DNA from: Eledone cirrhosa
Lineage: Eukaryota
Direction of reading: 5' to 3'
Assembly (NCBI GenBank): GCA_964016885.1
Contig: OZ024744.1
Location: forward strand, 44,888,001 to 44,952,000
Length of the DNA stretch: 64,000 bases
Each line of letters starts with the position of its first letter. The stretch's first letter is position 1. The translations under genes were made by a program, and so were the position numbers. The notes under the pieces are model-generated. The model searched no databases and was not told the origin of the DNA. It saw only the letters and a list, made by a program, of their open reading frames with translations. Positions 1-64,000 of this stretch are shown here, piece after piece.

Positions 1-474
1 CACTCCGCTCATTTTTGTAGTTCTGGTATCTCAAATTAGTACTATCGAACCACAACTATTATAAACACCTTGCATATTTCTATAGGTACTTAGTGCCTGT
101 TGGAATATCCATACCCTTTTATGATCTTTCTCCTTATGTAGAGAACAAAACGTATCGCGCTGCTATTTTTAGTGGCATGATCAACAAGTTTATATTAAAC
201 AGCTTTTACTTGTAGCCTAATTTTGCGTGTGTATCACTTTAACAGCTTGACCGCATGCGTCGGGCACGAAGCGAAATATTGACTTACTATGAGATTTGCA
301 CCCTTATCATATGGAAATAAGCTGTCTAAAGGTCTAATTCTTTCCATTGCAAATTCTCTGTTTTCCAATCTTTGGATTAGTGAAACTGTCGGTAACAGCA
401 ATAGAACAGGTGAATATTTAAATCGTTTTTTAATTTATTTAAAAGATTGTTTGATAATTGCTTGCTCCGCTCAT

Positions 475-718
<244 letters not shown>

Positions 719-837
719 GACAGATGACAGTCGATCAACAAGATCCCAGACGTCCCGATCTGGGAATCGAAATCACAACCTCATGATTGCGAATCCATAC
801 ATCAATGTATTTGTGAGTGAATAATGATAATATTATA

Positions 838-954
838 ATAATTGTTTCTACTTTTGGCACAAGGCCAGTAATTACCCAGTACATTACTGGTACTTTATTT
901 TATCGACCCCGTAAGGATGAAAGGCAAAGATAACCTCGGTAGAATTTGAACTCA
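838..954 (-). mobile_element. tRNA-derived SINE, 5'-truncated, inverted relative to the next copy
   Basis: Reverse complement of the SINE B box, core and tail (ttgtttctacttttggcacaaggcc...ttttatcgacccc...tttgaactca). Confidence 0.85.
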
Positions 955-1593
955 TCGGTAGAGGGTCAGACGGTTTGTAGCATAGTTACGTCCCTTGCCA
1001 TTCTGAGTCCAAATCCCGCCGAGGTTAACTTTGCCTTTCATACTTACGGGGTCGATAAAATAAAATACCAGTCACGCACTGGGGTCAATTTCATCGACTT
1101 TTCCCTCCCCCCCAAAAAAATTGCTGGCCTTTTGCCTATATAAGAAACCATTATTATTATTAAAGGGCGTTGGATTGGCAGTAGCGGTAGAGAGTCGGAC
1201 ACCATGCTTTTCAGCATAGAGTTACGGCCCTTTACGGTCTGAGTTAAAATCCCGCCGAGGTTAACTTTGCCTCCCATCCTTCCGGGGTCGATGAAATAAA
1301 GCACCAGTAATGCACTGGGGTCGATTTAATCGACTTTTCCCCCTCCCCTTCAAATTACTGGCCTTGTGCCTAAAGTATAAATCATTATTATTGGCATTGT
1401 CGGTGGATTGGCAGTATCGGTAGAGGGTCGGACGCTATGCTTTGACGTATATAGTTACGGCCCTTGCCATTCTGAGTTCAAATCCCGCCGAGGTTAACTT
1501 TGCCTTTCATCCTTACGGGATCGATAAAATAAAGTACCAGTAATGCACTGGGTAATTGCTGGCCTTGTGCCAAAAGTAGAAACAATTTTTATT
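955..1593 (+). mobile_element. Three tandem SINE copies (~955-1161, ~1164-1392, ~1401-1593)
   Basis: A-box-like TGGCAGTA(G/T)CGG in copies 2-3 (copy 1 is 5'-truncated), B-box-like GAGTTCAAATCC, core CTTTGCCTTTCATCCTTACGGGGTCGATAAAATAAAGTACCAG, tail GGCCTTGTGCC.AAAGTAGAAAC followed by TTA repeats. Confidence 0.9.
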
Positions 1594-4500
1594 GGGCTTC
1601 TCGGACGTCTGTTTGCTCGCTCTCGTAAATCTCTTTATTTACCTGTCATAAATCATTTATTGTTAAATGTTATTGTTGTGTAAGGGATATAAGTGAAGGG
1701 AAAAGTTTAATTTTGGGGCCTTTTGTCCCAAATATTTGAACTTGTTACTTTTAAAAATTATCGAAAAGTAAACATGGTTGAGCCGCGTCCCCCCGTGATG
1801 TCTGCTGTCGTGTGACATGTCTGCTGTTGTGTGACAACGACGTAAAAGTTGAGAGGAGGGTTACGGCGAACACAGAAATTGATACAAGCACCACCACAAA
1901 TAACGTGAACAAAGACAGCAATGACAACAACACAGAACACTAATTTTGAAAAAAAAACCACACCAACCTCAACAGTAACAGGGACAACCAAGATGCAGAC
2001 AACAGAAAAAATGACAAATGCAACAACGATATTCACACCACTAATAAGAAAATAAATAGCGACAACACCAACAGCACCAACAACACCATTTGTAGCAGTA
2101 GCAACAGCAACAGTACCAACAACAAGGGCAGTAGCAGCTGTAGCGGTGGCAACAGTGATGCCACTGAAAAAGAGACCATCTCTTTTGCAAAAGTGGCTCG
2201 CAACGTAGAAACAGTCCTGGTCGCAGAGGAGGAGATGGCGGTCGCAAGACACATGCTAACCAGAACTGAATTTTCAGTGTCCTTGAAACCACCAACCGAC
2301 TTCCTGGAGGAACAAGAACGACGCACAGTGTCATACCTCACAATTGCCTCGAAATCGCCTCATGTGGAGAGAACAACGGAAGCCCAAATCCAGAACTGTG
2401 TGCCAAAAAGTAGAAACAAGATTATAATAATATCATAATATTCGGTTTGTTTGCAAACAACGAGCTTAAAAAACACCATGTGTGTTTTCTAGATGAGCAA
2501 TGTCACCCTTTTGTTAAGCGGCAAATCCCACATCACATGAGGCAGAAAGTACGCCACAGAAGACGTACTTTTCGCTACCTCCCAAGAAGCGAAGTCTCAC
2601 TCTTTGCAAACCCTAAAGAGTGAGGAGATAGTCTTGGTGCCCTTCTACTGCGGGCAAAAAATTGTGAGGGTCAAAGTGACCCAGGTCCCACCCGACGTGC
2701 CCATACCTTGGCTTGCTGCGTCTGTCCTTGCTGGAATCGAGGACAGGACGACCATGCTGCAAGTAGAGAAAATAGGGAGAGAGAACTGGTCAGGTATAGG
2801 CATGCAAAGGCTTATACAAACTGACGTGGAGTGTATCGACGCTATCCCCAAGGAAGGACTCCATCTCCCTATAAGCGTGGAAGGAAGACAGCCAAAATGT
2901 TATCTCTGTGGGTCAAAGGGTCACCTCAGGGCCTTTTGCCTGCAGAAGACAGCGAAGAAGAAGGCCCCTCTCCTTCCAATACCTGGTCCGCTGCTACCAA
3001 GAGCAGGGCAGGCAACTAACACAGGAGCCCCTTCCACGGTGAGTAGGAGGGCAACGTCCGTGGCACCCGTACCAAGGCCACGGATAACTAAAGCAGCATC
3101 ATCAGTAGCGGCAACACAATGGCTACATTTGAAGTAGCTGCACCAGCAACAATATTGCCGGAAAGGGCTCCACTTCCTCCACCAACAGCCGTGGAGCACA
3201 TACCCCTCCCAGACGCTACGGAATCCAACTTGGAGTCTGAGACAGGAGTGAAGTGGCAAACGGTCTGCCACAAAAACAAAAAAAAACAAAAAAACCTTAG
3301 CTTCACCCTCCAAAAGCGAAGGCACACAAAGAAAGGTAAAGGCTGCAAGGAGACTTGCAGCAACACCACCACCATCACACATCACCATCACCACCACAAG
3401 CACCACCGCCAACAACAACCACACCACCACCAGTATCACCAAAAACACCAACAATGCAAACACAACAAAACACACACACCAAACAGTGACAAAAAGAAAA
3501 CAGCAACAAAATCACCCCTCCCCCCAAAAAGTACACAGCCAAACATGGCAAATAAAGAACTCATACGACATATAAAGCAGCACACAGACATCACAGAAAA
3601 AAACTACTACACCCCACCAACACCAAGAACTCTCCCGACAAACATAAGCATCATTGATATCAAAATAGAAGAGTACAAACTTTTAAAACAAAAATTCCCC
3701 AACGCAGTTGGAGACTTCAGAGGGTCGGTTACCAAGAGGATATTCACTGACATCCTCTTGGAAACCCCCATGACCAGCCAAAGGGACGGTTCTACTGTCC
3801 CTTCACTACATGATCAAGGTAAGTGACCCTTTCTCACTTGCCCCATTTTTCATCCAACATGGCCGTACTTAGAATAGGCAGTATAAATGCACGTGGCCTG
3901 GTGTCATCTTGGAAGCAGGGTCACCTGCTCAACGACCTCGGGTCACTAAACATAGATGTGGTGGCCATCAACGAGACCAGAATCTCCGAAGTACGAGCCT
4001 TCGCACCGATCTTCGGCGGCTACGATGTATACGCATCTCCCAGCCGTCCAGGATCGGGTGGAGGGGTTGCCGTCCTTTTTCGGAGAGGCTTGGATCTCGC
4101 CATACGGGTCATCTTCCTGGACCCAGAAGGTAAGTCGCTGGTGTTGGACGTGACCGGCAGCGAAGGCAATGCTTTCAGGCTAGTAGCCGTCTACGCCCAA
4201 ACAGGGGCAGTACGGCCAGATTTCTTCAGACGTCTAGAGACCTTTCTTGGAACGTCCAACTCTTTAGTGTTAGTTGGCGACTGGAACGGTATCTTGGATG
4301 CAAGCTGGGATTGTCTGGGACTAGTGGATAGGGGAGGAGGGTGCAAGAGCCTCACCAACCTGCTCAGACGTTTTGAACTGTCTGACTGGTATCGACTGGA
4401 TCACCCGAATGTGCCAATGTGGACATGGACAAAACGCATCGGGTCATCCAGATCGTATCTCGATAGGGTATTCTGCAGAGAACTAAATAAGGCTAGTATA

Positions 4501-7230
4501 AGTTGTCTACAATTTAAAATAGTCGACTACACAGACCACACATTTGTGATCTGTGAGATCGACATAGACAGACTTCATAGACAAGGACCCGGTTACTGGA
4601 AGCTGAACGCGTCTTTCCCGGCGCGCAAGCCTACAGAGACCGGATTAGCGTATTAGTTAAGCGGCGTTGACGGGAGCGGTCGTCAACAACAGTTGGTGGT
4701 TCGCCCTGAAAAGGGAAATTAAAGTAGAGTCGATTAGGTTTAGCAAAGGAGTAGGTATAGAGGAAAATAGAGTAGAGGGAGAGCTAGTCAGAAAGCTAGA
4801 AGAGGTGTTTAGGACAGGCATCGCAACCGACGTGTTTGCGACGAGATTGGCACTCGACCAATTCCTCAACGCAAAACACGAAGGCTGCGTTGTCAGAGCT
4901 AGAGTGCGTGCTTTGAACAATGAGGGGACAAAAGCCGTCCAATGGGCCCGGGTGGCAGAGGCGCGACGTGTAAACAAAGCCACAATTCGGTCTTTGTCTG
5001 ACCAAAACGGGCGCGTGTTGCTCGATCCCGAGGAGATGTGTGAGGCTTTTCAGCAGCACTTTGCTGAACTGTTCGGAAGCAGCGGCGGGCCGGATCGACG
5101 TATGGACTTCAGCGCACACCTCGACGGACGGACTGCCTCAGCTCTCGACGACTGCAGCACTGTTGCGAAAAACCAATAACAGCCGGTGAAATACGGGAAG
5201 CGATGGCTAACTGCACAAGGGGTAAATCACCAGGTTTAGATGGTCTGCCCTACGAGCTTTATGCATTTATGCCAGACTTGTTCGGTGACCTCTTAGCAGA
5301 CGTCTACTGCAACTGGCGGCAGAACGGGGGCATTCCTAGTTTTGTGAGCCGGGGAGCGGTGGCGCTGCTGAAAAAGACCCGAACAAGAGGGGTGTTATCG
5401 ATAAGTTCAAGCCCATAACTCTTCTAAACACAGAGTTCAAGATTTTGGCCAAGGTGCTAGCAAAGAGGTTGGCGCTTGTCGTTGGTGGTCTGGTGGGAGA
5501 GGCGCAGACATGCGCCATTCCAGACAGATCCATCCACGACAACCTCCACCTCATGCGATACATCGTGGAGAGAGTAGCTAGGGAACCTGGCACGGGTGGG
5601 TCCTTGTTCAATTTAGATCAGTCGAAAGCTTTCGATAGGGTCGACCATCGTTACCTAGCGGCAGTCCTGAGGGCGGCTGGCTTTGGGCCCGTCTTCAGAG
5701 GCTGGATCGCTGCCATGCACAGCGACATCTGCTCTGTGGTGAGAGTGAACGGTCACCTTTCGGAACCGTTCAACATCATGCGCTAGGTCCGCCAAGGATA
5801 TCCCCTCTCGTCCTCCTTGTACGTATTGACTCTCGAGCCATTACTGCACAAATTGGAGACGTTGAGGGGATCCCGCGCGAACTAGGATGCGGAAGATCCG
5901 TATCAGCATATGCGGAGGATGTCACCGTTGTGGTGTCGAACGCCAAACACATCGAGGCGATCGGCACTACACTAAGAGAATACGAAGCGGTGAAAGGAGC
6001 AATGATCAACCAGGAAAAGTCTGTGGGCCTGCAGCTCGGCACCTGGAGTGGCAGGTCCATGCCGTCCATCAGCGTCGTCGGGCGCTGGACGGACGGACCG
6101 GTTAAATTGCTAGGGGTCTGGTTCGGTCCGGACCTCCAGACGGACAAAAACTGGGACGAGGTGACGAGCAGGGTGGCTTCTCTCACCCAAAAATGGGCGG
6201 AGAGGACGCTATCCCTGAAAGGTCGAGTGGACGTGGCGAATGCATACATCCCGCCCGTCATCTACTACCGCCTGACCGTCGTGCCTTGTCCTAAGCCTCG
6301 GCTGACTACGCTGGAGCGTTTGCTCTTTCGGTTTTTGTGGAAGGGACGCGCTCAGGCTACGGCACCTCCAACTCTTCCTCGACGATGATCAGGTGTGGTC
6401 GCCGTTTGTTAAACACATGTTGCCCCAGCTAGTCTCCTTGGCGGAGCTGCAGTCCTGGGTTAAGCGAAGACCGAGAGGAAGTGGTTGCTGACTAGAATGT
6501 CTTCAGGCGCTTACAACCCTCGACCACTCGGTCAATACCATCACTGGAAACTCAACCTTGGCGTTCTATAGAGGGTTAGTCGAGGGAAAGAGCGATGACG
6601 TACTTGGGGAAAATCTAGGCGTCGACGAAAATCAACTAGCCAATCTCTTCGGAAGATCTTTCGGGCCGGGGCCTATGGACAATTTTCAGAAATCCCTGGC
6701 CTGGCAGTGCTACCGAGGAGCTTTACCAGTTCGGGATAAACTCTACAGGCATGGAAGTGGCGTTAATCGGGCATGTACGAGATGCGCTCAGGGCGACGAA
6801 ACCGTCCTGCACGCACTCGTCCAGTTTCCGAGCATTGCTGACTTGTGGTTTTATGTCGCGTGTAGAACAGATCCATCGTGAGGATTTCGTCGCCCTCTTC
6901 CTTTAGCCGGGAAGGACAGGCATTTTTTTATCTCTCTGGTGGCCATATCGAAAGAGATAGTATGGTGGACGCGTCTGAAAGGGCTGAAGACGAGCATTTA
7001 CCTCTTCGCTGATGCCCTGATTAACTTTTTCAAATTTCATTTGAAAAGGAAAAATCAGAGTAGAGAGGGAAGTGCTCTCTTCCCATCATTTTGTTGAAAG
7101 ATGGGTGAGAGAGGCAAGAATGGCCCAAGTGAATGGACCTACTCTGAGTATGTGCCTGTAAATTGAAGGGCACTTGCCCTGGTGGTCAGGGTTACCGTGG
7201 CTTTTTTAATAGGCTTGTGGTTAATAAAGA

Positions 7231-7271
<41 letters not shown>
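1594..7271 (+). mobile_element. Tx1-like (L1 clade) non-LTR retrotransposon copy 1, near full length, disrupted
   Basis: ORF1 remnants with CCHC knuckle CYLCGSKGHLRAFC; ORF2 remnants with APE endonuclease (SINARG, INET, GDWN, LDRVF, TDH), RT (SPGLDG, LDQSKAFDRVDH) and a C-terminal Cys motif; ends AATAAAGAAAG(TTA)n. Confidence 0.92.
3859..7162 (+). pseudogene. Tx1 copy 1 ORF2 (APE endonuclease + reverse transcriptase), frameshifted and deleted
   Basis: ORF fragments 3823-4656, 4667-5179, 5445-5786, 5930-6388 and 6558-6881 are colinear with ORF2 of copies 3 and 4. Confidence 0.88.
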
Positions 7272-7477
7272 GGGCGGTGGATTGGCAGAATCGGTAGAGG
7301 GTCGGACGCCATGCTTTCCAGCATAGTTACGTCCCTTTACGATCTGAGTTCAAATCCCGCCGAGGTTGACTTTGCCTTTCATCCTTACGGGGTCGATAAA
7401 ATAAAGTACCAGTAATGCACTGGGTAATTGCTGGCCTTGTCCCTAAAGTAGAAACAATTATTATTATTATTATTATT
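7272..7477 (+). mobile_element. Full-length SINE between two (TTA)n tracts
   Basis: GGGCGGTGGATTGGCAGAATCGG...GAGTTCAAATCC...GTAGAAACAA(TTA)n; preceded by the Tx1 copy 1 tail. Confidence 0.92.
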
Positions 7478-7545
7478 GGTCTAAAGTACCAGTAATTAAC
7501 TGGGTATTTGCTGGCCTTGTGCCTAAAGTAGAAACAATTATTATT

Positions 7546-10500
7546 GGTCTAAGCGGACGTATTTTGCTCGCTCCTAGTAAGTCGCTTTATTTGCCTGTTT
7601 AAATTATTTGTTGTTAAATATTTCTTGTTGTGTAAGGGATATAAGCCCTTAGACTTTGCCCCGTGAAGGGAAAAGTATAATATTTGCGCCTTTTGGCCCA
7701 AATATTTGAACTTTTTTTACATGTTAAAAAATTTACGAAGAAAAAAAAACATGGCTGAGCCACGCCCCCCAGCTATATGTCGGCTGTCGTGCGACAACGA
7801 CGTAGAAGTTGAGAGGAGCGCTACAGCGAAATTAACACACATTGATAACACAAACACCACCACAAACAAGGAAAACAAAGACACCAATGATACCAATAAG
7901 AACTCTAATTTTGACAAAATTGACAGTAACAGCGACAACGAAAATACAGATAACAAAAAAAAAGATAACAAATACAACAACAATATCAACACCACTAACA
8001 TGAAAACAGATAGCGACAACACCAACAGCAACAATACCAACTGCACCGAGAACAACGGTGGCAACAAAGACAACAATGATAACAGCGACAGTGCTAACAA
8101 CAACACCAACAAGAACAACGTCAACAACACCCCCAACGAAAACAAGAACACTTTCGCTGCGGCAGCAGCAAAAAAGAGGCCATGCTTCAACATGGACCTC
8201 TCAACCAAAGATGAAAAGTTGGCCCAGGCATGGAAGCTCATCAAGCAAGAGCAAACTTGGGCCAACTTAACTGTCCCGGTAGAAGCTATTGAGGCAGTGG
8301 AGCGCAAAACGGTGCATTATAGATGCATCTCAGCACAAACCAAAAGGGCAGCGTTAATCCCACAAGAAGATGTCGAAGTCGCGCTGAGGTGCATCAGAGA
8401 AGACACCCAGTACATAGAGAGGGGAAGACAGTACGGCACCATTTCGGTGTTGTTCAAGTCAGAAGCCCTCGCTATGAAACACTCTATGACTCCTTGCAAA
8501 ACCAGCAAGGTGATAATGTACCCCTCCCACATGGGAAAAAGAACGGCCCGTCTCCGCATTCCCAGAATCCCACCAGGACTTGACATGTGGTGGCTTCTGG
8601 GATGTGTGATTGTGGAGGGGACGGATACAGTCCCTATACAAGTGACAAGAACGGCCAGAAAGGACTGGTCTGGGGTTGACCTGGAGATACTTCTCCAGAT
8701 CAGGCCCGAGAATGTGAAGACAATCCCAGACCACATCCGCCTTCAGAATGGGACGGCCATTCACATTATGACCGAAGGCAAAAGGCCGCAGTGTTTTGTT
8801 TGTGGGGAAAAAACCCATTTGCTAGCCTTCTGCCCTCAACTGCTGAAAGACGCAAGGGGTCGAAAGGCTCCACTGCTACCGACGCCGGGGCGAGGACAAC
8901 AACCAACACCTGCACCGGCAAAACCACCAACAACAATACCAATAGAAAGACCACCACCAACATTGACCACCTTGGGTGGAAACGAGGAAAGCTGTCAAAT
9001 TCCCCCTCTCCCCCAAAATACACACACAAATAAAACCTTAAACATACATACAGACGCACTTACAGACACAGACCCCTCATCTACCAGTAGTGAAAATGAG
9101 GGAAATCCAAAATCCCCCAAAATACAAAAAAGGAAACACAAAAAGAGAAAAAAACTCAACAAAGCACAAAAGCACCCACAATAAAAAACGCAGATACCAC
9201 CCACGCAAACATCTCTCCAATAACACCAACATTAACACCACCATCACCATCATCGAAATCCCCCAAACGCAAACAACCGAAACAGACGCAAGAACAAATA
9301 TACACACAAACATCTGAAACCACAGACACCGCACTCACAACAAACACAGATACAACCGAAACAACACCACCAAAACATCACCACCACAGCCACGCAAACA
9401 AATAAAATCACACCAACAAAATATACAAAATTTCGTGCTCGTCAGGAGGGCCAACAAGGAACTGATGGCCCTCGTTGCACGAAGTGAAAATATACAAAAA
9501 GAAGGGGAAATGTTTTAATCGAGCACATTTCGCGTGCCGGAAGATGTGGTTGGTGGTCTTTAGTTAAGAAAAAGTTGACAGGGGGAGTCGTCAACAATAG
9601 ATGGTAGGGCGGGGGGCTCTCAAAAGAGAGATTAGAGTAATGTCGATAGAGTTTAGCAAAGAAGTAGCACTAGAGAACAATAGAAAGGAGGGGGAGTTGG
9701 TAGATAAGTTAGACGAGGCTATTGGTAGTGGTATTGCAACTGATGTGCTAGCGGCGATAATGGCATTAGACCATTTCTTCAATGCGAAACACGAAGGTTG
9801 CATTGTCAGAGCTAAGGCGCGTGCTCTGAGAAACGAGGGAACCAAAGCTGTTCGATGGGCCCGCGTGGCAGAGGCGCAGCTTGGTAATAAAACCACGATT
9901 CGGTCTTTGACGGACCGAGAAGGGGACACGAGCTGAGCGATTCCAAGAGGATGTGTGAGACCTTTCGCCAACATTTTGCTCGGTTGTTCGGGGGAAGTGG
10001 CGGGTCAGAGTTGGTGGCGGATTTCAGTCCCTACCTCGATGGCTTGCCGCAACTCTCGACGGCTGACGCTGGGCGCTGCAAAAGGCCAATTACTTCAGCC
10101 GAGATTCAGGATGCCCTTGTAGGCTGCATGAGGCGAAAGTCACGCGGTTTGGATGGTCTGCCCTACGAGTTTTACATAAATATGCCAGACTTGTTCTCAA
10201 ATCACCTCGAAGCCCTCTACTGCAACTGGCAGCAAAACGGGAGTACTCCCAGTTCTGTGAGCCGGGGGGTAGTGACGCTGATGAGGAAAGACGAGAACAA
10301 AAGGGACACATTAGACAATTTCAGGCCCATAACTCTGCTCAACACAGAGTTTAAGATTTTGGCCAGGGAGTTAGCGAAGAAGTTGGCGCTTGTCGTCGGG
10401 GATTTGGTTGGGGAGGCGCAAGCTTGCGCAATCCCAACCAGGTCCATACACGACAACCTCCACCTAATGCGATACATCATAGAGAGGGAAGGGTGTAAAC

Positions 10501-12461
10501 CTGGCTTCGGTGGGGCTCTGAGCAATTTAGATCAATCGAAAGCATTCGATAGGGTCGACCATCGGTACCTGGAGGCTGACCTCTAGGCGGCTGGCTTCGG
10601 CCCCGTCTTCAGAAGCTGGATCGCTGCAATGCACAGCGGCACCTGCTCGATGGTCAAAATTAATGGCCACCTCTCGGAACCGTTTCAGGTCTCCCGATGG
10701 GTCCGTCATGGGTGCCCTCTCTCCTCCCTTCTGTACGTATTGACTCTCGAGCCTTTACTGCGGAAGCTGGAGCTATTGCAGGGCATCCCGCTAGAACCGG
10801 GACGCGGAAAGGCTGTGTCGGCTTATGCGGACGACATCACCGTGATGGTGTCGGACACCTCAGAAATCGAGGTGGTCGGCAACTTATTGGAGGAATATGA
10901 AAGGTTGACGGGAGCAAAACTTAACCCGGAAAAGTCAGAAGTCTTGCAACTCGGGACCTGGAGAGGCAAGTCCATACCGTCCAACAGCGTCGTTAGGCGC
11001 TGGACGGACGGACCGGTAAAGTTTCTAGGGGTTTGGTTCGGGCCAGAGCTCCAGGTGGATAAGAATTGGGACGAGGTGACGGGCAGGGTAGTCAGTCTCA
11101 CCCAGAAATGGGCTGGGATGAAGCTATCACTGAAAGGTCGGGCGGAGGTGGCGAACGCGTACATCACGTCCGTCATCTACTACCGTCTGACTGTCGTACC
11201 ATGCCCCCGTTCGCGCCTCGCCATCTTGGAGCGGCTCCTCTTCAAATTCTTGTGGAGGGGTCAGGTTCTGCTGGTGAGGCGGTCCATCTGCTGCCAGCAC
11301 CCTCTACGTGGATGGCTGGGCATGCCGTGGCTAATGATGCGCAGGCACGCGCTGAGGGTGCGGCATCTCCAGATATTCTGCCTAAACGTGAACAGGTGTG
11401 GTCGCCGTTTGTCAGACGGGCCTTTCCGCAGCTCGTTTCTTTGACTGAGTTGCAGTCCTGGGTCAAGAAGAGACCGATACTGGGTGACTGGTATCTGGAA
11501 TGTTGCCAGGCACTCACTGCCCTCTACCAGGCCGGCAATGCGGTCAGTGGTACTTCCACTCTCGAGTTCTATAGAGGATTAGTGGTGGGCAAGTGCGACG
11601 ACGCACTCGGAGAGGCTCTGGGAGTCAACGAAGTCGAACTAACCAGTCTGTACCGGAGGACTTTCGAGCCGGGGACGATGGATAATTTCCAAAAATCCCT
11701 CGCTTGGCAGTGTTACCGGGGGGCACTGGCGGTTCGAGATAAACTCTACAGGCACGGAAGTGCTGTCAGTCGGACCTGCCCGAGATGCGCGCAGAGTAAC
11801 GAAACCGTTCTGCACGCACTCGTCCAGTGTTCGTGCATTACTGACTTGTGGAGTTATGTTGAACAGCTGTTGTCGCGTGTAGAACGGATCTGGTTATCTG
11901 CCGAGTCCATAGTGAAGATCGACCCGCCTGTTCTTTTGGCCAGGAAGAGCAGGCAATTTTCCTCTGTCTGGTGGCAGTAGCGAAAGAGGTTGTATGGTGG
12001 ACGAGGTTAAAAGGACTGAAGACAGACACTTTTCTCTTCGGCCAATCCCTCATCAACTTTTACAAATTTCACTTGGAAAGGAAGGTGAGGGTGGAGAGAG
12101 AAGTGCTGCCCCCAGTACATTTGCTGAAAGGTGGGTGAATGTGGCGAGAATGGCCCGTGTGAGTGGGTCTACTCTGGTCATGCGGCTGTAGGTAGGTAAA
12201 TTTGAATAGGAGAGGGGTGCCCTTTCAGGGTGCTCTCGAAGCATCGGGTGGTTCAGGACTGGTGGGGTACCTGAGCGAACCCTAGGTGGTCATCCCCCCT
12301 ATTGGGGAATTTTTTCTTGTAATATTCTTGTTACTTTATTGTTACTTTGTTATTGTAACTTTGTTTATTCATATAGTTTACTCGATTTTTCTGTAAAACC
12401 CCACTGTCGCAGTCTTTTGTATTGTCCCCTATATGTCGGCCCTTGTGGCCAATAAATGAAA

Positions 12462-12517
<56 letters not shown>
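7546..12517 (+). mobile_element. Tx1-like LINE copy 2 (endonuclease region missing)
   Basis: Open ORF1; ORF2 resumes at ~9575 without the APE domain; RT motifs LDQSKAFDRVDH and AYADD; CPRC...H...C motif; ends AATAAATGAAATC(ATT)n. Confidence 0.92.
7751..9184 (+). CDS. Tx1 ORF1 protein: Asn-rich N-terminus, conserved core, CCHC zinc knuckle, Pro/Lys-rich tail
   Basis: Open frame from AAACATGGCT; knuckle CFVCGEKTHLLAFC; core similar to ORF1 of the other copies. Confidence 0.82.
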   Translation: MAEPRPPAICRLSCDNDVEVERSATAKLTHIDNTNTTTNKENKDTNDTNKNSNFDKIDSNSDNENTDNKKKDNKYNNNINTTNMKTDSDNTNSNNTNCTENNGGNKDNNDNSDSANNNTNKNNVNNTPNENKNTFAAAAAKKRPCFNMDLSTKDEKLAQAWKLIKQEQTWANLTVPVEAIEAVERKTVHYRCISAQTKRAALIPQEDVEVALRCIREDTQYIERGRQYGTISVLFKSEALAMKHSMTPCKTSKVIMYPSHMGKRTARLRIPRIPPGLDMWWLLGCVIVEGTDTVPIQVTRTARKDWSGVDLEILLQIRPENVKTIPDHIRLQNGTAIHIMTEGKRPQCFVCGEKTHLLAFCPQLLKDARGRKAPLLPTPGRGQQPTPAPAKPPTTIPIERPPPTLTTLGGNEESCQIPPLPQNTHTNKTLNIHTDALTDTDPSSTSSENEGNPKSPKIQKRKHKKRKKLNKAQKHPQ

Positions 12518-15500
12518 GGCGACCTACGTAGTAAATCGTATCATCGTGAGCTCCGCAAAGGTTTGTTATTTCCGTTTGTTAAAAATTGTCATTTATGGAA
12601 AATTTTATTGCTAACTGTTTATAAGCGCACATACATTGTTTTCCGAAAAGGACACCCAAAAAGATTGGGGCCTTGTGCCCAAAATTTAAACTTTTATTAT
12701 TATCAAAAAAATGTCTTTGAAAAAAATGGCTAATTCACCTCTGCACGAAGCAGCTGAAAGCCTTCCTCACAAATTAACACCTCACACCGACACCACCATT
12801 GTAAATGTTACTACGTTTGCCAACACAAAAAAAAAATATAAGCACTAGCAATATTTTAAATTTGTCTCAGGCAGACATTCATTTCCCGCCATTACCAATG
12901 ACTGCAGGTGTTAAAGCCTCCACCACTACCACCACCGCGACAACAGAAACAAAAGAAGAAAAAAATAAATTAACTCGTGATGTCGAAATGAAATCAAGCA
13001 AAATGGACTCTTCCCCACCAAAGACGACTGACGTCACCACCACCACAACTGAAACTAAAATTAATATTAACACAAATAACGATAGCAACAACAACAACAA
13101 TGACATTGTAAAAACGCCCCTCAGTTTTGCAATAGTAGCAAAACAGTTCGAAGCATTTACGGTAACTCAGGAGGATTTAGAAAATGCCAAACAAATGGTA
13201 AAGAAAGATGGGTACAGGGTCAGCCTCACCCCCCACCTAATAAAATGGAGCATCGGCGCCTATGCACCGTGTCGTACAGAACAATAAATGTAAAATCGCG
13301 CCGAGTGGAACGGGCATCCGAGTCCCAAATCCAAAAAGCTTTGGGACATGTGTGGGCAAGAAAAACCCACATCAGACGTGGGCAAAAGTATGGAACCGTG
13401 GACGTGTTCTTTGAAACACCAGAGGAGGCTAGAGAACACTCCATGGCCCCATTAAGAAATGACGACTTCACACTCGTCCCAAGCTATTGTGGCCAGAGAC
13501 TCGTAAAGATCAGGGTGACCCACGTTCCACCGGCCATCGAAATTCCCTGGCTAATAGCGGCTGTCCTCGCCGGCATCGAAGCCAACACGAAAATAATAGC
13601 AATAGCAAAAGAAAAGCAGGAGAACTGGTCCGGATCTGGGATGGAGCTCCTGATCCAAGCGGACCAAAAAAGCATTGAGGAGATTCCAGAGGCAGCCACC
13701 TCACGGTAATTGTCGAGGGCAGAAGACCTAGGTGTGTCGTTTGTGGTGAAGGAACCCACCTAAGGGCTTTCTGCTCTCAGGCTAAAAGGTTGAGGCCACC
13801 TCTCCTACCCACCCCAGTGACACAACCATCAACACCACCAGTAGCAGAGATGGCAGCAACAACTGTAGCAGCAACAACAGAAGCAACTATAACAGCAACA
13901 ACCACAGCAACAGTAGCAAAACCAACACCACCACCACCACCAGCAAAACCAACACCACCACCACCCAACGCTTCAGAACTAGCACCAGCGCCTACACCAT
14001 CCACCACGCTACAACCAAAACTAACGGCTGTGGAGGATTTTCCACTCCCCGGTCTATCACAACTGGAGACAGATTGTGACGACGAGGAGTGGGAAACGAT
14101 ATCCGGAAAAAAAAAGAAACCAAAAAAGAAAAAATTCTCTTCCTTCCCCCTCCAAAAACAAAATACAGAGGGAAACAAATAAATTAAGAAACAAAAAAGT
14201 AAGGACAGATATGCCACCATCCACACCAGCATCACCAACCCCATCAACCCAAACACCAACACCATCACCATCATTAACCCCAACACCACCATCACCATCT
14301 TTTCCACTCCTTTTCAACATGACCTCACTCAGAATAGGCAGCATAAATACACGTGGATTGGGGTCGTCATGGAAGCAGGGCCACCTGCTCAACGACCTCA
14401 GGTAACTAAACATAGATGTAGTGGCCATCAGCGACACCAGAATCTCCGAAGCACAGGCTTTCGCACCGATCTTCGGCGGCTACGATGTGTACGCATCTCC
14501 CAGCCGTCCGGGATCGTGGGGAGGAGTTGCTGTGCTTTTTCGGAGAGGTTTGGATCTTGCCATACGGGCCATCTTCCTGGACCCAGAAGGTAAGTTGGTG
14601 GTGCTGGGCGTGACCAGCGGAGATGGCCAAGCTTTCAGGTTAGTGGCCGTCTATGCCCCGACAGGAGCAGGGCGGCCTGATTTCTTCCGGCGTCTGGAGA
14701 CCTTTCTTGGAACGTCCCGCTCTTTAGTGTTAGTGGGCGACTGGAACAGGATCTTAGATGCACGCTGGGATTGTGTGGGATTAGTGGATAGGGAAGGAGG
14801 GTGCAAGAGTCTCACCAACCTGCTCAGACGTTTTGAACTGTCTGACAGGTACCGAATGGATTTCCCGAATGTACCAATGTGGACTTGGACAAATCGCATA
14901 GGGTCATCCAGATCATATCTAGATAGAGTATTTTGTAGGGAAATAGATAGGTCTAGCATAGGCTGTCCACAATTCAAGATAGTCAGCTACACGGACCACA
15001 AATTCGTGATCTGTGTGCTTGACTTAGATAGGCTTCATAGACGAGGACCCGGCTACTGGAAGCTAAACGCGTCCTTACCAGCGCGCAAGGCCTACAGAGA
15101 CCGGATTAGCGAAATAGTTAAGCGGGCGTTGACGGGGGCCATCGTCAACAACAAGTGGTGGTTTGCTCTGAAAAGAGCAATTAGAATAGAGTCCATTAGG
15201 TTTAGTAAGACTTTAGCAATAGAGAAAAATAGAGCAGAGGGAGAATTAGTTAGAAAATTAGATGAGGCGCTTAGCAAAGGCATCGCGACCGACGTACTTG
15301 CGGCGAAATTGGCCCTTGACCAATTCTTCAATTCAAAGCACGAAGGCTGCGTTGTTAGAGCTAGGGTGAGTGCTCTCAGACACGAGGGGACGAAAGCCGT
15401 TCAATGGGCCTGAGTGGCGGAGGCGCGTCGTGGCAACAAAGCCACGATTCGGTCTTTGGTGGACCACGACGGGCGCATGCTACTCGATCCCGAGCAAATG

Positions 15501-17981
15501 TGTGAAGCTTTTCAGCGACACTTCGCTCAACTGTTCGGGGGCAGTGGCGGGCCGGGTCGAGGGATGGACTTTAGTGTCTACCTCGACGGACTGCCGCGGC
15601 TTTCGGCCACTGAGGCGGAGTGTTGCAAAAAACCGATAACAACCGCTGAAGTACGGGATGCAATGACTAGTTGCACAAGGGGTAAATCGCCTGGTTTAGA
15701 TGGTCTGCCCTATTAACTTTACGTACAAATGCCAAACTTGTTCGGCGGCCTCTTGGCGGACGTCTACTGCAACTGGCAACAGAACGGGAGAATTCCCAGC
15801 TCTGTGAGCCGAGGAGCGGTGGCGCTGCTGAGAAAGGATCCGAACAAGGGGGATAACATAGATAATTTTAGGCCCATAACTCTGCTAAACACAGAGTTCA
15901 AGATTTTGGCCAAGGTGCTAGCAAAGAGGTTGGCGCTTGTCGTTGGTGGTCTGGTGGGAGAGGCACAGACATGCGCCATTCCCGACAGATCCATTCACGA
16001 CAACCTCCACCTCATGCGATACATCGTAGAGAGGGTAGCTAGGGAACCTGGCACGGCTGGGTCTTTGATCAATTTAGATCACTCGAAAGCCTTCGATAGG
16101 GTCGACCATCGTTACCTAACGGCAGTCCTGAGGGCGGCTGGCTTTGGGCCCGTCTTCAGAGGCTGGATCGCTGCCATGCACAGCGACATCTGCTCTGTAG
16201 TGAGAGTGAACGGTCACCTTTCGGAACCGTTCAACATCATGCGCTCGGTCCTCCAAGGATGTCCCCTCTCGTCCCTATTGTACGTATTGACTCTCGAGCC
16301 ATTACTGCACAAACTGGAGACGTTGAGGGGGGTCCCGCGCGAACCAAGGATGCGGAAGATCCGTGTCAGCATATGCCGACGATGTCATCGTAGTGGTGTC
16401 GAACGCCAAACACATCCAGGCGATCGGCACTATACTAAGAGAATACGAAGCGGTGACAGGAGCAATGATCAACCAGGAAAAGTCAGTGGGCCTGCAGCTC
16501 GTCACCTGGAGAGGCAGGTCCATGCCGTCCAACAGCGTCGTCGGGCGCTGGACGGACGGACCGGTTAAATTGCTAGGGGTCTGGTTCGGTCCAGACCTCC
16601 AGACGGACAAAAACTGGGACGAGGTGACGAGCAGGGTGGCTTCTCTCACCCAGAAATGGGCCGAGGGGAAGCTATCCCTGAAAGGTCAAGCGGAGGTGGC
16701 TAACGCGTACATCGCGTCCGTCATCTACTACCGCCTGACCGTCGTACCTTGTCCTAAGCCCCGCCTGACTGCGCTGGAGCGTTTGCTCTTTCGCTTCTTG
16801 TGGAAGGGACGCGCTCCGATGGTCAGGCGGTCCATCTGCTGTCAACATCCGCTACGTGGAGGGCTGGGAATGCCGTGGCTGATGATGCGCAGACACGCGC
16901 TCAGGCTACGACATCTCCACCTCTTCCTCGACGGTGATCAGGTGTGGTCGCCGTTTGCTAGACACGTTTTTCCCCAGCTCGTCTCCTTGACGGAGCTGCA
17001 GTCCTGGGTCAAGCGAAGACCGAGAGGGAGCGCTTGGAGAATGGAATGTCTTCAGGCGCTCACAGCCCTCGACCAATCGGGCAATGTGATCGGTGGAAAC
17101 TCCACCTTGGCGTTCTATAGGGATTAGTGGAGGGGAAGAGCGACGACGTGCTTGGAGAAACTCTAGGCGTCGACGAAAATCAACTAGCCAATCTCTTCGG
17201 AAGGACTTTCGGGCCGGGGCCTATGGACAACTTCCAGAAATCCCTGGCCTGGCAGTGCTACCGGGGTGCTTTGCCAGTTCGGGATAAACTTTACAGGCAT
17301 GGAGGTGCCGTCAGCCGGGCATGTCCGAGATGCGCGCAGGGCGACGAAACCGTCCTGCACGCACTCGTCCAGTGTCCGAGCATTGCTGACTTGTGGGTTT
17401 ATGTCGAACACCTGCTGTCACGTGTAGGACGGATCCAGCTATCAGCTGAGTCCATCGTGAGGATTGCCCCGCCCTCTTCCTTTAGCCGGGAAGGGCAGGC
17501 AGTTTTTATCTGTCTGGTGGCCATGGCGAAAGAGATAGTATGGTGGACACGTTTGAATGTGCTGAAGACGAGCACTTACCTCTTCCGTGATACCCCGATT
17601 AACTTTTTCAAATTTCATTTGAAAAGGAAAATCAGGGTAGAGAGGGAAGTGCTCTCTTCCCAGCATTTTGTTGAAAGATGGGTGAGAGAGGCAAGTATGG
17701 CCCGAGTGAATGGGCCTACTCTGAGTATGTGTCTGTAAATTAAAGGTGGAAAACTGGGAGAGGGCACTTGCCCTGGTGGTCAGGGTCACTGTGGTCTTTT
17801 AATGGGCTTTCTCCACAAATGTCCCTCGGATGTTTCCCTCCTATTGGGGAATCTTTCTTTGTTATTTTATTACATCCTCTGTTTTTTTTACATGCAGAAA
17901 TGCCCATTTGTACCGTCCTGTATTGTCCTGTACTGTCCTTAATGTCTACTTTATGTAAACCCTTGTGGTTAATAAAGACAA

Positions 17982-18045
<64 letters not shown>
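12518..18045 (+). mobile_element. Tx1-like LINE copy 3, full length with stops and frameshifts
   Basis: ORF1 remnants from 12726 (CVVCGEGTHLRAFC); complete ORF2 path 14318-17738 (EN, RT with AYADD, CPRC..ETVLHALVQC); (TTA)n tail 17983-18045. Confidence 0.94.
14318..17738 (+). pseudogene. Tx1 copy 3 ORF2 (EN-RT-Cys domain), few lesions
   Basis: Fragments 14421-15413, 15414-15716, 15729-16568, 16363-17127 and 17127-17738 are separated by single stops or frameshifts. Confidence 0.9.
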
Positions 18046-18046
<1 letters not shown>

Positions 18047-21000
18047 CTTGAATCTCAGTCATTGATGTTAGTTAACTGGAAAGTCCGTTGGAATGAATAT
18101 CAAGCCACTATCTGCAGCCTCAGATATTCAGGACGTATCGGAGGGTTCTTGCTGTTCCCAGCATGCATACCTTTTGAAGCGTTCCGAAAAGCGTGAAGGG
18201 GCCGATTTTCTTTAACCATCCCTGGAAACATTTGGAGATAGTCCCCAGTGCGCCTATCACAATCGGGACCACTTTGACTTCATGGCAGTTCCAAATCCTT
18301 TTTACCTCCCACTTTAAGTCCTGGTATCGGTTAATTTTCTCCCTCTCCTTCTCTTGCACTCTCGTGTCGAATGGGCAGGCCACATCCACAATCAGACACG
18401 ATCTTTTTTCTTTGTCCACAACCACCAGGTCAGGTCTATTGTGTTCCAGTTTCTTGTCCGTCTGTATCCTAAAATCCTACAGCACCTTCACCTGGTCGTT
18501 CTCCATCACCGCCTCTGGCCTATGCTCATACCATTTCTCAGAATGTGGTAAATTGTTTACTTTGCACAGGTGCCAGTGGATCACCCTGCCCATCACATCA
18601 TGTCTCCCGCCCTTATAGTGGGTCTGGGCTAGGTGTTTACACTCGGATACAATGTGAGCCACAGTCTCTTCTCTCTCTCCACAGATCCTGCACAGTGGGC
18701 TAGCCTCCTCCTTGTAAATATGGTGTTTCAACCACTTCGTTTTGAGGGCCTGCTCCTGCGCAGCCATTAACATTCCTTCTGTAGCCTTTTTGAGGTCTCC
18801 TCTTCTCAACCAGTTCCATGTCTGTGGATCTCTAAATTCAGTTTTCTCAAAGAAGGTACTATGAAGGGATTTTCCCTGAAGGCTGCTCTTTCTCCTTGAT
18901 GTTATTTCCTCCTTGGACATCCCCTGGCCTATTGTCCCCTCCTTCAGTACAGTTCTGAGCATTGGCTCCTTACTATCAGTCACGTATTTGTGTAGGTTGT
19001 TTTTCTCCATCTGAACACAGTCCTCTATGCTGATAAGACCTCTTCCACCCTCAGATCTCCTTAGGTAGAGTCTATCGACATCACTCCTCTTGTGGAACAT
19101 GTTGTAGATAGTCAATAGCTTCCTAGTCTTCCTATCCATTTCTTTTTGTTCAGCAACATTCCATCTCAGAATTCCCGCACTGTACCTAATAATAGACACA
19201 GCTCGGGAATTTACTGCGCTAACGGCATTTCTGCTGTTCAGATGTGACTTCAATACGCTCCTTACTCTCCGAATGTATTCAGTTCTTAACAATTCCTTCA
19301 TTTTTTTGTTCTTTATGCCATCAGCCTCCAGACCGCCCAAATACTTGTATCCTTCCTCAGAGTCAATTTCCTTTATCATCTCACCTGTTGGTATCAGGAT
19401 TCCGTTACTTCTGCTCAACCTACCCCTCCTCATCACAATGACTCCACACTTACTAATACCAAACTGCATACATATATCACTGCTGAAAATACGGACAGTG
19501 TCAACAAGCACATCCAACTCCTTCTCACTCTTCCCGAAGAGCTTAAGATCTTCCATGAAGAGGAGGTGATTGATGGTAAGCTCTCCCTTTCCCAACTTGT
19601 ATCCTGCTCTCACTTTTCGCAGCATAATGGTCAGGGGCATCAGGGCAAGGACAAACAACAGAGGGGACAGGCTATCTCCCTGGAAGATACCTCTCTTGAT
19701 CTTCACGCTTCCCAAGGATTCTCCAGTTGATGTCAACTCTGTTTCCCAGGACCTCATACTCCTGCCCAGCAACTGTCTGATGTTATCTGCCACCTTGAAG
19801 ATCTCCAGGCTTTTGGTGATCCAAGAATGAGGCACCATGTCAAATGCTTTTCTGTAGTCTATCCATCCCATGACAAGATCAGTGTGTCTCCTCCTGCAAT
19901 TCCCCATTACCATCTTATCAATAAGTAACTGGTCCTTTGTACCACGTGACTTCTTTCGGCATCCTTCCTGTTCGTCCGGTAACAAGTTGTTTGTGTGGAG
20001 GTGATGGTAGATTTCCTCAGACACAATGCTCGTCAGCAGTTTCCACATTACGGACAGACATGTGATAGGTCTATAGTTGGTAACATCATTACCCTTGATT
20101 CGGTCTTTCATTATCAGAACTGTGGTACCTTTTGTCAACCACTCTGGTACCTCACCTGACATCAAGCAGTCATTGAACATGGTTGTCAGTTTCGGGTGGA
20201 GGGATGTTATATTTTTAATCCAATACCCCTGCACACCATCTGGACCTGGTGATTTCCAGTTGGTTAGTTTTTTGGTCTGCACCTTAAGAGTTTCAACTTT
20301 GATACTCAAATCAGTTTGTTGGTGTGCCTGCTCACCGATCTCCCTCTGTACTGTCTCAATCCACCCTGCCTGGTCATTATGTCTAACATCCTGCTCCCAT
20401 ATTCCTCTCCAGAATGTTTTAGTTTGTTCCGCCTCAGGGATCAAGTCGTTGCCTCTTTCTTTCCCCTCAAGCTGTCCAAACAGCATCTTCTGGTTGTTGT
20501 CGAACATGCGGTTCTGTTTATACTGACTGACTCTGTTCTCGTATCGCCTGATTTTTGCACTCTTTGCTACAATGCGTTGCTTCAGTTCCTCTATGATCAT
20601 ATTTAGCTCTTTCCTCCTAGTTTTGTACTTTATTTCCAGTCTATTTTTAGTGTCTATGTTTTGAAGTGTCCCATTCAGTAGGGACTCAAGCTTTCCAATG
20701 TCATTTCTCATTTCCCTGATTTGACCATTCAGTCGTTTCTTCCACCAAGGTTCTGATATTTATTGTTTGTAGTTTCCTCTCGCTTTTATGCCAACTATTT
20801 TCCTCACCGCATTTGCTGTTGCTTTGAGGATATCAACCAAATCTTGTGCTAGCCCGTCAGCATTCATTTCCTCAATGGCCGTATCTTTGTTCCAGGTATT
20901 ATTTATTTCAGCATTCAGATTATTGTCTGCTTCGGATGGTTCCTCCGTTCTCTCAACCTCTTCACCTTCATTATCCTATGATAATATTTAGCCTTTTCCT

Positions 21001-21993
21001 CCTAGTTTTGTACTTTATTTCCAGTCTATTTTTAGTGCCTATGTTTTTTATTGTCCCATTCAGTAGTGACTCAAGCTTTCCAATGTCATTTCTCATTTCC
21101 CTGATTTGACCACTCAGTCGTTTCTTCCACCAAGGCTCTGCTCTTTCTTGTCTGTTGTTTCCTCTCGCTTTTATACCAAGTAGTTTCCTCACCGTATTTG
21201 CTGTTGCTTTGAGGATATTGTTGCACTGGTGAAGGCTCCTCGCCTCAAGGTATGGGATGACTTTGTTTACCTTAGCTATTGTTTCTTTTAACTTGTTCCT
21301 GTCTAAAAATCTTAGGTTCATAAGTCTCCCACTATCATTGTTCAATTCATCTACCACTAAATTTAGGATGTCAACCGAATCTTGTCCTAGCCCGTCAGCA
21401 TTCATCTCCTCAGTGGCCGTATCTCTGTTCCAGGTATTATTTATCTCAGTATTCAGATCATTGTCTGCTTCGGGTGGTTCCTCCGTTCTCTCGACCTCTT
21501 CACCTTCATTTCCCACTGGCTCGTTTGCCTGGCATACTCCACCCTCCATCTCCAAGCGAATCTCTCTGCTCAGTTCCTACAGTTCCAGCTCGCTTATCCA
21601 CTCATTAGTTCTTATTACCCGAGCCTGCCCGGCCACTTTTTGTTCATCTAATTTAAATAGACCAATCTCGTTCCAGATGTTATGCATCCGTCTCCTATAG
21701 CCCCTATCCTTGGGGTTACTTTTCAGGTAACATTGAATAACAGTTCTATTCAATTCTTTCGTCTAGTTGGTTCTGGTCCCTTTCCTTCTTCTTCTTCCTC
21801 CGACACCAGCAGTATTTAGTTGACAGCCATGTTCCTGCTGCTGAGCCAGGGAGCACCTGTTCGGTGAGAGTCTGTCACATGACGTTCTAGTCTCCATTTC
21901 ACCGTTATTCGAACTGTTTAGGTTCCATATTTAAACACTCTTATCGAGGATTGGCGAATGTATGGTTACATAACCATCTGTGGATTCACCATC
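18046..21993 (-). mobile_element. R4/Dong-type RLE non-LTR retrotransposon copy 1
   Basis: Single ORF with RT (IDYRKAFD, GIFQGDSLSP, HLLFMEDLKL), CRIC..ETVAHIVSEC, RHD, RPD..IVDV..EKINRY restriction-like endonuclease; (TAA)n on both sides on its own strand. Confidence 0.9.
18120..20711 (-). pseudogene. R4/Dong RT-RLE polyprotein, interrupted by one in-frame stop (KVL*DF)
   Basis: The 744-aa and 101-aa ORFs are in the same frame; the catalytic motif reads FMED rather than FMDD. Confidence 0.88.
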
Positions 21994-22049
21994 TTATTAT
22001 TATTATTATTATTGAATGCTCTGGTTGACGGAGGCCCGGCTCTGTAAGG

Positions 22050-25000
22050 CAGTGGTCGCCAACATGGGTTCCGGGGAACCTTGGGGTTCCGTAAAACAAA
22101 CTCCGGGTTCCTTAAAAAAATAAATATTTACATTACCATTAATAATTTGGATTTTCTGAAAAAGGTGCAAAGAAAATGCCAAAGGTGCAATGTATAAATG
22201 AACAAGTACTATTGTAGTGTACACAGGTTCTCCACTCCAATTCGTGGAAAACACTACTTTCAGTTTCTCACTTGAATTAGCAGAAAAACACTGTTCTGAG
22301 ATTCGTGGAAATTGAATACTTTCAATTTCACATCAATTCTTGGAAAGACATAGTTTTCTGAATTCCGAGAATTTGACTACTACTCATAATACACTAATTG
22401 AACTTAGAAATTGACCAATCACGAACAAGTAAACGTTGGTCGATGACAGCAATCTTTAAACTGAAAACTTCAGTTCAGCGAGGTCTCTCAGCCAAAAAGC
22501 AGGGTCAGTTCGCTGTTCTCACAACGTAAGTTCAGTAGAATGTTTTCAATAGAGAACGCGTTTTAATCTGCTGCCCTCACAAAAGCTTTAAAGTCGTCTA
22601 AAGTTTCCTCACTGAGTGAACTCGCTTACTAGTCGTTTTCAACATGCATCCAGTTCCACAAACAATTCTAAATAAGAACATGTTACATTCTGTTGTACTT
22701 TGCACAGAAAATATAACGCCTGTAAAGTTTTGATTACTAACAAAGGTAATTTTGTATTCCATGCATACACTATAAACTTTGCCACACAATTATGTATTCA
22801 TTTGATGAAATATATTTACATTACCAATAATATTTAATACGACCCTAAAGTAGTATATGCAGGAAGTGCTGGACTCTGAAAAAATTTCTTCTAGTTGTTC
22901 ATAAATTTGCACCTTTTTCAGTAACCCCTAATATTTTAATATTATTATAAGACTTTAAATAATGTTTGCCATCCTAAAATGGAGAAATTTCAATTTTTAA
23001 AAATTAAAATTTTTTTTTAACTAGTTAAGTTTTTCCAAATATCTAAAATTAAAGTTAATTTAAGAACTTTTTGTAATTAAAAAAAACTGTTAATTTCTCT
23101 TGTTTATTAATGTCATATTAAAAATGTTAACTGTAGATAAATAACCTTGATATTATGTCTACTGCAAAGAAGCTGAAGTTAGATACCAGCAGTAAGGTTA
23201 AACAGTGGTGTGATGATTATGTTAGATATGGATTTCAAAAAGCTGACACTAAAAAAGATACACCAGATCAGCCCATGTGTTTGCTATATTCAAAAGTTCT
23301 ATCAAATAGCTGTTTAAATCCTGCAAAACTTAAAAGACACATTGATACTAATCACACCAATGATAAAAACAAGTCACTGGAATCACAAGCTAATATGTAT
23401 GACTTGTTTTGTAAAAAGTCAGATAGAAATAAAGCTTTAACAAGAACATCTTTTGAGATTTCACATTGGTAAAAACCAGAAAACATTTACATTAGGAGAA
23501 CAGTTAATTCTACCAAGTATAAAAATTGCTACAGAGAATCTTTTTGAAAGCTGCAGTATTAAGGACAAAGAAAATTAAGCCAGTTACCATTGTCAGCAAA
23601 TACCGTAAAAAGAGGATAATTGATATTTCTTCTGATATAGAAAATCAGATACTAACTGCACTAAAGAAAAGCCCATGTTTTGGACTGCAAGTGGACGAAA
23701 CTACGGATATTAATAACAAGGCTCAATTAATTTGCTATGTACGGTTTGTAGACCTTGATAAAAAAGAATTAGTAGAAGAGTATTTGTTTTGTCTGGCATT
23801 AGACATCACAACTAAAGGTCAAGATATATTCAATAAAATTGAAGAGTATTTTTTTAAAAAATGGTGTATCTTGGAGCAAGTTGACTTCAATAACAACAGA
23901 TGGAGCAGCTGCAATGACTGGTTAAAATTCTGGTTTGATTGCAAAAATTAAAGAACAGACCCCAAATTGTATTTCAAATCATTGTATGATTCATCGAGAG
24001 GTTTTGTGTTAAAAAAAATTCATAGACAGAGATGCTCAAATATTAAATGACCAGCTGAAAGACATTGTCAAAATTTCAATTTGATCCATGCAAGAGCAAA
24101 AAATTCTAGAATGTTTGAATCTATTTGTGAATCTTCTGGAAGTAATTATAATAGATTGTTATTGAACAATGATGTGCGTTGGCTGTCTTTTGGGGATGCT
24201 ATGAAGAGAGTTTTTGAACTGAGAGAAGAAATAATAGTTTTTCTAAAAAAACAGAATGATGAAAGAGCAAGTGTATTAGAAACCAATGAATGGAATGTGC
24301 AACTCGCTTATTTAGTAGACATTTTTGGTGAACTGAACAAACTAAATAAGTGTCTTCAGGGTAACAATGCAGATATTTTTACTTCAATCAATTTTATTAC
24401 ATATTTTCAATCAAAATTAAACATCTTTATAAAAAGAATTGAATCGGACAATTACTTTCAAACCTTGAAATAGAGCTTAAAAAGAGAGAAAATTTTGACT
24501 CCAGCAATCTAAAGAAGATTATTCTTTCTCATTTAAATGTGCTTTCCACAGATTTTTCAGATTATTTTGATGGAAAAAGATATTGTTAGCGGAAATTTAC
24601 GGATAAAATACCCGTTCACCGAGATCGAGCAGTTAGTGTCAGAAAATGACGCTGGAAATTGTAAAAATTTACTACCTACCCAATGCTTACATCAGTTGAT
24701 GGATTTGAATTCAAACGAAGACCTGAAAGTGATATTCGAAAGCAGAAAGAAAGAACTATGGATCGACTTATTCTTGATTGGGGAGTTTAATGAAATCAGC
24801 CAACTTACATTGAAATATTTGACTTTATTCCCATCTAGCTATTTGTGCGAAAAAGGGTTTTCGCAGTTGGTGGAAATCTGCACAAAGAAGAGGAATAAAC
24901 TGTCAGCAATTGACGAGTGTATGAGACTGGCATTAACTAGTGTTGAACCTCGATTTTCTAAACTCACTGATGAGGCGCAGCAGCAGAAAAGCCATTGTGT

Positions 25001-25142
25001 TCGATTACATACACACGCATGAAACACTAAAATAAATAAATACTTTATTATTTTTTTTGAAAAGTTTTGTATTGTATAGGTTCCGTGAAGAATTCAAAAT
25101 ATTTAGAGGGTTCCTCGGTTTTAGAAAGGTTGGCGACCACTG
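22050..25142 (+). mobile_element. hAT DNA transposon, Buster/Charlie type
   Basis: 14-bp TIR CAGTGGTCGCCAAC / GTTGGCGACCACTG; 8-bp TSD CTGTAAGG at 22042-22049 and 25143-25150 with central TA. Confidence 0.96.
23155..25022 (+). pseudogene. hAT transposase, frameshifted
   Basis: BED-like KLKRH..TNH, FGLQVDETTD, CMIHRE, RWLS, and C-terminal dimerisation motif FPSSYLCEKGFS. Confidence 0.9.
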
Positions 25143-25329
25143 CTGTAAGGTATTGTAAATTTTGACCGCTATAACAATTGTAAATTGTTTAAAACTTTAA
25201 CCAAATTGTAGACAAACACACCCTCCTCCTCGTGAAAGGGGTCTTTTTGCCCGTTATTTGGCCCTTCGGGGTTAAATAACCGCTTATTGGGGTTTTGTGC
25301 CCAATATTTATTTTAAACAAAAAAAAAAC

Positions 25330-27447
25330 ATGGCTACGAAAAAGAATTTTCATAGGTCACTCCCACTCATTCCGTCTTCTTCTTCCTCAATCGTCACTAC
25401 AGCAGAGAGAAGACTGTCTCTCTCCCTCCCTTCTCTAAATGTGTCTCTCTCCCTCCATTCTCTTTCGCAAGCGACGCCAGAAAAGAAAAATCACGTGCAA
25501 AGCGTGCAAGATTTCTCCACGACGACGACGACAACGACGAAAAAGGTGTGCGGGAAATACGAAAACCCATTTCATTCGTCTGACGTCAGGAATAATAGCA
25601 GCAGCAGCAACAGTGACAAGGAAAATAACAGTAGCAGCCGCAACAGCATCAGCAGCAGCATAAACAACAACAGCATTAGCAGCAACAACAACAGCAGCAG
25701 CAGCAGCAGCAACAACAACAACAATCACAGCAACAGCGGCGGCGGCAGTAGTCGTAGTATCTGCAGCAACAACAAAAGTAACAGCAGCTCTGACGACAAC
25801 AACAACAACAACAGCAGCAAAGAAAAACCAATCTCGTTTGCAGGTATCGCAAAGAACCTGGAAACCATCCTCATAACAAATGAGGAATTAGAGGAAGCGA
25901 AGAAGATGGTGATAAAGACTGGACACCGAGCAATCTGCAAGGCAGCGGAAACATTTTTCGAAACCCAACAGCACTGTACGGTCACGTACCGTACAGTAAG
26001 CACAAAATCCCGTAGGGTTGAAAGAGCCACAGAGGCTCAAATACAAAAAGCCTTAGGGTCTGTGTGGCAGCGGAAAAAGCACATCACCCGAGGCAAGAAA
26101 TATGCCACCGTAGACGTGCTTTTTGGCACACCCCAGGAGGCAAAGGCTCAATCCTTAGTGACCATAAGGAACGAGGAAATGGTGTTGGTGCCCTCCTACT
26201 GCGGGCAAAAAATTGTGAGGGTCAAACTGACCCACGTCCCCTCCGGGATGGCCCCTTCTTGGCTGGCCGCGTCTGTCCTCGTCGGAATCGAGGACAAAAC
26301 AACTGTACTGCAAGTACAGAAAAAAGTAAGAGAAGATTGGGTCGGCACCTCCATTGAGATGTTAATCCAAACCAACCAGGAGTGCATCGAAGCTATCCCG
26401 GATGTAATAGACTTCAATAACGGCACTCAACTGCCCATAAGTGTTGAGGGCAAACACCCGAAATGCTTTCGCTGTGGATCGAAGACTCACCTCAGGGCCT
26501 TCTGCAAAGAGAAGACCCTGAGAAAGCAGAAAACCCCCCTCCTTCCAAAACCGGCTCCACGGCTATCAGCAACAGGACAAGCGGAAACCAGGAACGATAG
26601 GTCCGTGGCACCCATACCCACGCCACGGAAATCAAAAACAGCAGCAGCAGTGGAAGTATTAACAAGAACAACAGTAATACCAAATGCAGCTGCAACAGAG
26701 ACTCCAGTGCAAACATCACCAACAACAACAAGTGAAAGAGTGGAGCTAGTACCCCTCCCCGACCTCACAGAATCAGATATGGAGTGTGAGGTGGGAGAGG
26801 GATGGCAAAAGGTCGTAAGAAGGCACAAACGCAGAAGCAGCGCATCATCGCCTTCGAAAAGGGAGGAAAGACAGGAAAAAAGGGTAAAGGCTACTGCAAA
26901 GAGACTCACAGCAGCAACACCACCAACACCATCACCACCCACACTAGCAGCACCATCACCACCGTCGACAACCCCACCGCCAACAACAACACCTTCAACA
27001 CCACACCCACAAGCACCAACATCGCAAACACAACAACAAAACACACACACCCAGCAACAACGACAAGAAAATAGCAGAACCACACCCCACCCCCAGAAAA
27101 ACAAATGCACGGCAATAAATACACACAACAAGAAACTAATCTCTTACATAATTGAACACACAGACATTTCACAGCACGACTACATAATACCAGCACCAAT
27201 CAAAACGCCAACTAACATAAGACTGCTAAAAATAGCACAGAAACAATACACAAACATTGAAACGAAATTCCCCAACGCAGTTGGTGATTTCAGAGACCTA
27301 GGAGGGACTCTCAACCGGAGAGTATATTCGGACATACTCATAGAAGAGCCGACGACCAGCCGAAGGAACGATTCAACGGTCCCTTCACCAGACGATCAAG
27401 TGAAAAGGGATGGAAAAACCATGCTTTCTCTACGAAAAGTACGGTAA
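25330..27447 (+). CDS. Tx1 ORF1 protein, open frame, Ser/Asn-rich N-terminus and CCHC knuckle
   Basis: AAACATGGCT start; CFRCGSKTHLRAFC; C-terminal KFPNAVGDFR shared with copy 1. Confidence 0.85.
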   Translation: MATKKNFHRSLPLIPSSSSSIVTTAERRLSLSLPSLNVSLSLHSLSQATPEKKNHVQSVQDFSTTTTTTTKKVCGKYENPFHSSDVRNNSSSSNSDKENNSSSRNSISSSINNNSISSNNNSSSSSSNNNNNHSNSGGGSSRSICSNNKSNSSSDDNNNNNSSKEKPISFAGIAKNLETILITNEELEEAKKMVIKTGHRAICKAAETFFETQQHCTVTYRTVSTKSRRVERATEAQIQKALGSVWQRKKHITRGKKYATVDVLFGTPQEAKAQSLVTIRNEEMVLVPSYCGQKIVRVKLTHVPSGMAPSWLAASVLVGIEDKTTVLQVQKKVREDWVGTSIEMLIQTNQECIEAIPDVIDFNNGTQLPISVEGKHPKCFRCGSKTHLRAFCKEKTLRKQKTPLLPKPAPRLSATGQAETRNDRSVAPIPTPRKSKTAAAVEVLTRTTVIPNAAATETPVQTSPTTTSERVELVPLPDLTESDMECEVGEGWQKVVRRHKRRSSASSPSKREERQEKRVKATAKRLTAATPPTPSPPTLAAPSPPSTTPPPTTTPSTPHPQAPTSQTQQQNTHTQQQRQENSRTTPHPQKNKCTAINTHNKKLISYIIEHTDISQHDYIIPAPIKTPTNIRLLKIAQKQYTNIETKFPNAVGDFRDLGGTLNRRVYSDILIEEPTTSRRNDSTVPSPDDQVKRDGKTMLSLRKVR

Positions 27448-30400
27448 GTGGTCTTTTCCACTCTATTTTAAATATGACCTCACTCAGAATAGGCAACATA
27501 AATGCGCGTGGCTTGGGGTCGTCATGGAAGCAGGGTGATCTGCTCAACGACCTCAGGTCACTAAACATAGATGTAGTGGCCATCAGCGAGACCAGAATCT
27601 CCGAAGCACGGGCCTTCACACCGATCTTCGGCGGCTACGATGTGTACGCATCTCCCAGCCGTCCTGGATCGGGGGGAGGAGTTGCTGTGCTTTTTCGGAG
27701 AGGTTTGGATCTTGCCATACGGGCCATCTTCCTGGACCCAGAGGGTAAGTTGGTGGTGCTGGAGGTGACCAGCGGAGACGGGCAAGCTTTCAGGTTAGTG
27801 GCCGTCTATGCCCCGACAGGAGCAGGGCGGCCTGATTTCTTCCGGCGTCTGGAGACCTTTCTTGTAACGTACCCCTCTTTAGTGTTAGTGGGCGGCTGGA
27901 ACGGGATCTTAGATGCACGCTGGGACTGTGTGGGATTAGCGGATAGGGGTGGAGGGTGCAAAAGCCTCACCAACCTGCTCAGGCGTTTTGAACTGTCTGA
28001 CAGGTACCGATTGGATTTCCCGATGTGCCAATGTGGACTTCGACAAATCGCATAGGGTCATCCAGATCATATCTAGATAGAGTATTTTGTAGGTAAATAG
28101 ATAGGTCTAGCACCGGCTGTCCACAATTCAAGATAGTCAGCTACAAGGGGCACAAATTCGTGATCTGTGTGCTTGACTTCATAGACGAGGACCCGGTTAC
28201 TGGAAGCTAAACGCGTCCTTACCAGCGCGCAAGGCCTACAGAGACCGGATTAGCGAACTTGTTAAGCGGGCGTTGACGAGGGCCATCGTCAACAACAAGT
28301 GGTGGTTTGCTCTGAAAAGAGCGATTAGAATAGAGTCCATTAGGTTTAGTAAGGCTTTAGCAATAGAGAAAAATAGAGCAGAGGGAGAATTAGTTAGAAA
28401 ATTAGACGAGGCGCTTAGCAAAGGCATCGCGACCGACGTGCTTGTGGTGAAATTGGCCCTTGACCAATTCTTCAATTCAAAGCACGAAGGCTGCGTTGTC
28501 AGAGCTAGGGTGCGTGCTCTCAGACACGAGAGGACGAAAGCCGTTCAATGGGCCCGAGTGGCGGAGGCGCGTCGTGGCAACAAAGCCCCGATCCGGTCTT
28601 TGGTGGACCACGACAGGCGCATGCTACTCGATCCCGGGCAAATGTGTGAAGCCTTTCAGCGACACTTCGCTCAGCTTTTCGGGGGCAACGGTGGGCCGGG
28701 TCGAGGGATGAACTTTAGTGTCTACCTCGACGGACTGCTGCGGCTCTCGGCCCCTGAAGCGGAGTGTTGCGAAAAGCCGATAACAGCCGCTGAAGTACGG
28801 GAGACAATGACTGGCTGCACAAGGGGTAAATCGCCTGGTTTGGATGGTCTGCCCTATGAACTTTACGTACAGATGCTAGACTTGTTCGGAGGCCTCTTGG
28901 CGGACGTCTACTGCAACTTGCAACAGAACGGGAGAATTCCCAGCTCTGTGAGCCGAGGTGCGGTGGCACTGCTGGGAAAGGATCCGAACAAGGGGGATAA
29001 CATAGATAATTTCAGGCCCATAACTCTGCTAAACACAGAGTTCAAGATTTTGGCCAAGGTGCTAGCAAAGAGGTTGGCGCTTGTCGTTGGTGGTCTGGTG
29101 GGAGAGGCGCATACATGCGCCATTCCCGACAGATCCATCCACGACAACCTCCACCTCATGCGATACATCGTAGAGAGGGTAGCTAGGGAACCTGGCACGG
29201 GTTCGCGTCCGTCATCGCGTCCGTCATCTACTACCGCCTGACCGTCGTACCTTGTACTAAGCCCCGTCTGACTGCGCTGGAGCGTTTGCTCTTTCGCCTT
29301 CTGTGGAAGGGACGCGCTCCGATGGTCAAGCGGTCCATCTGCTGTCAACACCCACTATATGGAGGGCTGGGCATGCCGTGGCTGATGATGCGCAGACACG
29401 CGCTCAGGCTACGACATCTCCACCTCTTCCTCGACGGTGATCAGCTGCAGTCCTGGGTCAAGCGAAGACCGAGAGGGAGTGCTTGGAGAATGGAATGTTT
29501 TCAGGCGCTCACAGCCCTCGACCAATCGGGCAATGTGATCGGTGCAAACTCCACCTTGGTGTTCTATAGAGGATTAGTGGAGGGGAAGGGCGACGACGTA
29601 CTTGGAGAAACTCTAGGCGTCGACGAAAATCAACTAGCCAATCTCTTTGGAAGGACTTTCGGGCCGGGGCCTATGGACAACTTCCAGAAATCCCTGGCCT
29701 GGCAGTGCTACCGGGGAGCTTTGCCAGTTCGGGATAAACTCTACAGGCATGGAGGTGCCATCAGTCGGGCATGTCCGAGATGCGCGCAGGGCGACGAAAC
29801 CGTCCTGCACGCACTCGTCCAGTGTCCGAGCATTGCTGACTTGTGGGTTTATGTCGAACACCTGCTGTCACGTGTAGGACGGATCCAGCTATCAGCTGAG
29901 TCCATCGTGAGGATTGCCTCGCCCTCTTCCTTTAGCCGGGAAGGGCAGGCAGTTTTTATCTGTCTGGTGGCCATGGCGAAAGAGATAGTATGGTGGACAC
30001 GTTTGAATGTGCTGAAGACGAGCACTTTTCTCTTCCGTGATACCCTGATTAACTTTTTCAAATTTCATTTGAAAAGGAAAATCAGGATAGAGAGGGAAGT
30101 GCTCTCTTCCCAGCATTTTGTTGAAAGATGGGTGAGAGAGGCAAGTATGGCCCGAGTGAATGGGCCTACTCTGAGTATGTGTCTGTAAATTAAAGGTGGA
30201 AAACTGGGAGAGGGCACTTGCCCTGGTGGTCAGGTTCACTGTGGTCTTTTAATGGGCTTTCTCCACAAATGGCTCTCGGATGTTCCCCCCTATTGGGGAA
30301 TCTTTCTTTGTTATTTTATTACATCCTCTGTTTTTTTTACACGCAGAAATGCCCATTTGTACCGTCCTGTATTGTCCTGTACTGTCCTTAATGTCTACTT

Positions 30401-30453
30401 TATGTGAACCCTTGTGGTTAATAAAGAAAACATTATTATTATTATTATTATTA

Positions 30454-30541
<88 letters not shown>

Positions 30542-33324
30542 GTTCTTTGAGACTTAGTCATGATGTTATATTACGATGTTATATAACTGGAGGGCGGTGG
30601 ATTGGCAGTATCGGTAGAGGGTTGGACGCCATGCTTTCCAGCATAGTTACGTCCCTTTACGATCTGAGTTCAAATCCCGCCGAGGTTGACTTTGCCTTTC
30701 ATCCTTACGGGGTCGATAAAATAAAGTACCAGTAATGCACTGGGTAATTGCTGGCTTTGTGCCTAAAGTAGAAACAGTTATATAACTGGAAAGTTTGTTG
30801 AAATGAATATCAAGCCACTACCTGCAGCCTCAGATATTCAGGGCGTATCGGAGGGTTCTTGCTGTTCCCAGCAACCATGCCTTTTGAAGTGTTCCAAAAA
30901 GCGGGGCGTAACCAATTTTTTTTAACCATCCTTGGAAACTCTTTGAGATAGTCCCTAGTGCGCCTATCACAATCGGGACCACTTTGACCTCATGGCAGTT
31001 CCAAATCCTTTTTACATCCCACTTTAAGTCCTGGTATCGGTTAATTTTCTCCCTCTCCTTCTATTGCACTCTCGTGTTGAATCGGCAGGTTACATCCACA
31101 ATCAGGCACGATCGTTTTTCTTGTCTAAAACCAACAGGTCAGGTCTATTGTGTTCCAGTTTCTTGTCCGTCTGTATCCTAAAATCCCACAGCACATTCAC
31201 CTGATCGTATTCTATCACCGACTTTGGCTTGTGCTCTTACCACTTCTCAGAATGTGGTAAATTGTTTACTTTGCATAGGTGCCAGTGGATCACCGTGCCC
31301 ATCACATCATGTCTCCAGCCTTTATAATGAGTCTGGGCTAGGTGTTTACACTCGGATACTATGTGAGCCACAGTCTCCTCTCTCTCTCTCTCCACAGATA
31401 CTACACAGTGGGCTAGCCTCCTCCTTGTAAATATGGTGTTTCAGCCACTTCGTTTTGAGGGCCTTCTCTTGCGCAGTCATTAGCATTCCTTCTGTAGCCT
31501 TTTCAAGGTCTCCTCTTTTCAACCAGTTCCATGTCTGTGGATCTCTAAATTCAGTTTTCTCAAAGAAGGCATTATGAAGGGATTTTTCATGAAGGTTGCT
31601 CTTCCTCCATGTTGTTATTTCCTCCCTGGACATCCCCTAGTCTATTGTCCTCTATTTCAGTACAGTTCTGAGCATTGACTCCTTACTATCAGTCACGTAT
31701 TTGTGTAGGTTGTTTTTCTCCATCTGAACACAGTCTTCTATGCTGATAAGACTTCTTCCACCTTCAGATCTCTTTAAGTAGAGTCTATCGACATCACTCC
31801 TCTTGTGGAACATGTTGTAGATAGTCAATAGCTTCCTAGTCTTCCTATCCATTTCTTTTTGTTCAGCAACATTCCATCTCAGAATTCCCGCACTGTACCT
31901 AATAATAGACACAGCCCAGGAATTTACTGCACTTATGGCATTCCTACTGTTCAGATGTGATTTTAATACGCTCCTTACTCTCTGAATGTATTCAGATCTT
32001 ATCAATTCCTTCATTTTTTGTACTTGATGTCATCAGCCTCCAGAACACCTAAATATTTTTTATCCCTCTTCAGTATCAATTTCCTTTATCATCTCACCTG
32101 TTGGTACCTGGATTACGTTGCATCTGCTCAACTTACCCCACTTCATCACAAGGACTCCACACTTACTAATACCAAATTTCATACATATATCACTGCTGAA
32201 AATACGGACAGTGTCAACAAGCACATCCAACTCCCTCTCACTCTTCCCGAAGATCTTAAGATCGTCCATGAAGAGGAGGTGATTGATGGTAAGCTCTCCC
32301 TTTCCCAACTTGTATCCTGCTCTCACTTTTCGCAGTATAATGGTCAGGGGGATTAGGGCCAGGACAAACAACAGAGGATTCTCCGCCCGATGTTAGCTCT
32401 GTTTTCCAGGACTTCATACTTTTGCTCAACAACTGCCTGATGTTATCTGCCACCCTGAAGATCTCTAGGCTTTTATCCAAGAATGAGGTACCATGTCGAA
32501 TGCCTTTTCGTAGTCTATCCATCCCATGGCAAGACCAGTGTGTCTCCTCCTGCAATTCCTCATTACCATCTTATCAATAAGTAACTGGTCCTTTGTACCA
32601 CGGGACTTCTTTCGGTATCCTTTCTGTTCGTCTGGTAATAAGTTGTCTATGTCCGGTAACAAGTTGCTACAATGCGTTGCTTCAGTTCCTCTATGATCAT
32701 ATTTAGCTCTTTCCTCCTAGTTTTGTACTTTATTTCCAGTCTATTTTTAGTGTCTATGTTTTGAAGTGTCCCATTCAGTAGGGACTCAATCTTTCCAATG
32801 TCATTTCTCATTTCCCTGATTTGACCATTCAGTCGTTTCTTCCACCAAGGTTCTGATATTTATTGTTTGTAGTTTCCTCTCGCTTTTATGCCAACTATTT
32901 TCCTCACCGCATTTGCTGTTGCTTTGAGGATATCAACCAAATCTTGTCCTAGCCCGTCAGCATTCATTTCCTCAATGACCGTATCTCTGTTCCAGGTATT
33001 ATTTATCTCAGCATTCAGATTATTGTCTGCTTCGGATGGTTCCTCCGTTCTCTCAACCTCTTCACCTTCATTTCCCACTGGCTCGTTTGTCTGGCATACT
33101 CCACTCTCCATTTCCAATCTAATCTCTCTGCTGAGTTCCCCCAGTTCCAGTTCGCTTATCCACCCATTAGTTCTTATTACCCGAGCCTGCCCGGCCAGTT
33201 TTGTTCATCTAATTTCAATAGACCAATCTCGTTCGAGATGCTATGCATCCGTTTCCTATAGCCTTTTCCCTTGGGGTTACTCTTCAGGTAACATTGCATA
33301 ACAGTTCTATTCCATTATTTCGTC

Positions 33325-33325
<1 letters not shown>
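30542..33325 (-). mobile_element. R4/Dong-type LINE copy 2, 5'-truncated, internally deleted
   Basis: Colinear with copy 1; HLLFMDDLK present; deletion junctions near 32375 and 32660; (TTA)n on both sides. Confidence 0.9.
30592..30776 (+). mobile_element. SINE inserted in the Dong copy 2 3' UTR, with 14-bp TSD
   Basis: GTTATATAACTGGA at 30578-30591 and 30777-30790. Confidence 0.93.
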
Positions 33326-33373
<48 letters not shown>

Positions 33374-34354
33374 TGCATTTATCTTGCTTTATGTTCATAC
33401 GAGTTATCACCAAGTCACAACCAGTGACCTCAAGAGACAACAAGGTCCGCCATGTTCAAGAAAGAACATACATACACACACATGCATCTTTAGGTGTTTA
33501 GACTTGTGATGTACTTATATTGACAGAATCTTCCTTAGTATATGGGCAGTTCCCATTAGTACTATCTTTTGTATTTCTCCCATACGCGAGTTTCCTGGGA
33601 TTTGCGATAAGTAATCCTTAGACTCCTTAGGTATCATTCACAGAGCGCCTACAACCACTGGTATTGTTTTAGTTCTCAATTTCCACATTTTTCTAATTTC
33701 TATCTCCAGGTCCTTATACTTGCTCAATTTTTCAAATGTTTTTATAGATACATTCTTGTCTATTGGAACGGACATATCAATTAGCAGGCATACCCTCTTT
33801 TTAAAGTCCTTCAGTATTATATCAGTTCTATTTTCATCTATTTTTCGGTCTGTTTGGATGCTAAAGTTCCACAAGATTGAGATGTGATCTTTTTCAAGTA
33901 TGGGAGGTGGTTGATGCTCCCACCAATTCTTTTGATGGGGCAGGTCAAAATGCTTACACATTATCCAATGTATATATTGTGCAGCTCTGTCATGCCTGTT
34001 TACGTATTCGGTTGGAGCTATAGGCCTGCACATCGAAATTATATGATCAATGGTCTCTGGTTGTTTTTCACATACACGGCATAATGGGTTGCATCCATTT
34101 TTTATTATGTTGGCTTCGTAATTTTTTGTTGGCAGACACTGATCTTGTGCCGATATAATCAGTCCTTCAGTCTCCGATTTCAGTCCAGAGGAGGCCAACC
34201 ACTGATGGGTTAAAGTTTTGTCAACATCAGGATTGTTAGCTCGTTCTGGGTATTTTCCATACAGAGGCTTTTCTTGCCATTTCTTAGCCAGTTTCTGTAG
34301 CAGTTCTTTCTTTGCAGTTACTTTTACCTGCTTTGCTTTTTCTGTGTTTTCCAT
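33374..34354 (-). mobile_element. R4/Dong-type LINE 3' fragment, different subfamily
   Basis: AQDQCL..CRVC..ETIDHIISMC..RHD..LLIDMSVP..EKLSKYKDL; 3' end abuts (TAA)n at 33326-33373. Confidence 0.85.
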
Positions 34355-34819
34355 TAAAGTAAGAAGTAATAGGCACAGACATATACCTATTTTTTCTTCA
34401 AAATCCCGACTGTACAGTTTCGTTGGTCAATTTGCAACACTTTTACATTATAGAAGTGCAATATCGTTGGGAGGCAAACCAGCTTCTCAAGGAACTTCTC
34501 AGGGAGAGAGCACTTTCCAGTCATGTTAGCAGCAAGTGAGAAAATCTCAAAAGACGGAGCGAGAGATTACCACGTGATACACCGGTCAAGGAAGGGGTTG
34601 AATCCCTTGTAGCAGTGAAAAAAATCTCGAAAGGCGGAGGTTGGATCCACACACACATCGCACCTCGAGGTGTTCGCCGGGGAAACAATTATAATACGTA
34701 ATAAATTGAGTTCCGATGCATCACTGATTCTTCGTTTTCCATTCTATCATACTCTGCTCAGTAGGGGCATAGAGTGCTCAACCGGCATACCGCCTATGGA
34801 CGCATCCTAACTTCCATGA

Positions 34820-34888
<69 letters not shown>

Positions 34889-35203
34889 GGGCACCCACTG
34901 ATGAATTGATGAATTATAGTAGCCCACTTGAATATATATCTATTGATGGTATACAAGCTCCTACATAAATTGGTATAATTTCACCCAAATTGTAGGATTC
35001 CTATAATGAAACGAGACGTCCGTCTGGGAAGAGATATATTAGATATGTCTCATATGAAATAATACAGCCAATTTTCCACGCAATACTTTTAGTTAGCACC
35101 CCGAACGCATAATTGAGAATATAATCACTTATTTCCTAATGTTTGTTGAGTGAGTTGGAATTTGGCCGGAGTATCGCTAAAAAGCTTTCTCCGATATTGT
35201 ATT

Positions 35204-35297
<94 letters not shown>

Positions 35298-36091
35298 ATA
35301 CAAATATGTTCCAAATATATGATTCCCAATGTTGATTTCTGATATAGACAGTTCAGAAAATTTGATTAAATAAATCCCATTACTGCTACATTATCTTAGT
35401 TACTTCGAAGGAATATGGTCAAAGTCAAACTTGGTGAGATTTGAACTCATATGAAGATTCAGAACAAATACCACGATGATATTTTATCTGACGCTCTACT
35501 AATTCTGATAATTTACCAACTTTATATTATTCATAATACTGAAGAGCAAGTAGTAAGAAACTCTCTGGAGAGCTGGACAGCAGAACGTCTTCAGAGAAGA
35601 AATACCCCCGCCCCCAGGCAAGTGTTTGGCCCTTATCAATTTAAGGGTGCCGGGCCACATCTAGGGTACCATTCTACTGTCACTTTTAGTCTCTTTCTTA
35701 TCGCACTGCTGTGTATTTAAACAGTATGGAGATTGTGTTGAGTTCTACTTGTAACTCCTCTCCTTTGCCATTACTTTCAAACTTATATTTTTACACTTTC
35801 TCAGGTTTGGAAAACTAACGTTGGTAGTCATCGTAACGGGGAGACGTCACCGCTGCCACCAACATTACAACAACGACTCACTCACAATTACCTTCCATAA
35901 CATATGTTAAAATACAAATATAATACCCTCAAATTGTAAGGAGGTTGATTTTGTTCCTCCTCGAACAGTTCCCACTGGAACCCCTTTCCCCGTCTGAAAT
36001 TGCCTTTAGGACTTTTGTCCTGTTCTTCCTTGAGTTTGAGAGTTGTTCATGAGATTGTAGGGAGAATTCACCATATAAACTCTGTCTATAG

Positions 36092-36179
36092 AAGTCCTTA
36101 GATTTTTGTTTTCATTTTCCAAAACTGTACAGTAATGATTGTACAGTTTTGTAAAATGTAAACAAAAATCTATGGACTT
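36092..36179. repeat. ~40-bp-stem inverted repeat
   Basis: AAGTCC.TAGATTTTTGTTT.CATTTT.CAAAACTGTACA, 8-nt loop, then the reverse complement with 3 mismatches. Confidence 0.8.
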
Positions 36180-36414
36180 ATTGTGCGTTCGAAAAGATGA
36201 ACTTATTGAGGTAATTATTCATAAGATATTGATTCCAATGAGACCCACAAGGCCGAAACAATTGTAAATCAAATCATGATTTAAATAGGTGTTTGGTAAC
36301 ATTTTTTAATGAATAATTTGTTCCATATGTAAATAACCAAACACAGTAAGGGTTGATATCATTTCTTTTTTTGTTAATTTTATATAACCGTGTGTACAGA
36401 TTATTATAATAAAT

Positions 36415-37176
36415 TATCGATCTTCGAGTCTACTCACCTTGAGCCGCTGATTTCTGTCCTTCGAGGTAATGTTTTACCTAACACAGTTTCGACAATATTT
36501 TGCTTTTTTAACAGCTTCCTAACGCCGAGTTTTTCCTTTTTCCTACGAATTCTAATACACTCGCTTTTCGGAAGTCGATATTCCAGTTAATTTTGTTTAC
36601 ACCTTCTCATAGTTATTGATACCATGCTTAAGGTGCGTTGTCTTTTCTTTCATTTTCGTCTGTTCTCTTTTCTCTCTTACTGCTCCTTTTCTTTCTCTCC
36701 CTCCCTGTCACTTTTGACTTCTTTCTTCCCCTCTCCCTTCTACAGGCCACTTCTGGTTACAGTACCATTGTTCTTCCTTTCTCGCGACGATTTGAGGTCC
36801 ATTGGACACACTCCATTTTCTCTCTCTCTCTGCCCTGTCCCAACACAAACAGTATACCAACGAAGATATTTATTTCTCCGCTGTTAAGAGCCACCTATTC
36901 TTCGCAGGAATTTCAGTTTAATCGTTGAAACTGCAGGTTGTCTGAAATCTGATGAGTATATTTAAATGTTTGTGATCTCTTCTCATCCATTCTATTTTTT
37001 CCTTCCTATCAATTCTTCGAGTCAACTCACTTCTAGCCGCTAATTTCTATCCTTCGAGGTAATATTTTACCCAACGCCGCTTCGACGACATTTTGCTGTT
37101 TTAACATCTTCCGTACGCCGAAGTTTTCCATTTTCCTACGAATTCTAATACACTTGCCTTTCAAAACTCGATATTC
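36415..37176. repeat. Diverged ~170-bp direct repeat pair (~36415-36583, ~37008-37176)
   Basis: Shared CTTCGAGTC.ACTCAC...TCCTTCGAGGTAAT...TTTCCTACGAATTCTAATACAC. Confidence 0.75.
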
Positions 37177-38138
37177 GAATTTATATATATATATGCTTTG
37201 GAATTTTTGTTGGCCTTTTGCATATATATATCATATTATATTTAATCGTAAACAAAAACAAAAACACATTTAGGGAATTTAAACCAGACAGGCAAAACTA
37301 AGTTAGTTTCACTTAAACATTTCAATGAATGAATGAAATAAATACATAAGATATTACTCAGAGAAGCTACATTACATATTAAATTATAAGCGAAAAGAAA
37401 CTCTCTTTATGGGACTATAAACCAGACAGACAGAATTAAGTTAGTCTCATTTATATATACATCTCCCGACCATGGTTCCGAACGCAGAAGAAACAACAAA
37501 TTACTGGAATAACCAATATTGGAAGAATCCGTGATACTCTTAAGGGGAGTTGTTCTTCAAACTATAAAGCTATATCGATAATGAAAGTATACATACCTTT
37601 CCATTGTCGATACCGTATGCTGCCCAAAACACGTTGTGTTGTTGAATTATTAAATAATCATGTCTCTAGTACATTTGGACTATGTGAGAGGCTTATACTG
37701 ATGCTAGAAATAGTTGCAAAAACCCGAAGGTGTAAGATTAATTATATGAAGAGTTTTCCAATGTATAGCGAAATGAACAGACCTCCTTTTTCTCGAACAC
37801 AATGTTTTCGTTTTTGCCAGAGCACACTCTCCTTTCTCTTATTATTTCTTCTTTAAGTTCTCATTATACTTTTCTATGAAAGACTAGCCTCCGAAACGTT
37901 AAATGTTTCTATCATATTATGCGTGAAACTAATACATATTCATCTTCTGTTATGTTTTATTTCGTTTACTTTTCACACATACACAACACACTCATATATA
38001 TATAGGAAAAGAATCAGAACCCCGACGGCTGAGCTCCGGCCGTTTCGACAAGTAGATCCGAACTAACCCATTCTACTACCCTAGTATTGAGTACTCTGGT
38101 GAGCTATGGTCCACCTGGTTTCTTACCACACTTTCTTT

Positions 38139-38223
<85 letters not shown>

Positions 38224-38629
38224 ATATATATATATATATATTCAATTAGAAAGTGAACAACACAATATATAACTACCCCATTACCAAATGTTTCAGGGTC
38301 CTAGACAATATTGACATACGTCTAGTTCGTTCATCAGATAAAAAATTATAAATATATGAAAATACGAAATGAAATTGAAAATCTATTAAGATTGAAAGTG
38401 AAACTGAAAAATATAACGGAAATACGTAATAAGGAATATATGTAAACATTATATAAAGATTATATAGAAAATTATAAACATTTCAAAAATTAGGAAGCCT
38501 ATGTGTAGATACATACACGTATACATATACACGCATTCAGATATAAGTAAAAATGTATGTATATATATATACACGACAAATACATATATGCGTGCACATA
38601 CATATATATGAAACAAACACATACGTATA

Positions 38630-39300
38630 AACACAAACCACTCCAGTCACATCACATTAGTCTATAATGTCTGGACACAAACCACTCCAGTCACATCACA
38701 TCAGTCTATCAGTGTGTAGACACAACTCCAACAAGTTCACATTAGTCTGTCACGTTCTGGACTCCAACCACAATCTCATTAGACATTTCATGTCTCGACA
38801 CAAACCACTCCAATTGCAATCTCATTAGTCTGTCAATGGCAGAAAACCAACCAAATACGTATTAGTATGTCAAATTATGGACACAAACCACATCAACACA
38901 GACTTATTAGATTGTAAATCAATGAAACAAAACCAAATCACATCAGACTGTTAAGTTCTGAACACCAACCAAAATCCCATTAGTCTGTCAGGTTATGGAC
39001 ACCACCTAGATCACATAAGCCTGTCAATGTCATAACACCAACAACAATCACATTAGACACGGACAAAACACCAACCACATCACATTAGCCTGTAACGTTC
39101 TGAACACCAACTAGATCATATAAGTCTGTCAAGGTCAACATACTAACCACATTGCATAAGTCTGTCAAGGACAAAACAACAACCACATCACAGAAGATTA
39201 TCAATGTCATAACAGCAACCTCAATCACATTAGATAGTCTCAGTCAGAACACCAACCACATCACATTAGCCTGACAAGTTCTGAACAAAAACAATACCAA
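38630..39300. repeat. Degenerate ~40-45-bp minisatellite
   Basis: Recurring (A)ACCACATCACATTAGTCTGTCAA units. Confidence 0.8.
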
Positions 39301-39824
39301 TTTCATTATACGACATCAAAGGGTTTAAAAACTTCCATCCCTTATAAATTGATTTAAAGAAGTAAGAATATTTTTCCTTTCTCTAACCCTAACTTTTAAG
39401 ATCATAGCGTCTATTTTTGCGGTTGAATGGTTATTGTTTATGATGCTAGAAAAATTGAATTGAATCAATAAACACCATACTGTTTAGATAGTTGCTACAG
39501 TTTCATATAAGTAAATGTTGGATCTGCCATTGGCTAGCAAACTTTTAAACATAAACCTATATTTTCTGTAAACTTTCAAAGTTTATATATTAATGAAAAT
39601 ATTTTCTGTTGACCGGAGTTCAGTAGAGAAGCATACAACTGAAATATAAGTAAGTTGCATACTATTGTATTTATTCTTTGATTTTAAGTGTAGTTTTCTG
39701 TAATTCTCTTATAAATCATTTGTGATTTAGAGTCACCAACATCACGTTAGTTTTATTTATGTGACACCAGTATGTTTTGTTGGTGTTTATTTTGTTGAAG
39801 CTACACTGATTAAGGGTGAGACCA

Positions 39825-40872
39825 ACTCACAACAGAGAGTTACTCTGCCACATCTGGTAACACACAACATAGAGAGTTACTTTATCACATTTGTTAACAC
39901 ACAACAGAGAGAGTAACACTGTCTTATCTGGTAACTCACAACATAGAGAGTTACTCTGCCACATCTGGTAACACACAACAGAGAGAGTTATTCTGTTACA
40001 TCTGCCATCTCACAACAGAGAGAGTAACTCTGTCACATCTGCCATCTCACAACAAAGAGTGTTACTCTATCGCATCTGCCAATTTACAATATAGAGAGGT
40101 ACATCTCCTCTGCCAACTCACAACAAACAGAGGTACAACATCACATCCACCAACTCACAAGAAAGAGAATCACATCTTATATACAACTAACAACAAAGAG
40201 AGATACCGCATCACATCCAACAACTCACAACAAAAGAGACACAACATCCACCATATAACAACAATGAGACACATAGCATCACATCCACTAACTCACAACA
40301 AAGTGAGGTACCACATCACATCCACTATCTCACAACAAAGAGAGACACAGCATCACATCCACAAACTAACAACAAAGAGATGTACCACATCACATCCACC
40401 AACTTACAACAAACATAATCACATCACATCTACCAACTCACAACAAAGAGAAACACAGCATCACATCCACAAACTAACAACAAAGAGATGTACCACATCA
40501 CATCCACCAACTTACAACAAACATAATCACATCACATCTACCAACTCACAACAAAGAGAGACACAGCATAACGTCCACCAACTCAAAACAAAGTGAGGTA
40601 AACATTCACCTCCACCATCTCACAAGAGAATCACATCTCATATATTAACTCACAATAAAGAGAAGTACCACATCACAACTGCCAACTCACAATAAAGAGA
40701 AGTACCGCATCACATCCACCAACTTACAACAAAAAGAGCCACATCATCACATCCACCATCTCACAACAAAGAGAATCACATCTCATATATTAACTCATAA
40801 TAAAGAGAGGTACCACATCACAACTTCCAAATTACAAACAAGAGAGGTACAACATCCCATCTGCTAACTCAC
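39825..40872. repeat. ~40-bp minisatellite with a higher-order ~117-bp duplication
   Basis: Recurring CTCACAACA(A)AGAGAG...CACATC; the 39-aa periodicity in ORF 40264-40596 reflects the duplication. Confidence 0.82.
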
Positions 40873-41118
40873 CACTTATTGCTATAGTAATAATAGAAAT
40901 AATTAATTTGATAATGATACCAGTAATTAATATGTCCTCACATATCCTAAAGGTAGTAATAATAAATTGAAATTGGTGAAGTCTAGAATGAAGCCCAACA
41001 ATCTCTTACTGTGTCTAGTGAAAGGTTTTGCTTGAAGTGAAACAGACTGTAAAAACTGTAATGTATTGCTGGAAGTTATTTTATAGAAACCTGTATGTAT
41101 TGAGTACAACATGTATCA

Positions 41119-41308
41119 GGGCGTTGGCAGTATCGGTAGAGAGTCGGACGCCATGCTTTCCAGCATAGAGTTACGCCCCTTTATGGTCTGAGTTCAAATC
41201 CCGCCGCGGTTGACTTTGCTTTTCATCTTTACATGGTCGATAAAATAAAGTACCAGTAATGCACTGGGATAATTGCTGGCCTTGTGCCAATAGTAGAAAT
41301 AATTATTG
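41119..41308 (+). mobile_element. SINE copy
   Basis: A box, B box, core and tail as in the other copies. Confidence 0.9.
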
Positions 41309-41340
41309 AAACTGATTCAACTGACATGAGAGGTGGATAA

Positions 41341-43330
41341 CACCGTGTAACAAAAAAAAAAATGTTTTTCTCTGTTCCTGGCTTGTAATCACTTTTTTGT
41401 GTTGCTTAAGTCCCAAATAAATAAAAAAGTGCTATTAAACAGTTAAAAGTTTGGGTTTGTAAAAACTCTAAGCTATTCACTAGAATTATTTGTATGCTGG
41501 ATTTTACGTTGTATGTAAGTTTAATTGTCTTATGTTAAATGATTCTTTGTATATATGTTTCAGTTTAATTTAAAATAATAAAATAAAGAGTAATACCTAA
41601 AGAAAATTATAAAAGTGCATTAAAGTATAAAATTGTTAAAAATTGGATTAAAGAGATTTATTGATACTGGATTTTTGTACCCTGAATAAAGGGTAAGTTG
41701 TGTTTTAAGCACGAATTTTCATAAGTATGATTAGTGTTCTTTTTTTTATTATTTAAATATGTATTTTTCTTTCCAATATTTATTTTGTATTGCATATCAA
41801 ATTTATTTTCCAAGATGAATATTCTGATGAAGAGGAGGAGATGGATGCTGAGGACTTGGATTACCTGCCTGAGGTACCAGAAAAAGTTCCTCACTTCCCA
41901 AACCAAAATGAAGTCAATGACTTGGTCAAGGATATAGGTATGACCAAGTCCAATGCAGAGCTATTGGTCTCAAGGATGAAGCAGTGGAACTTGTTCAAGG
42001 AGGAAGTGCAGGGGACAAGTCAGAGAAGTTGACAAGAACCTTTCTCGGGCTTTTGCACTCTTAGGGATGGCCTCTGCTTCTGTCGTGACGTGCCTGGAGT
42101 GTTTGACGTTATTGGGGTGCCGTTTGTGCGCAAGGATTGGCGGCTATTTATAGACAGCTCCACCATAAGTTTGAAGGCCGTCCTCCTCCACAATGGAATT
42201 AAGTTGCCGACACTGCCCCTAGCTCATTCAGTCTGCCCGAAGGAAGATTACTACAGTGTGAAAGTCCTCTTGGAAGCTCTGCAATACAACCAGTGCAATT
42301 GGGAAATCATTGGAGACTTCAAGATGGTGGCTTTCCTGCTTGGACTCCAAGGAGGCTTTATCAAATTCCAATACTTCCTCTGCCTTTGGGACAACAGAGC
42401 CACGTCTGAACACTACAAAAGAAAGAACTGGGAGCAGCGAACAGAATTTGTAGTTGGGACCCGGAACGTCATGTGGGAGCCACTCGTTGATCCCAGGATT
42501 GTGCTCATGCAGCCACTGCACATTAAGTTGGGGTTGATGAAGCAGTTTGTGAAGGCTCTCAACCAAGAATAAACCACATTTAAGTACCTTCTTGAGTTCT
42601 TCCCCAAGTTATCTGTGGCCAAAATCAAAGGTGGAATTTTTTGTTGGACCTCAGATAAAGAAGGTGTTTGAGTCTACCGATTTCTCCAATAAGCTCAATA
42701 GGATTGAGAGAACAGCATGGAACTGTTTCAAGGTAGTTGTTAAGGGCTTCCTGGGCGACTACAGAGCTGAAAACTACCAGCAACTGGCGCAGGATCTGAT
42801 AAAGGCTTTTGGCGCCATGGGATGCAGGATGTCGCTTAAACTCCATATGCTGGGCACTCACCTGGAAAAATTCAAGGACAATATGGGCACCTACTCGGAA
42901 GAACAAAAGCGAACGATTCCACCAAGATGTGAATGAGATAGAGCGGAGGTACCAATGAAATAATGATGGGGGACTATATCTGGGGGCTAGTGCGGGAATG
43001 CAACCTGGGCTACAACCGCAAATCCAGGAAATCCAGTCATTTCTGACGTGTATAAGTTGCTTTATAAGTGTTATTTGTTTTTACTTGTTTGCTTTTGATA
43101 AGCTTGTGTAATAAAATAAATATATACTCTGTTGATTTAATTATATGAACTGATAAATTTTTTTAAAATGTGTTTTTTCTTGAAAAATATGAACATTTCG
43201 AAATATCAAACGCCTGACCACAAACCCAAACTTCTGATTAAATAATAGTGTTTTTTTAAAATAATAATGGGATATAACAAACCAGTAAATGACACTTAGA
43301 ACCGGGGAACAAAAAATATGTTACACGATG
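41341..43330 (+). mobile_element. Chapaev3-type (CMC) DNA transposon, decayed and internally deleted
   Basis: TIR CACCGTGTAACA / TGTTACACGATG; 3-bp TSD TAA at 41338-41340 and 43331-43333; transposase motifs LFIDSS..SLKAVLLHNG, GDFKMV, PLHIKLGLMKQFV, MSLKLH, RFHQD. Confidence 0.85.
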
Positions 43331-43370
43331 TAATTGGTAGAATCATTAGTGTTGTATGAAATAGGTATAT

Positions 43371-43449
<79 letters not shown>

Positions 43450-45939
43450 CAGTATATATATATACAGTATATATATATATATAAAAATGTAATCTGAGTT
43501 TTTCGATTATTAATAATAATATCCGATTCGTTTTCAATTATGCAAACAGCCTTTTAGAAAATATATAACGCTGACAGTTGGCAGGTGTGTGTGTGAGTGT
43601 GTGTGTGTATGTGTGAGTGTGTCTCTTCCTCTCTCTCTCTGTAGAAATATACGAATGTATGAAAAAGGAAATAGGAAAACAGTGCTAAATCTAGAAAATA
43701 GCTGAAATATTATATCATTTATTTATGTTAAACAAAAGCGCAACCTAATGTTTCATGGCCCAATATTAACCACACCTCCAAAATATAAGAGAGATCAAAA
43801 TTGTGACCTAATCTTCAGACACTTATATGAGTTTATAAGATAACCTTATAAGTAATGGGCATTGATACGCTAGTTTACGAAACACTTATTATAACAAATT
43901 GAAATATCTCCAAGTTGTAAATTTGAAATAGCGAAATCTTACCGGTGTTGTTATTCGCGGTCTATAGCAGAAATATGATATTATGTCGTGGTATATATTA
44001 TTGAGATGGTAATTTTTACTAAGGTATGAGATAGAGAAGTATAGAATAGTATTATGTTCCCTTGAAAATTTGAAAAAAAGAAAGATAAACAGAAGATAAT
44101 ATGAAAATATGTAAATCAAATTAAGATGGTTGAAAATGAGTAGAATTTTTTTTAGTATTTCCTCTTAGCAAGCAGTTGGCTTTTAAGAGAGGCGCATCCT
44201 CTACAGATTTCGCTTTTCAGTTCAAATAGTTATTATTCGGAGATGAAAACCATGTAATATTCTAAATTTCTCACTAAGACAGAGACGTCATTTCATGGTA
44301 CAATTGGTTTAAGGAAGTATCTTTCAAGTATCTTCCAAGTAATATTTTTAATTGCCTGACTTTTTTGCCAGGGCTGTACTGGTTCTCATATCAGGATTTC
44401 TGAAGAAGAGGGGATGCGAGTAAAAACGTCGTTTGAAACGATCTTGCACCATACCGTCGTATTTTTCGCTAACTTCAGAATTTTCCGTCGTGCCGTGTGT
44501 AATCTCTGCCTCATACACAATGGATTTGATTGGGATACCTTGATGAAATTACAATTGAATATTTTACTGTATTTATGTTGTTTTGGAAAATGTCTATCTA
44601 TAAAATCTAAAAACTACTTACCTACACTAGTCGTGACTTTAAAGGAAGGGGGAGGGGGGGGGGGGATATTAACAAGATAACTCTTAATTTTCTGTTAGCA
44701 TTGTTAGTATGGTTGTGTTGGAAATGATGTGGTGTGTACTTAATTTTGTTCTAAACACCACAATCTATGAGGGCCCGATTGTAGTACGGCGCAGCCTTAT
44801 CGAAAATAACCCGAGTTTCTGATAGATATGAGATACTAGGACTAATATTTGAAACTAGGTTTTTAAAAACACCAGGGAAGGCATGAAGCTTTATTGATAC
44901 AATTCAATTTTACATTAATTTTATGGTATGGTTTATACGAAGCTGTCGTTAGGTCTAAGTTTACACCAAAGAAGTTTGCCTCAGTAAGATTCGTATCTAC
45001 CGTAATTTTAAATCCTAGTGCACGCGAAGTGACAAATTTATAATGAATCTGCCCATAGCTTGTATGTTACAATCATAAGAAAACGAAATTCTATCGTTAC
45101 TTTATAGACTAATGGAGTGGATGGGGAATATAGACTTTGAGAATGAATAGCACTGTCATAGGACCCCAAGAAGACGTCAAAAGTATCATCAGTGTTAGAA
45201 TGTGTTACCCAACAATGTGTTACCATTACTAAATAGAAGGGTTCAACGGTCATGGAATATAAGTTCGTATTCCATGTCGCTGGTGTATACAAAAGAACGA
45301 GCAAAATCTAAAGTTTTATTAAGAAGGGTCCTAGAAATAGAGGGATAAACATCTATAATATTAAACTATATGAGTTTGGTGCTGTTCTTAAAGGGGATTT
45401 CGGTGAATCATGAGATGAGATATATTGTTTTATTCTACAGTGAGAGATTGGTGCTTTTGATAATATAACTATTGATGTTTCTTAAAACGTTTTTACTAGC
45501 TAGTCCTAACTTTGACTTTGCAGGGTTTATTAATCTATAGCTATATAGATATTAGGTCGGGCCACACGGCTGAGTTCCTGCCGGTTCAACTTCTAATTCC
45601 AGGCATGTGATAAAACTACCTGCTGTGAAATAGCCATCTCGTCACAGGCGTGCTTAAGGTGATTGACGTTTCAGTAAATAGATCAGTGGCCATGAGCAGA
45701 GCTTAATGTGTTTCGTTCCACAAGAGATTCAAGATAATATGAAAATAATTTACCTTTTCCCTCATTTTGTGCGTTTTCACCAGATAAGTAATTAGCACTC
45801 CATTTCCTTCATTAAGTACAGAGAGATGAATACAACCACAAGGATATGGTCCGAACGTTGAAGAGCCGAACTCCCACTGTCATCGCCTCCATCTCTCTCG
45901 CATCCCCATCTCTCTGTATGGTGAACAAATGGGGGCCCA

Positions 45940-46270
45940 CATGTTGGCCGCCCTACAGGCCAGACGAACAGGATGGAGAAGGCGTTTTTCAGGGAGGATG
46001 GTAAGGGAGATACGCTGGAAGAGCCATTCCAACTCGCGAGGCTCACATCTGCGGCTGGCCAGCTCAGCGCCTATGATGGTGAGTAGGGAGGTAACCCTAG
46101 GGCCAAGGGCACGACACGAACCTCTCAGAGAGCGACCGGTACTTAGAGAGCTTGGCTTCCTCAGCCCGACGTGCAGCAGAACCTGAGTTAGTCGCAGACT
46201 GCACTAGGTTGCCGCTGGTGAAAGTGTCGGTGCAAGTAGCATCCCAGATGAGGGGTTTGCCACCGCGGAA
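45940..46270 (-). mobile_element. CRE-like RLE non-LTR retrotransposon 3' fragment
   Basis: GKPLIWDATCTDT...AARRAEEAKLSKY resembles the C-terminal RLE of CRE-clade elements. Confidence 0.6.
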
Positions 46271-46590
46271 GAGGAAGTTGGTCATACCGAGAAAAGGATA
46301 ATAAATTGTTTGTTTTTTTATATTTTCAGTGTGTTGGGTATGCGTGTGTGCGTGCGTGTTCTTGCACCTTTGTGTCTGTATGTGTGTGCGTGTGTGTGTG
46401 AGTGTGTTATCGATGTAGGTATGGATGTGAAATATTACAGTATTGAAGTAGTGAGGAAAATCTAGCTGAGCTGAAGAATTTTCAAGGGAAAACAGAATGT
46501 ATGGTTTGTGATGAGTCATCTCGATTTATTTAGGAGTGTGTGGGTGATAGTGTGTGTTTGTGTGGTGTGTGTGTGGGTGTGTGTGTGTGT

Positions 46591-46625
<35 letters not shown>

Positions 46626-48207
46626 GGTCGACATCACGGCAGTTGGAGATGTCAAAGAATATAGTCCTCTCACTCACAGATCCTACATCAGTACTGACGC
46701 TAGCTAAAAAATCACGTAGACTCCCAGATGTACAACCACACAGTTACACTCGTACATATTTTATATGCTTGTCAACAAAAGTACCTGTTTTTAGTACCTC
46801 AAATGATCACTGACCTTCTTGTCGGTATTGTAATTGTTGTTCTTTCGAGTGTGTCTCTTTGTCATACTTGTTGCAGGTTCTAGTAGTGAATGTTGTTTTG
46901 CTAAAACCTATCTGTGCTTTGTTTTACGGGGATATGTGTACATTTTTCTGTCAGTTCCTGGTAATAAGTTTAAATTTCGGGTACCCAGCGAGATATTAAA
47001 CAGAACTCGTCAAAGGCCGAAGTCACTCACAAGAATCAATGACCATCCAATATACCCTATATTGATCTTTGGTTTTCCTTCTCACAGCAGGTTATATCTT
47101 GAGTTGATGCAGTACCAGAGTCTTTAAAATGTTTGACAATAAACATGATGGTTCTTATTCAAGTGTTCCTATAGCATAACCATGCACTGTTCCTATGCTA
47201 CCAAAGATAGAAAAGTTATGGCTGGTCATACACAAGCCTTCTCCATAGTATATGCATCATCAGTAGGTTATACAATACGTTTAGTAACCAGTTCCTCACA
47301 GCATCAAACAACAACAGACCCATAAAGAATAAATGGCAAGAGGACAGGTAAAATATGTTAGTGGAAGTCTCTAGTAGGTACTCTACATCGTTTCGAACTT
47401 TGAGTGATGGCCGTTCTACTACAGCCTATGAGAACTTGTGTTGTCTGTGTCCCAACTTTTACAAAGTAAGTGGTTTTAGACATAGTACTGCTTCCACCCT
47501 ATCTGAAGAGGGAGTGAGAAAGGCAGAGTTATACATTGCTTACTTACTTCACAAACTTGGCAGCCAGCTACATCTGTCTGGTTCTCTAGTATCTCTCCTA
47601 GGAATATACGAGACTTTAGTGACACGTCAGAGATAGCTATCTACCAGGAGACTAAGCTATACTACTGGACACTAAATAACCGCAATATATGACTAAGTTA
47701 TATCTGTATATCCTGGAGAGGAGATGGGCTCCACCAGGTTTTAAATACTGTCCTAGTAATGTCATATGTTAATACGGCACCCCTACGCATCTCTCGGGAG
47801 TTAGGGGATCCTATCCTACATATATATGTATATATATACAGTTTAAAGGGAACTGTCACTGAGTAAATGTACCAAATATATGGTTTTCTCTGTAAATTGA
47901 ATAAATGATATATAACCTCACTCAGGATACTACTATAATTGGGTATATAACACCCTCCGATACGTATTTCCTTGTGGTTATTTAGATGGTGGTCTTGCCG
48001 TCTTATGAGAGTCTAACTAAATCTAGATTAAATATATTTAACATTTATTTAATTGACATGAAACACATATACTTAGTATGTTTACATACCAAGATACTAA
48101 AAATATATAAATGTATATACCACATTTACTTAATCTCAGTTAATTCTATACTTTATATCTCATATAGTATTGTATCATAACTAAACATTTATGTTTTTAT
48201 TTTTAAG

Positions 48208-48548
48208 ATATGGAAAAGTTATTTCAATGTACGTGCATGAATCAAAGAAAAATAATGTTTATATTCATATGTCTAATGCTGGCAATAGATAGAACCGAAA
48301 ATATTTTACTCAGAAATTTATCAAGTTACCAGGTGGTAAAAATATAGTACTTGATAGTGGAGCTGAACATGTGCTTCCACCAGTAAGCACTCCTAGTCGG
48401 ATAGTTTGTACACAATATTGTGCATCTCTAGTGGATTGCAGTTTTTTTACATTTCACGATAAACAGTGTGAAGTATTTCATGATTGGAAAGATAAAGTAA
48501 CTGTAGAGGACAGCACCACACCATGGACATACTATAAAGAATATAAGG
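48208..48548 (+). CDS. Probable host-gene exon: signal-peptide-like start plus PAN/apple-like domain, with one apparent frameshift near 48298
   Basis: Acceptor tttttaag, donor G|gtaagt; hydrophobic MFIFICLMLAI; Cys pattern CTQYC-ASLVD-CSFFTF-HDKQ-CEVF typical of PAN modules. Confidence 0.55.
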
Positions 48549-48577
48549 GTAAGTTACTTTACTATTGATATCTCATC

Positions 48578-48973
48578 ACGGTGGATTGGCAGTATCGGTA
48601 GAGGGTCGCACGCCATGCTTTGACGCATAGTTACGGCCCTTGCCATTCTGATTTCAAATCCCGCCAAGGTTAACTTTGCCTTTCATCCTCACGGGGTCGA
48701 TAAAATAAAGTACCAGTAATACACTGGGGTAATAGCTGATCTTGTGCCAAAAGTAGAAACAATTATTATTATAAGGGTGGTGGATTGGTAGTATCGGTAG
48801 AGAGTCAAATACCATGCTTTGCAGCATAGAGTTACGGCTCTTTACGGTCTGAGTTCAAATCCCGCCGAGGGTAACTTTGCCTTTCATCCTTACGAGGTCG
48901 ATAAAATAAATTACCAGTAATGCACTGGAGTAATTGCTGGCTTTGTTCCAAAAGTAGAAACAATTATTATTAT
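48578..48973 (+). mobile_element. Two tandem SINE copies
   Basis: Both have A box, B box, core and tail and are joined by ATTATTATTATAA. Confidence 0.9.
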
Positions 48974-48974
48974 T

Positions 48975-51900
48975 TGTTTCTCAATTTACCACGTATAATT
49001 TGCTCCATAAGATTTGTTGATTTCCCTTGTTTGTTACAAACTGTAAATTGCGCACCATACATTGCCCCCAGAAAAGGCAACCCCATTTGGATCTTAGAGC
49101 CAAATTTTGAAATTATATTTGCAATTTACGCCAACGGTGAAAGCGAGAAACTGAAGGAAAAAGAAAACATGCGACATTTTGTCGACAACAACTAGAAAAC
49201 AAAAGAAAATAAACCATTGTCACCACCACCGCCACCACAATCACCAACTCAAATACAGAGACCAACACAAAACAACAACAGTGGCAGCAGCAACAAAAGC
49301 AACATCAATATAATTTACATAAAAGTTGACAAAATTCATACATGCTGCGACACGTTGTCGAGCGGCAAACTGGCCCGTTCGGCTACCAGCCCATGCTTTG
49401 CTGCCCACCAGGCTGAAGAGAGCAAACTGTCCAGGTATCGGCCACTCTCAAATAGGTTTGTAGTTGAGCCTGTAGCAGTGGGGGTCTTCCAGCGTTCTTG
49501 TACCCGGACCACACTCCTGATCACTGCTAGGGTAGGGGGGGCTGACAGCAGGTGCGAGCTGCGCGAGGTTGAGTGGCTGTTCCAGCGCGTCTCTTTCAGG
49601 GTCCCCAGGGGCAATATATTCTCCATATTGTCGCATGGAACCATGAGGTAGAGGGTAAGATAGTTCGAGGTGGAGGATACTCATTCGGACGTCACATATA
49701 TATACATTCACAAATGAATGCAGATTTATTAAAGACGTATAGCGACCCGGCGTGTGACCCCCTTCCAATAAAACACAACACAGATGATCTCTCAAAATCA
49801 GTCGTTACCTTAGCAAGTGCAACAAAAAACAAAACGGAAACAATAACTGTCAACGAATATAAGATAAGGGAAGCTAAGCAGGTGTTAACGAGAAGTCGCA
49901 TAATCAGGCTCACATCTCCATCCGATGAGCTGGAAAAGGTAAGATGTTGTACACTTACATACCGTTAATTTTGACTGAAGTAACCCTAGATGGAACGCAC
50001 CACTGAGTCACAGATCCAAAAGGTTTTCAATTGCATAAAACTCTTCGCTTGAGGCCGGAGATTTGGGACGGTAGACGTATTTTTGAAAACTCAAGAGGAA
50101 GCCAGACAACACTCCCTGGTACCAGTGAGGAGTGAAGAACTGTCTCTGTCACCGACGTAAATATCAGAAAGAACCAGGTACAGCATATAATAGCTATTCC
50201 ATGGCTAGTGGCAGCTGTCCACATGGACGTTGAGGATAGCACACACATTATAGAAGTGAAAATAAATCAAACTGGTCAGGATCGGGGATGGATCTACTTA
50301 TTCAAATGAATCGAGAAAATACTGAAGCCAAACTCGATATAATAGACAATGTGGACGGAACCCACCTCCGCCTGACCGTTGTGGACAGAAGTCCAAAGTG
50401 CACACACGTGATTCAAAAACCCACTTCAAGACTTTCTGCCCATAACAGGCAACGAAGGAAACAAAGACACCACCCCCACCCAGCATTCTAAATCAATATT
50501 TCAAGAGAAAGTCATCAAAACAACCGGTGGCCACAATCAGCTCACCAACATCTACACCAACACCAACACTAAAAATAACAACACGAGGAAGAACAGAACA
50601 TGCTAAAAATCACAACTGTCCGAGCTGCTCTCAGAGTGACGAAACCGTCCAGCATGCAATCGTCCAGCATCCATGTATTGCTGACATGTAGATTTACATC
50701 GAACACCTACTGTTACGGGACGTAACCGGCTATCAGATGAGTCCACTGTGAAGATTGACCCACCGCCTTCCTTTATCCGAGAAAAATATGCAGCATCAAC
50801 AGTACCAACAACAACAACTGTACCTATAACAATAATAACAACAGCTGAAACATCAATAACAAAAGCAGTTGAGATAACAACAGCGCTATCAGCACCACAA
50901 TTGACACAACAACAGATATCACAAGCACCAGCATCGTCATCCAGCCTCCGCAACAACAGTAAATACTAAGCCAACAAATTATAGAGTCATAAACACAAGG
51001 CTACCTATTCAACGACCCCAGGTCACTGAATATAAGTGTGGTGACCATAAAAGACACCAAATTTCCGCCGCTTGAGCCTTCGCACTCATTTATGGGTGCT
51101 TCAAGGTGTACACATCTCCAAGCCGTCCAGAATCTGGAGGATAAGTCACTTGTTGTTTCGGAAAGGCTTGGATCTCACGAAAAGGACAAACTTTCAGGAC
51201 CCAGAAGGTAAGATGGTGGTACTAAATGTGACCAGCAGTGAACGGTATGCCTTTAAGCTTGTCTATACCCCGACAGGGGCCGAATATCTAGATTTCTCCA
51301 GGCTCCGTGAGACGTTTCTCGGAACTTATTTCTCTTTAGTGTTAGTGCGCGATTGGAGCGGTATCTTAGACGTAGCTTTGGACTGTGATGATGTAGCAGA
51401 AAGGGTGTAAAAGCCTCAGGCAGGTACCGAATGGATTTCTTGAATGTGCCAATAGATTGGTGAATTAATTAAGCAGGCTTTCACAACAATTGGTGGTTTG
51501 CCCTAAAAAGGGCGATTAGTGTACAATCGATTAGATTTAGTAAAGGAGAAGTGATTGCGGAAACTAGACTAGAGGGTGAGCTAGTTAAAAAAACAAGAAG
51601 AAGCGTTAAGGAAATGTGACAAAACTTACGTGCTATTAACGAGATTACGTCCTGAACAATCTTTCAATGCAATGGCATCAAGAAATCGCTAACGAGGACA
51701 TGGGCTCTTAGACAGGAGAGGACGAAAGTCGTTCAATAGACTCGAGCAGCAGAGGCACAAGGTAGCAAAAGAGCCAGAATGCGGTGTTTGGAACAACATG
51801 AGGGTCGCATGGTACTCAATCCCAAGTAGATTTGTGCGAATTTTCAGCAACACTGTTCGGGAGCCGTGGTGGGCCGGATCACAGAATGGACCTTGACAGC

Positions 51901-52625
51901 CTACCTGGCTTTCAGCCATGGAGGCGGAGTATTGGGAAAGCTAATAACAACCACTAAGATACGGGAGGCAACATAACTGTCCGAGGGGTACGTCATTGTG
52001 TAAGCATAGTTTGCCCTAAGTGTTATACGCCTACATGCCAAGTCATGTCTGCTGACCTCTGTCAGACGTCTACTGCAAATGGCACGATTGCCAGTTCTGT
52101 GGGTACATTTTCAAGGTTGTATCACGTTATTTGTGTCGAACATCAAACACATTGAGATTATCAGCATCACTCTGATGGAGTGCGAAGTGGTATCAAAGAA
52201 TTCCACGTTAGCGTGCTATAGGGGACTAGTGATGGGTAAGTGAGACGATATTCTCGTAGAAATTTTGGGCCTCAACGAACTCGAATTAATTAGAACTTTT
52301 GAGTCGGAGTCTATGGACAATTACTAGAAATCCCTGGTTTGGAACACTACCAGGGAACTCTACCGTTTCGAAACATATTCCATAGGCATGGAAGTGCTGC
52401 TAGACGGACTTGTCCACGATGCGCGCTGAGCAATGAAGCCGTTCTGTACACACTCGCCCAGTGTCCGTGCATTAATGTTTTCTGCAGTTTTGTCGAACAG
52501 ATATGTTCTCATGTACAGGATCTGACTATCGGTCGATTCATCGTGAGGATCACCCCGCCGCCTTCTTCTGGCCTGGATGGACAGGAGGTTTCCCTGTGTA
52601 AGATGCCAATGGCAAAAAAGGTTTA
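48975..52625 (+). mobile_element. Tx1-like LINE copy 5, heavily decayed
   Basis: 5' UTR resembles copy 3; ORF1 remnant (IPWLVAAV, NWSGSGM); EN remnant DPEGKMVVL; C-terminal RHGSAARRTCPRC. Confidence 0.75.
49338..49640 (+). mobile_element. CRE-like RLE 3' fragment nested in Tx1 copy 5
   Basis: TCCDTL..AAHQAEESKLSRY..EPVAV..LFQRVS..RGN; homologous to the 45940-46270 fragment. Confidence 0.6.
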
Positions 52626-52674
52626 CTCAGTTTTTTCAAACACTTTTTGATTGGACTATTAGTTTTATTGTTTA

Positions 52675-53659
52675 CTAGCAGTAAAGCCCGGCGTTGCTTG
52701 GGGTCGCTCAGTAGCTGTGTTAAAGTTACAATGTTAAGTTTCTTTCTTGGCTTAAAAACTGTAGTGTCTACTGTGCAGACTTGCATGTGGTGTTTTTGAT
52801 TAATATTCCCTCAACCAACAATATGCCTTATGAAGTTAAGAAAACATAACGATAACCCGAATGTTATAACAAAAGAGGATGCTGGGGATAGAAACTGCAC
52901 TGGATATTTATTAACAAAGATCGAAAATGTAAACACTGCAACGCAGAGAAAAACTTTAGCGTAACCAAATTATCAGTTATGTCTGTCTGCACGCCTATAT
53001 CACCTCTCTGCACGACTGTCTGTCTGCACGCCTATATCACCTCTCTGCACGACTGTCTGTCTGCACGCCTATATCACCTCTCTGCACGACTGTCTGTCTG
53101 CACGCCTATATCACCTCTCTGCACGACTGTCTGTCTGCACGCGTATATCACCTCTCTGCACGACTGTCTGTCTGCACGACTGTCTGTTTGCACGCCTAAC
53201 GACGAAATATTTGCTTGTTTTACGTAGTCTTTAAATAGACTTGTTTTCAAGTAAAAATATTGTTTTAAAATGCTTTTAAATGGAAATGAAGCAAAACGGA
53301 AGCTTAGTGTTCGAACTGATGAATTTTGCAGGTCAATATTTTGCTGGCTCGACAACTGTTCGCGTATTGTGTTAATGTCATTTTAAACGCTGAGAAAGCC
53401 AGCGTAATTTTTTACGTAAGACGCTCAATGTAAACAGAACAAAGGGAAATAACTGATAACTTACGCTCAAAAATCGATACATTATATTCGATTTCGTCAC
53501 ATAGGGTGGGTCAATTTGAAATATTTTTTTTCCGATGTCTTCGCTAGGGCTCAATGTACAAGTATAGCAATTTCGGTGCAATTCCGTCAGAGATTCTAAA
53601 AGGAGATGTGTGCCAAAAATCGATAGACAGACAGACAACCACAGTTTTATATATATAGA
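52675..53659 (-). mobile_element. Non-autonomous Helitron
   Basis: On the minus strand it begins A|TCTATATATATAA and ends with an imperfect GC hairpin (CCCAAGCAACGCCGGG) then CTAG|T; no TSD. Confidence 0.8.
52980..53197. repeat. 37-bp minisatellite, about 5 copies, inside the Helitron
   Basis: Unit TGTCTGTCTGCACGCCTATATCACCTCTCTGCACGAC. Confidence 0.92.
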
Positions 53660-54286
53660 TTGTATATTTTAATATACTGTTTGTTGCTAAATCGACCAGA
53701 ATCTCAAGGAATTGATCAGCTTTTTTCCTTTTCCTGCCATACGAGATAGTAATGTATTTTTACTCTTTATGATGTATATATACTGTTTTAGTCAAAATGT
53801 AGAAAACAGCACTATGACTACAACACATGGAAAATTAAAATATTTGATACTACAAATTTTCAGAAGAATATGTCCTCTAGTAAAGATAGCATAAACATTT
53901 GAATTAACGGCTCTGTTGTGAGACATTTTGTACAAAATCATTTCAATGTTCTGAAAGTTAAAAGGGAATAGTTTGGGTTTTCTGGCAGTGGTGTTAAACC
54001 AGCCAATTAATTAGGATTAGGAGTGGTTCCTCCGTGAACATCCACAGTTTCTGTCTTCACAATTTCCCTCACAATATTAGGGTCGATTTGATGTTTTCGT
54101 AGAAGGTACTTCCTGACATTATTGCAATGTGAGATCAAACTAAAAACCATGTGAAAAAGGATCTAATAAGCATGTTGCAAGGTTTCTAATTAATCACTTT
54201 AATGTTTTTACTTTAACAATTGAAAAATATGGATATCAATTATACTTAATAAATAAATACATTTTCCATGACAATTTTTTATACAG

Positions 54287-54467
54287 GTTGGTATAGAACA
54301 TTTATGTTGAAATCATATAGTTTTGTTATCTTCGGATTTGCCTACAAAGCATTGGTACCTCGATATCACTATATTGCAAACGCCAGCTGTGTGGAGGAGA
54401 CATGTCCACATTTTTATCGAAGTTCTCTAATGGATTCTTGGGAGAAACTACCTATAGTAGAGATAAG
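54287..54467 (+). CDS. Candidate next exon of the PAN-domain gene, weakly C-type-lectin-like
   Basis: Acceptor ttttttatacag; phase matches the 48548 donor (G|GT); open frame with AYK...A.ASC...DSWEK; donor is weak. Confidence 0.35.
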
Positions 54468-54470
54468 GTT

Positions 54471-54503
<33 letters not shown>

Positions 54504-54633
54504 CTTTTCCATAACTTTGAGTAACAACACATCCTTTATCTCGTATATTTCCACTTTTCTTTCTTTACTTATTCTCATCTCTCTCTCTATATATATATAT
54601 AACAGCTAATAACACACACACATATATAAATAA

Positions 54634-54825
54634 ATAATTGTTTCTACTTTTGTCACAAGGCCACCAATTACCCAGAGTATTACTGGTACTTTATTTTATC
54701 GACCCCGTAAGGATGAAAGGCAAAGTTAACCTCGGCGGGATTTGAACTCAGAATGGCAAGGGCCGTAACTCTTTGCTGCAAAGCATGGCGTCCGACCCTC
54801 TACCGATACTACCAATCCACCGCCC
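54634..54825 (-). mobile_element. SINE copy
   Basis: Reverse complement of a full SINE, ending CCAATCCACCGCCC. Confidence 0.9.
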
Positions 54826-55076
54826 ATATATATATATATAATAGCTAGTAACATGTGCTTACATCGTATTTGACTATATAAGTTCGTCTGTTAGTTGGGA
54901 TTTAAAAAAACCCCTCTGAATGTGAAAAAGGATGAGCAGTGCCGTACATAGGACACGAACCCACACCCTTGGTCTACCTGACAAATGTTAACCAAGTGTT
55001 AACCATTTCACCCACACTTTAATCCACTCAATTAAAAACTATGATCATATATATATATATATATATATATATAATG

Positions 55077-55163
<87 letters not shown>

Positions 55164-55204
55164 ATATGTATGTATGTATGTATGTATGTGTGTGTGTATG
55201 TATG

Positions 55205-55480
55205 TCAGGTCACCAGTTGGTGCTACTGGTAACATGTATCCCAGTACAACCTGTCTCATGGTCGGGTCATTGGCGACTAAACTGGCAACCCCACCAAGGT
55301 TTCTTGGTGAGGAGGGTGACTTTGGACATCCTGCAGGACTAAAAACAAAACCTGTCAAAGGGCAAAGGACCTCTTAAGAGTCAATGGCCATCCAAAATCA
55401 CCGGGAGAGATGACCCCTTAGCCTTTGTCAAGGCAGAATTCTAGGAGAAGGAAAACTCTGATATAACACCTGCAACCCTG
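55205..55480 (+). mobile_element. Possible RTE-clade LINE 5' UTR remnant
   Basis: CTAGGAGAAGGAAAACTCTGA and GGCAACCCCACC motifs recalled from RTE 5' regions; no ORF support. Confidence 0.3.
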
Positions 55481-55954
55481 ATGGTATCCAGTGATGTTGA
55501 CTTGTTCTTCTTTTTGGTAAATATCATGTTGGTTAAGAGAGTGGGACTGGCTTTGTGCAGTGTTTTTGCTCACTATAAAAGCTTCACGGCACAGGCATTG
55601 CTTTATATCTGGAGATCTCTCTGCACTTGTCGTCACATGGTACCATGGGCCTAGCACTATGTGTCAATAATTGTCACAAGTGTAGTGTTTGTACCAGAGT
55701 TTTCAAGTCGCTGGCTGGACTAGAAAGTCACACTCGTTCAGCGCATCAGTAGGGGTTCTCCTACATGGATATGAAGTAGTGGCCGTACTCGAAAACTAGT
55801 TGGCCGCCACCATGTATGTATGTATGTATGTATGTATGTATGTATGTATGTGTGTGTGTATGTGTGTATGTGTGTATGTGTGTATGTGTGTGTATGTTTG
55901 TGTGTGTGTGTGTGTGTGTTTGTTTGTGTGTTTGTGTTTGTGTGTTTGTGTGTT

Positions 55955-56013
<59 letters not shown>

Positions 56014-56017
56014 ATAT

Positions 56018-57191
56018 ATGTATCTTTACCCTTTCTAGCAGTCTCTCTCTCTGTTAGCCTCTTCCTCACCCTTCACTCACTCTTTCTCTGTCACTACCTC
56101 TCCTCCCCTTTCTTCCCGTTTGACCTGTGTGTAATTCTTTTTCTCCCGCACGCTGACCAAGCTGGTATGAATTTTTTTTCTCTCTCGTCTGCGATTTCAC
56201 AGAACTTATGTTTACCGAATTCGCAGACTAGACCTCTTCTTCCTCCCGTTAGACCTGTGCGAAATTCCTTCCTTGCTCACATTTCAACCAGGTTTGATGG
56301 TCTTTATTCTCTCGTTCACGATTTCACCGAACTTAAATTCATAGAAATTTGGGACTTGTCTTTTCCTTCCTCACTTTCTGTTGCTTAACCATTTTGTTTG
56401 TTTACCCTCGCGTCCCCTTTATTTACGTATCCCAACGACTTTTTTTAGCCGTTGTTCGCACCAACCGGAGGTATATGGTCTTTAAAGCGATGAAATGCCT
56501 ATGATGGTTGGAAGATCACTGATGAAGGACAAACTTTTTCATATGTAACCCATTTGCAACGCCGCAGCTCCATTATTTTCATATATACACATATAATTTT
56601 TCCTCTGCTGCTACCCGTCTCTTTCGTTCTATGTATCTTTACCCTTTCTAGCAGTCTCTCTCTCTGTTAGCCTCCTCCTCACCCTTCACTCACTCTTTCT
56701 CTGTCACTACCTCTCCTCCCCTTTCTTCCCGTTTGACCTGTGTGCAATTCTTTTTCTCCCGCACGCTGGCCAAGCTGGTATGAATTTTTTTTCTCTCTCG
56801 TCTGCGATTTCACAGAACTTATGTTTACCGAATTCGCAGACAAAGACCTCTTCTTCCTCCCGTTAGACATGTGCGAAATTCCTTCCTTGCTCACATTTCA
56901 ACCAGGTTTGATGGTCTTTATTCTCTCGTTCACGATTTCACCGAACTTAAATTCATAGAAATCTGGGACTTGTCTTTTCCTTCCTCACTTTCTGTTGCTT
57001 AACCATTTTGTTTGTTTACCCTCGCGTCCCCTTTATTTACGTGTCCCAACGACTTTTTTTAGCCGTTGTTCGCACCAACCGGAGGTATATGGTCTTTAAA
57101 GCGATGAAATGCCTATGATGGTTGGAAGATCACTGATGAAGGACAAACTTTTTTCATATGTAACCCATTTGCAACGCCGCAGCTCCATTAT

Positions 57192-57203
<12 letters not shown>
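56018..57203. repeat. Near-identical tandem duplication, period 613 bp
   Basis: ATGTATCTTTACCCTTTCTAGCAG at 56018 and 56631; both copies end GCAGCTCCATTATTTTCATATAT. Confidence 0.92.
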
Positions 57204-57230
<27 letters not shown>

Positions 57231-57236
<6 letters not shown>

Positions 57237-60200
57237 TAAAAGGAAAAGAAAATGCTGACAAATTGTTCCCAGTGAAAAATAGTTTAATTAGGAATAAGTA
57301 AAAATTAGTAATAAGTATTGGTTAGTATTCAGTTATAGTTTTAACTTTTTACCGGTTGCGCATTTCTAATGCTTTTCAAAAATAATTTTGAGATAGAGCG
57401 CCCGTGATGTTTGCTCTAATCTGATTAGTTTTGGAAATTCTACCTGTTTTATGTCAAAAAAGTGGCTCCAGGGGTATTAAAATAAGTTTCGCGCCAATTC
57501 GTGTTGCAAAAATTCTTGTGGTCAAAACAATTTTGATTGGTCGGTAGAGGTCATGTGAATGTTAAAAATTGATTTTGCGCCAAATGTACGTTTGTCGAAG
57601 AGTGTCTTTTTTCGCCTGATTGAGAAGTCACTGAAAAATAAGTCTGTTAAGACAAATATGTGTGTGTGTGTGTGTGTAGTAAAGAGGTTCATTGTTGTGT
57701 AGGGTCAGTAGGGATGTGTGTGTGAATTGCGATCATGTTGAAAGGTCAACAGTTCAGGTGCCTATTAAGACAAATATCTGTGTGGGGGGGGGGGGGGCAG
57801 TATTTTTGTGATACTGGTAAAAATGGTGTACATTATTCGATATTTTCAGCAAAAACGATTCTCTCAAGAGAACATCAAAAACATTAATAATAAAAGGTGT
57901 GAAATGATATATAGTATTGTCATAATACCAAGGTGTGTGTGAGTGTCCAGATTGTACGTACTGCAAGGGGAATCCATTAGGCCCTGCCGTATTGGAATAC
58001 TTGTGTACAGATATGTATGTGCCCATCAGTGTGCAATGCATGTGTGCGTATATGTATGTGTGTGTGTCGGCACGTCTATATCTATAGACATCTAAAGGTA
58101 TGCAAATTTGTGTATATTTGTGTTGCACCATAGAACATGTGTGTTTACGTATGTCATTGTGTTTATATGTGGATAGAGATGTATGTAGGATGTATGCTGA
58201 TGTAGGTATGTATGCTGACGTGTGTATGTTGTGGGTTCGTCTTAGGGAGAAGTGTTTACACGGGGTCCGTATTTGTTAATAAAGTGAGGTTCCTTGATGA
58301 TGCGCTGGGTGTGGGTGGCATTATCTTTAAATTTCTAGAGGGGAAATACTCTAAAATTAGGATGATTTTGGGCGGCACAGGTATCAATGTGTTCACTCAG
58401 TGGTATTTTCCTGTATTCCCGTATTTTAATTTGGGATCTATGGACGGTCATGCGTTGGCGGAGGCTGATTTTGGTCTGGCCTATGTATTGTTCTCGACAA
58501 CCTGAGCAAGTTAATACATATATTAGATTTTCTGATGCGCATGTGAAATTGTGTTTTACTATAAAACGTTGTCCTTCTTTGAAATAGAATTTGAAATAGA
58601 ACCCTCTATTAGGTTGATGCATATGCCACAGTTGGGTCTATCGCATTTTTTGTACTGTGGGTTTCGTTGTTGTGGTTGGCAGTACTTTGGCATGTGTTAG
58701 GATGTTTTTCATTGATTTAGATTGTCTGTTGCTCTTTATGTGTGTTCGAAGGATTTGGTTCATTCTATGGTCTTTTTAACACAGGGATGTTCTGGAGGAT
58801 GGTGTCAAAGGCCTCATTGTTGAGGTGGTTGTGTGTGGAGATGTATGGAAGAGCTTTTAGTTTCGGTTGATTTACTTTAGGGTGTTTAAGGTCCTGGGTA
58901 CTGAATTTTAGGCCACGTTGGATTCCATTGTCAATTAGTGATGCAGGGTAGTCCCTGCCTATGAGTGTGTCCTTTAGTTCTTGTAGCCGTAAGAAACAGG
59001 TGTTTTTATTGGAGACTATAGTAGAGATTCTCTTGGCTAAGTTGTAGGGAATATTAATTTTAATGTGTCTAGGGTGGCAAGAGTTGAAAGGAAGATATTG
59101 CTTGGAGTCTGTGGGCTTGTAGTATATGTCTGTTTCTATTTTTTTGTTATGAATATTAATGCGGATGTCGAGGAAGGGGAGTTGTTGATGGCTGTATTCC
59201 ATCGTAAAATTAATATTCGTGTTGAGCCCATTTATAAGGGTGTGAAATTCTTTAAGTTTCTCGATGTTTTCGTGCCAAAGGATGAAGCAGTCATCTAGAT
59301 ATCGCTTCCAGTTCTTTTCTATGTGTAAGTGGAGAGTGTTTCCAAATTTGTTTAGTACTTTAGTGTAGAGGGTGATTTCCAGGTATCCCATGACTAGGTT
59401 GGCATAAGTGGGGGCTGTTTTCGTTCCCATAGCGGTCCCAGATTTCTGCCTGTAGGATTTGTTATTGAAAACGAAGTAATTGTTCTCCAAGATAAATTTG
59501 AGTCCCTCTATCACGAATTCTTTTTTGATGCGTTGTGGGAGTTGATTGTGGTAATTATCTAGCCAGAATTGGATAGCTTCTATTCCTAGGTTGTGGGGGA
59601 TGTTGGAGTATAGGTTGACTACATCGACCGTCACTAGTAGGGTTTGTTCAGAAAGGGGCATATTAGGGAGGTGATTGAGCATATCTAGGTTGTCCCTTAT
59701 ATAGCGTTTGATGTGTTTGAGAAAAGGCTTGAGAAGGGTATCAATGAAGTTGCTAAGGCGGTGGGTTTCGCAAGATGGGCCTGCTATTATAGGTCTTAAT
59801 TTGAGATCATTGGGTGAGGGGACATTGATGACTATGTCTGTGGCTTCCTTGCATGCCTTACTTATTAATTCGCTTTTATGTACTTTAGGGATACCGTAGA
59901 AAAGGCTGGATTTACTTGTGAAGTCTGTAATGAAGCTGAATTCCTTGTTAGTGAGTCCTTCTTTGTATTGGTCGATCAGAGTTTTTAGGTTTCTCATAAT
60001 TTTCTGTTGATTGTAGTGTTCAGCCTTTTCGTAGTATGTTTCGTTTTCCAAAGTGGAGAGCGCTAAGTTGATATAGAATTCTGTTTCCATTAGGACTACT
60101 GTACTTCCTTTATCAGCCTCTTTAATTGTAATGGTTCTGTCGGTTTTTAATCTATTTAATTCTTTCCATTCTTTCTTGTTGAGGTTTGGCTTGTGTTTTT

Positions 60201-62145
60201 GTCTGTGCAAGTGTTGGTAAGAGAAGTTTGCGATGTGTTCACAGAATTCGTCCAGGATATTATTTCTACCTTTTGATGGGATGTAGTTGCTTCTATTTCT
60301 GCCTAATGATTCATCCTCATTGTACTGGTCGAATAGTTCTTCACTGAGTCGTAACTTTCTACAGAAGTCTGTGATGTCTTCCTTCATTTCATAGTAGTTA
60401 GAAAGTAGTAGGGTCGGTGTGAATTTAAGACCTTTGGAGAGTAAGTTGATAAGGTTGGGTGTTGGTTCTGCACTGGTTAGATTGATAATTTTTATTACTC
60501 TCGGTTTCTCCTTGTCTTGTGTTATTTTGTTTGCCTGTATCTGTGTGCTGTGTCTAAAAATGGTTGGGGTAGAGGGGTTGTCTGCTGATGTTAAGTGGTC
60601 TCCTGTGTTTGTTATATTCCTTGTTGTTGTAAAATGTGGTTCGGGTTCGTGGTTGTAGATTGAATGGGGTGTTCCTGTATTGCGAGTATGGATGTGTGTT
60701 TCTATGTGCCATGTTGGATTTTGGTGTTATAGGTGGCCTATGTTGTTGGTTGTATCGTGTGGTGTGGGTTTGTTGTGTATTGTGGAAGCGAGAGTTGAGA
60801 ACATGGAAATTAACTTGCTGTCCCCTTGAAGTGGGGAAGTTGTTACATCTATCATGGTGGTGGTATCTTTTCCTTATGTTTGACGATGAGGCATCCGCGT
60901 AGTAGTTGAGTGATTTGGTATGGTGTCTCCTTGAAGGGGGAAAGTTGTAAATGTCATTCTGGGGGTGATTATTTCTAGGGTTTTTGTTCCTTCTTATGGA
61001 AGCGAGGTTGGGAAGTTCATCTTCGGTGTGGTGCTTCCTTCTTCTTTTGTTAGTGGCTGGAGGGTTTGCGAAGTTGTTGTGTGGTTCGGTTATGGGTTTT
61101 CCTATTTTTATGAACGGGTTATTGGAGATGTAATCCGTTTGAAAAATCGATTCATAGTTTAGGAACCAAGCGGCACTTTTTCCCAGCGTTGAAGGGATTT
61201 CAGTTCTTCGCTGTTGCAGTCCCTTTTCCATAATTTAGACATCTTCTCTACCTTGGGGCCTTCCGTCTTATTGTTGATTTCCAGGAGGATCTCTTTATCG
61301 ATGGTTTTAAGTTTTTCCTCATTTGGCTGGGCCCTCAATTTAAGAAGTTCAATTTCTGTCTTCATATTTTCCAATGCCATTCTTTCCCTAAGGTGTCTTT
61401 GAGGTTCGGATTCATTTGGAATGGACTTTATTTGTATTTTACGGGGGAGAGTTAGAGGGGTTGAGTTAAGCCATTTTTAATATATCTCCGCTTTGTTGTG
61501 ATTTTGTATCATCTTTCAGAATGAGAACTTTTTGTCTCTGAGGGATTTGTTCCATTTTGGAATTGTTCGAATTGTCATTTCGTATGAATCAATCTCACAT
61601 GGTTCTTCGTTGGTTTTTCCTGGGTTGGTAGTAGTGATCATAGTTTGGATAGTATCGCAAAGGTTTTGAAGTTTATCGCCAATTTCGGAGGGTTTGTATC
61701 CGGTGACGGTTTCCTCATTTGTGGAGTCAAGTTTGTCGAGCAGCACAGATAGGTTGGTGTTAATTTTCTTGAGTTCCTGTAGAATCTCTTCATTTGTGTT
61801 GATAAGAGTTGTATCTGTTTTTGTTGGCATTTTCTGTATCTCGTGTGAGGATATGATATTTAAAAGAATAGAGGTGTAACACACGAGTTGTGATATATTG
61901 GTAAAAGGAAAAGAAATTGCTGACAAATTGTTCCCAGTGAAAAATAGTTTAATTAGGAATAAGTAAAAATTAGTAATAAGTATTGGTTAGTATTCAGTTT
62001 TAGTTTTAAGTGTTTACCGGTTGCGCATTTCTAGTGCTTTTCAAAAATAATTTTGAGATAGAGCGCCCGTGATGTTTGCTCTAATCTGATTAGTTTGGGA
62101 AATTCTACCTGTTTTATGTGAAATAAGTGGCTCCAGAGGTATTAA
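57231..62145 (-). mobile_element. Penelope-like element (Neptune type) with ~250-bp direct pseudo-LTRs, flanked by (TA)n
   Basis: Direct repeats 57231-57480 and 61896-62145; RT (DVVNLYSNI, GTAMGTKTAP, RYLDDCF), Cys linker CDRPNCGIC, GIY-YIG (LIYVLTC..YIGQT..R). Confidence 0.92.
58213..61830 (-). pseudogene. Penelope RT + GIY-YIG endonuclease ORF, frameshifted
   Basis: 540-aa RT ORF 58765-60387, GIY-YIG ORF 58335-58622, and N-terminal fragments up to ~61830. Confidence 0.88.
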
Positions 62146-62247
62146 CATATATATATATATATGCAAAAGTTCTATTTAAATTGTTGGAATACAAGAAGCA
62201 AATATTTTTATAACTGATATAAAGCACTCGACAAGTATTTGGAGTAA

Positions 62248-62942
62248 ATATACGATATTAATAAATGGTAACTATATTTATAAAACCATATTTATTTCAT
62301 TATACATATTTCAAGGATACCATGTTAAATTATGGTATGCCTTCATCAGACAAAATACAATATATACCAGTTTTATAAATAAACATTGACGTAACCTTTC
62401 AAAATGCGACCGTTACTTTTGGAAGACATCAGGATAGTGGTTTGTTTATTTTAGTAAGTCGATGTGTTAAGGAGAAGGAAAAAGAGGGAGAGAGAGAGAA
62501 ACCGAGAGAGAAAAGTGGAGAAAAGAAAGGGAGAGATAAATAAAGAAAAAGAAGAAAGAAAAAAGAAAAAAAGAAAACAAAGAAAAAACAACAGAGAGAT
62601 ATCAAACCAAAGGCAGAGAGAACAAATCAAGGGAGAGAAATATAGAGATAGAGAGATCTTTATTTATCTCTCCCTTTCTTTTCTCCACTTTTATCTCTCT
62701 CGGTTTCTCTCTCTCCGTCTTTTACCTTCGACTTACTAAAATAAACAAACCACTATCCTGATGTCTTCCAAAAGTAACGGTCGCATTTTGAAAGGGTACG
62801 TCAATGTTTATTTATAAAACTGGTATATATCGTATTTTGTCTGATGAAGGCATACCATAATTTAACATGGTATCCTTGAAATATGTATAATGAAATAAAT
62901 ATGGTTTTATAAATATAGTTTCCATTTATTAATATCGTATAT
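62248..62942. repeat. Long palindrome 1 (arms ~62248-62546 and ~62657-62942)
   Basis: ATATACGATATTAATAAATGG...GTAAGTCGA versus TCGACTTACT...CCATTTATTAATATCGTATAT; inner purine and pyrimidine tracts are also complementary. Confidence 0.92.
62833..62897 (+). ncRNA. Minimal type I hammerhead ribozyme motif (mirror copy on - strand, 62293-62357)
   Basis: Stem I TATTTTGT/ATGAAATA, CTGATGA, stem II ATACCAT/ATGGTAT, GAAA, quasi-palindromic stem III ATATGTAT, cleavage triplet AUA. Confidence 0.68.
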
Positions 62943-62965
62943 ATATATATATATATAAAATAATT

Positions 62966-63384
62966 ATAATAAAATAACAGAAGGCTGGACTTGCGTAAAT
63001 CCTTGAAAGGTTTATTATAATATGATCATTTCAATGACCGGGTTCCGTATGAATCCGGTGATATCATCAGGTATTCGGAATTTAATAAATGAATGTAACA
63101 GATAAAATCCATGGGGCTGAAAATCATAGACCCGAGGACGACACCATCTAGCATCTGTAGCCGGTCGCCCTCAAGTGCCGGCTAAAGTTGAAGATGCTAG
63201 ATGGTCGGTCGTCCTCGGGTCTATGATTTTCAGCCCCATGGATTTCATCTGTTACATTCATTTATTATATTTCGAATACCTGATGATATCACCGGATTCA
63301 TACGGAACCCGGTCATTGAAATGATCATAGTATAATAAACCTTTCAAGGATTTACGCAAGTCCAGCCGCCTGTTATTTTATTAT
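62966..63384. repeat. Long palindrome 2 (arms ~200 bp, short spacer)
   Basis: ATAATAAAATAACAG...CCATCTAGCATCT versus AGATGCTAGATGG...CTGTTATTTTATTAT. Confidence 0.94.
63276..63333 (+). ncRNA. Minimal type I hammerhead ribozyme motif (mirror copy on - strand, 63017-63074)
   Basis: Stem I ATAC/GTAT, CTGATGA, stem II ACCGG/CCGGT with mismatches, GAAA, palindromic stem III ATGATCAT, triplet AUA. Confidence 0.65.
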
Positions 63385-63528
63385 GATATTTAACTCCGTA
63401 CTCGCACCACCAACTACACAAACGAAGACGGTTGAGCTGCTTTACGTTGAGTACTCTCCATATTATTACATCAAGATTGACCGTACGGAATGACCAGCTC
63501 TATCCAGTGGTGAACCTTCAAACCTAAA

Positions 63529-63574
<46 letters not shown>

Positions 63575-64000
63575 GGTAATATCCGTAGGTAATATCCGAA
63601 GGTAATATCCGTGGTGGTGGAGCACTCTGTCCATGGGACGAGTTAGGTAGAAGTGGTTAGTTCACCATACCGCGAACAATTGTTTCACCTTACCGGATCC
63701 TCAGCTCGTAATGGACATGGTTATACGGAACAGGAAGGACAACCGTACAAACGCGCAGGCGCAGAAACCGTCACTTCCCACAGGCAATACTAAAAAGCGT
63801 GCGAGAGGTGTAAGGGAGATAACTGCGAAAGTCCGAAAAGTTTCTAGTTGATAAGAAAATTAGGATCTTTTTGTGATTCAACCCGGAGCTTTGTAGTTAT
63901 GTAACAGGTGTTTCGAGACGTGTGGACAACGTGTGAAGAATTCATTTCTCGTGTTTAGGCAATCACTATTGCATAATCTCTTTAGAATATTTATTCGTTC

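Follow-up and report, generated by a model that had tools for sequence, protein, structure and literature searches.

A block of 33.5 kb inside the window, the 64,000-nucleotide stretch analysed as a whole, is a train of separate retrotransposon copies, probably stacked through (ATT)n tracts by Tx1-like and Dong-like LINEs that insert on opposite strands. Repeated insertion likely stacks LINEs into trains of 30-47 kb. Mobile elements and ATT tracts make up all the sequence between 842 and 34355, with no other stretch between them. The features are the following:

842-954, minus strand: inverted 3′ fragment of a SINE
956-1149, 1165-1384 and 1401-1584, plus strand: three SINEs in tandem with short ATT tails
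1585-1593, plus strand: degenerate ATT tract
1594-7234, plus strand: Tx1-like LINE copy 1, with APE endonuclease, reverse transcriptase (RT) and zinc finger; ORF2 broken
7234-7271, plus strand: (ATT)n tract
7272-7456, plus strand: full-length SINE
7457-7545, plus strand: (ATT)7, SINE 3′ stub and (ATT)3
7546-12463, plus strand: Tx1-like LINE copy 2, broken, endonuclease region not detected
12464-12517, plus strand: (ATT)18 tract
12518-17982, plus strand: Tx1-like LINE copy 3, of a young subfamily; ORF2 broken
17983-18045, plus strand: (ATT)21 tract, Tx 3′ end on one side and Dong 3′ end on the other
18046-21993, minus strand: RLE-type (R4/Dong-like) LINE of family A (Dong-A), 5′-truncated
21994-22013, plus strand: ATT tract, Dong 5′ end on one side and Tx 5′ end on the other
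22014-30431, plus strand: Tx1-like LINE copy 4, interrupted at 22049 and with an internal deletion
22050-25142, plus strand: hAT-like DNA transposon inside the 5′ UTR of copy 4
30432-30541, plus strand: (ATT)37 tract with a single T-run interruption
30542-33325, minus strand: second Dong-like LINE of family A, truncated and decayed
30592-30776, plus strand: SINE inserted within the 3′ end of this Dong copy
33326-33373, plus strand: (ATT)16 tract
33374-34355, minus strand: Dong-like LINE of family B, reduced to its 3′ 1 kb; the train's right end, junction without tract
48579-52700, plus strand: separate SINE-SINE-(ATT)3-Tx unit, the Tx of an old divergent subfamily

The TTA tracts listed in a preliminary description of this DNA are all present at the positions it gave, and its statement that nearly every junction is a tract holds inside the train but not at the right end, where 34355 reads only ATT|AAAG. 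Unique spacer is nearly absent, as described there: once elements are masked, with a library drawn partly from copies inside the window, 454 nucleotides of the 33.5 kb are left, and nearly all of these are tract or belong to the 3′ end of the second Dong copy. Of the elements in this library, those of the Tx, Dong-A and SINE families have multiple copies in the genome, and the DNA transposon has multiple copies in reads. All four Tx copies begin with an ATT|G junction at the 5′ side (1594, 7546, 12518 and 22014), the first being degenerate (TTTTTATT|G) but matched by an intact (ATT)3 in two duplicates of this locus (L032 and L033), and all four 3′ ends enter (ATT)n. Copy 3 is 99% identical at its 5′ end to the best genomic copies and carries an internal deletion of ~390 bp. 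The view of the block as composed of retroelements applies to its LINEs and SINEs but overlooked the 3.1-kb hAT-like transposon, which splits copy 4 36 bp past its 5′ end. This element shows terminal inverted repeats, an 8-bp duplication (22042-22049 and 25143-25150) and broken transposase-like ORFs with a weak DUF4371 match below the cut-off (E 8e-4), and it is missing from the 29 other Tx copies examined.

The SINE stub at 7457-7545 is bounded by a 16-bp duplication (7469-7484 and 7537-7552) that extends over the initial 7 bases of copy 2, which makes it likely that the stub was inserted after this copy. Also, the SINE at 30592-30776 is flanked by a 14-bp non-repeat duplication (30578-30591 and 30777-30790). 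The SINE-SINE-tract-Tx arrangement recurs at 48579-48975, as noted earlier, with a Tx 66-78% identical to copies 1, 3 and 4; the four closest copies of this unit all lie on the same chromosome and have flanking DNA in common. Moreover, the train is not a one-off, two further trains of 33 and 47 kb being located within 1.5 Mb.

The target of the Tx1-like LINE was evaluated outside the window on the best 40 of 588-2625 candidates per query (19 for one query), ranked by identity and therefore skewed to young copies. Of the 87 5′-end matches (at least 3 of these loci being duplicates of others), 85 are preceded by a tract of 9 nt or longer and 80 directly by TTATT, whereas the background is 664 of 109,760 positions (0.6%). 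This agrees with the proposed (TTA)n specificity, and the share exceeds the >20% of flanks taken in part of PMC4494074 as a repeated-target preference for Tx1 families. A majority of non-TTA 5′ flanks with ordinary duplications, named beforehand as contrary evidence, is not seen in the sampled copies. The tract is also found upstream of 5′-truncated copies (14/39 raw, 13/22 curated), and the curated count indicates that it is a target and not just an RNA leader. Nonetheless, specificity is not absolute because 9 of the 22 curated copies lack the tract and one of them shows an ordinary duplication (L238/L030). At the 3′ side, a tract of 9 nt or more follows 30 of 37 ends, and the others lead into short ATT, (AT)n or (CTT)n, so that the 3′ tract comes mostly from the target. 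Tx copies keep tract on either flank, so that insertions do leave a target behind; the term "self-renewing" is sound as target retention, and a net lengthening of the tract would be hypothetical. Together, the counts support an ATT-tract specificity of the Tx1-like family across the genome, though not an absolute one.

An upstream neighbor is recognizable for 58 Tx copies, and polarity is kept in 58/58: 22 Tx and 20 SINEs in the same direction and 16 Dong elements in the opposite one. A LINE precedes 38 of 87 Tx landing tracts versus 2 of 69 background tracts (p 7e-10), an enrichment that could come in part from survival in tolerant regions. The tracts might instead be 3′ tails made by RT slippage, with a clustering of regional origin (low recombination, segmental duplication, unequal crossing-over). 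Tx sequence indeed represents 46% of the 100 kb upstream versus 3.6% of the background, and the region is segmentally duplicated, with a tandem duplication and a c3/c2 chimera in one paralogue. However, 29 of the 87 Tx 5′ ends have no recognized element upstream and the tract is still there in all but at most 2, the same fixed phase is repeated in copies from many chromosomes, and clustering would not predict strict polarity. The 5′ junction census thus largely refutes this account, which we consider improbable.

The paralogue in question, at C28:43.5 Mb (1.4 Mb away), matches this locus in flanks and in core order (93-97% identity) but carries different elements in the same tracts, with the first divergence at 7457-7545. 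This argues for real growth of the train and against misassembly. One of its units is the tandem duplication (98% identical), and recombination losses may account for some differences between the paralogues. A further paralogue, at C28:34.25 Mb, was considered as an empty site and discarded: it joins window position 2058 to 40886, and a junction inside copy 1 corresponds to a deletion. The train region is absent from two other paralogues. A simple repeat stands at every joint, and neither a long read nor a contig spans a 4-kb test stretch, and the train is spanned by no long read, as would be expected of an artefact bridged by the assembler through microsatellites, a concern raised at the outset. 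Nonetheless, the window contains no N, the copies differ among themselves, the separately placed paralogue keeps the flanks and core order, and, in two public runs, unassembled short reads pass from Dong truncation points into (ATT)n. An assembly artefact is therefore highly unlikely, and genuine stacking of insertions is the reading followed below.

The Tx1-like LINE has two ORFs, and in the intact copies P0001 and P0204 ORF2 contains PF03372, PF00078 and PF13966 (APE endonuclease, at residues ~14-255 of P0001, RT and a C-terminal zinc finger); its best solved match is L1 ORF2p (E 3e-53). Homology searches and a cluster look-up yielded hardly any named relative. In a 42-row RT tree built without Repbase references, it clusters with a protein from Argonauta; the surrounding animal group (93/86, not starred) contains fish proteins and one from a coral that bears the name TX1, and plant L1s fall outside. 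The length of the endonuclease hairpin was considered as the cause of specificity and rejected, being equal to that of human L1 and two residues below the grafted loop in PDB 2v0r; loop length does not account for the preference. Of 34 metagenome loci of relatives, whose longer matches are mostly ~30% identical, 11 had ends that could be compared and showed no ATT pattern, an uninformative result.

On the opposite strand, the 3′ ends of Dong-A, sampled in the same identity-ranked way, run into (AAT)n at 29 of 29 loci, which bears out the proposal that an RLE-type LINE shares these tracts with an APE-type one. The 5′ junction is visible within 1.5 kb at 9 of the 29, all with a tract of 15-75 nt. 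The single ORF of P0203 has, by eye, RT, CxxC...H...C, RHD and PD...D motifs, the last three of which we take to be a CCHC finger and a C-terminal restriction-like endonuclease, the R4/Dong plan. Its best solved matches are R2 proteins, and the best 120 relatives among the matches listed bear no informative names.

In the case of the SINE, the idea of a third tract-specific partner fails, (ATT)3 being found within the 15 upstream bases in only 7 of 93 copies. Instead, 51 of the 93 show duplications of ordinary type (7-25 bp), most of them starting at Y|RTTAT: 44 of these 51 copies have C or T at position -1, followed by A46/G5, T48, T50, A51 and T51, and among the 48 duplications of 10 bp or longer, 42 have their start at offset 0 (null ~2). 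It is also not one family but a group of at least 4-5 subfamilies, 72-94% identical where alignable. These short, non-coding elements are present in many copies (~2.3% of a 400-kb background), with A-box- and B-box-like motifs visible by eye; an Rfam search for a tRNA in the SINE gave no match at E<=0.1, and an Rfam scan of 800-35000 gave matches confined to an (AT)n tract. The last 26 nt resemble Tx ends in 15 of 16 comparisons (p<0.03) and Dong ends in 0 of 8, these two being the LINE families of the genome compared. Based on these 26 nt and the common motif, the SINE probably travels with the Tx1-like LINE as its passenger.

A mechanism can be proposed from these observations. The Tx endonuclease would nick the AAT strand of the repeat, its APE domain cutting at top-strand Y|RTTAT (bottom 5′-ATAAY/R-3′), a site deduced from the SINE duplications that recurs in each (ATT)n unit. 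Then, the 3′ AUU of the Tx RNA would pair with the nicked strand, and the 7-25 bp duplication would be concealed within the repeat. Priming of Dong-like LINEs would take place on the opposite strand. The SINE, through its Tx-like 3′ end, probably borrows the Tx machinery with relaxed specificity and leaves short ATT tails that would serve as Tx targets. With tracts at both ends of each LINE insertion, later copies would land beside earlier ones and trains would grow.

Alternatively, the short Y|RTTAT may suffice as the site, as the SINE demonstrates to be possible, with a full-length RNA opening with (AUU)n so that the element itself writes the 5′ tract, partly or wholly. This would explain why the tract is present in 28/28 full-length versus 13/22 truncated copies (p 2e-4), why its phase is fixed across subfamilies whose 5′ UTRs are unrelated, and why SINE tails are longer ahead of Tx heads (median 24 nt, n=12) than in the background (6 nt, n=25; p 1e-5). 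On the other hand, the tracts of 9-98 nt at the 13 truncated copies are beyond the reach of a leader, long SINE tails do occur (1/25 of at least 21 nt), sufficient for selection, and no common upstream flank indicates 5′ transduction. Where upstream flanks are shared, transduction was rejected as the cause, the pairs being mostly of different subfamilies. Overall, a leader-written tract seems possible but rather unlikely, and a pre-existing tract used as target is preferred. A broader form of the idea is equally doubtful: the Tx1-like LINE would write its own target, with full-length integration adding ATT units at the 5′ junction, the SINE passenger seeding hundreds of thousands of short ATT sites and the RLE-type LINE extending tracts from the other strand.

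Several components of this system are already published, namely microsatellite-targeting Tx1, TAA-targeting Dong and shared targets, and there is precedent both for APE and RLE elements on one target and for a simple repeat shared from opposite strands. According to sections of PMC4494074, the crocodilian Tx1 families, Kibi and Koshi are likewise APE-type Tx1-clade LINEs in microsatellites, inserting into (TC)n, (TTC)n, (TTCC)n and (TTTC)n. That target set is not matched here, where the repeat is (ATT)n in a likely octopod host and (CTT)n follows the 3′ end in only 2 of 37 cases; the families are set apart by target, not by sequence comparison. Dong, DongAg and DongBg, one of them mollusc-derived, target TAA microsatellites (part of PMC3812793), and the Dong-like component alone offers nothing new, the difference being its sharing with an APE-type LINE. 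In Bombyx mori, TRAS1 and SART1 enter one simple repeat in opposite directions and need only two to three repeat units for recognition (PMC7265360, in part); however, these two belong to the R1 clade, are both APE-type and reside in telomeric (TTAGG)n, whereas here APE and RLE elements meet in tracts that are interstitial and dispersed. Parallel evolution toward one target is documented for Keno, which is APE-type (Tx1), and Utopia, which is RLE-type, with tandem insertions (PMC4640811, in part); however, these elements enter the U2 snRNA gene and have identical 3′ flanks, whereas the target here is a microsatellite entered on opposite strands. SINEU was likely moved by the target-preferring Tx1-Mar, with tandem insertions and some SINE families showing less preference (PMC4494074, in part); that link comes from a common target, and here there are also a common 3′ end and a SINE tail supplying targets. 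A search of the literature outside Repbase and the tree-figure targets of PMC4494074 retrieved no ATT/TTA-specific Tx1 and no target-specific cephalopod LINEs.

Thus, (ATT)n is likely a new target for target-specific Tx1 LINEs, and the intact young copies make the endonuclease open to assay. The SINE exposes a nick motif that the repeat hides and, by 3′-end likeness, provides a candidate SINE-Tx1 pair, whereas the paired duplicated loci offer a direct readout of train growth. In this genome, ATT microsatellites are often LINE junctions and would be poor markers. If the self-written target were true, long (ATT)n microsatellites in octopod genomes, together with interstitial, telomere-like arrays of retrotransposons, would have this three-way feedback as a main source. 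Finally, Dong-R4 and L1-Tx1 are among the recently active elements of Octopus vulgaris, and dense LINE clusters in an octopus genome are described, in part of PMC13282606, as hotspots without a mechanism; train growth would be a concrete, testable cause for hotspots of this kind.

The train in the window (842-34355), a stack of retroelements joined by (ATT)n tracts, is built from copies of a Tx1-like APE-type LINE family (Tx, copies 1-4), two R4/Dong-like RLE-type LINE families lying on the opposite strand to Tx (Dong-A and Dong-B) and SINEs. The tract and junction positions of the preliminary description were confirmed on the window sequence, and from left to right the modules are as follows.

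SINE fragment, inverted, leftmost module
Three SINEs, right of the inverted fragment and left of Tx copy 1
1594-7234, Tx copy 1
SINE and SINE stub, between Tx copies 1 and 2
7546-12463, Tx copy 2
12518-17982, Tx copy 3
18046-21993, minus strand, Dong-like copy
22014-30431, Tx copy 4
30542-33325, second Dong-A copy
33374-34355, Dong-B, 1 kb of the element

Two insertions had been overlooked. One is a 3.1-kb hAT-like transposon inside the 5' UTR of copy 4, and the other is a SINE nested within a Dong copy and flanked by a 14-bp non-repeat duplication. The hAT-like insert is missing from 29 other Tx copies, and contigs of two public runs also show the form without it. All LINE copies of the window are broken. 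As subfamilies, copies 1-4 look mosaic: copies 3 and 4 differ in the 5' UTR and ORF1 while their ORF2 regions are 93-94% identical, and copy 1 joins a copy-2-like head to a copy-4-like ORF1. Also, a stretch resembling the SINE and Tx 3' ends, followed by (TTA)3, is present in the 5' UTR of copy 3 just before ORF1 (12670-12702), with weaker versions in other copies. The motif ATTAAAG occurs just 5' of the SINE at 1165 (1159-1165) and again where the train ends on the right (34353-34359); by this weak, four-informative-base likeness, the train may be housed in the duplicated site of that SINE.

Target specificity was evaluated genome-wide with three queries that differed in their 5' end; each search scored 40 of 1745-1914 candidates and gave 30 loci. 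Leaving out the window's own three loci, 87 Tx 5'-end hits were obtained, at least three of them duplicating other loci. In this sample, an ATT tract of at least 9 nt lies directly upstream in 85/87 hits, compared with 664/109,760 positions by the same measure in 40 arbitrary 10-kb regions, which upholds the proposal that the family is (TTA)n-specific. The two hits lacking the tract are partial and do not include the 5' end, and TTATT terminates the upstream flank in 80/87. Truncated copies were examined to tell a target from an RNA leader. The raw rows showed the tract in 14/39, and hand curation removed 17 rows (10 low-identity or other-subfamily chain ends, 1 end in doubt, 3 rows repeating a single tandem stub and 3 nested insertions), leaving 13/22, far above chance and below the 28/28 of full-length copies, which overlap the 87 (p = 2e-4). 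At the 3' end, 30/37 copies have a tract that is 9 nt or longer (1 of 38 loci was unusable). Some ends pass directly into (CTT)n or (AT)n, and long tail addition by the element is therefore not required.

Three truncated loci with differing flanks (L213, L230 and L238) all break at one ATTA-containing spot, roughly 390 bp away from the Tx 3' end. The spot may be a hotspot created by microhomology, or the copies may be a short non-autonomous derivative, and since the break coincides with the query start, selection may contribute. At L133, 96-bp Tx 3' stubs form a tandem array, each beginning within the tail of the preceding stub, and at L108, L114, L293, L306 and L345 Tx copies also use the internal ATT tract of another unrecognised repeat family.

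Across the upstream tract of the 87 hits, the neighbour is a co-oriented Tx end in 22 cases, a co-oriented SINE end in 20 and an oppositely oriented Dong copy in 16, the remaining 29 flanks being unrecognised. Among 69 scorable background tracts, 16 lie behind a same-direction SINE and just 2 behind a LINE. Thus, Tx uses SINE tails as often as their share of background tracts predicts (p = 1.0), and LINE ends are strongly over-represented (p = 7e-10; p = 0.005 against background tracts of at least 15 nt). With 44% of junctions adjoining a LINE, seven LINEs in a row would, as a rough estimate, arise from 0.7% of starts, and since the copies number in the thousands, tens of trains are to be expected. 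A second train, 33 kb long, is located 67-100 kb ahead of the window. SINE tails measure 24 nt where Tx comes next versus 6 nt in background, a difference that could come from long tracts being selected or from a 5' leader.

The Dong-like copies agree with the TAA target described for Dong (PMC3812793). All 29 Dong-A 3' ends run into (AAT)n, in line with the suggestion that a Dong-type LINE shares the Tx tracts, and the 5' junction, seen within 1.5 kb at 9/29 loci, shows a tract in all nine. Moreover, (ATT)n lies directly at Dong truncation points in 115-216 raw reads per run in the two public runs.

The SINE had been counted as a third user of this landing site, which was not borne out, an upstream tract being present in 2/29 of the best copies and 7/93 of a wider set. 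A duplication of 7-25 bp directly follows the end of the element in 51/93 copies, with the site Y|RTTAT, which occurs at 0.24% of positions and recurs in each unit of (ATT)n. With offsets up to 20 permitted, 42/48 duplications begin at 0, versus about 2 expected from shuffled pairs. The last 26 nt of the SINE resemble Tx ends (p < 0.03 in 15/16 comparisons) and show no likeness to Dong ends (0/8). We infer that the SINE would be moved by Tx proteins, the LINEs compared being Tx and Dong.

A diverged paired copy of the locus, with a train 47 kb long, lies at 43.5 Mb on the same contig (C28), where the window occupies 44,888,001-44,952,000. Both loci contain the left flank, the SINEs, copy 1, the next SINE, the Dong-A copy, copy 4 including the hAT, the Dong-B stub and the right flank, at 93-97% identity (88% in the left flank, with microsatellite gaps), and the differences fall at two tracts. 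The first follows the SINE at 7272; there the paired locus carries a 22-bp Tx stub, two copy-4-type units (a 98% tandem duplicate), a chimera of copy-3 and copy-2 types and a Dong-B copy in place of the window's SINE stub, copy 2 and copy 3. The second follows copy 4, with a further Dong-B copy and fragments in the paired locus and the second Dong-A in the window. The corresponding tracts received different cargo, whether this locus is a paralogue or an allele, gain and loss not being always separable.

More broadly, window 683-64000 is a member of a segmental duplication family (88-98% identity), with copies on G000:C28 at 34.25, 43.5, 43.7, 44.68 and 53.9 Mb, the first without window 2059-40885. 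The window also contains 36-37 bp minisatellite arrays (38931-40872 and 52980-53178), a 580-bp direct duplication (98%) plus inverted repeats of 300-440 bp (56017-57210 and 62245-63391) and a minus-strand RT-coding element (58765-61234) matching only RVT_1 in Pfam, whose protein has a Penelope-like appearance by eye.

In this 3.0-Gb genome, intact Tx ORF2s found outside the window encode an APE endonuclease, an RT and a zinc finger; among solved structures, L1 ORF2p matches them best. The closest named relative of the Tx protein is from Argonauta hians (73%), which makes an octopod host likely. The family likely belongs to the Tx1 clade, the tree not being proof of membership. A long Dong-A frame, taken from the paralogue, contains an RT, a CCHC finger and restriction-like motifs, and its best matches are R2 proteins.

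Position, phase, polarity, tract retention and differing cargo are the directly demonstrated part of the mechanism. By analogy with target-primed reverse transcription, the endonuclease would nick the AAT strand at 5'-ATAAY/R-3', the 3' AUU of the RNA would serve for priming and the target duplication would be concealed within the repeat. The L1 nick likewise falls at a pyrimidine-purine step.

Published work describes Tx1 families that insert in (TC)n, (TTC)n, (TTCC)n and (TTTC)n, together with a SINE mobilised by a target-preferring Tx1 (PMC4494074), one site common to APE and RLE elements (PMC4640811) and a simple repeat entered by elements in opposite directions (PMC7265360). Octopus repeat papers name L1-Tx1 and Dong-R4 (PMC13282606, PMC8967140); the word "target" is absent from the former and appears once, in a general sense, in the latter. 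An octopus SINE-Tx1 pair was not found in the portions covered of PMC4758252, PMC5786205 and PMC3747384. No ATT-specific Tx1 turned up in the literature searched, a scope that took in neither Repbase and Dfam nor the 2004 founding paper and one supplement, so an earlier deposit is possible. The component parts have precedent; what appears to be new is the target, the link of the SINE to Tx and the evidence from the paired loci. That the observation is real and genome-wide is well supported.
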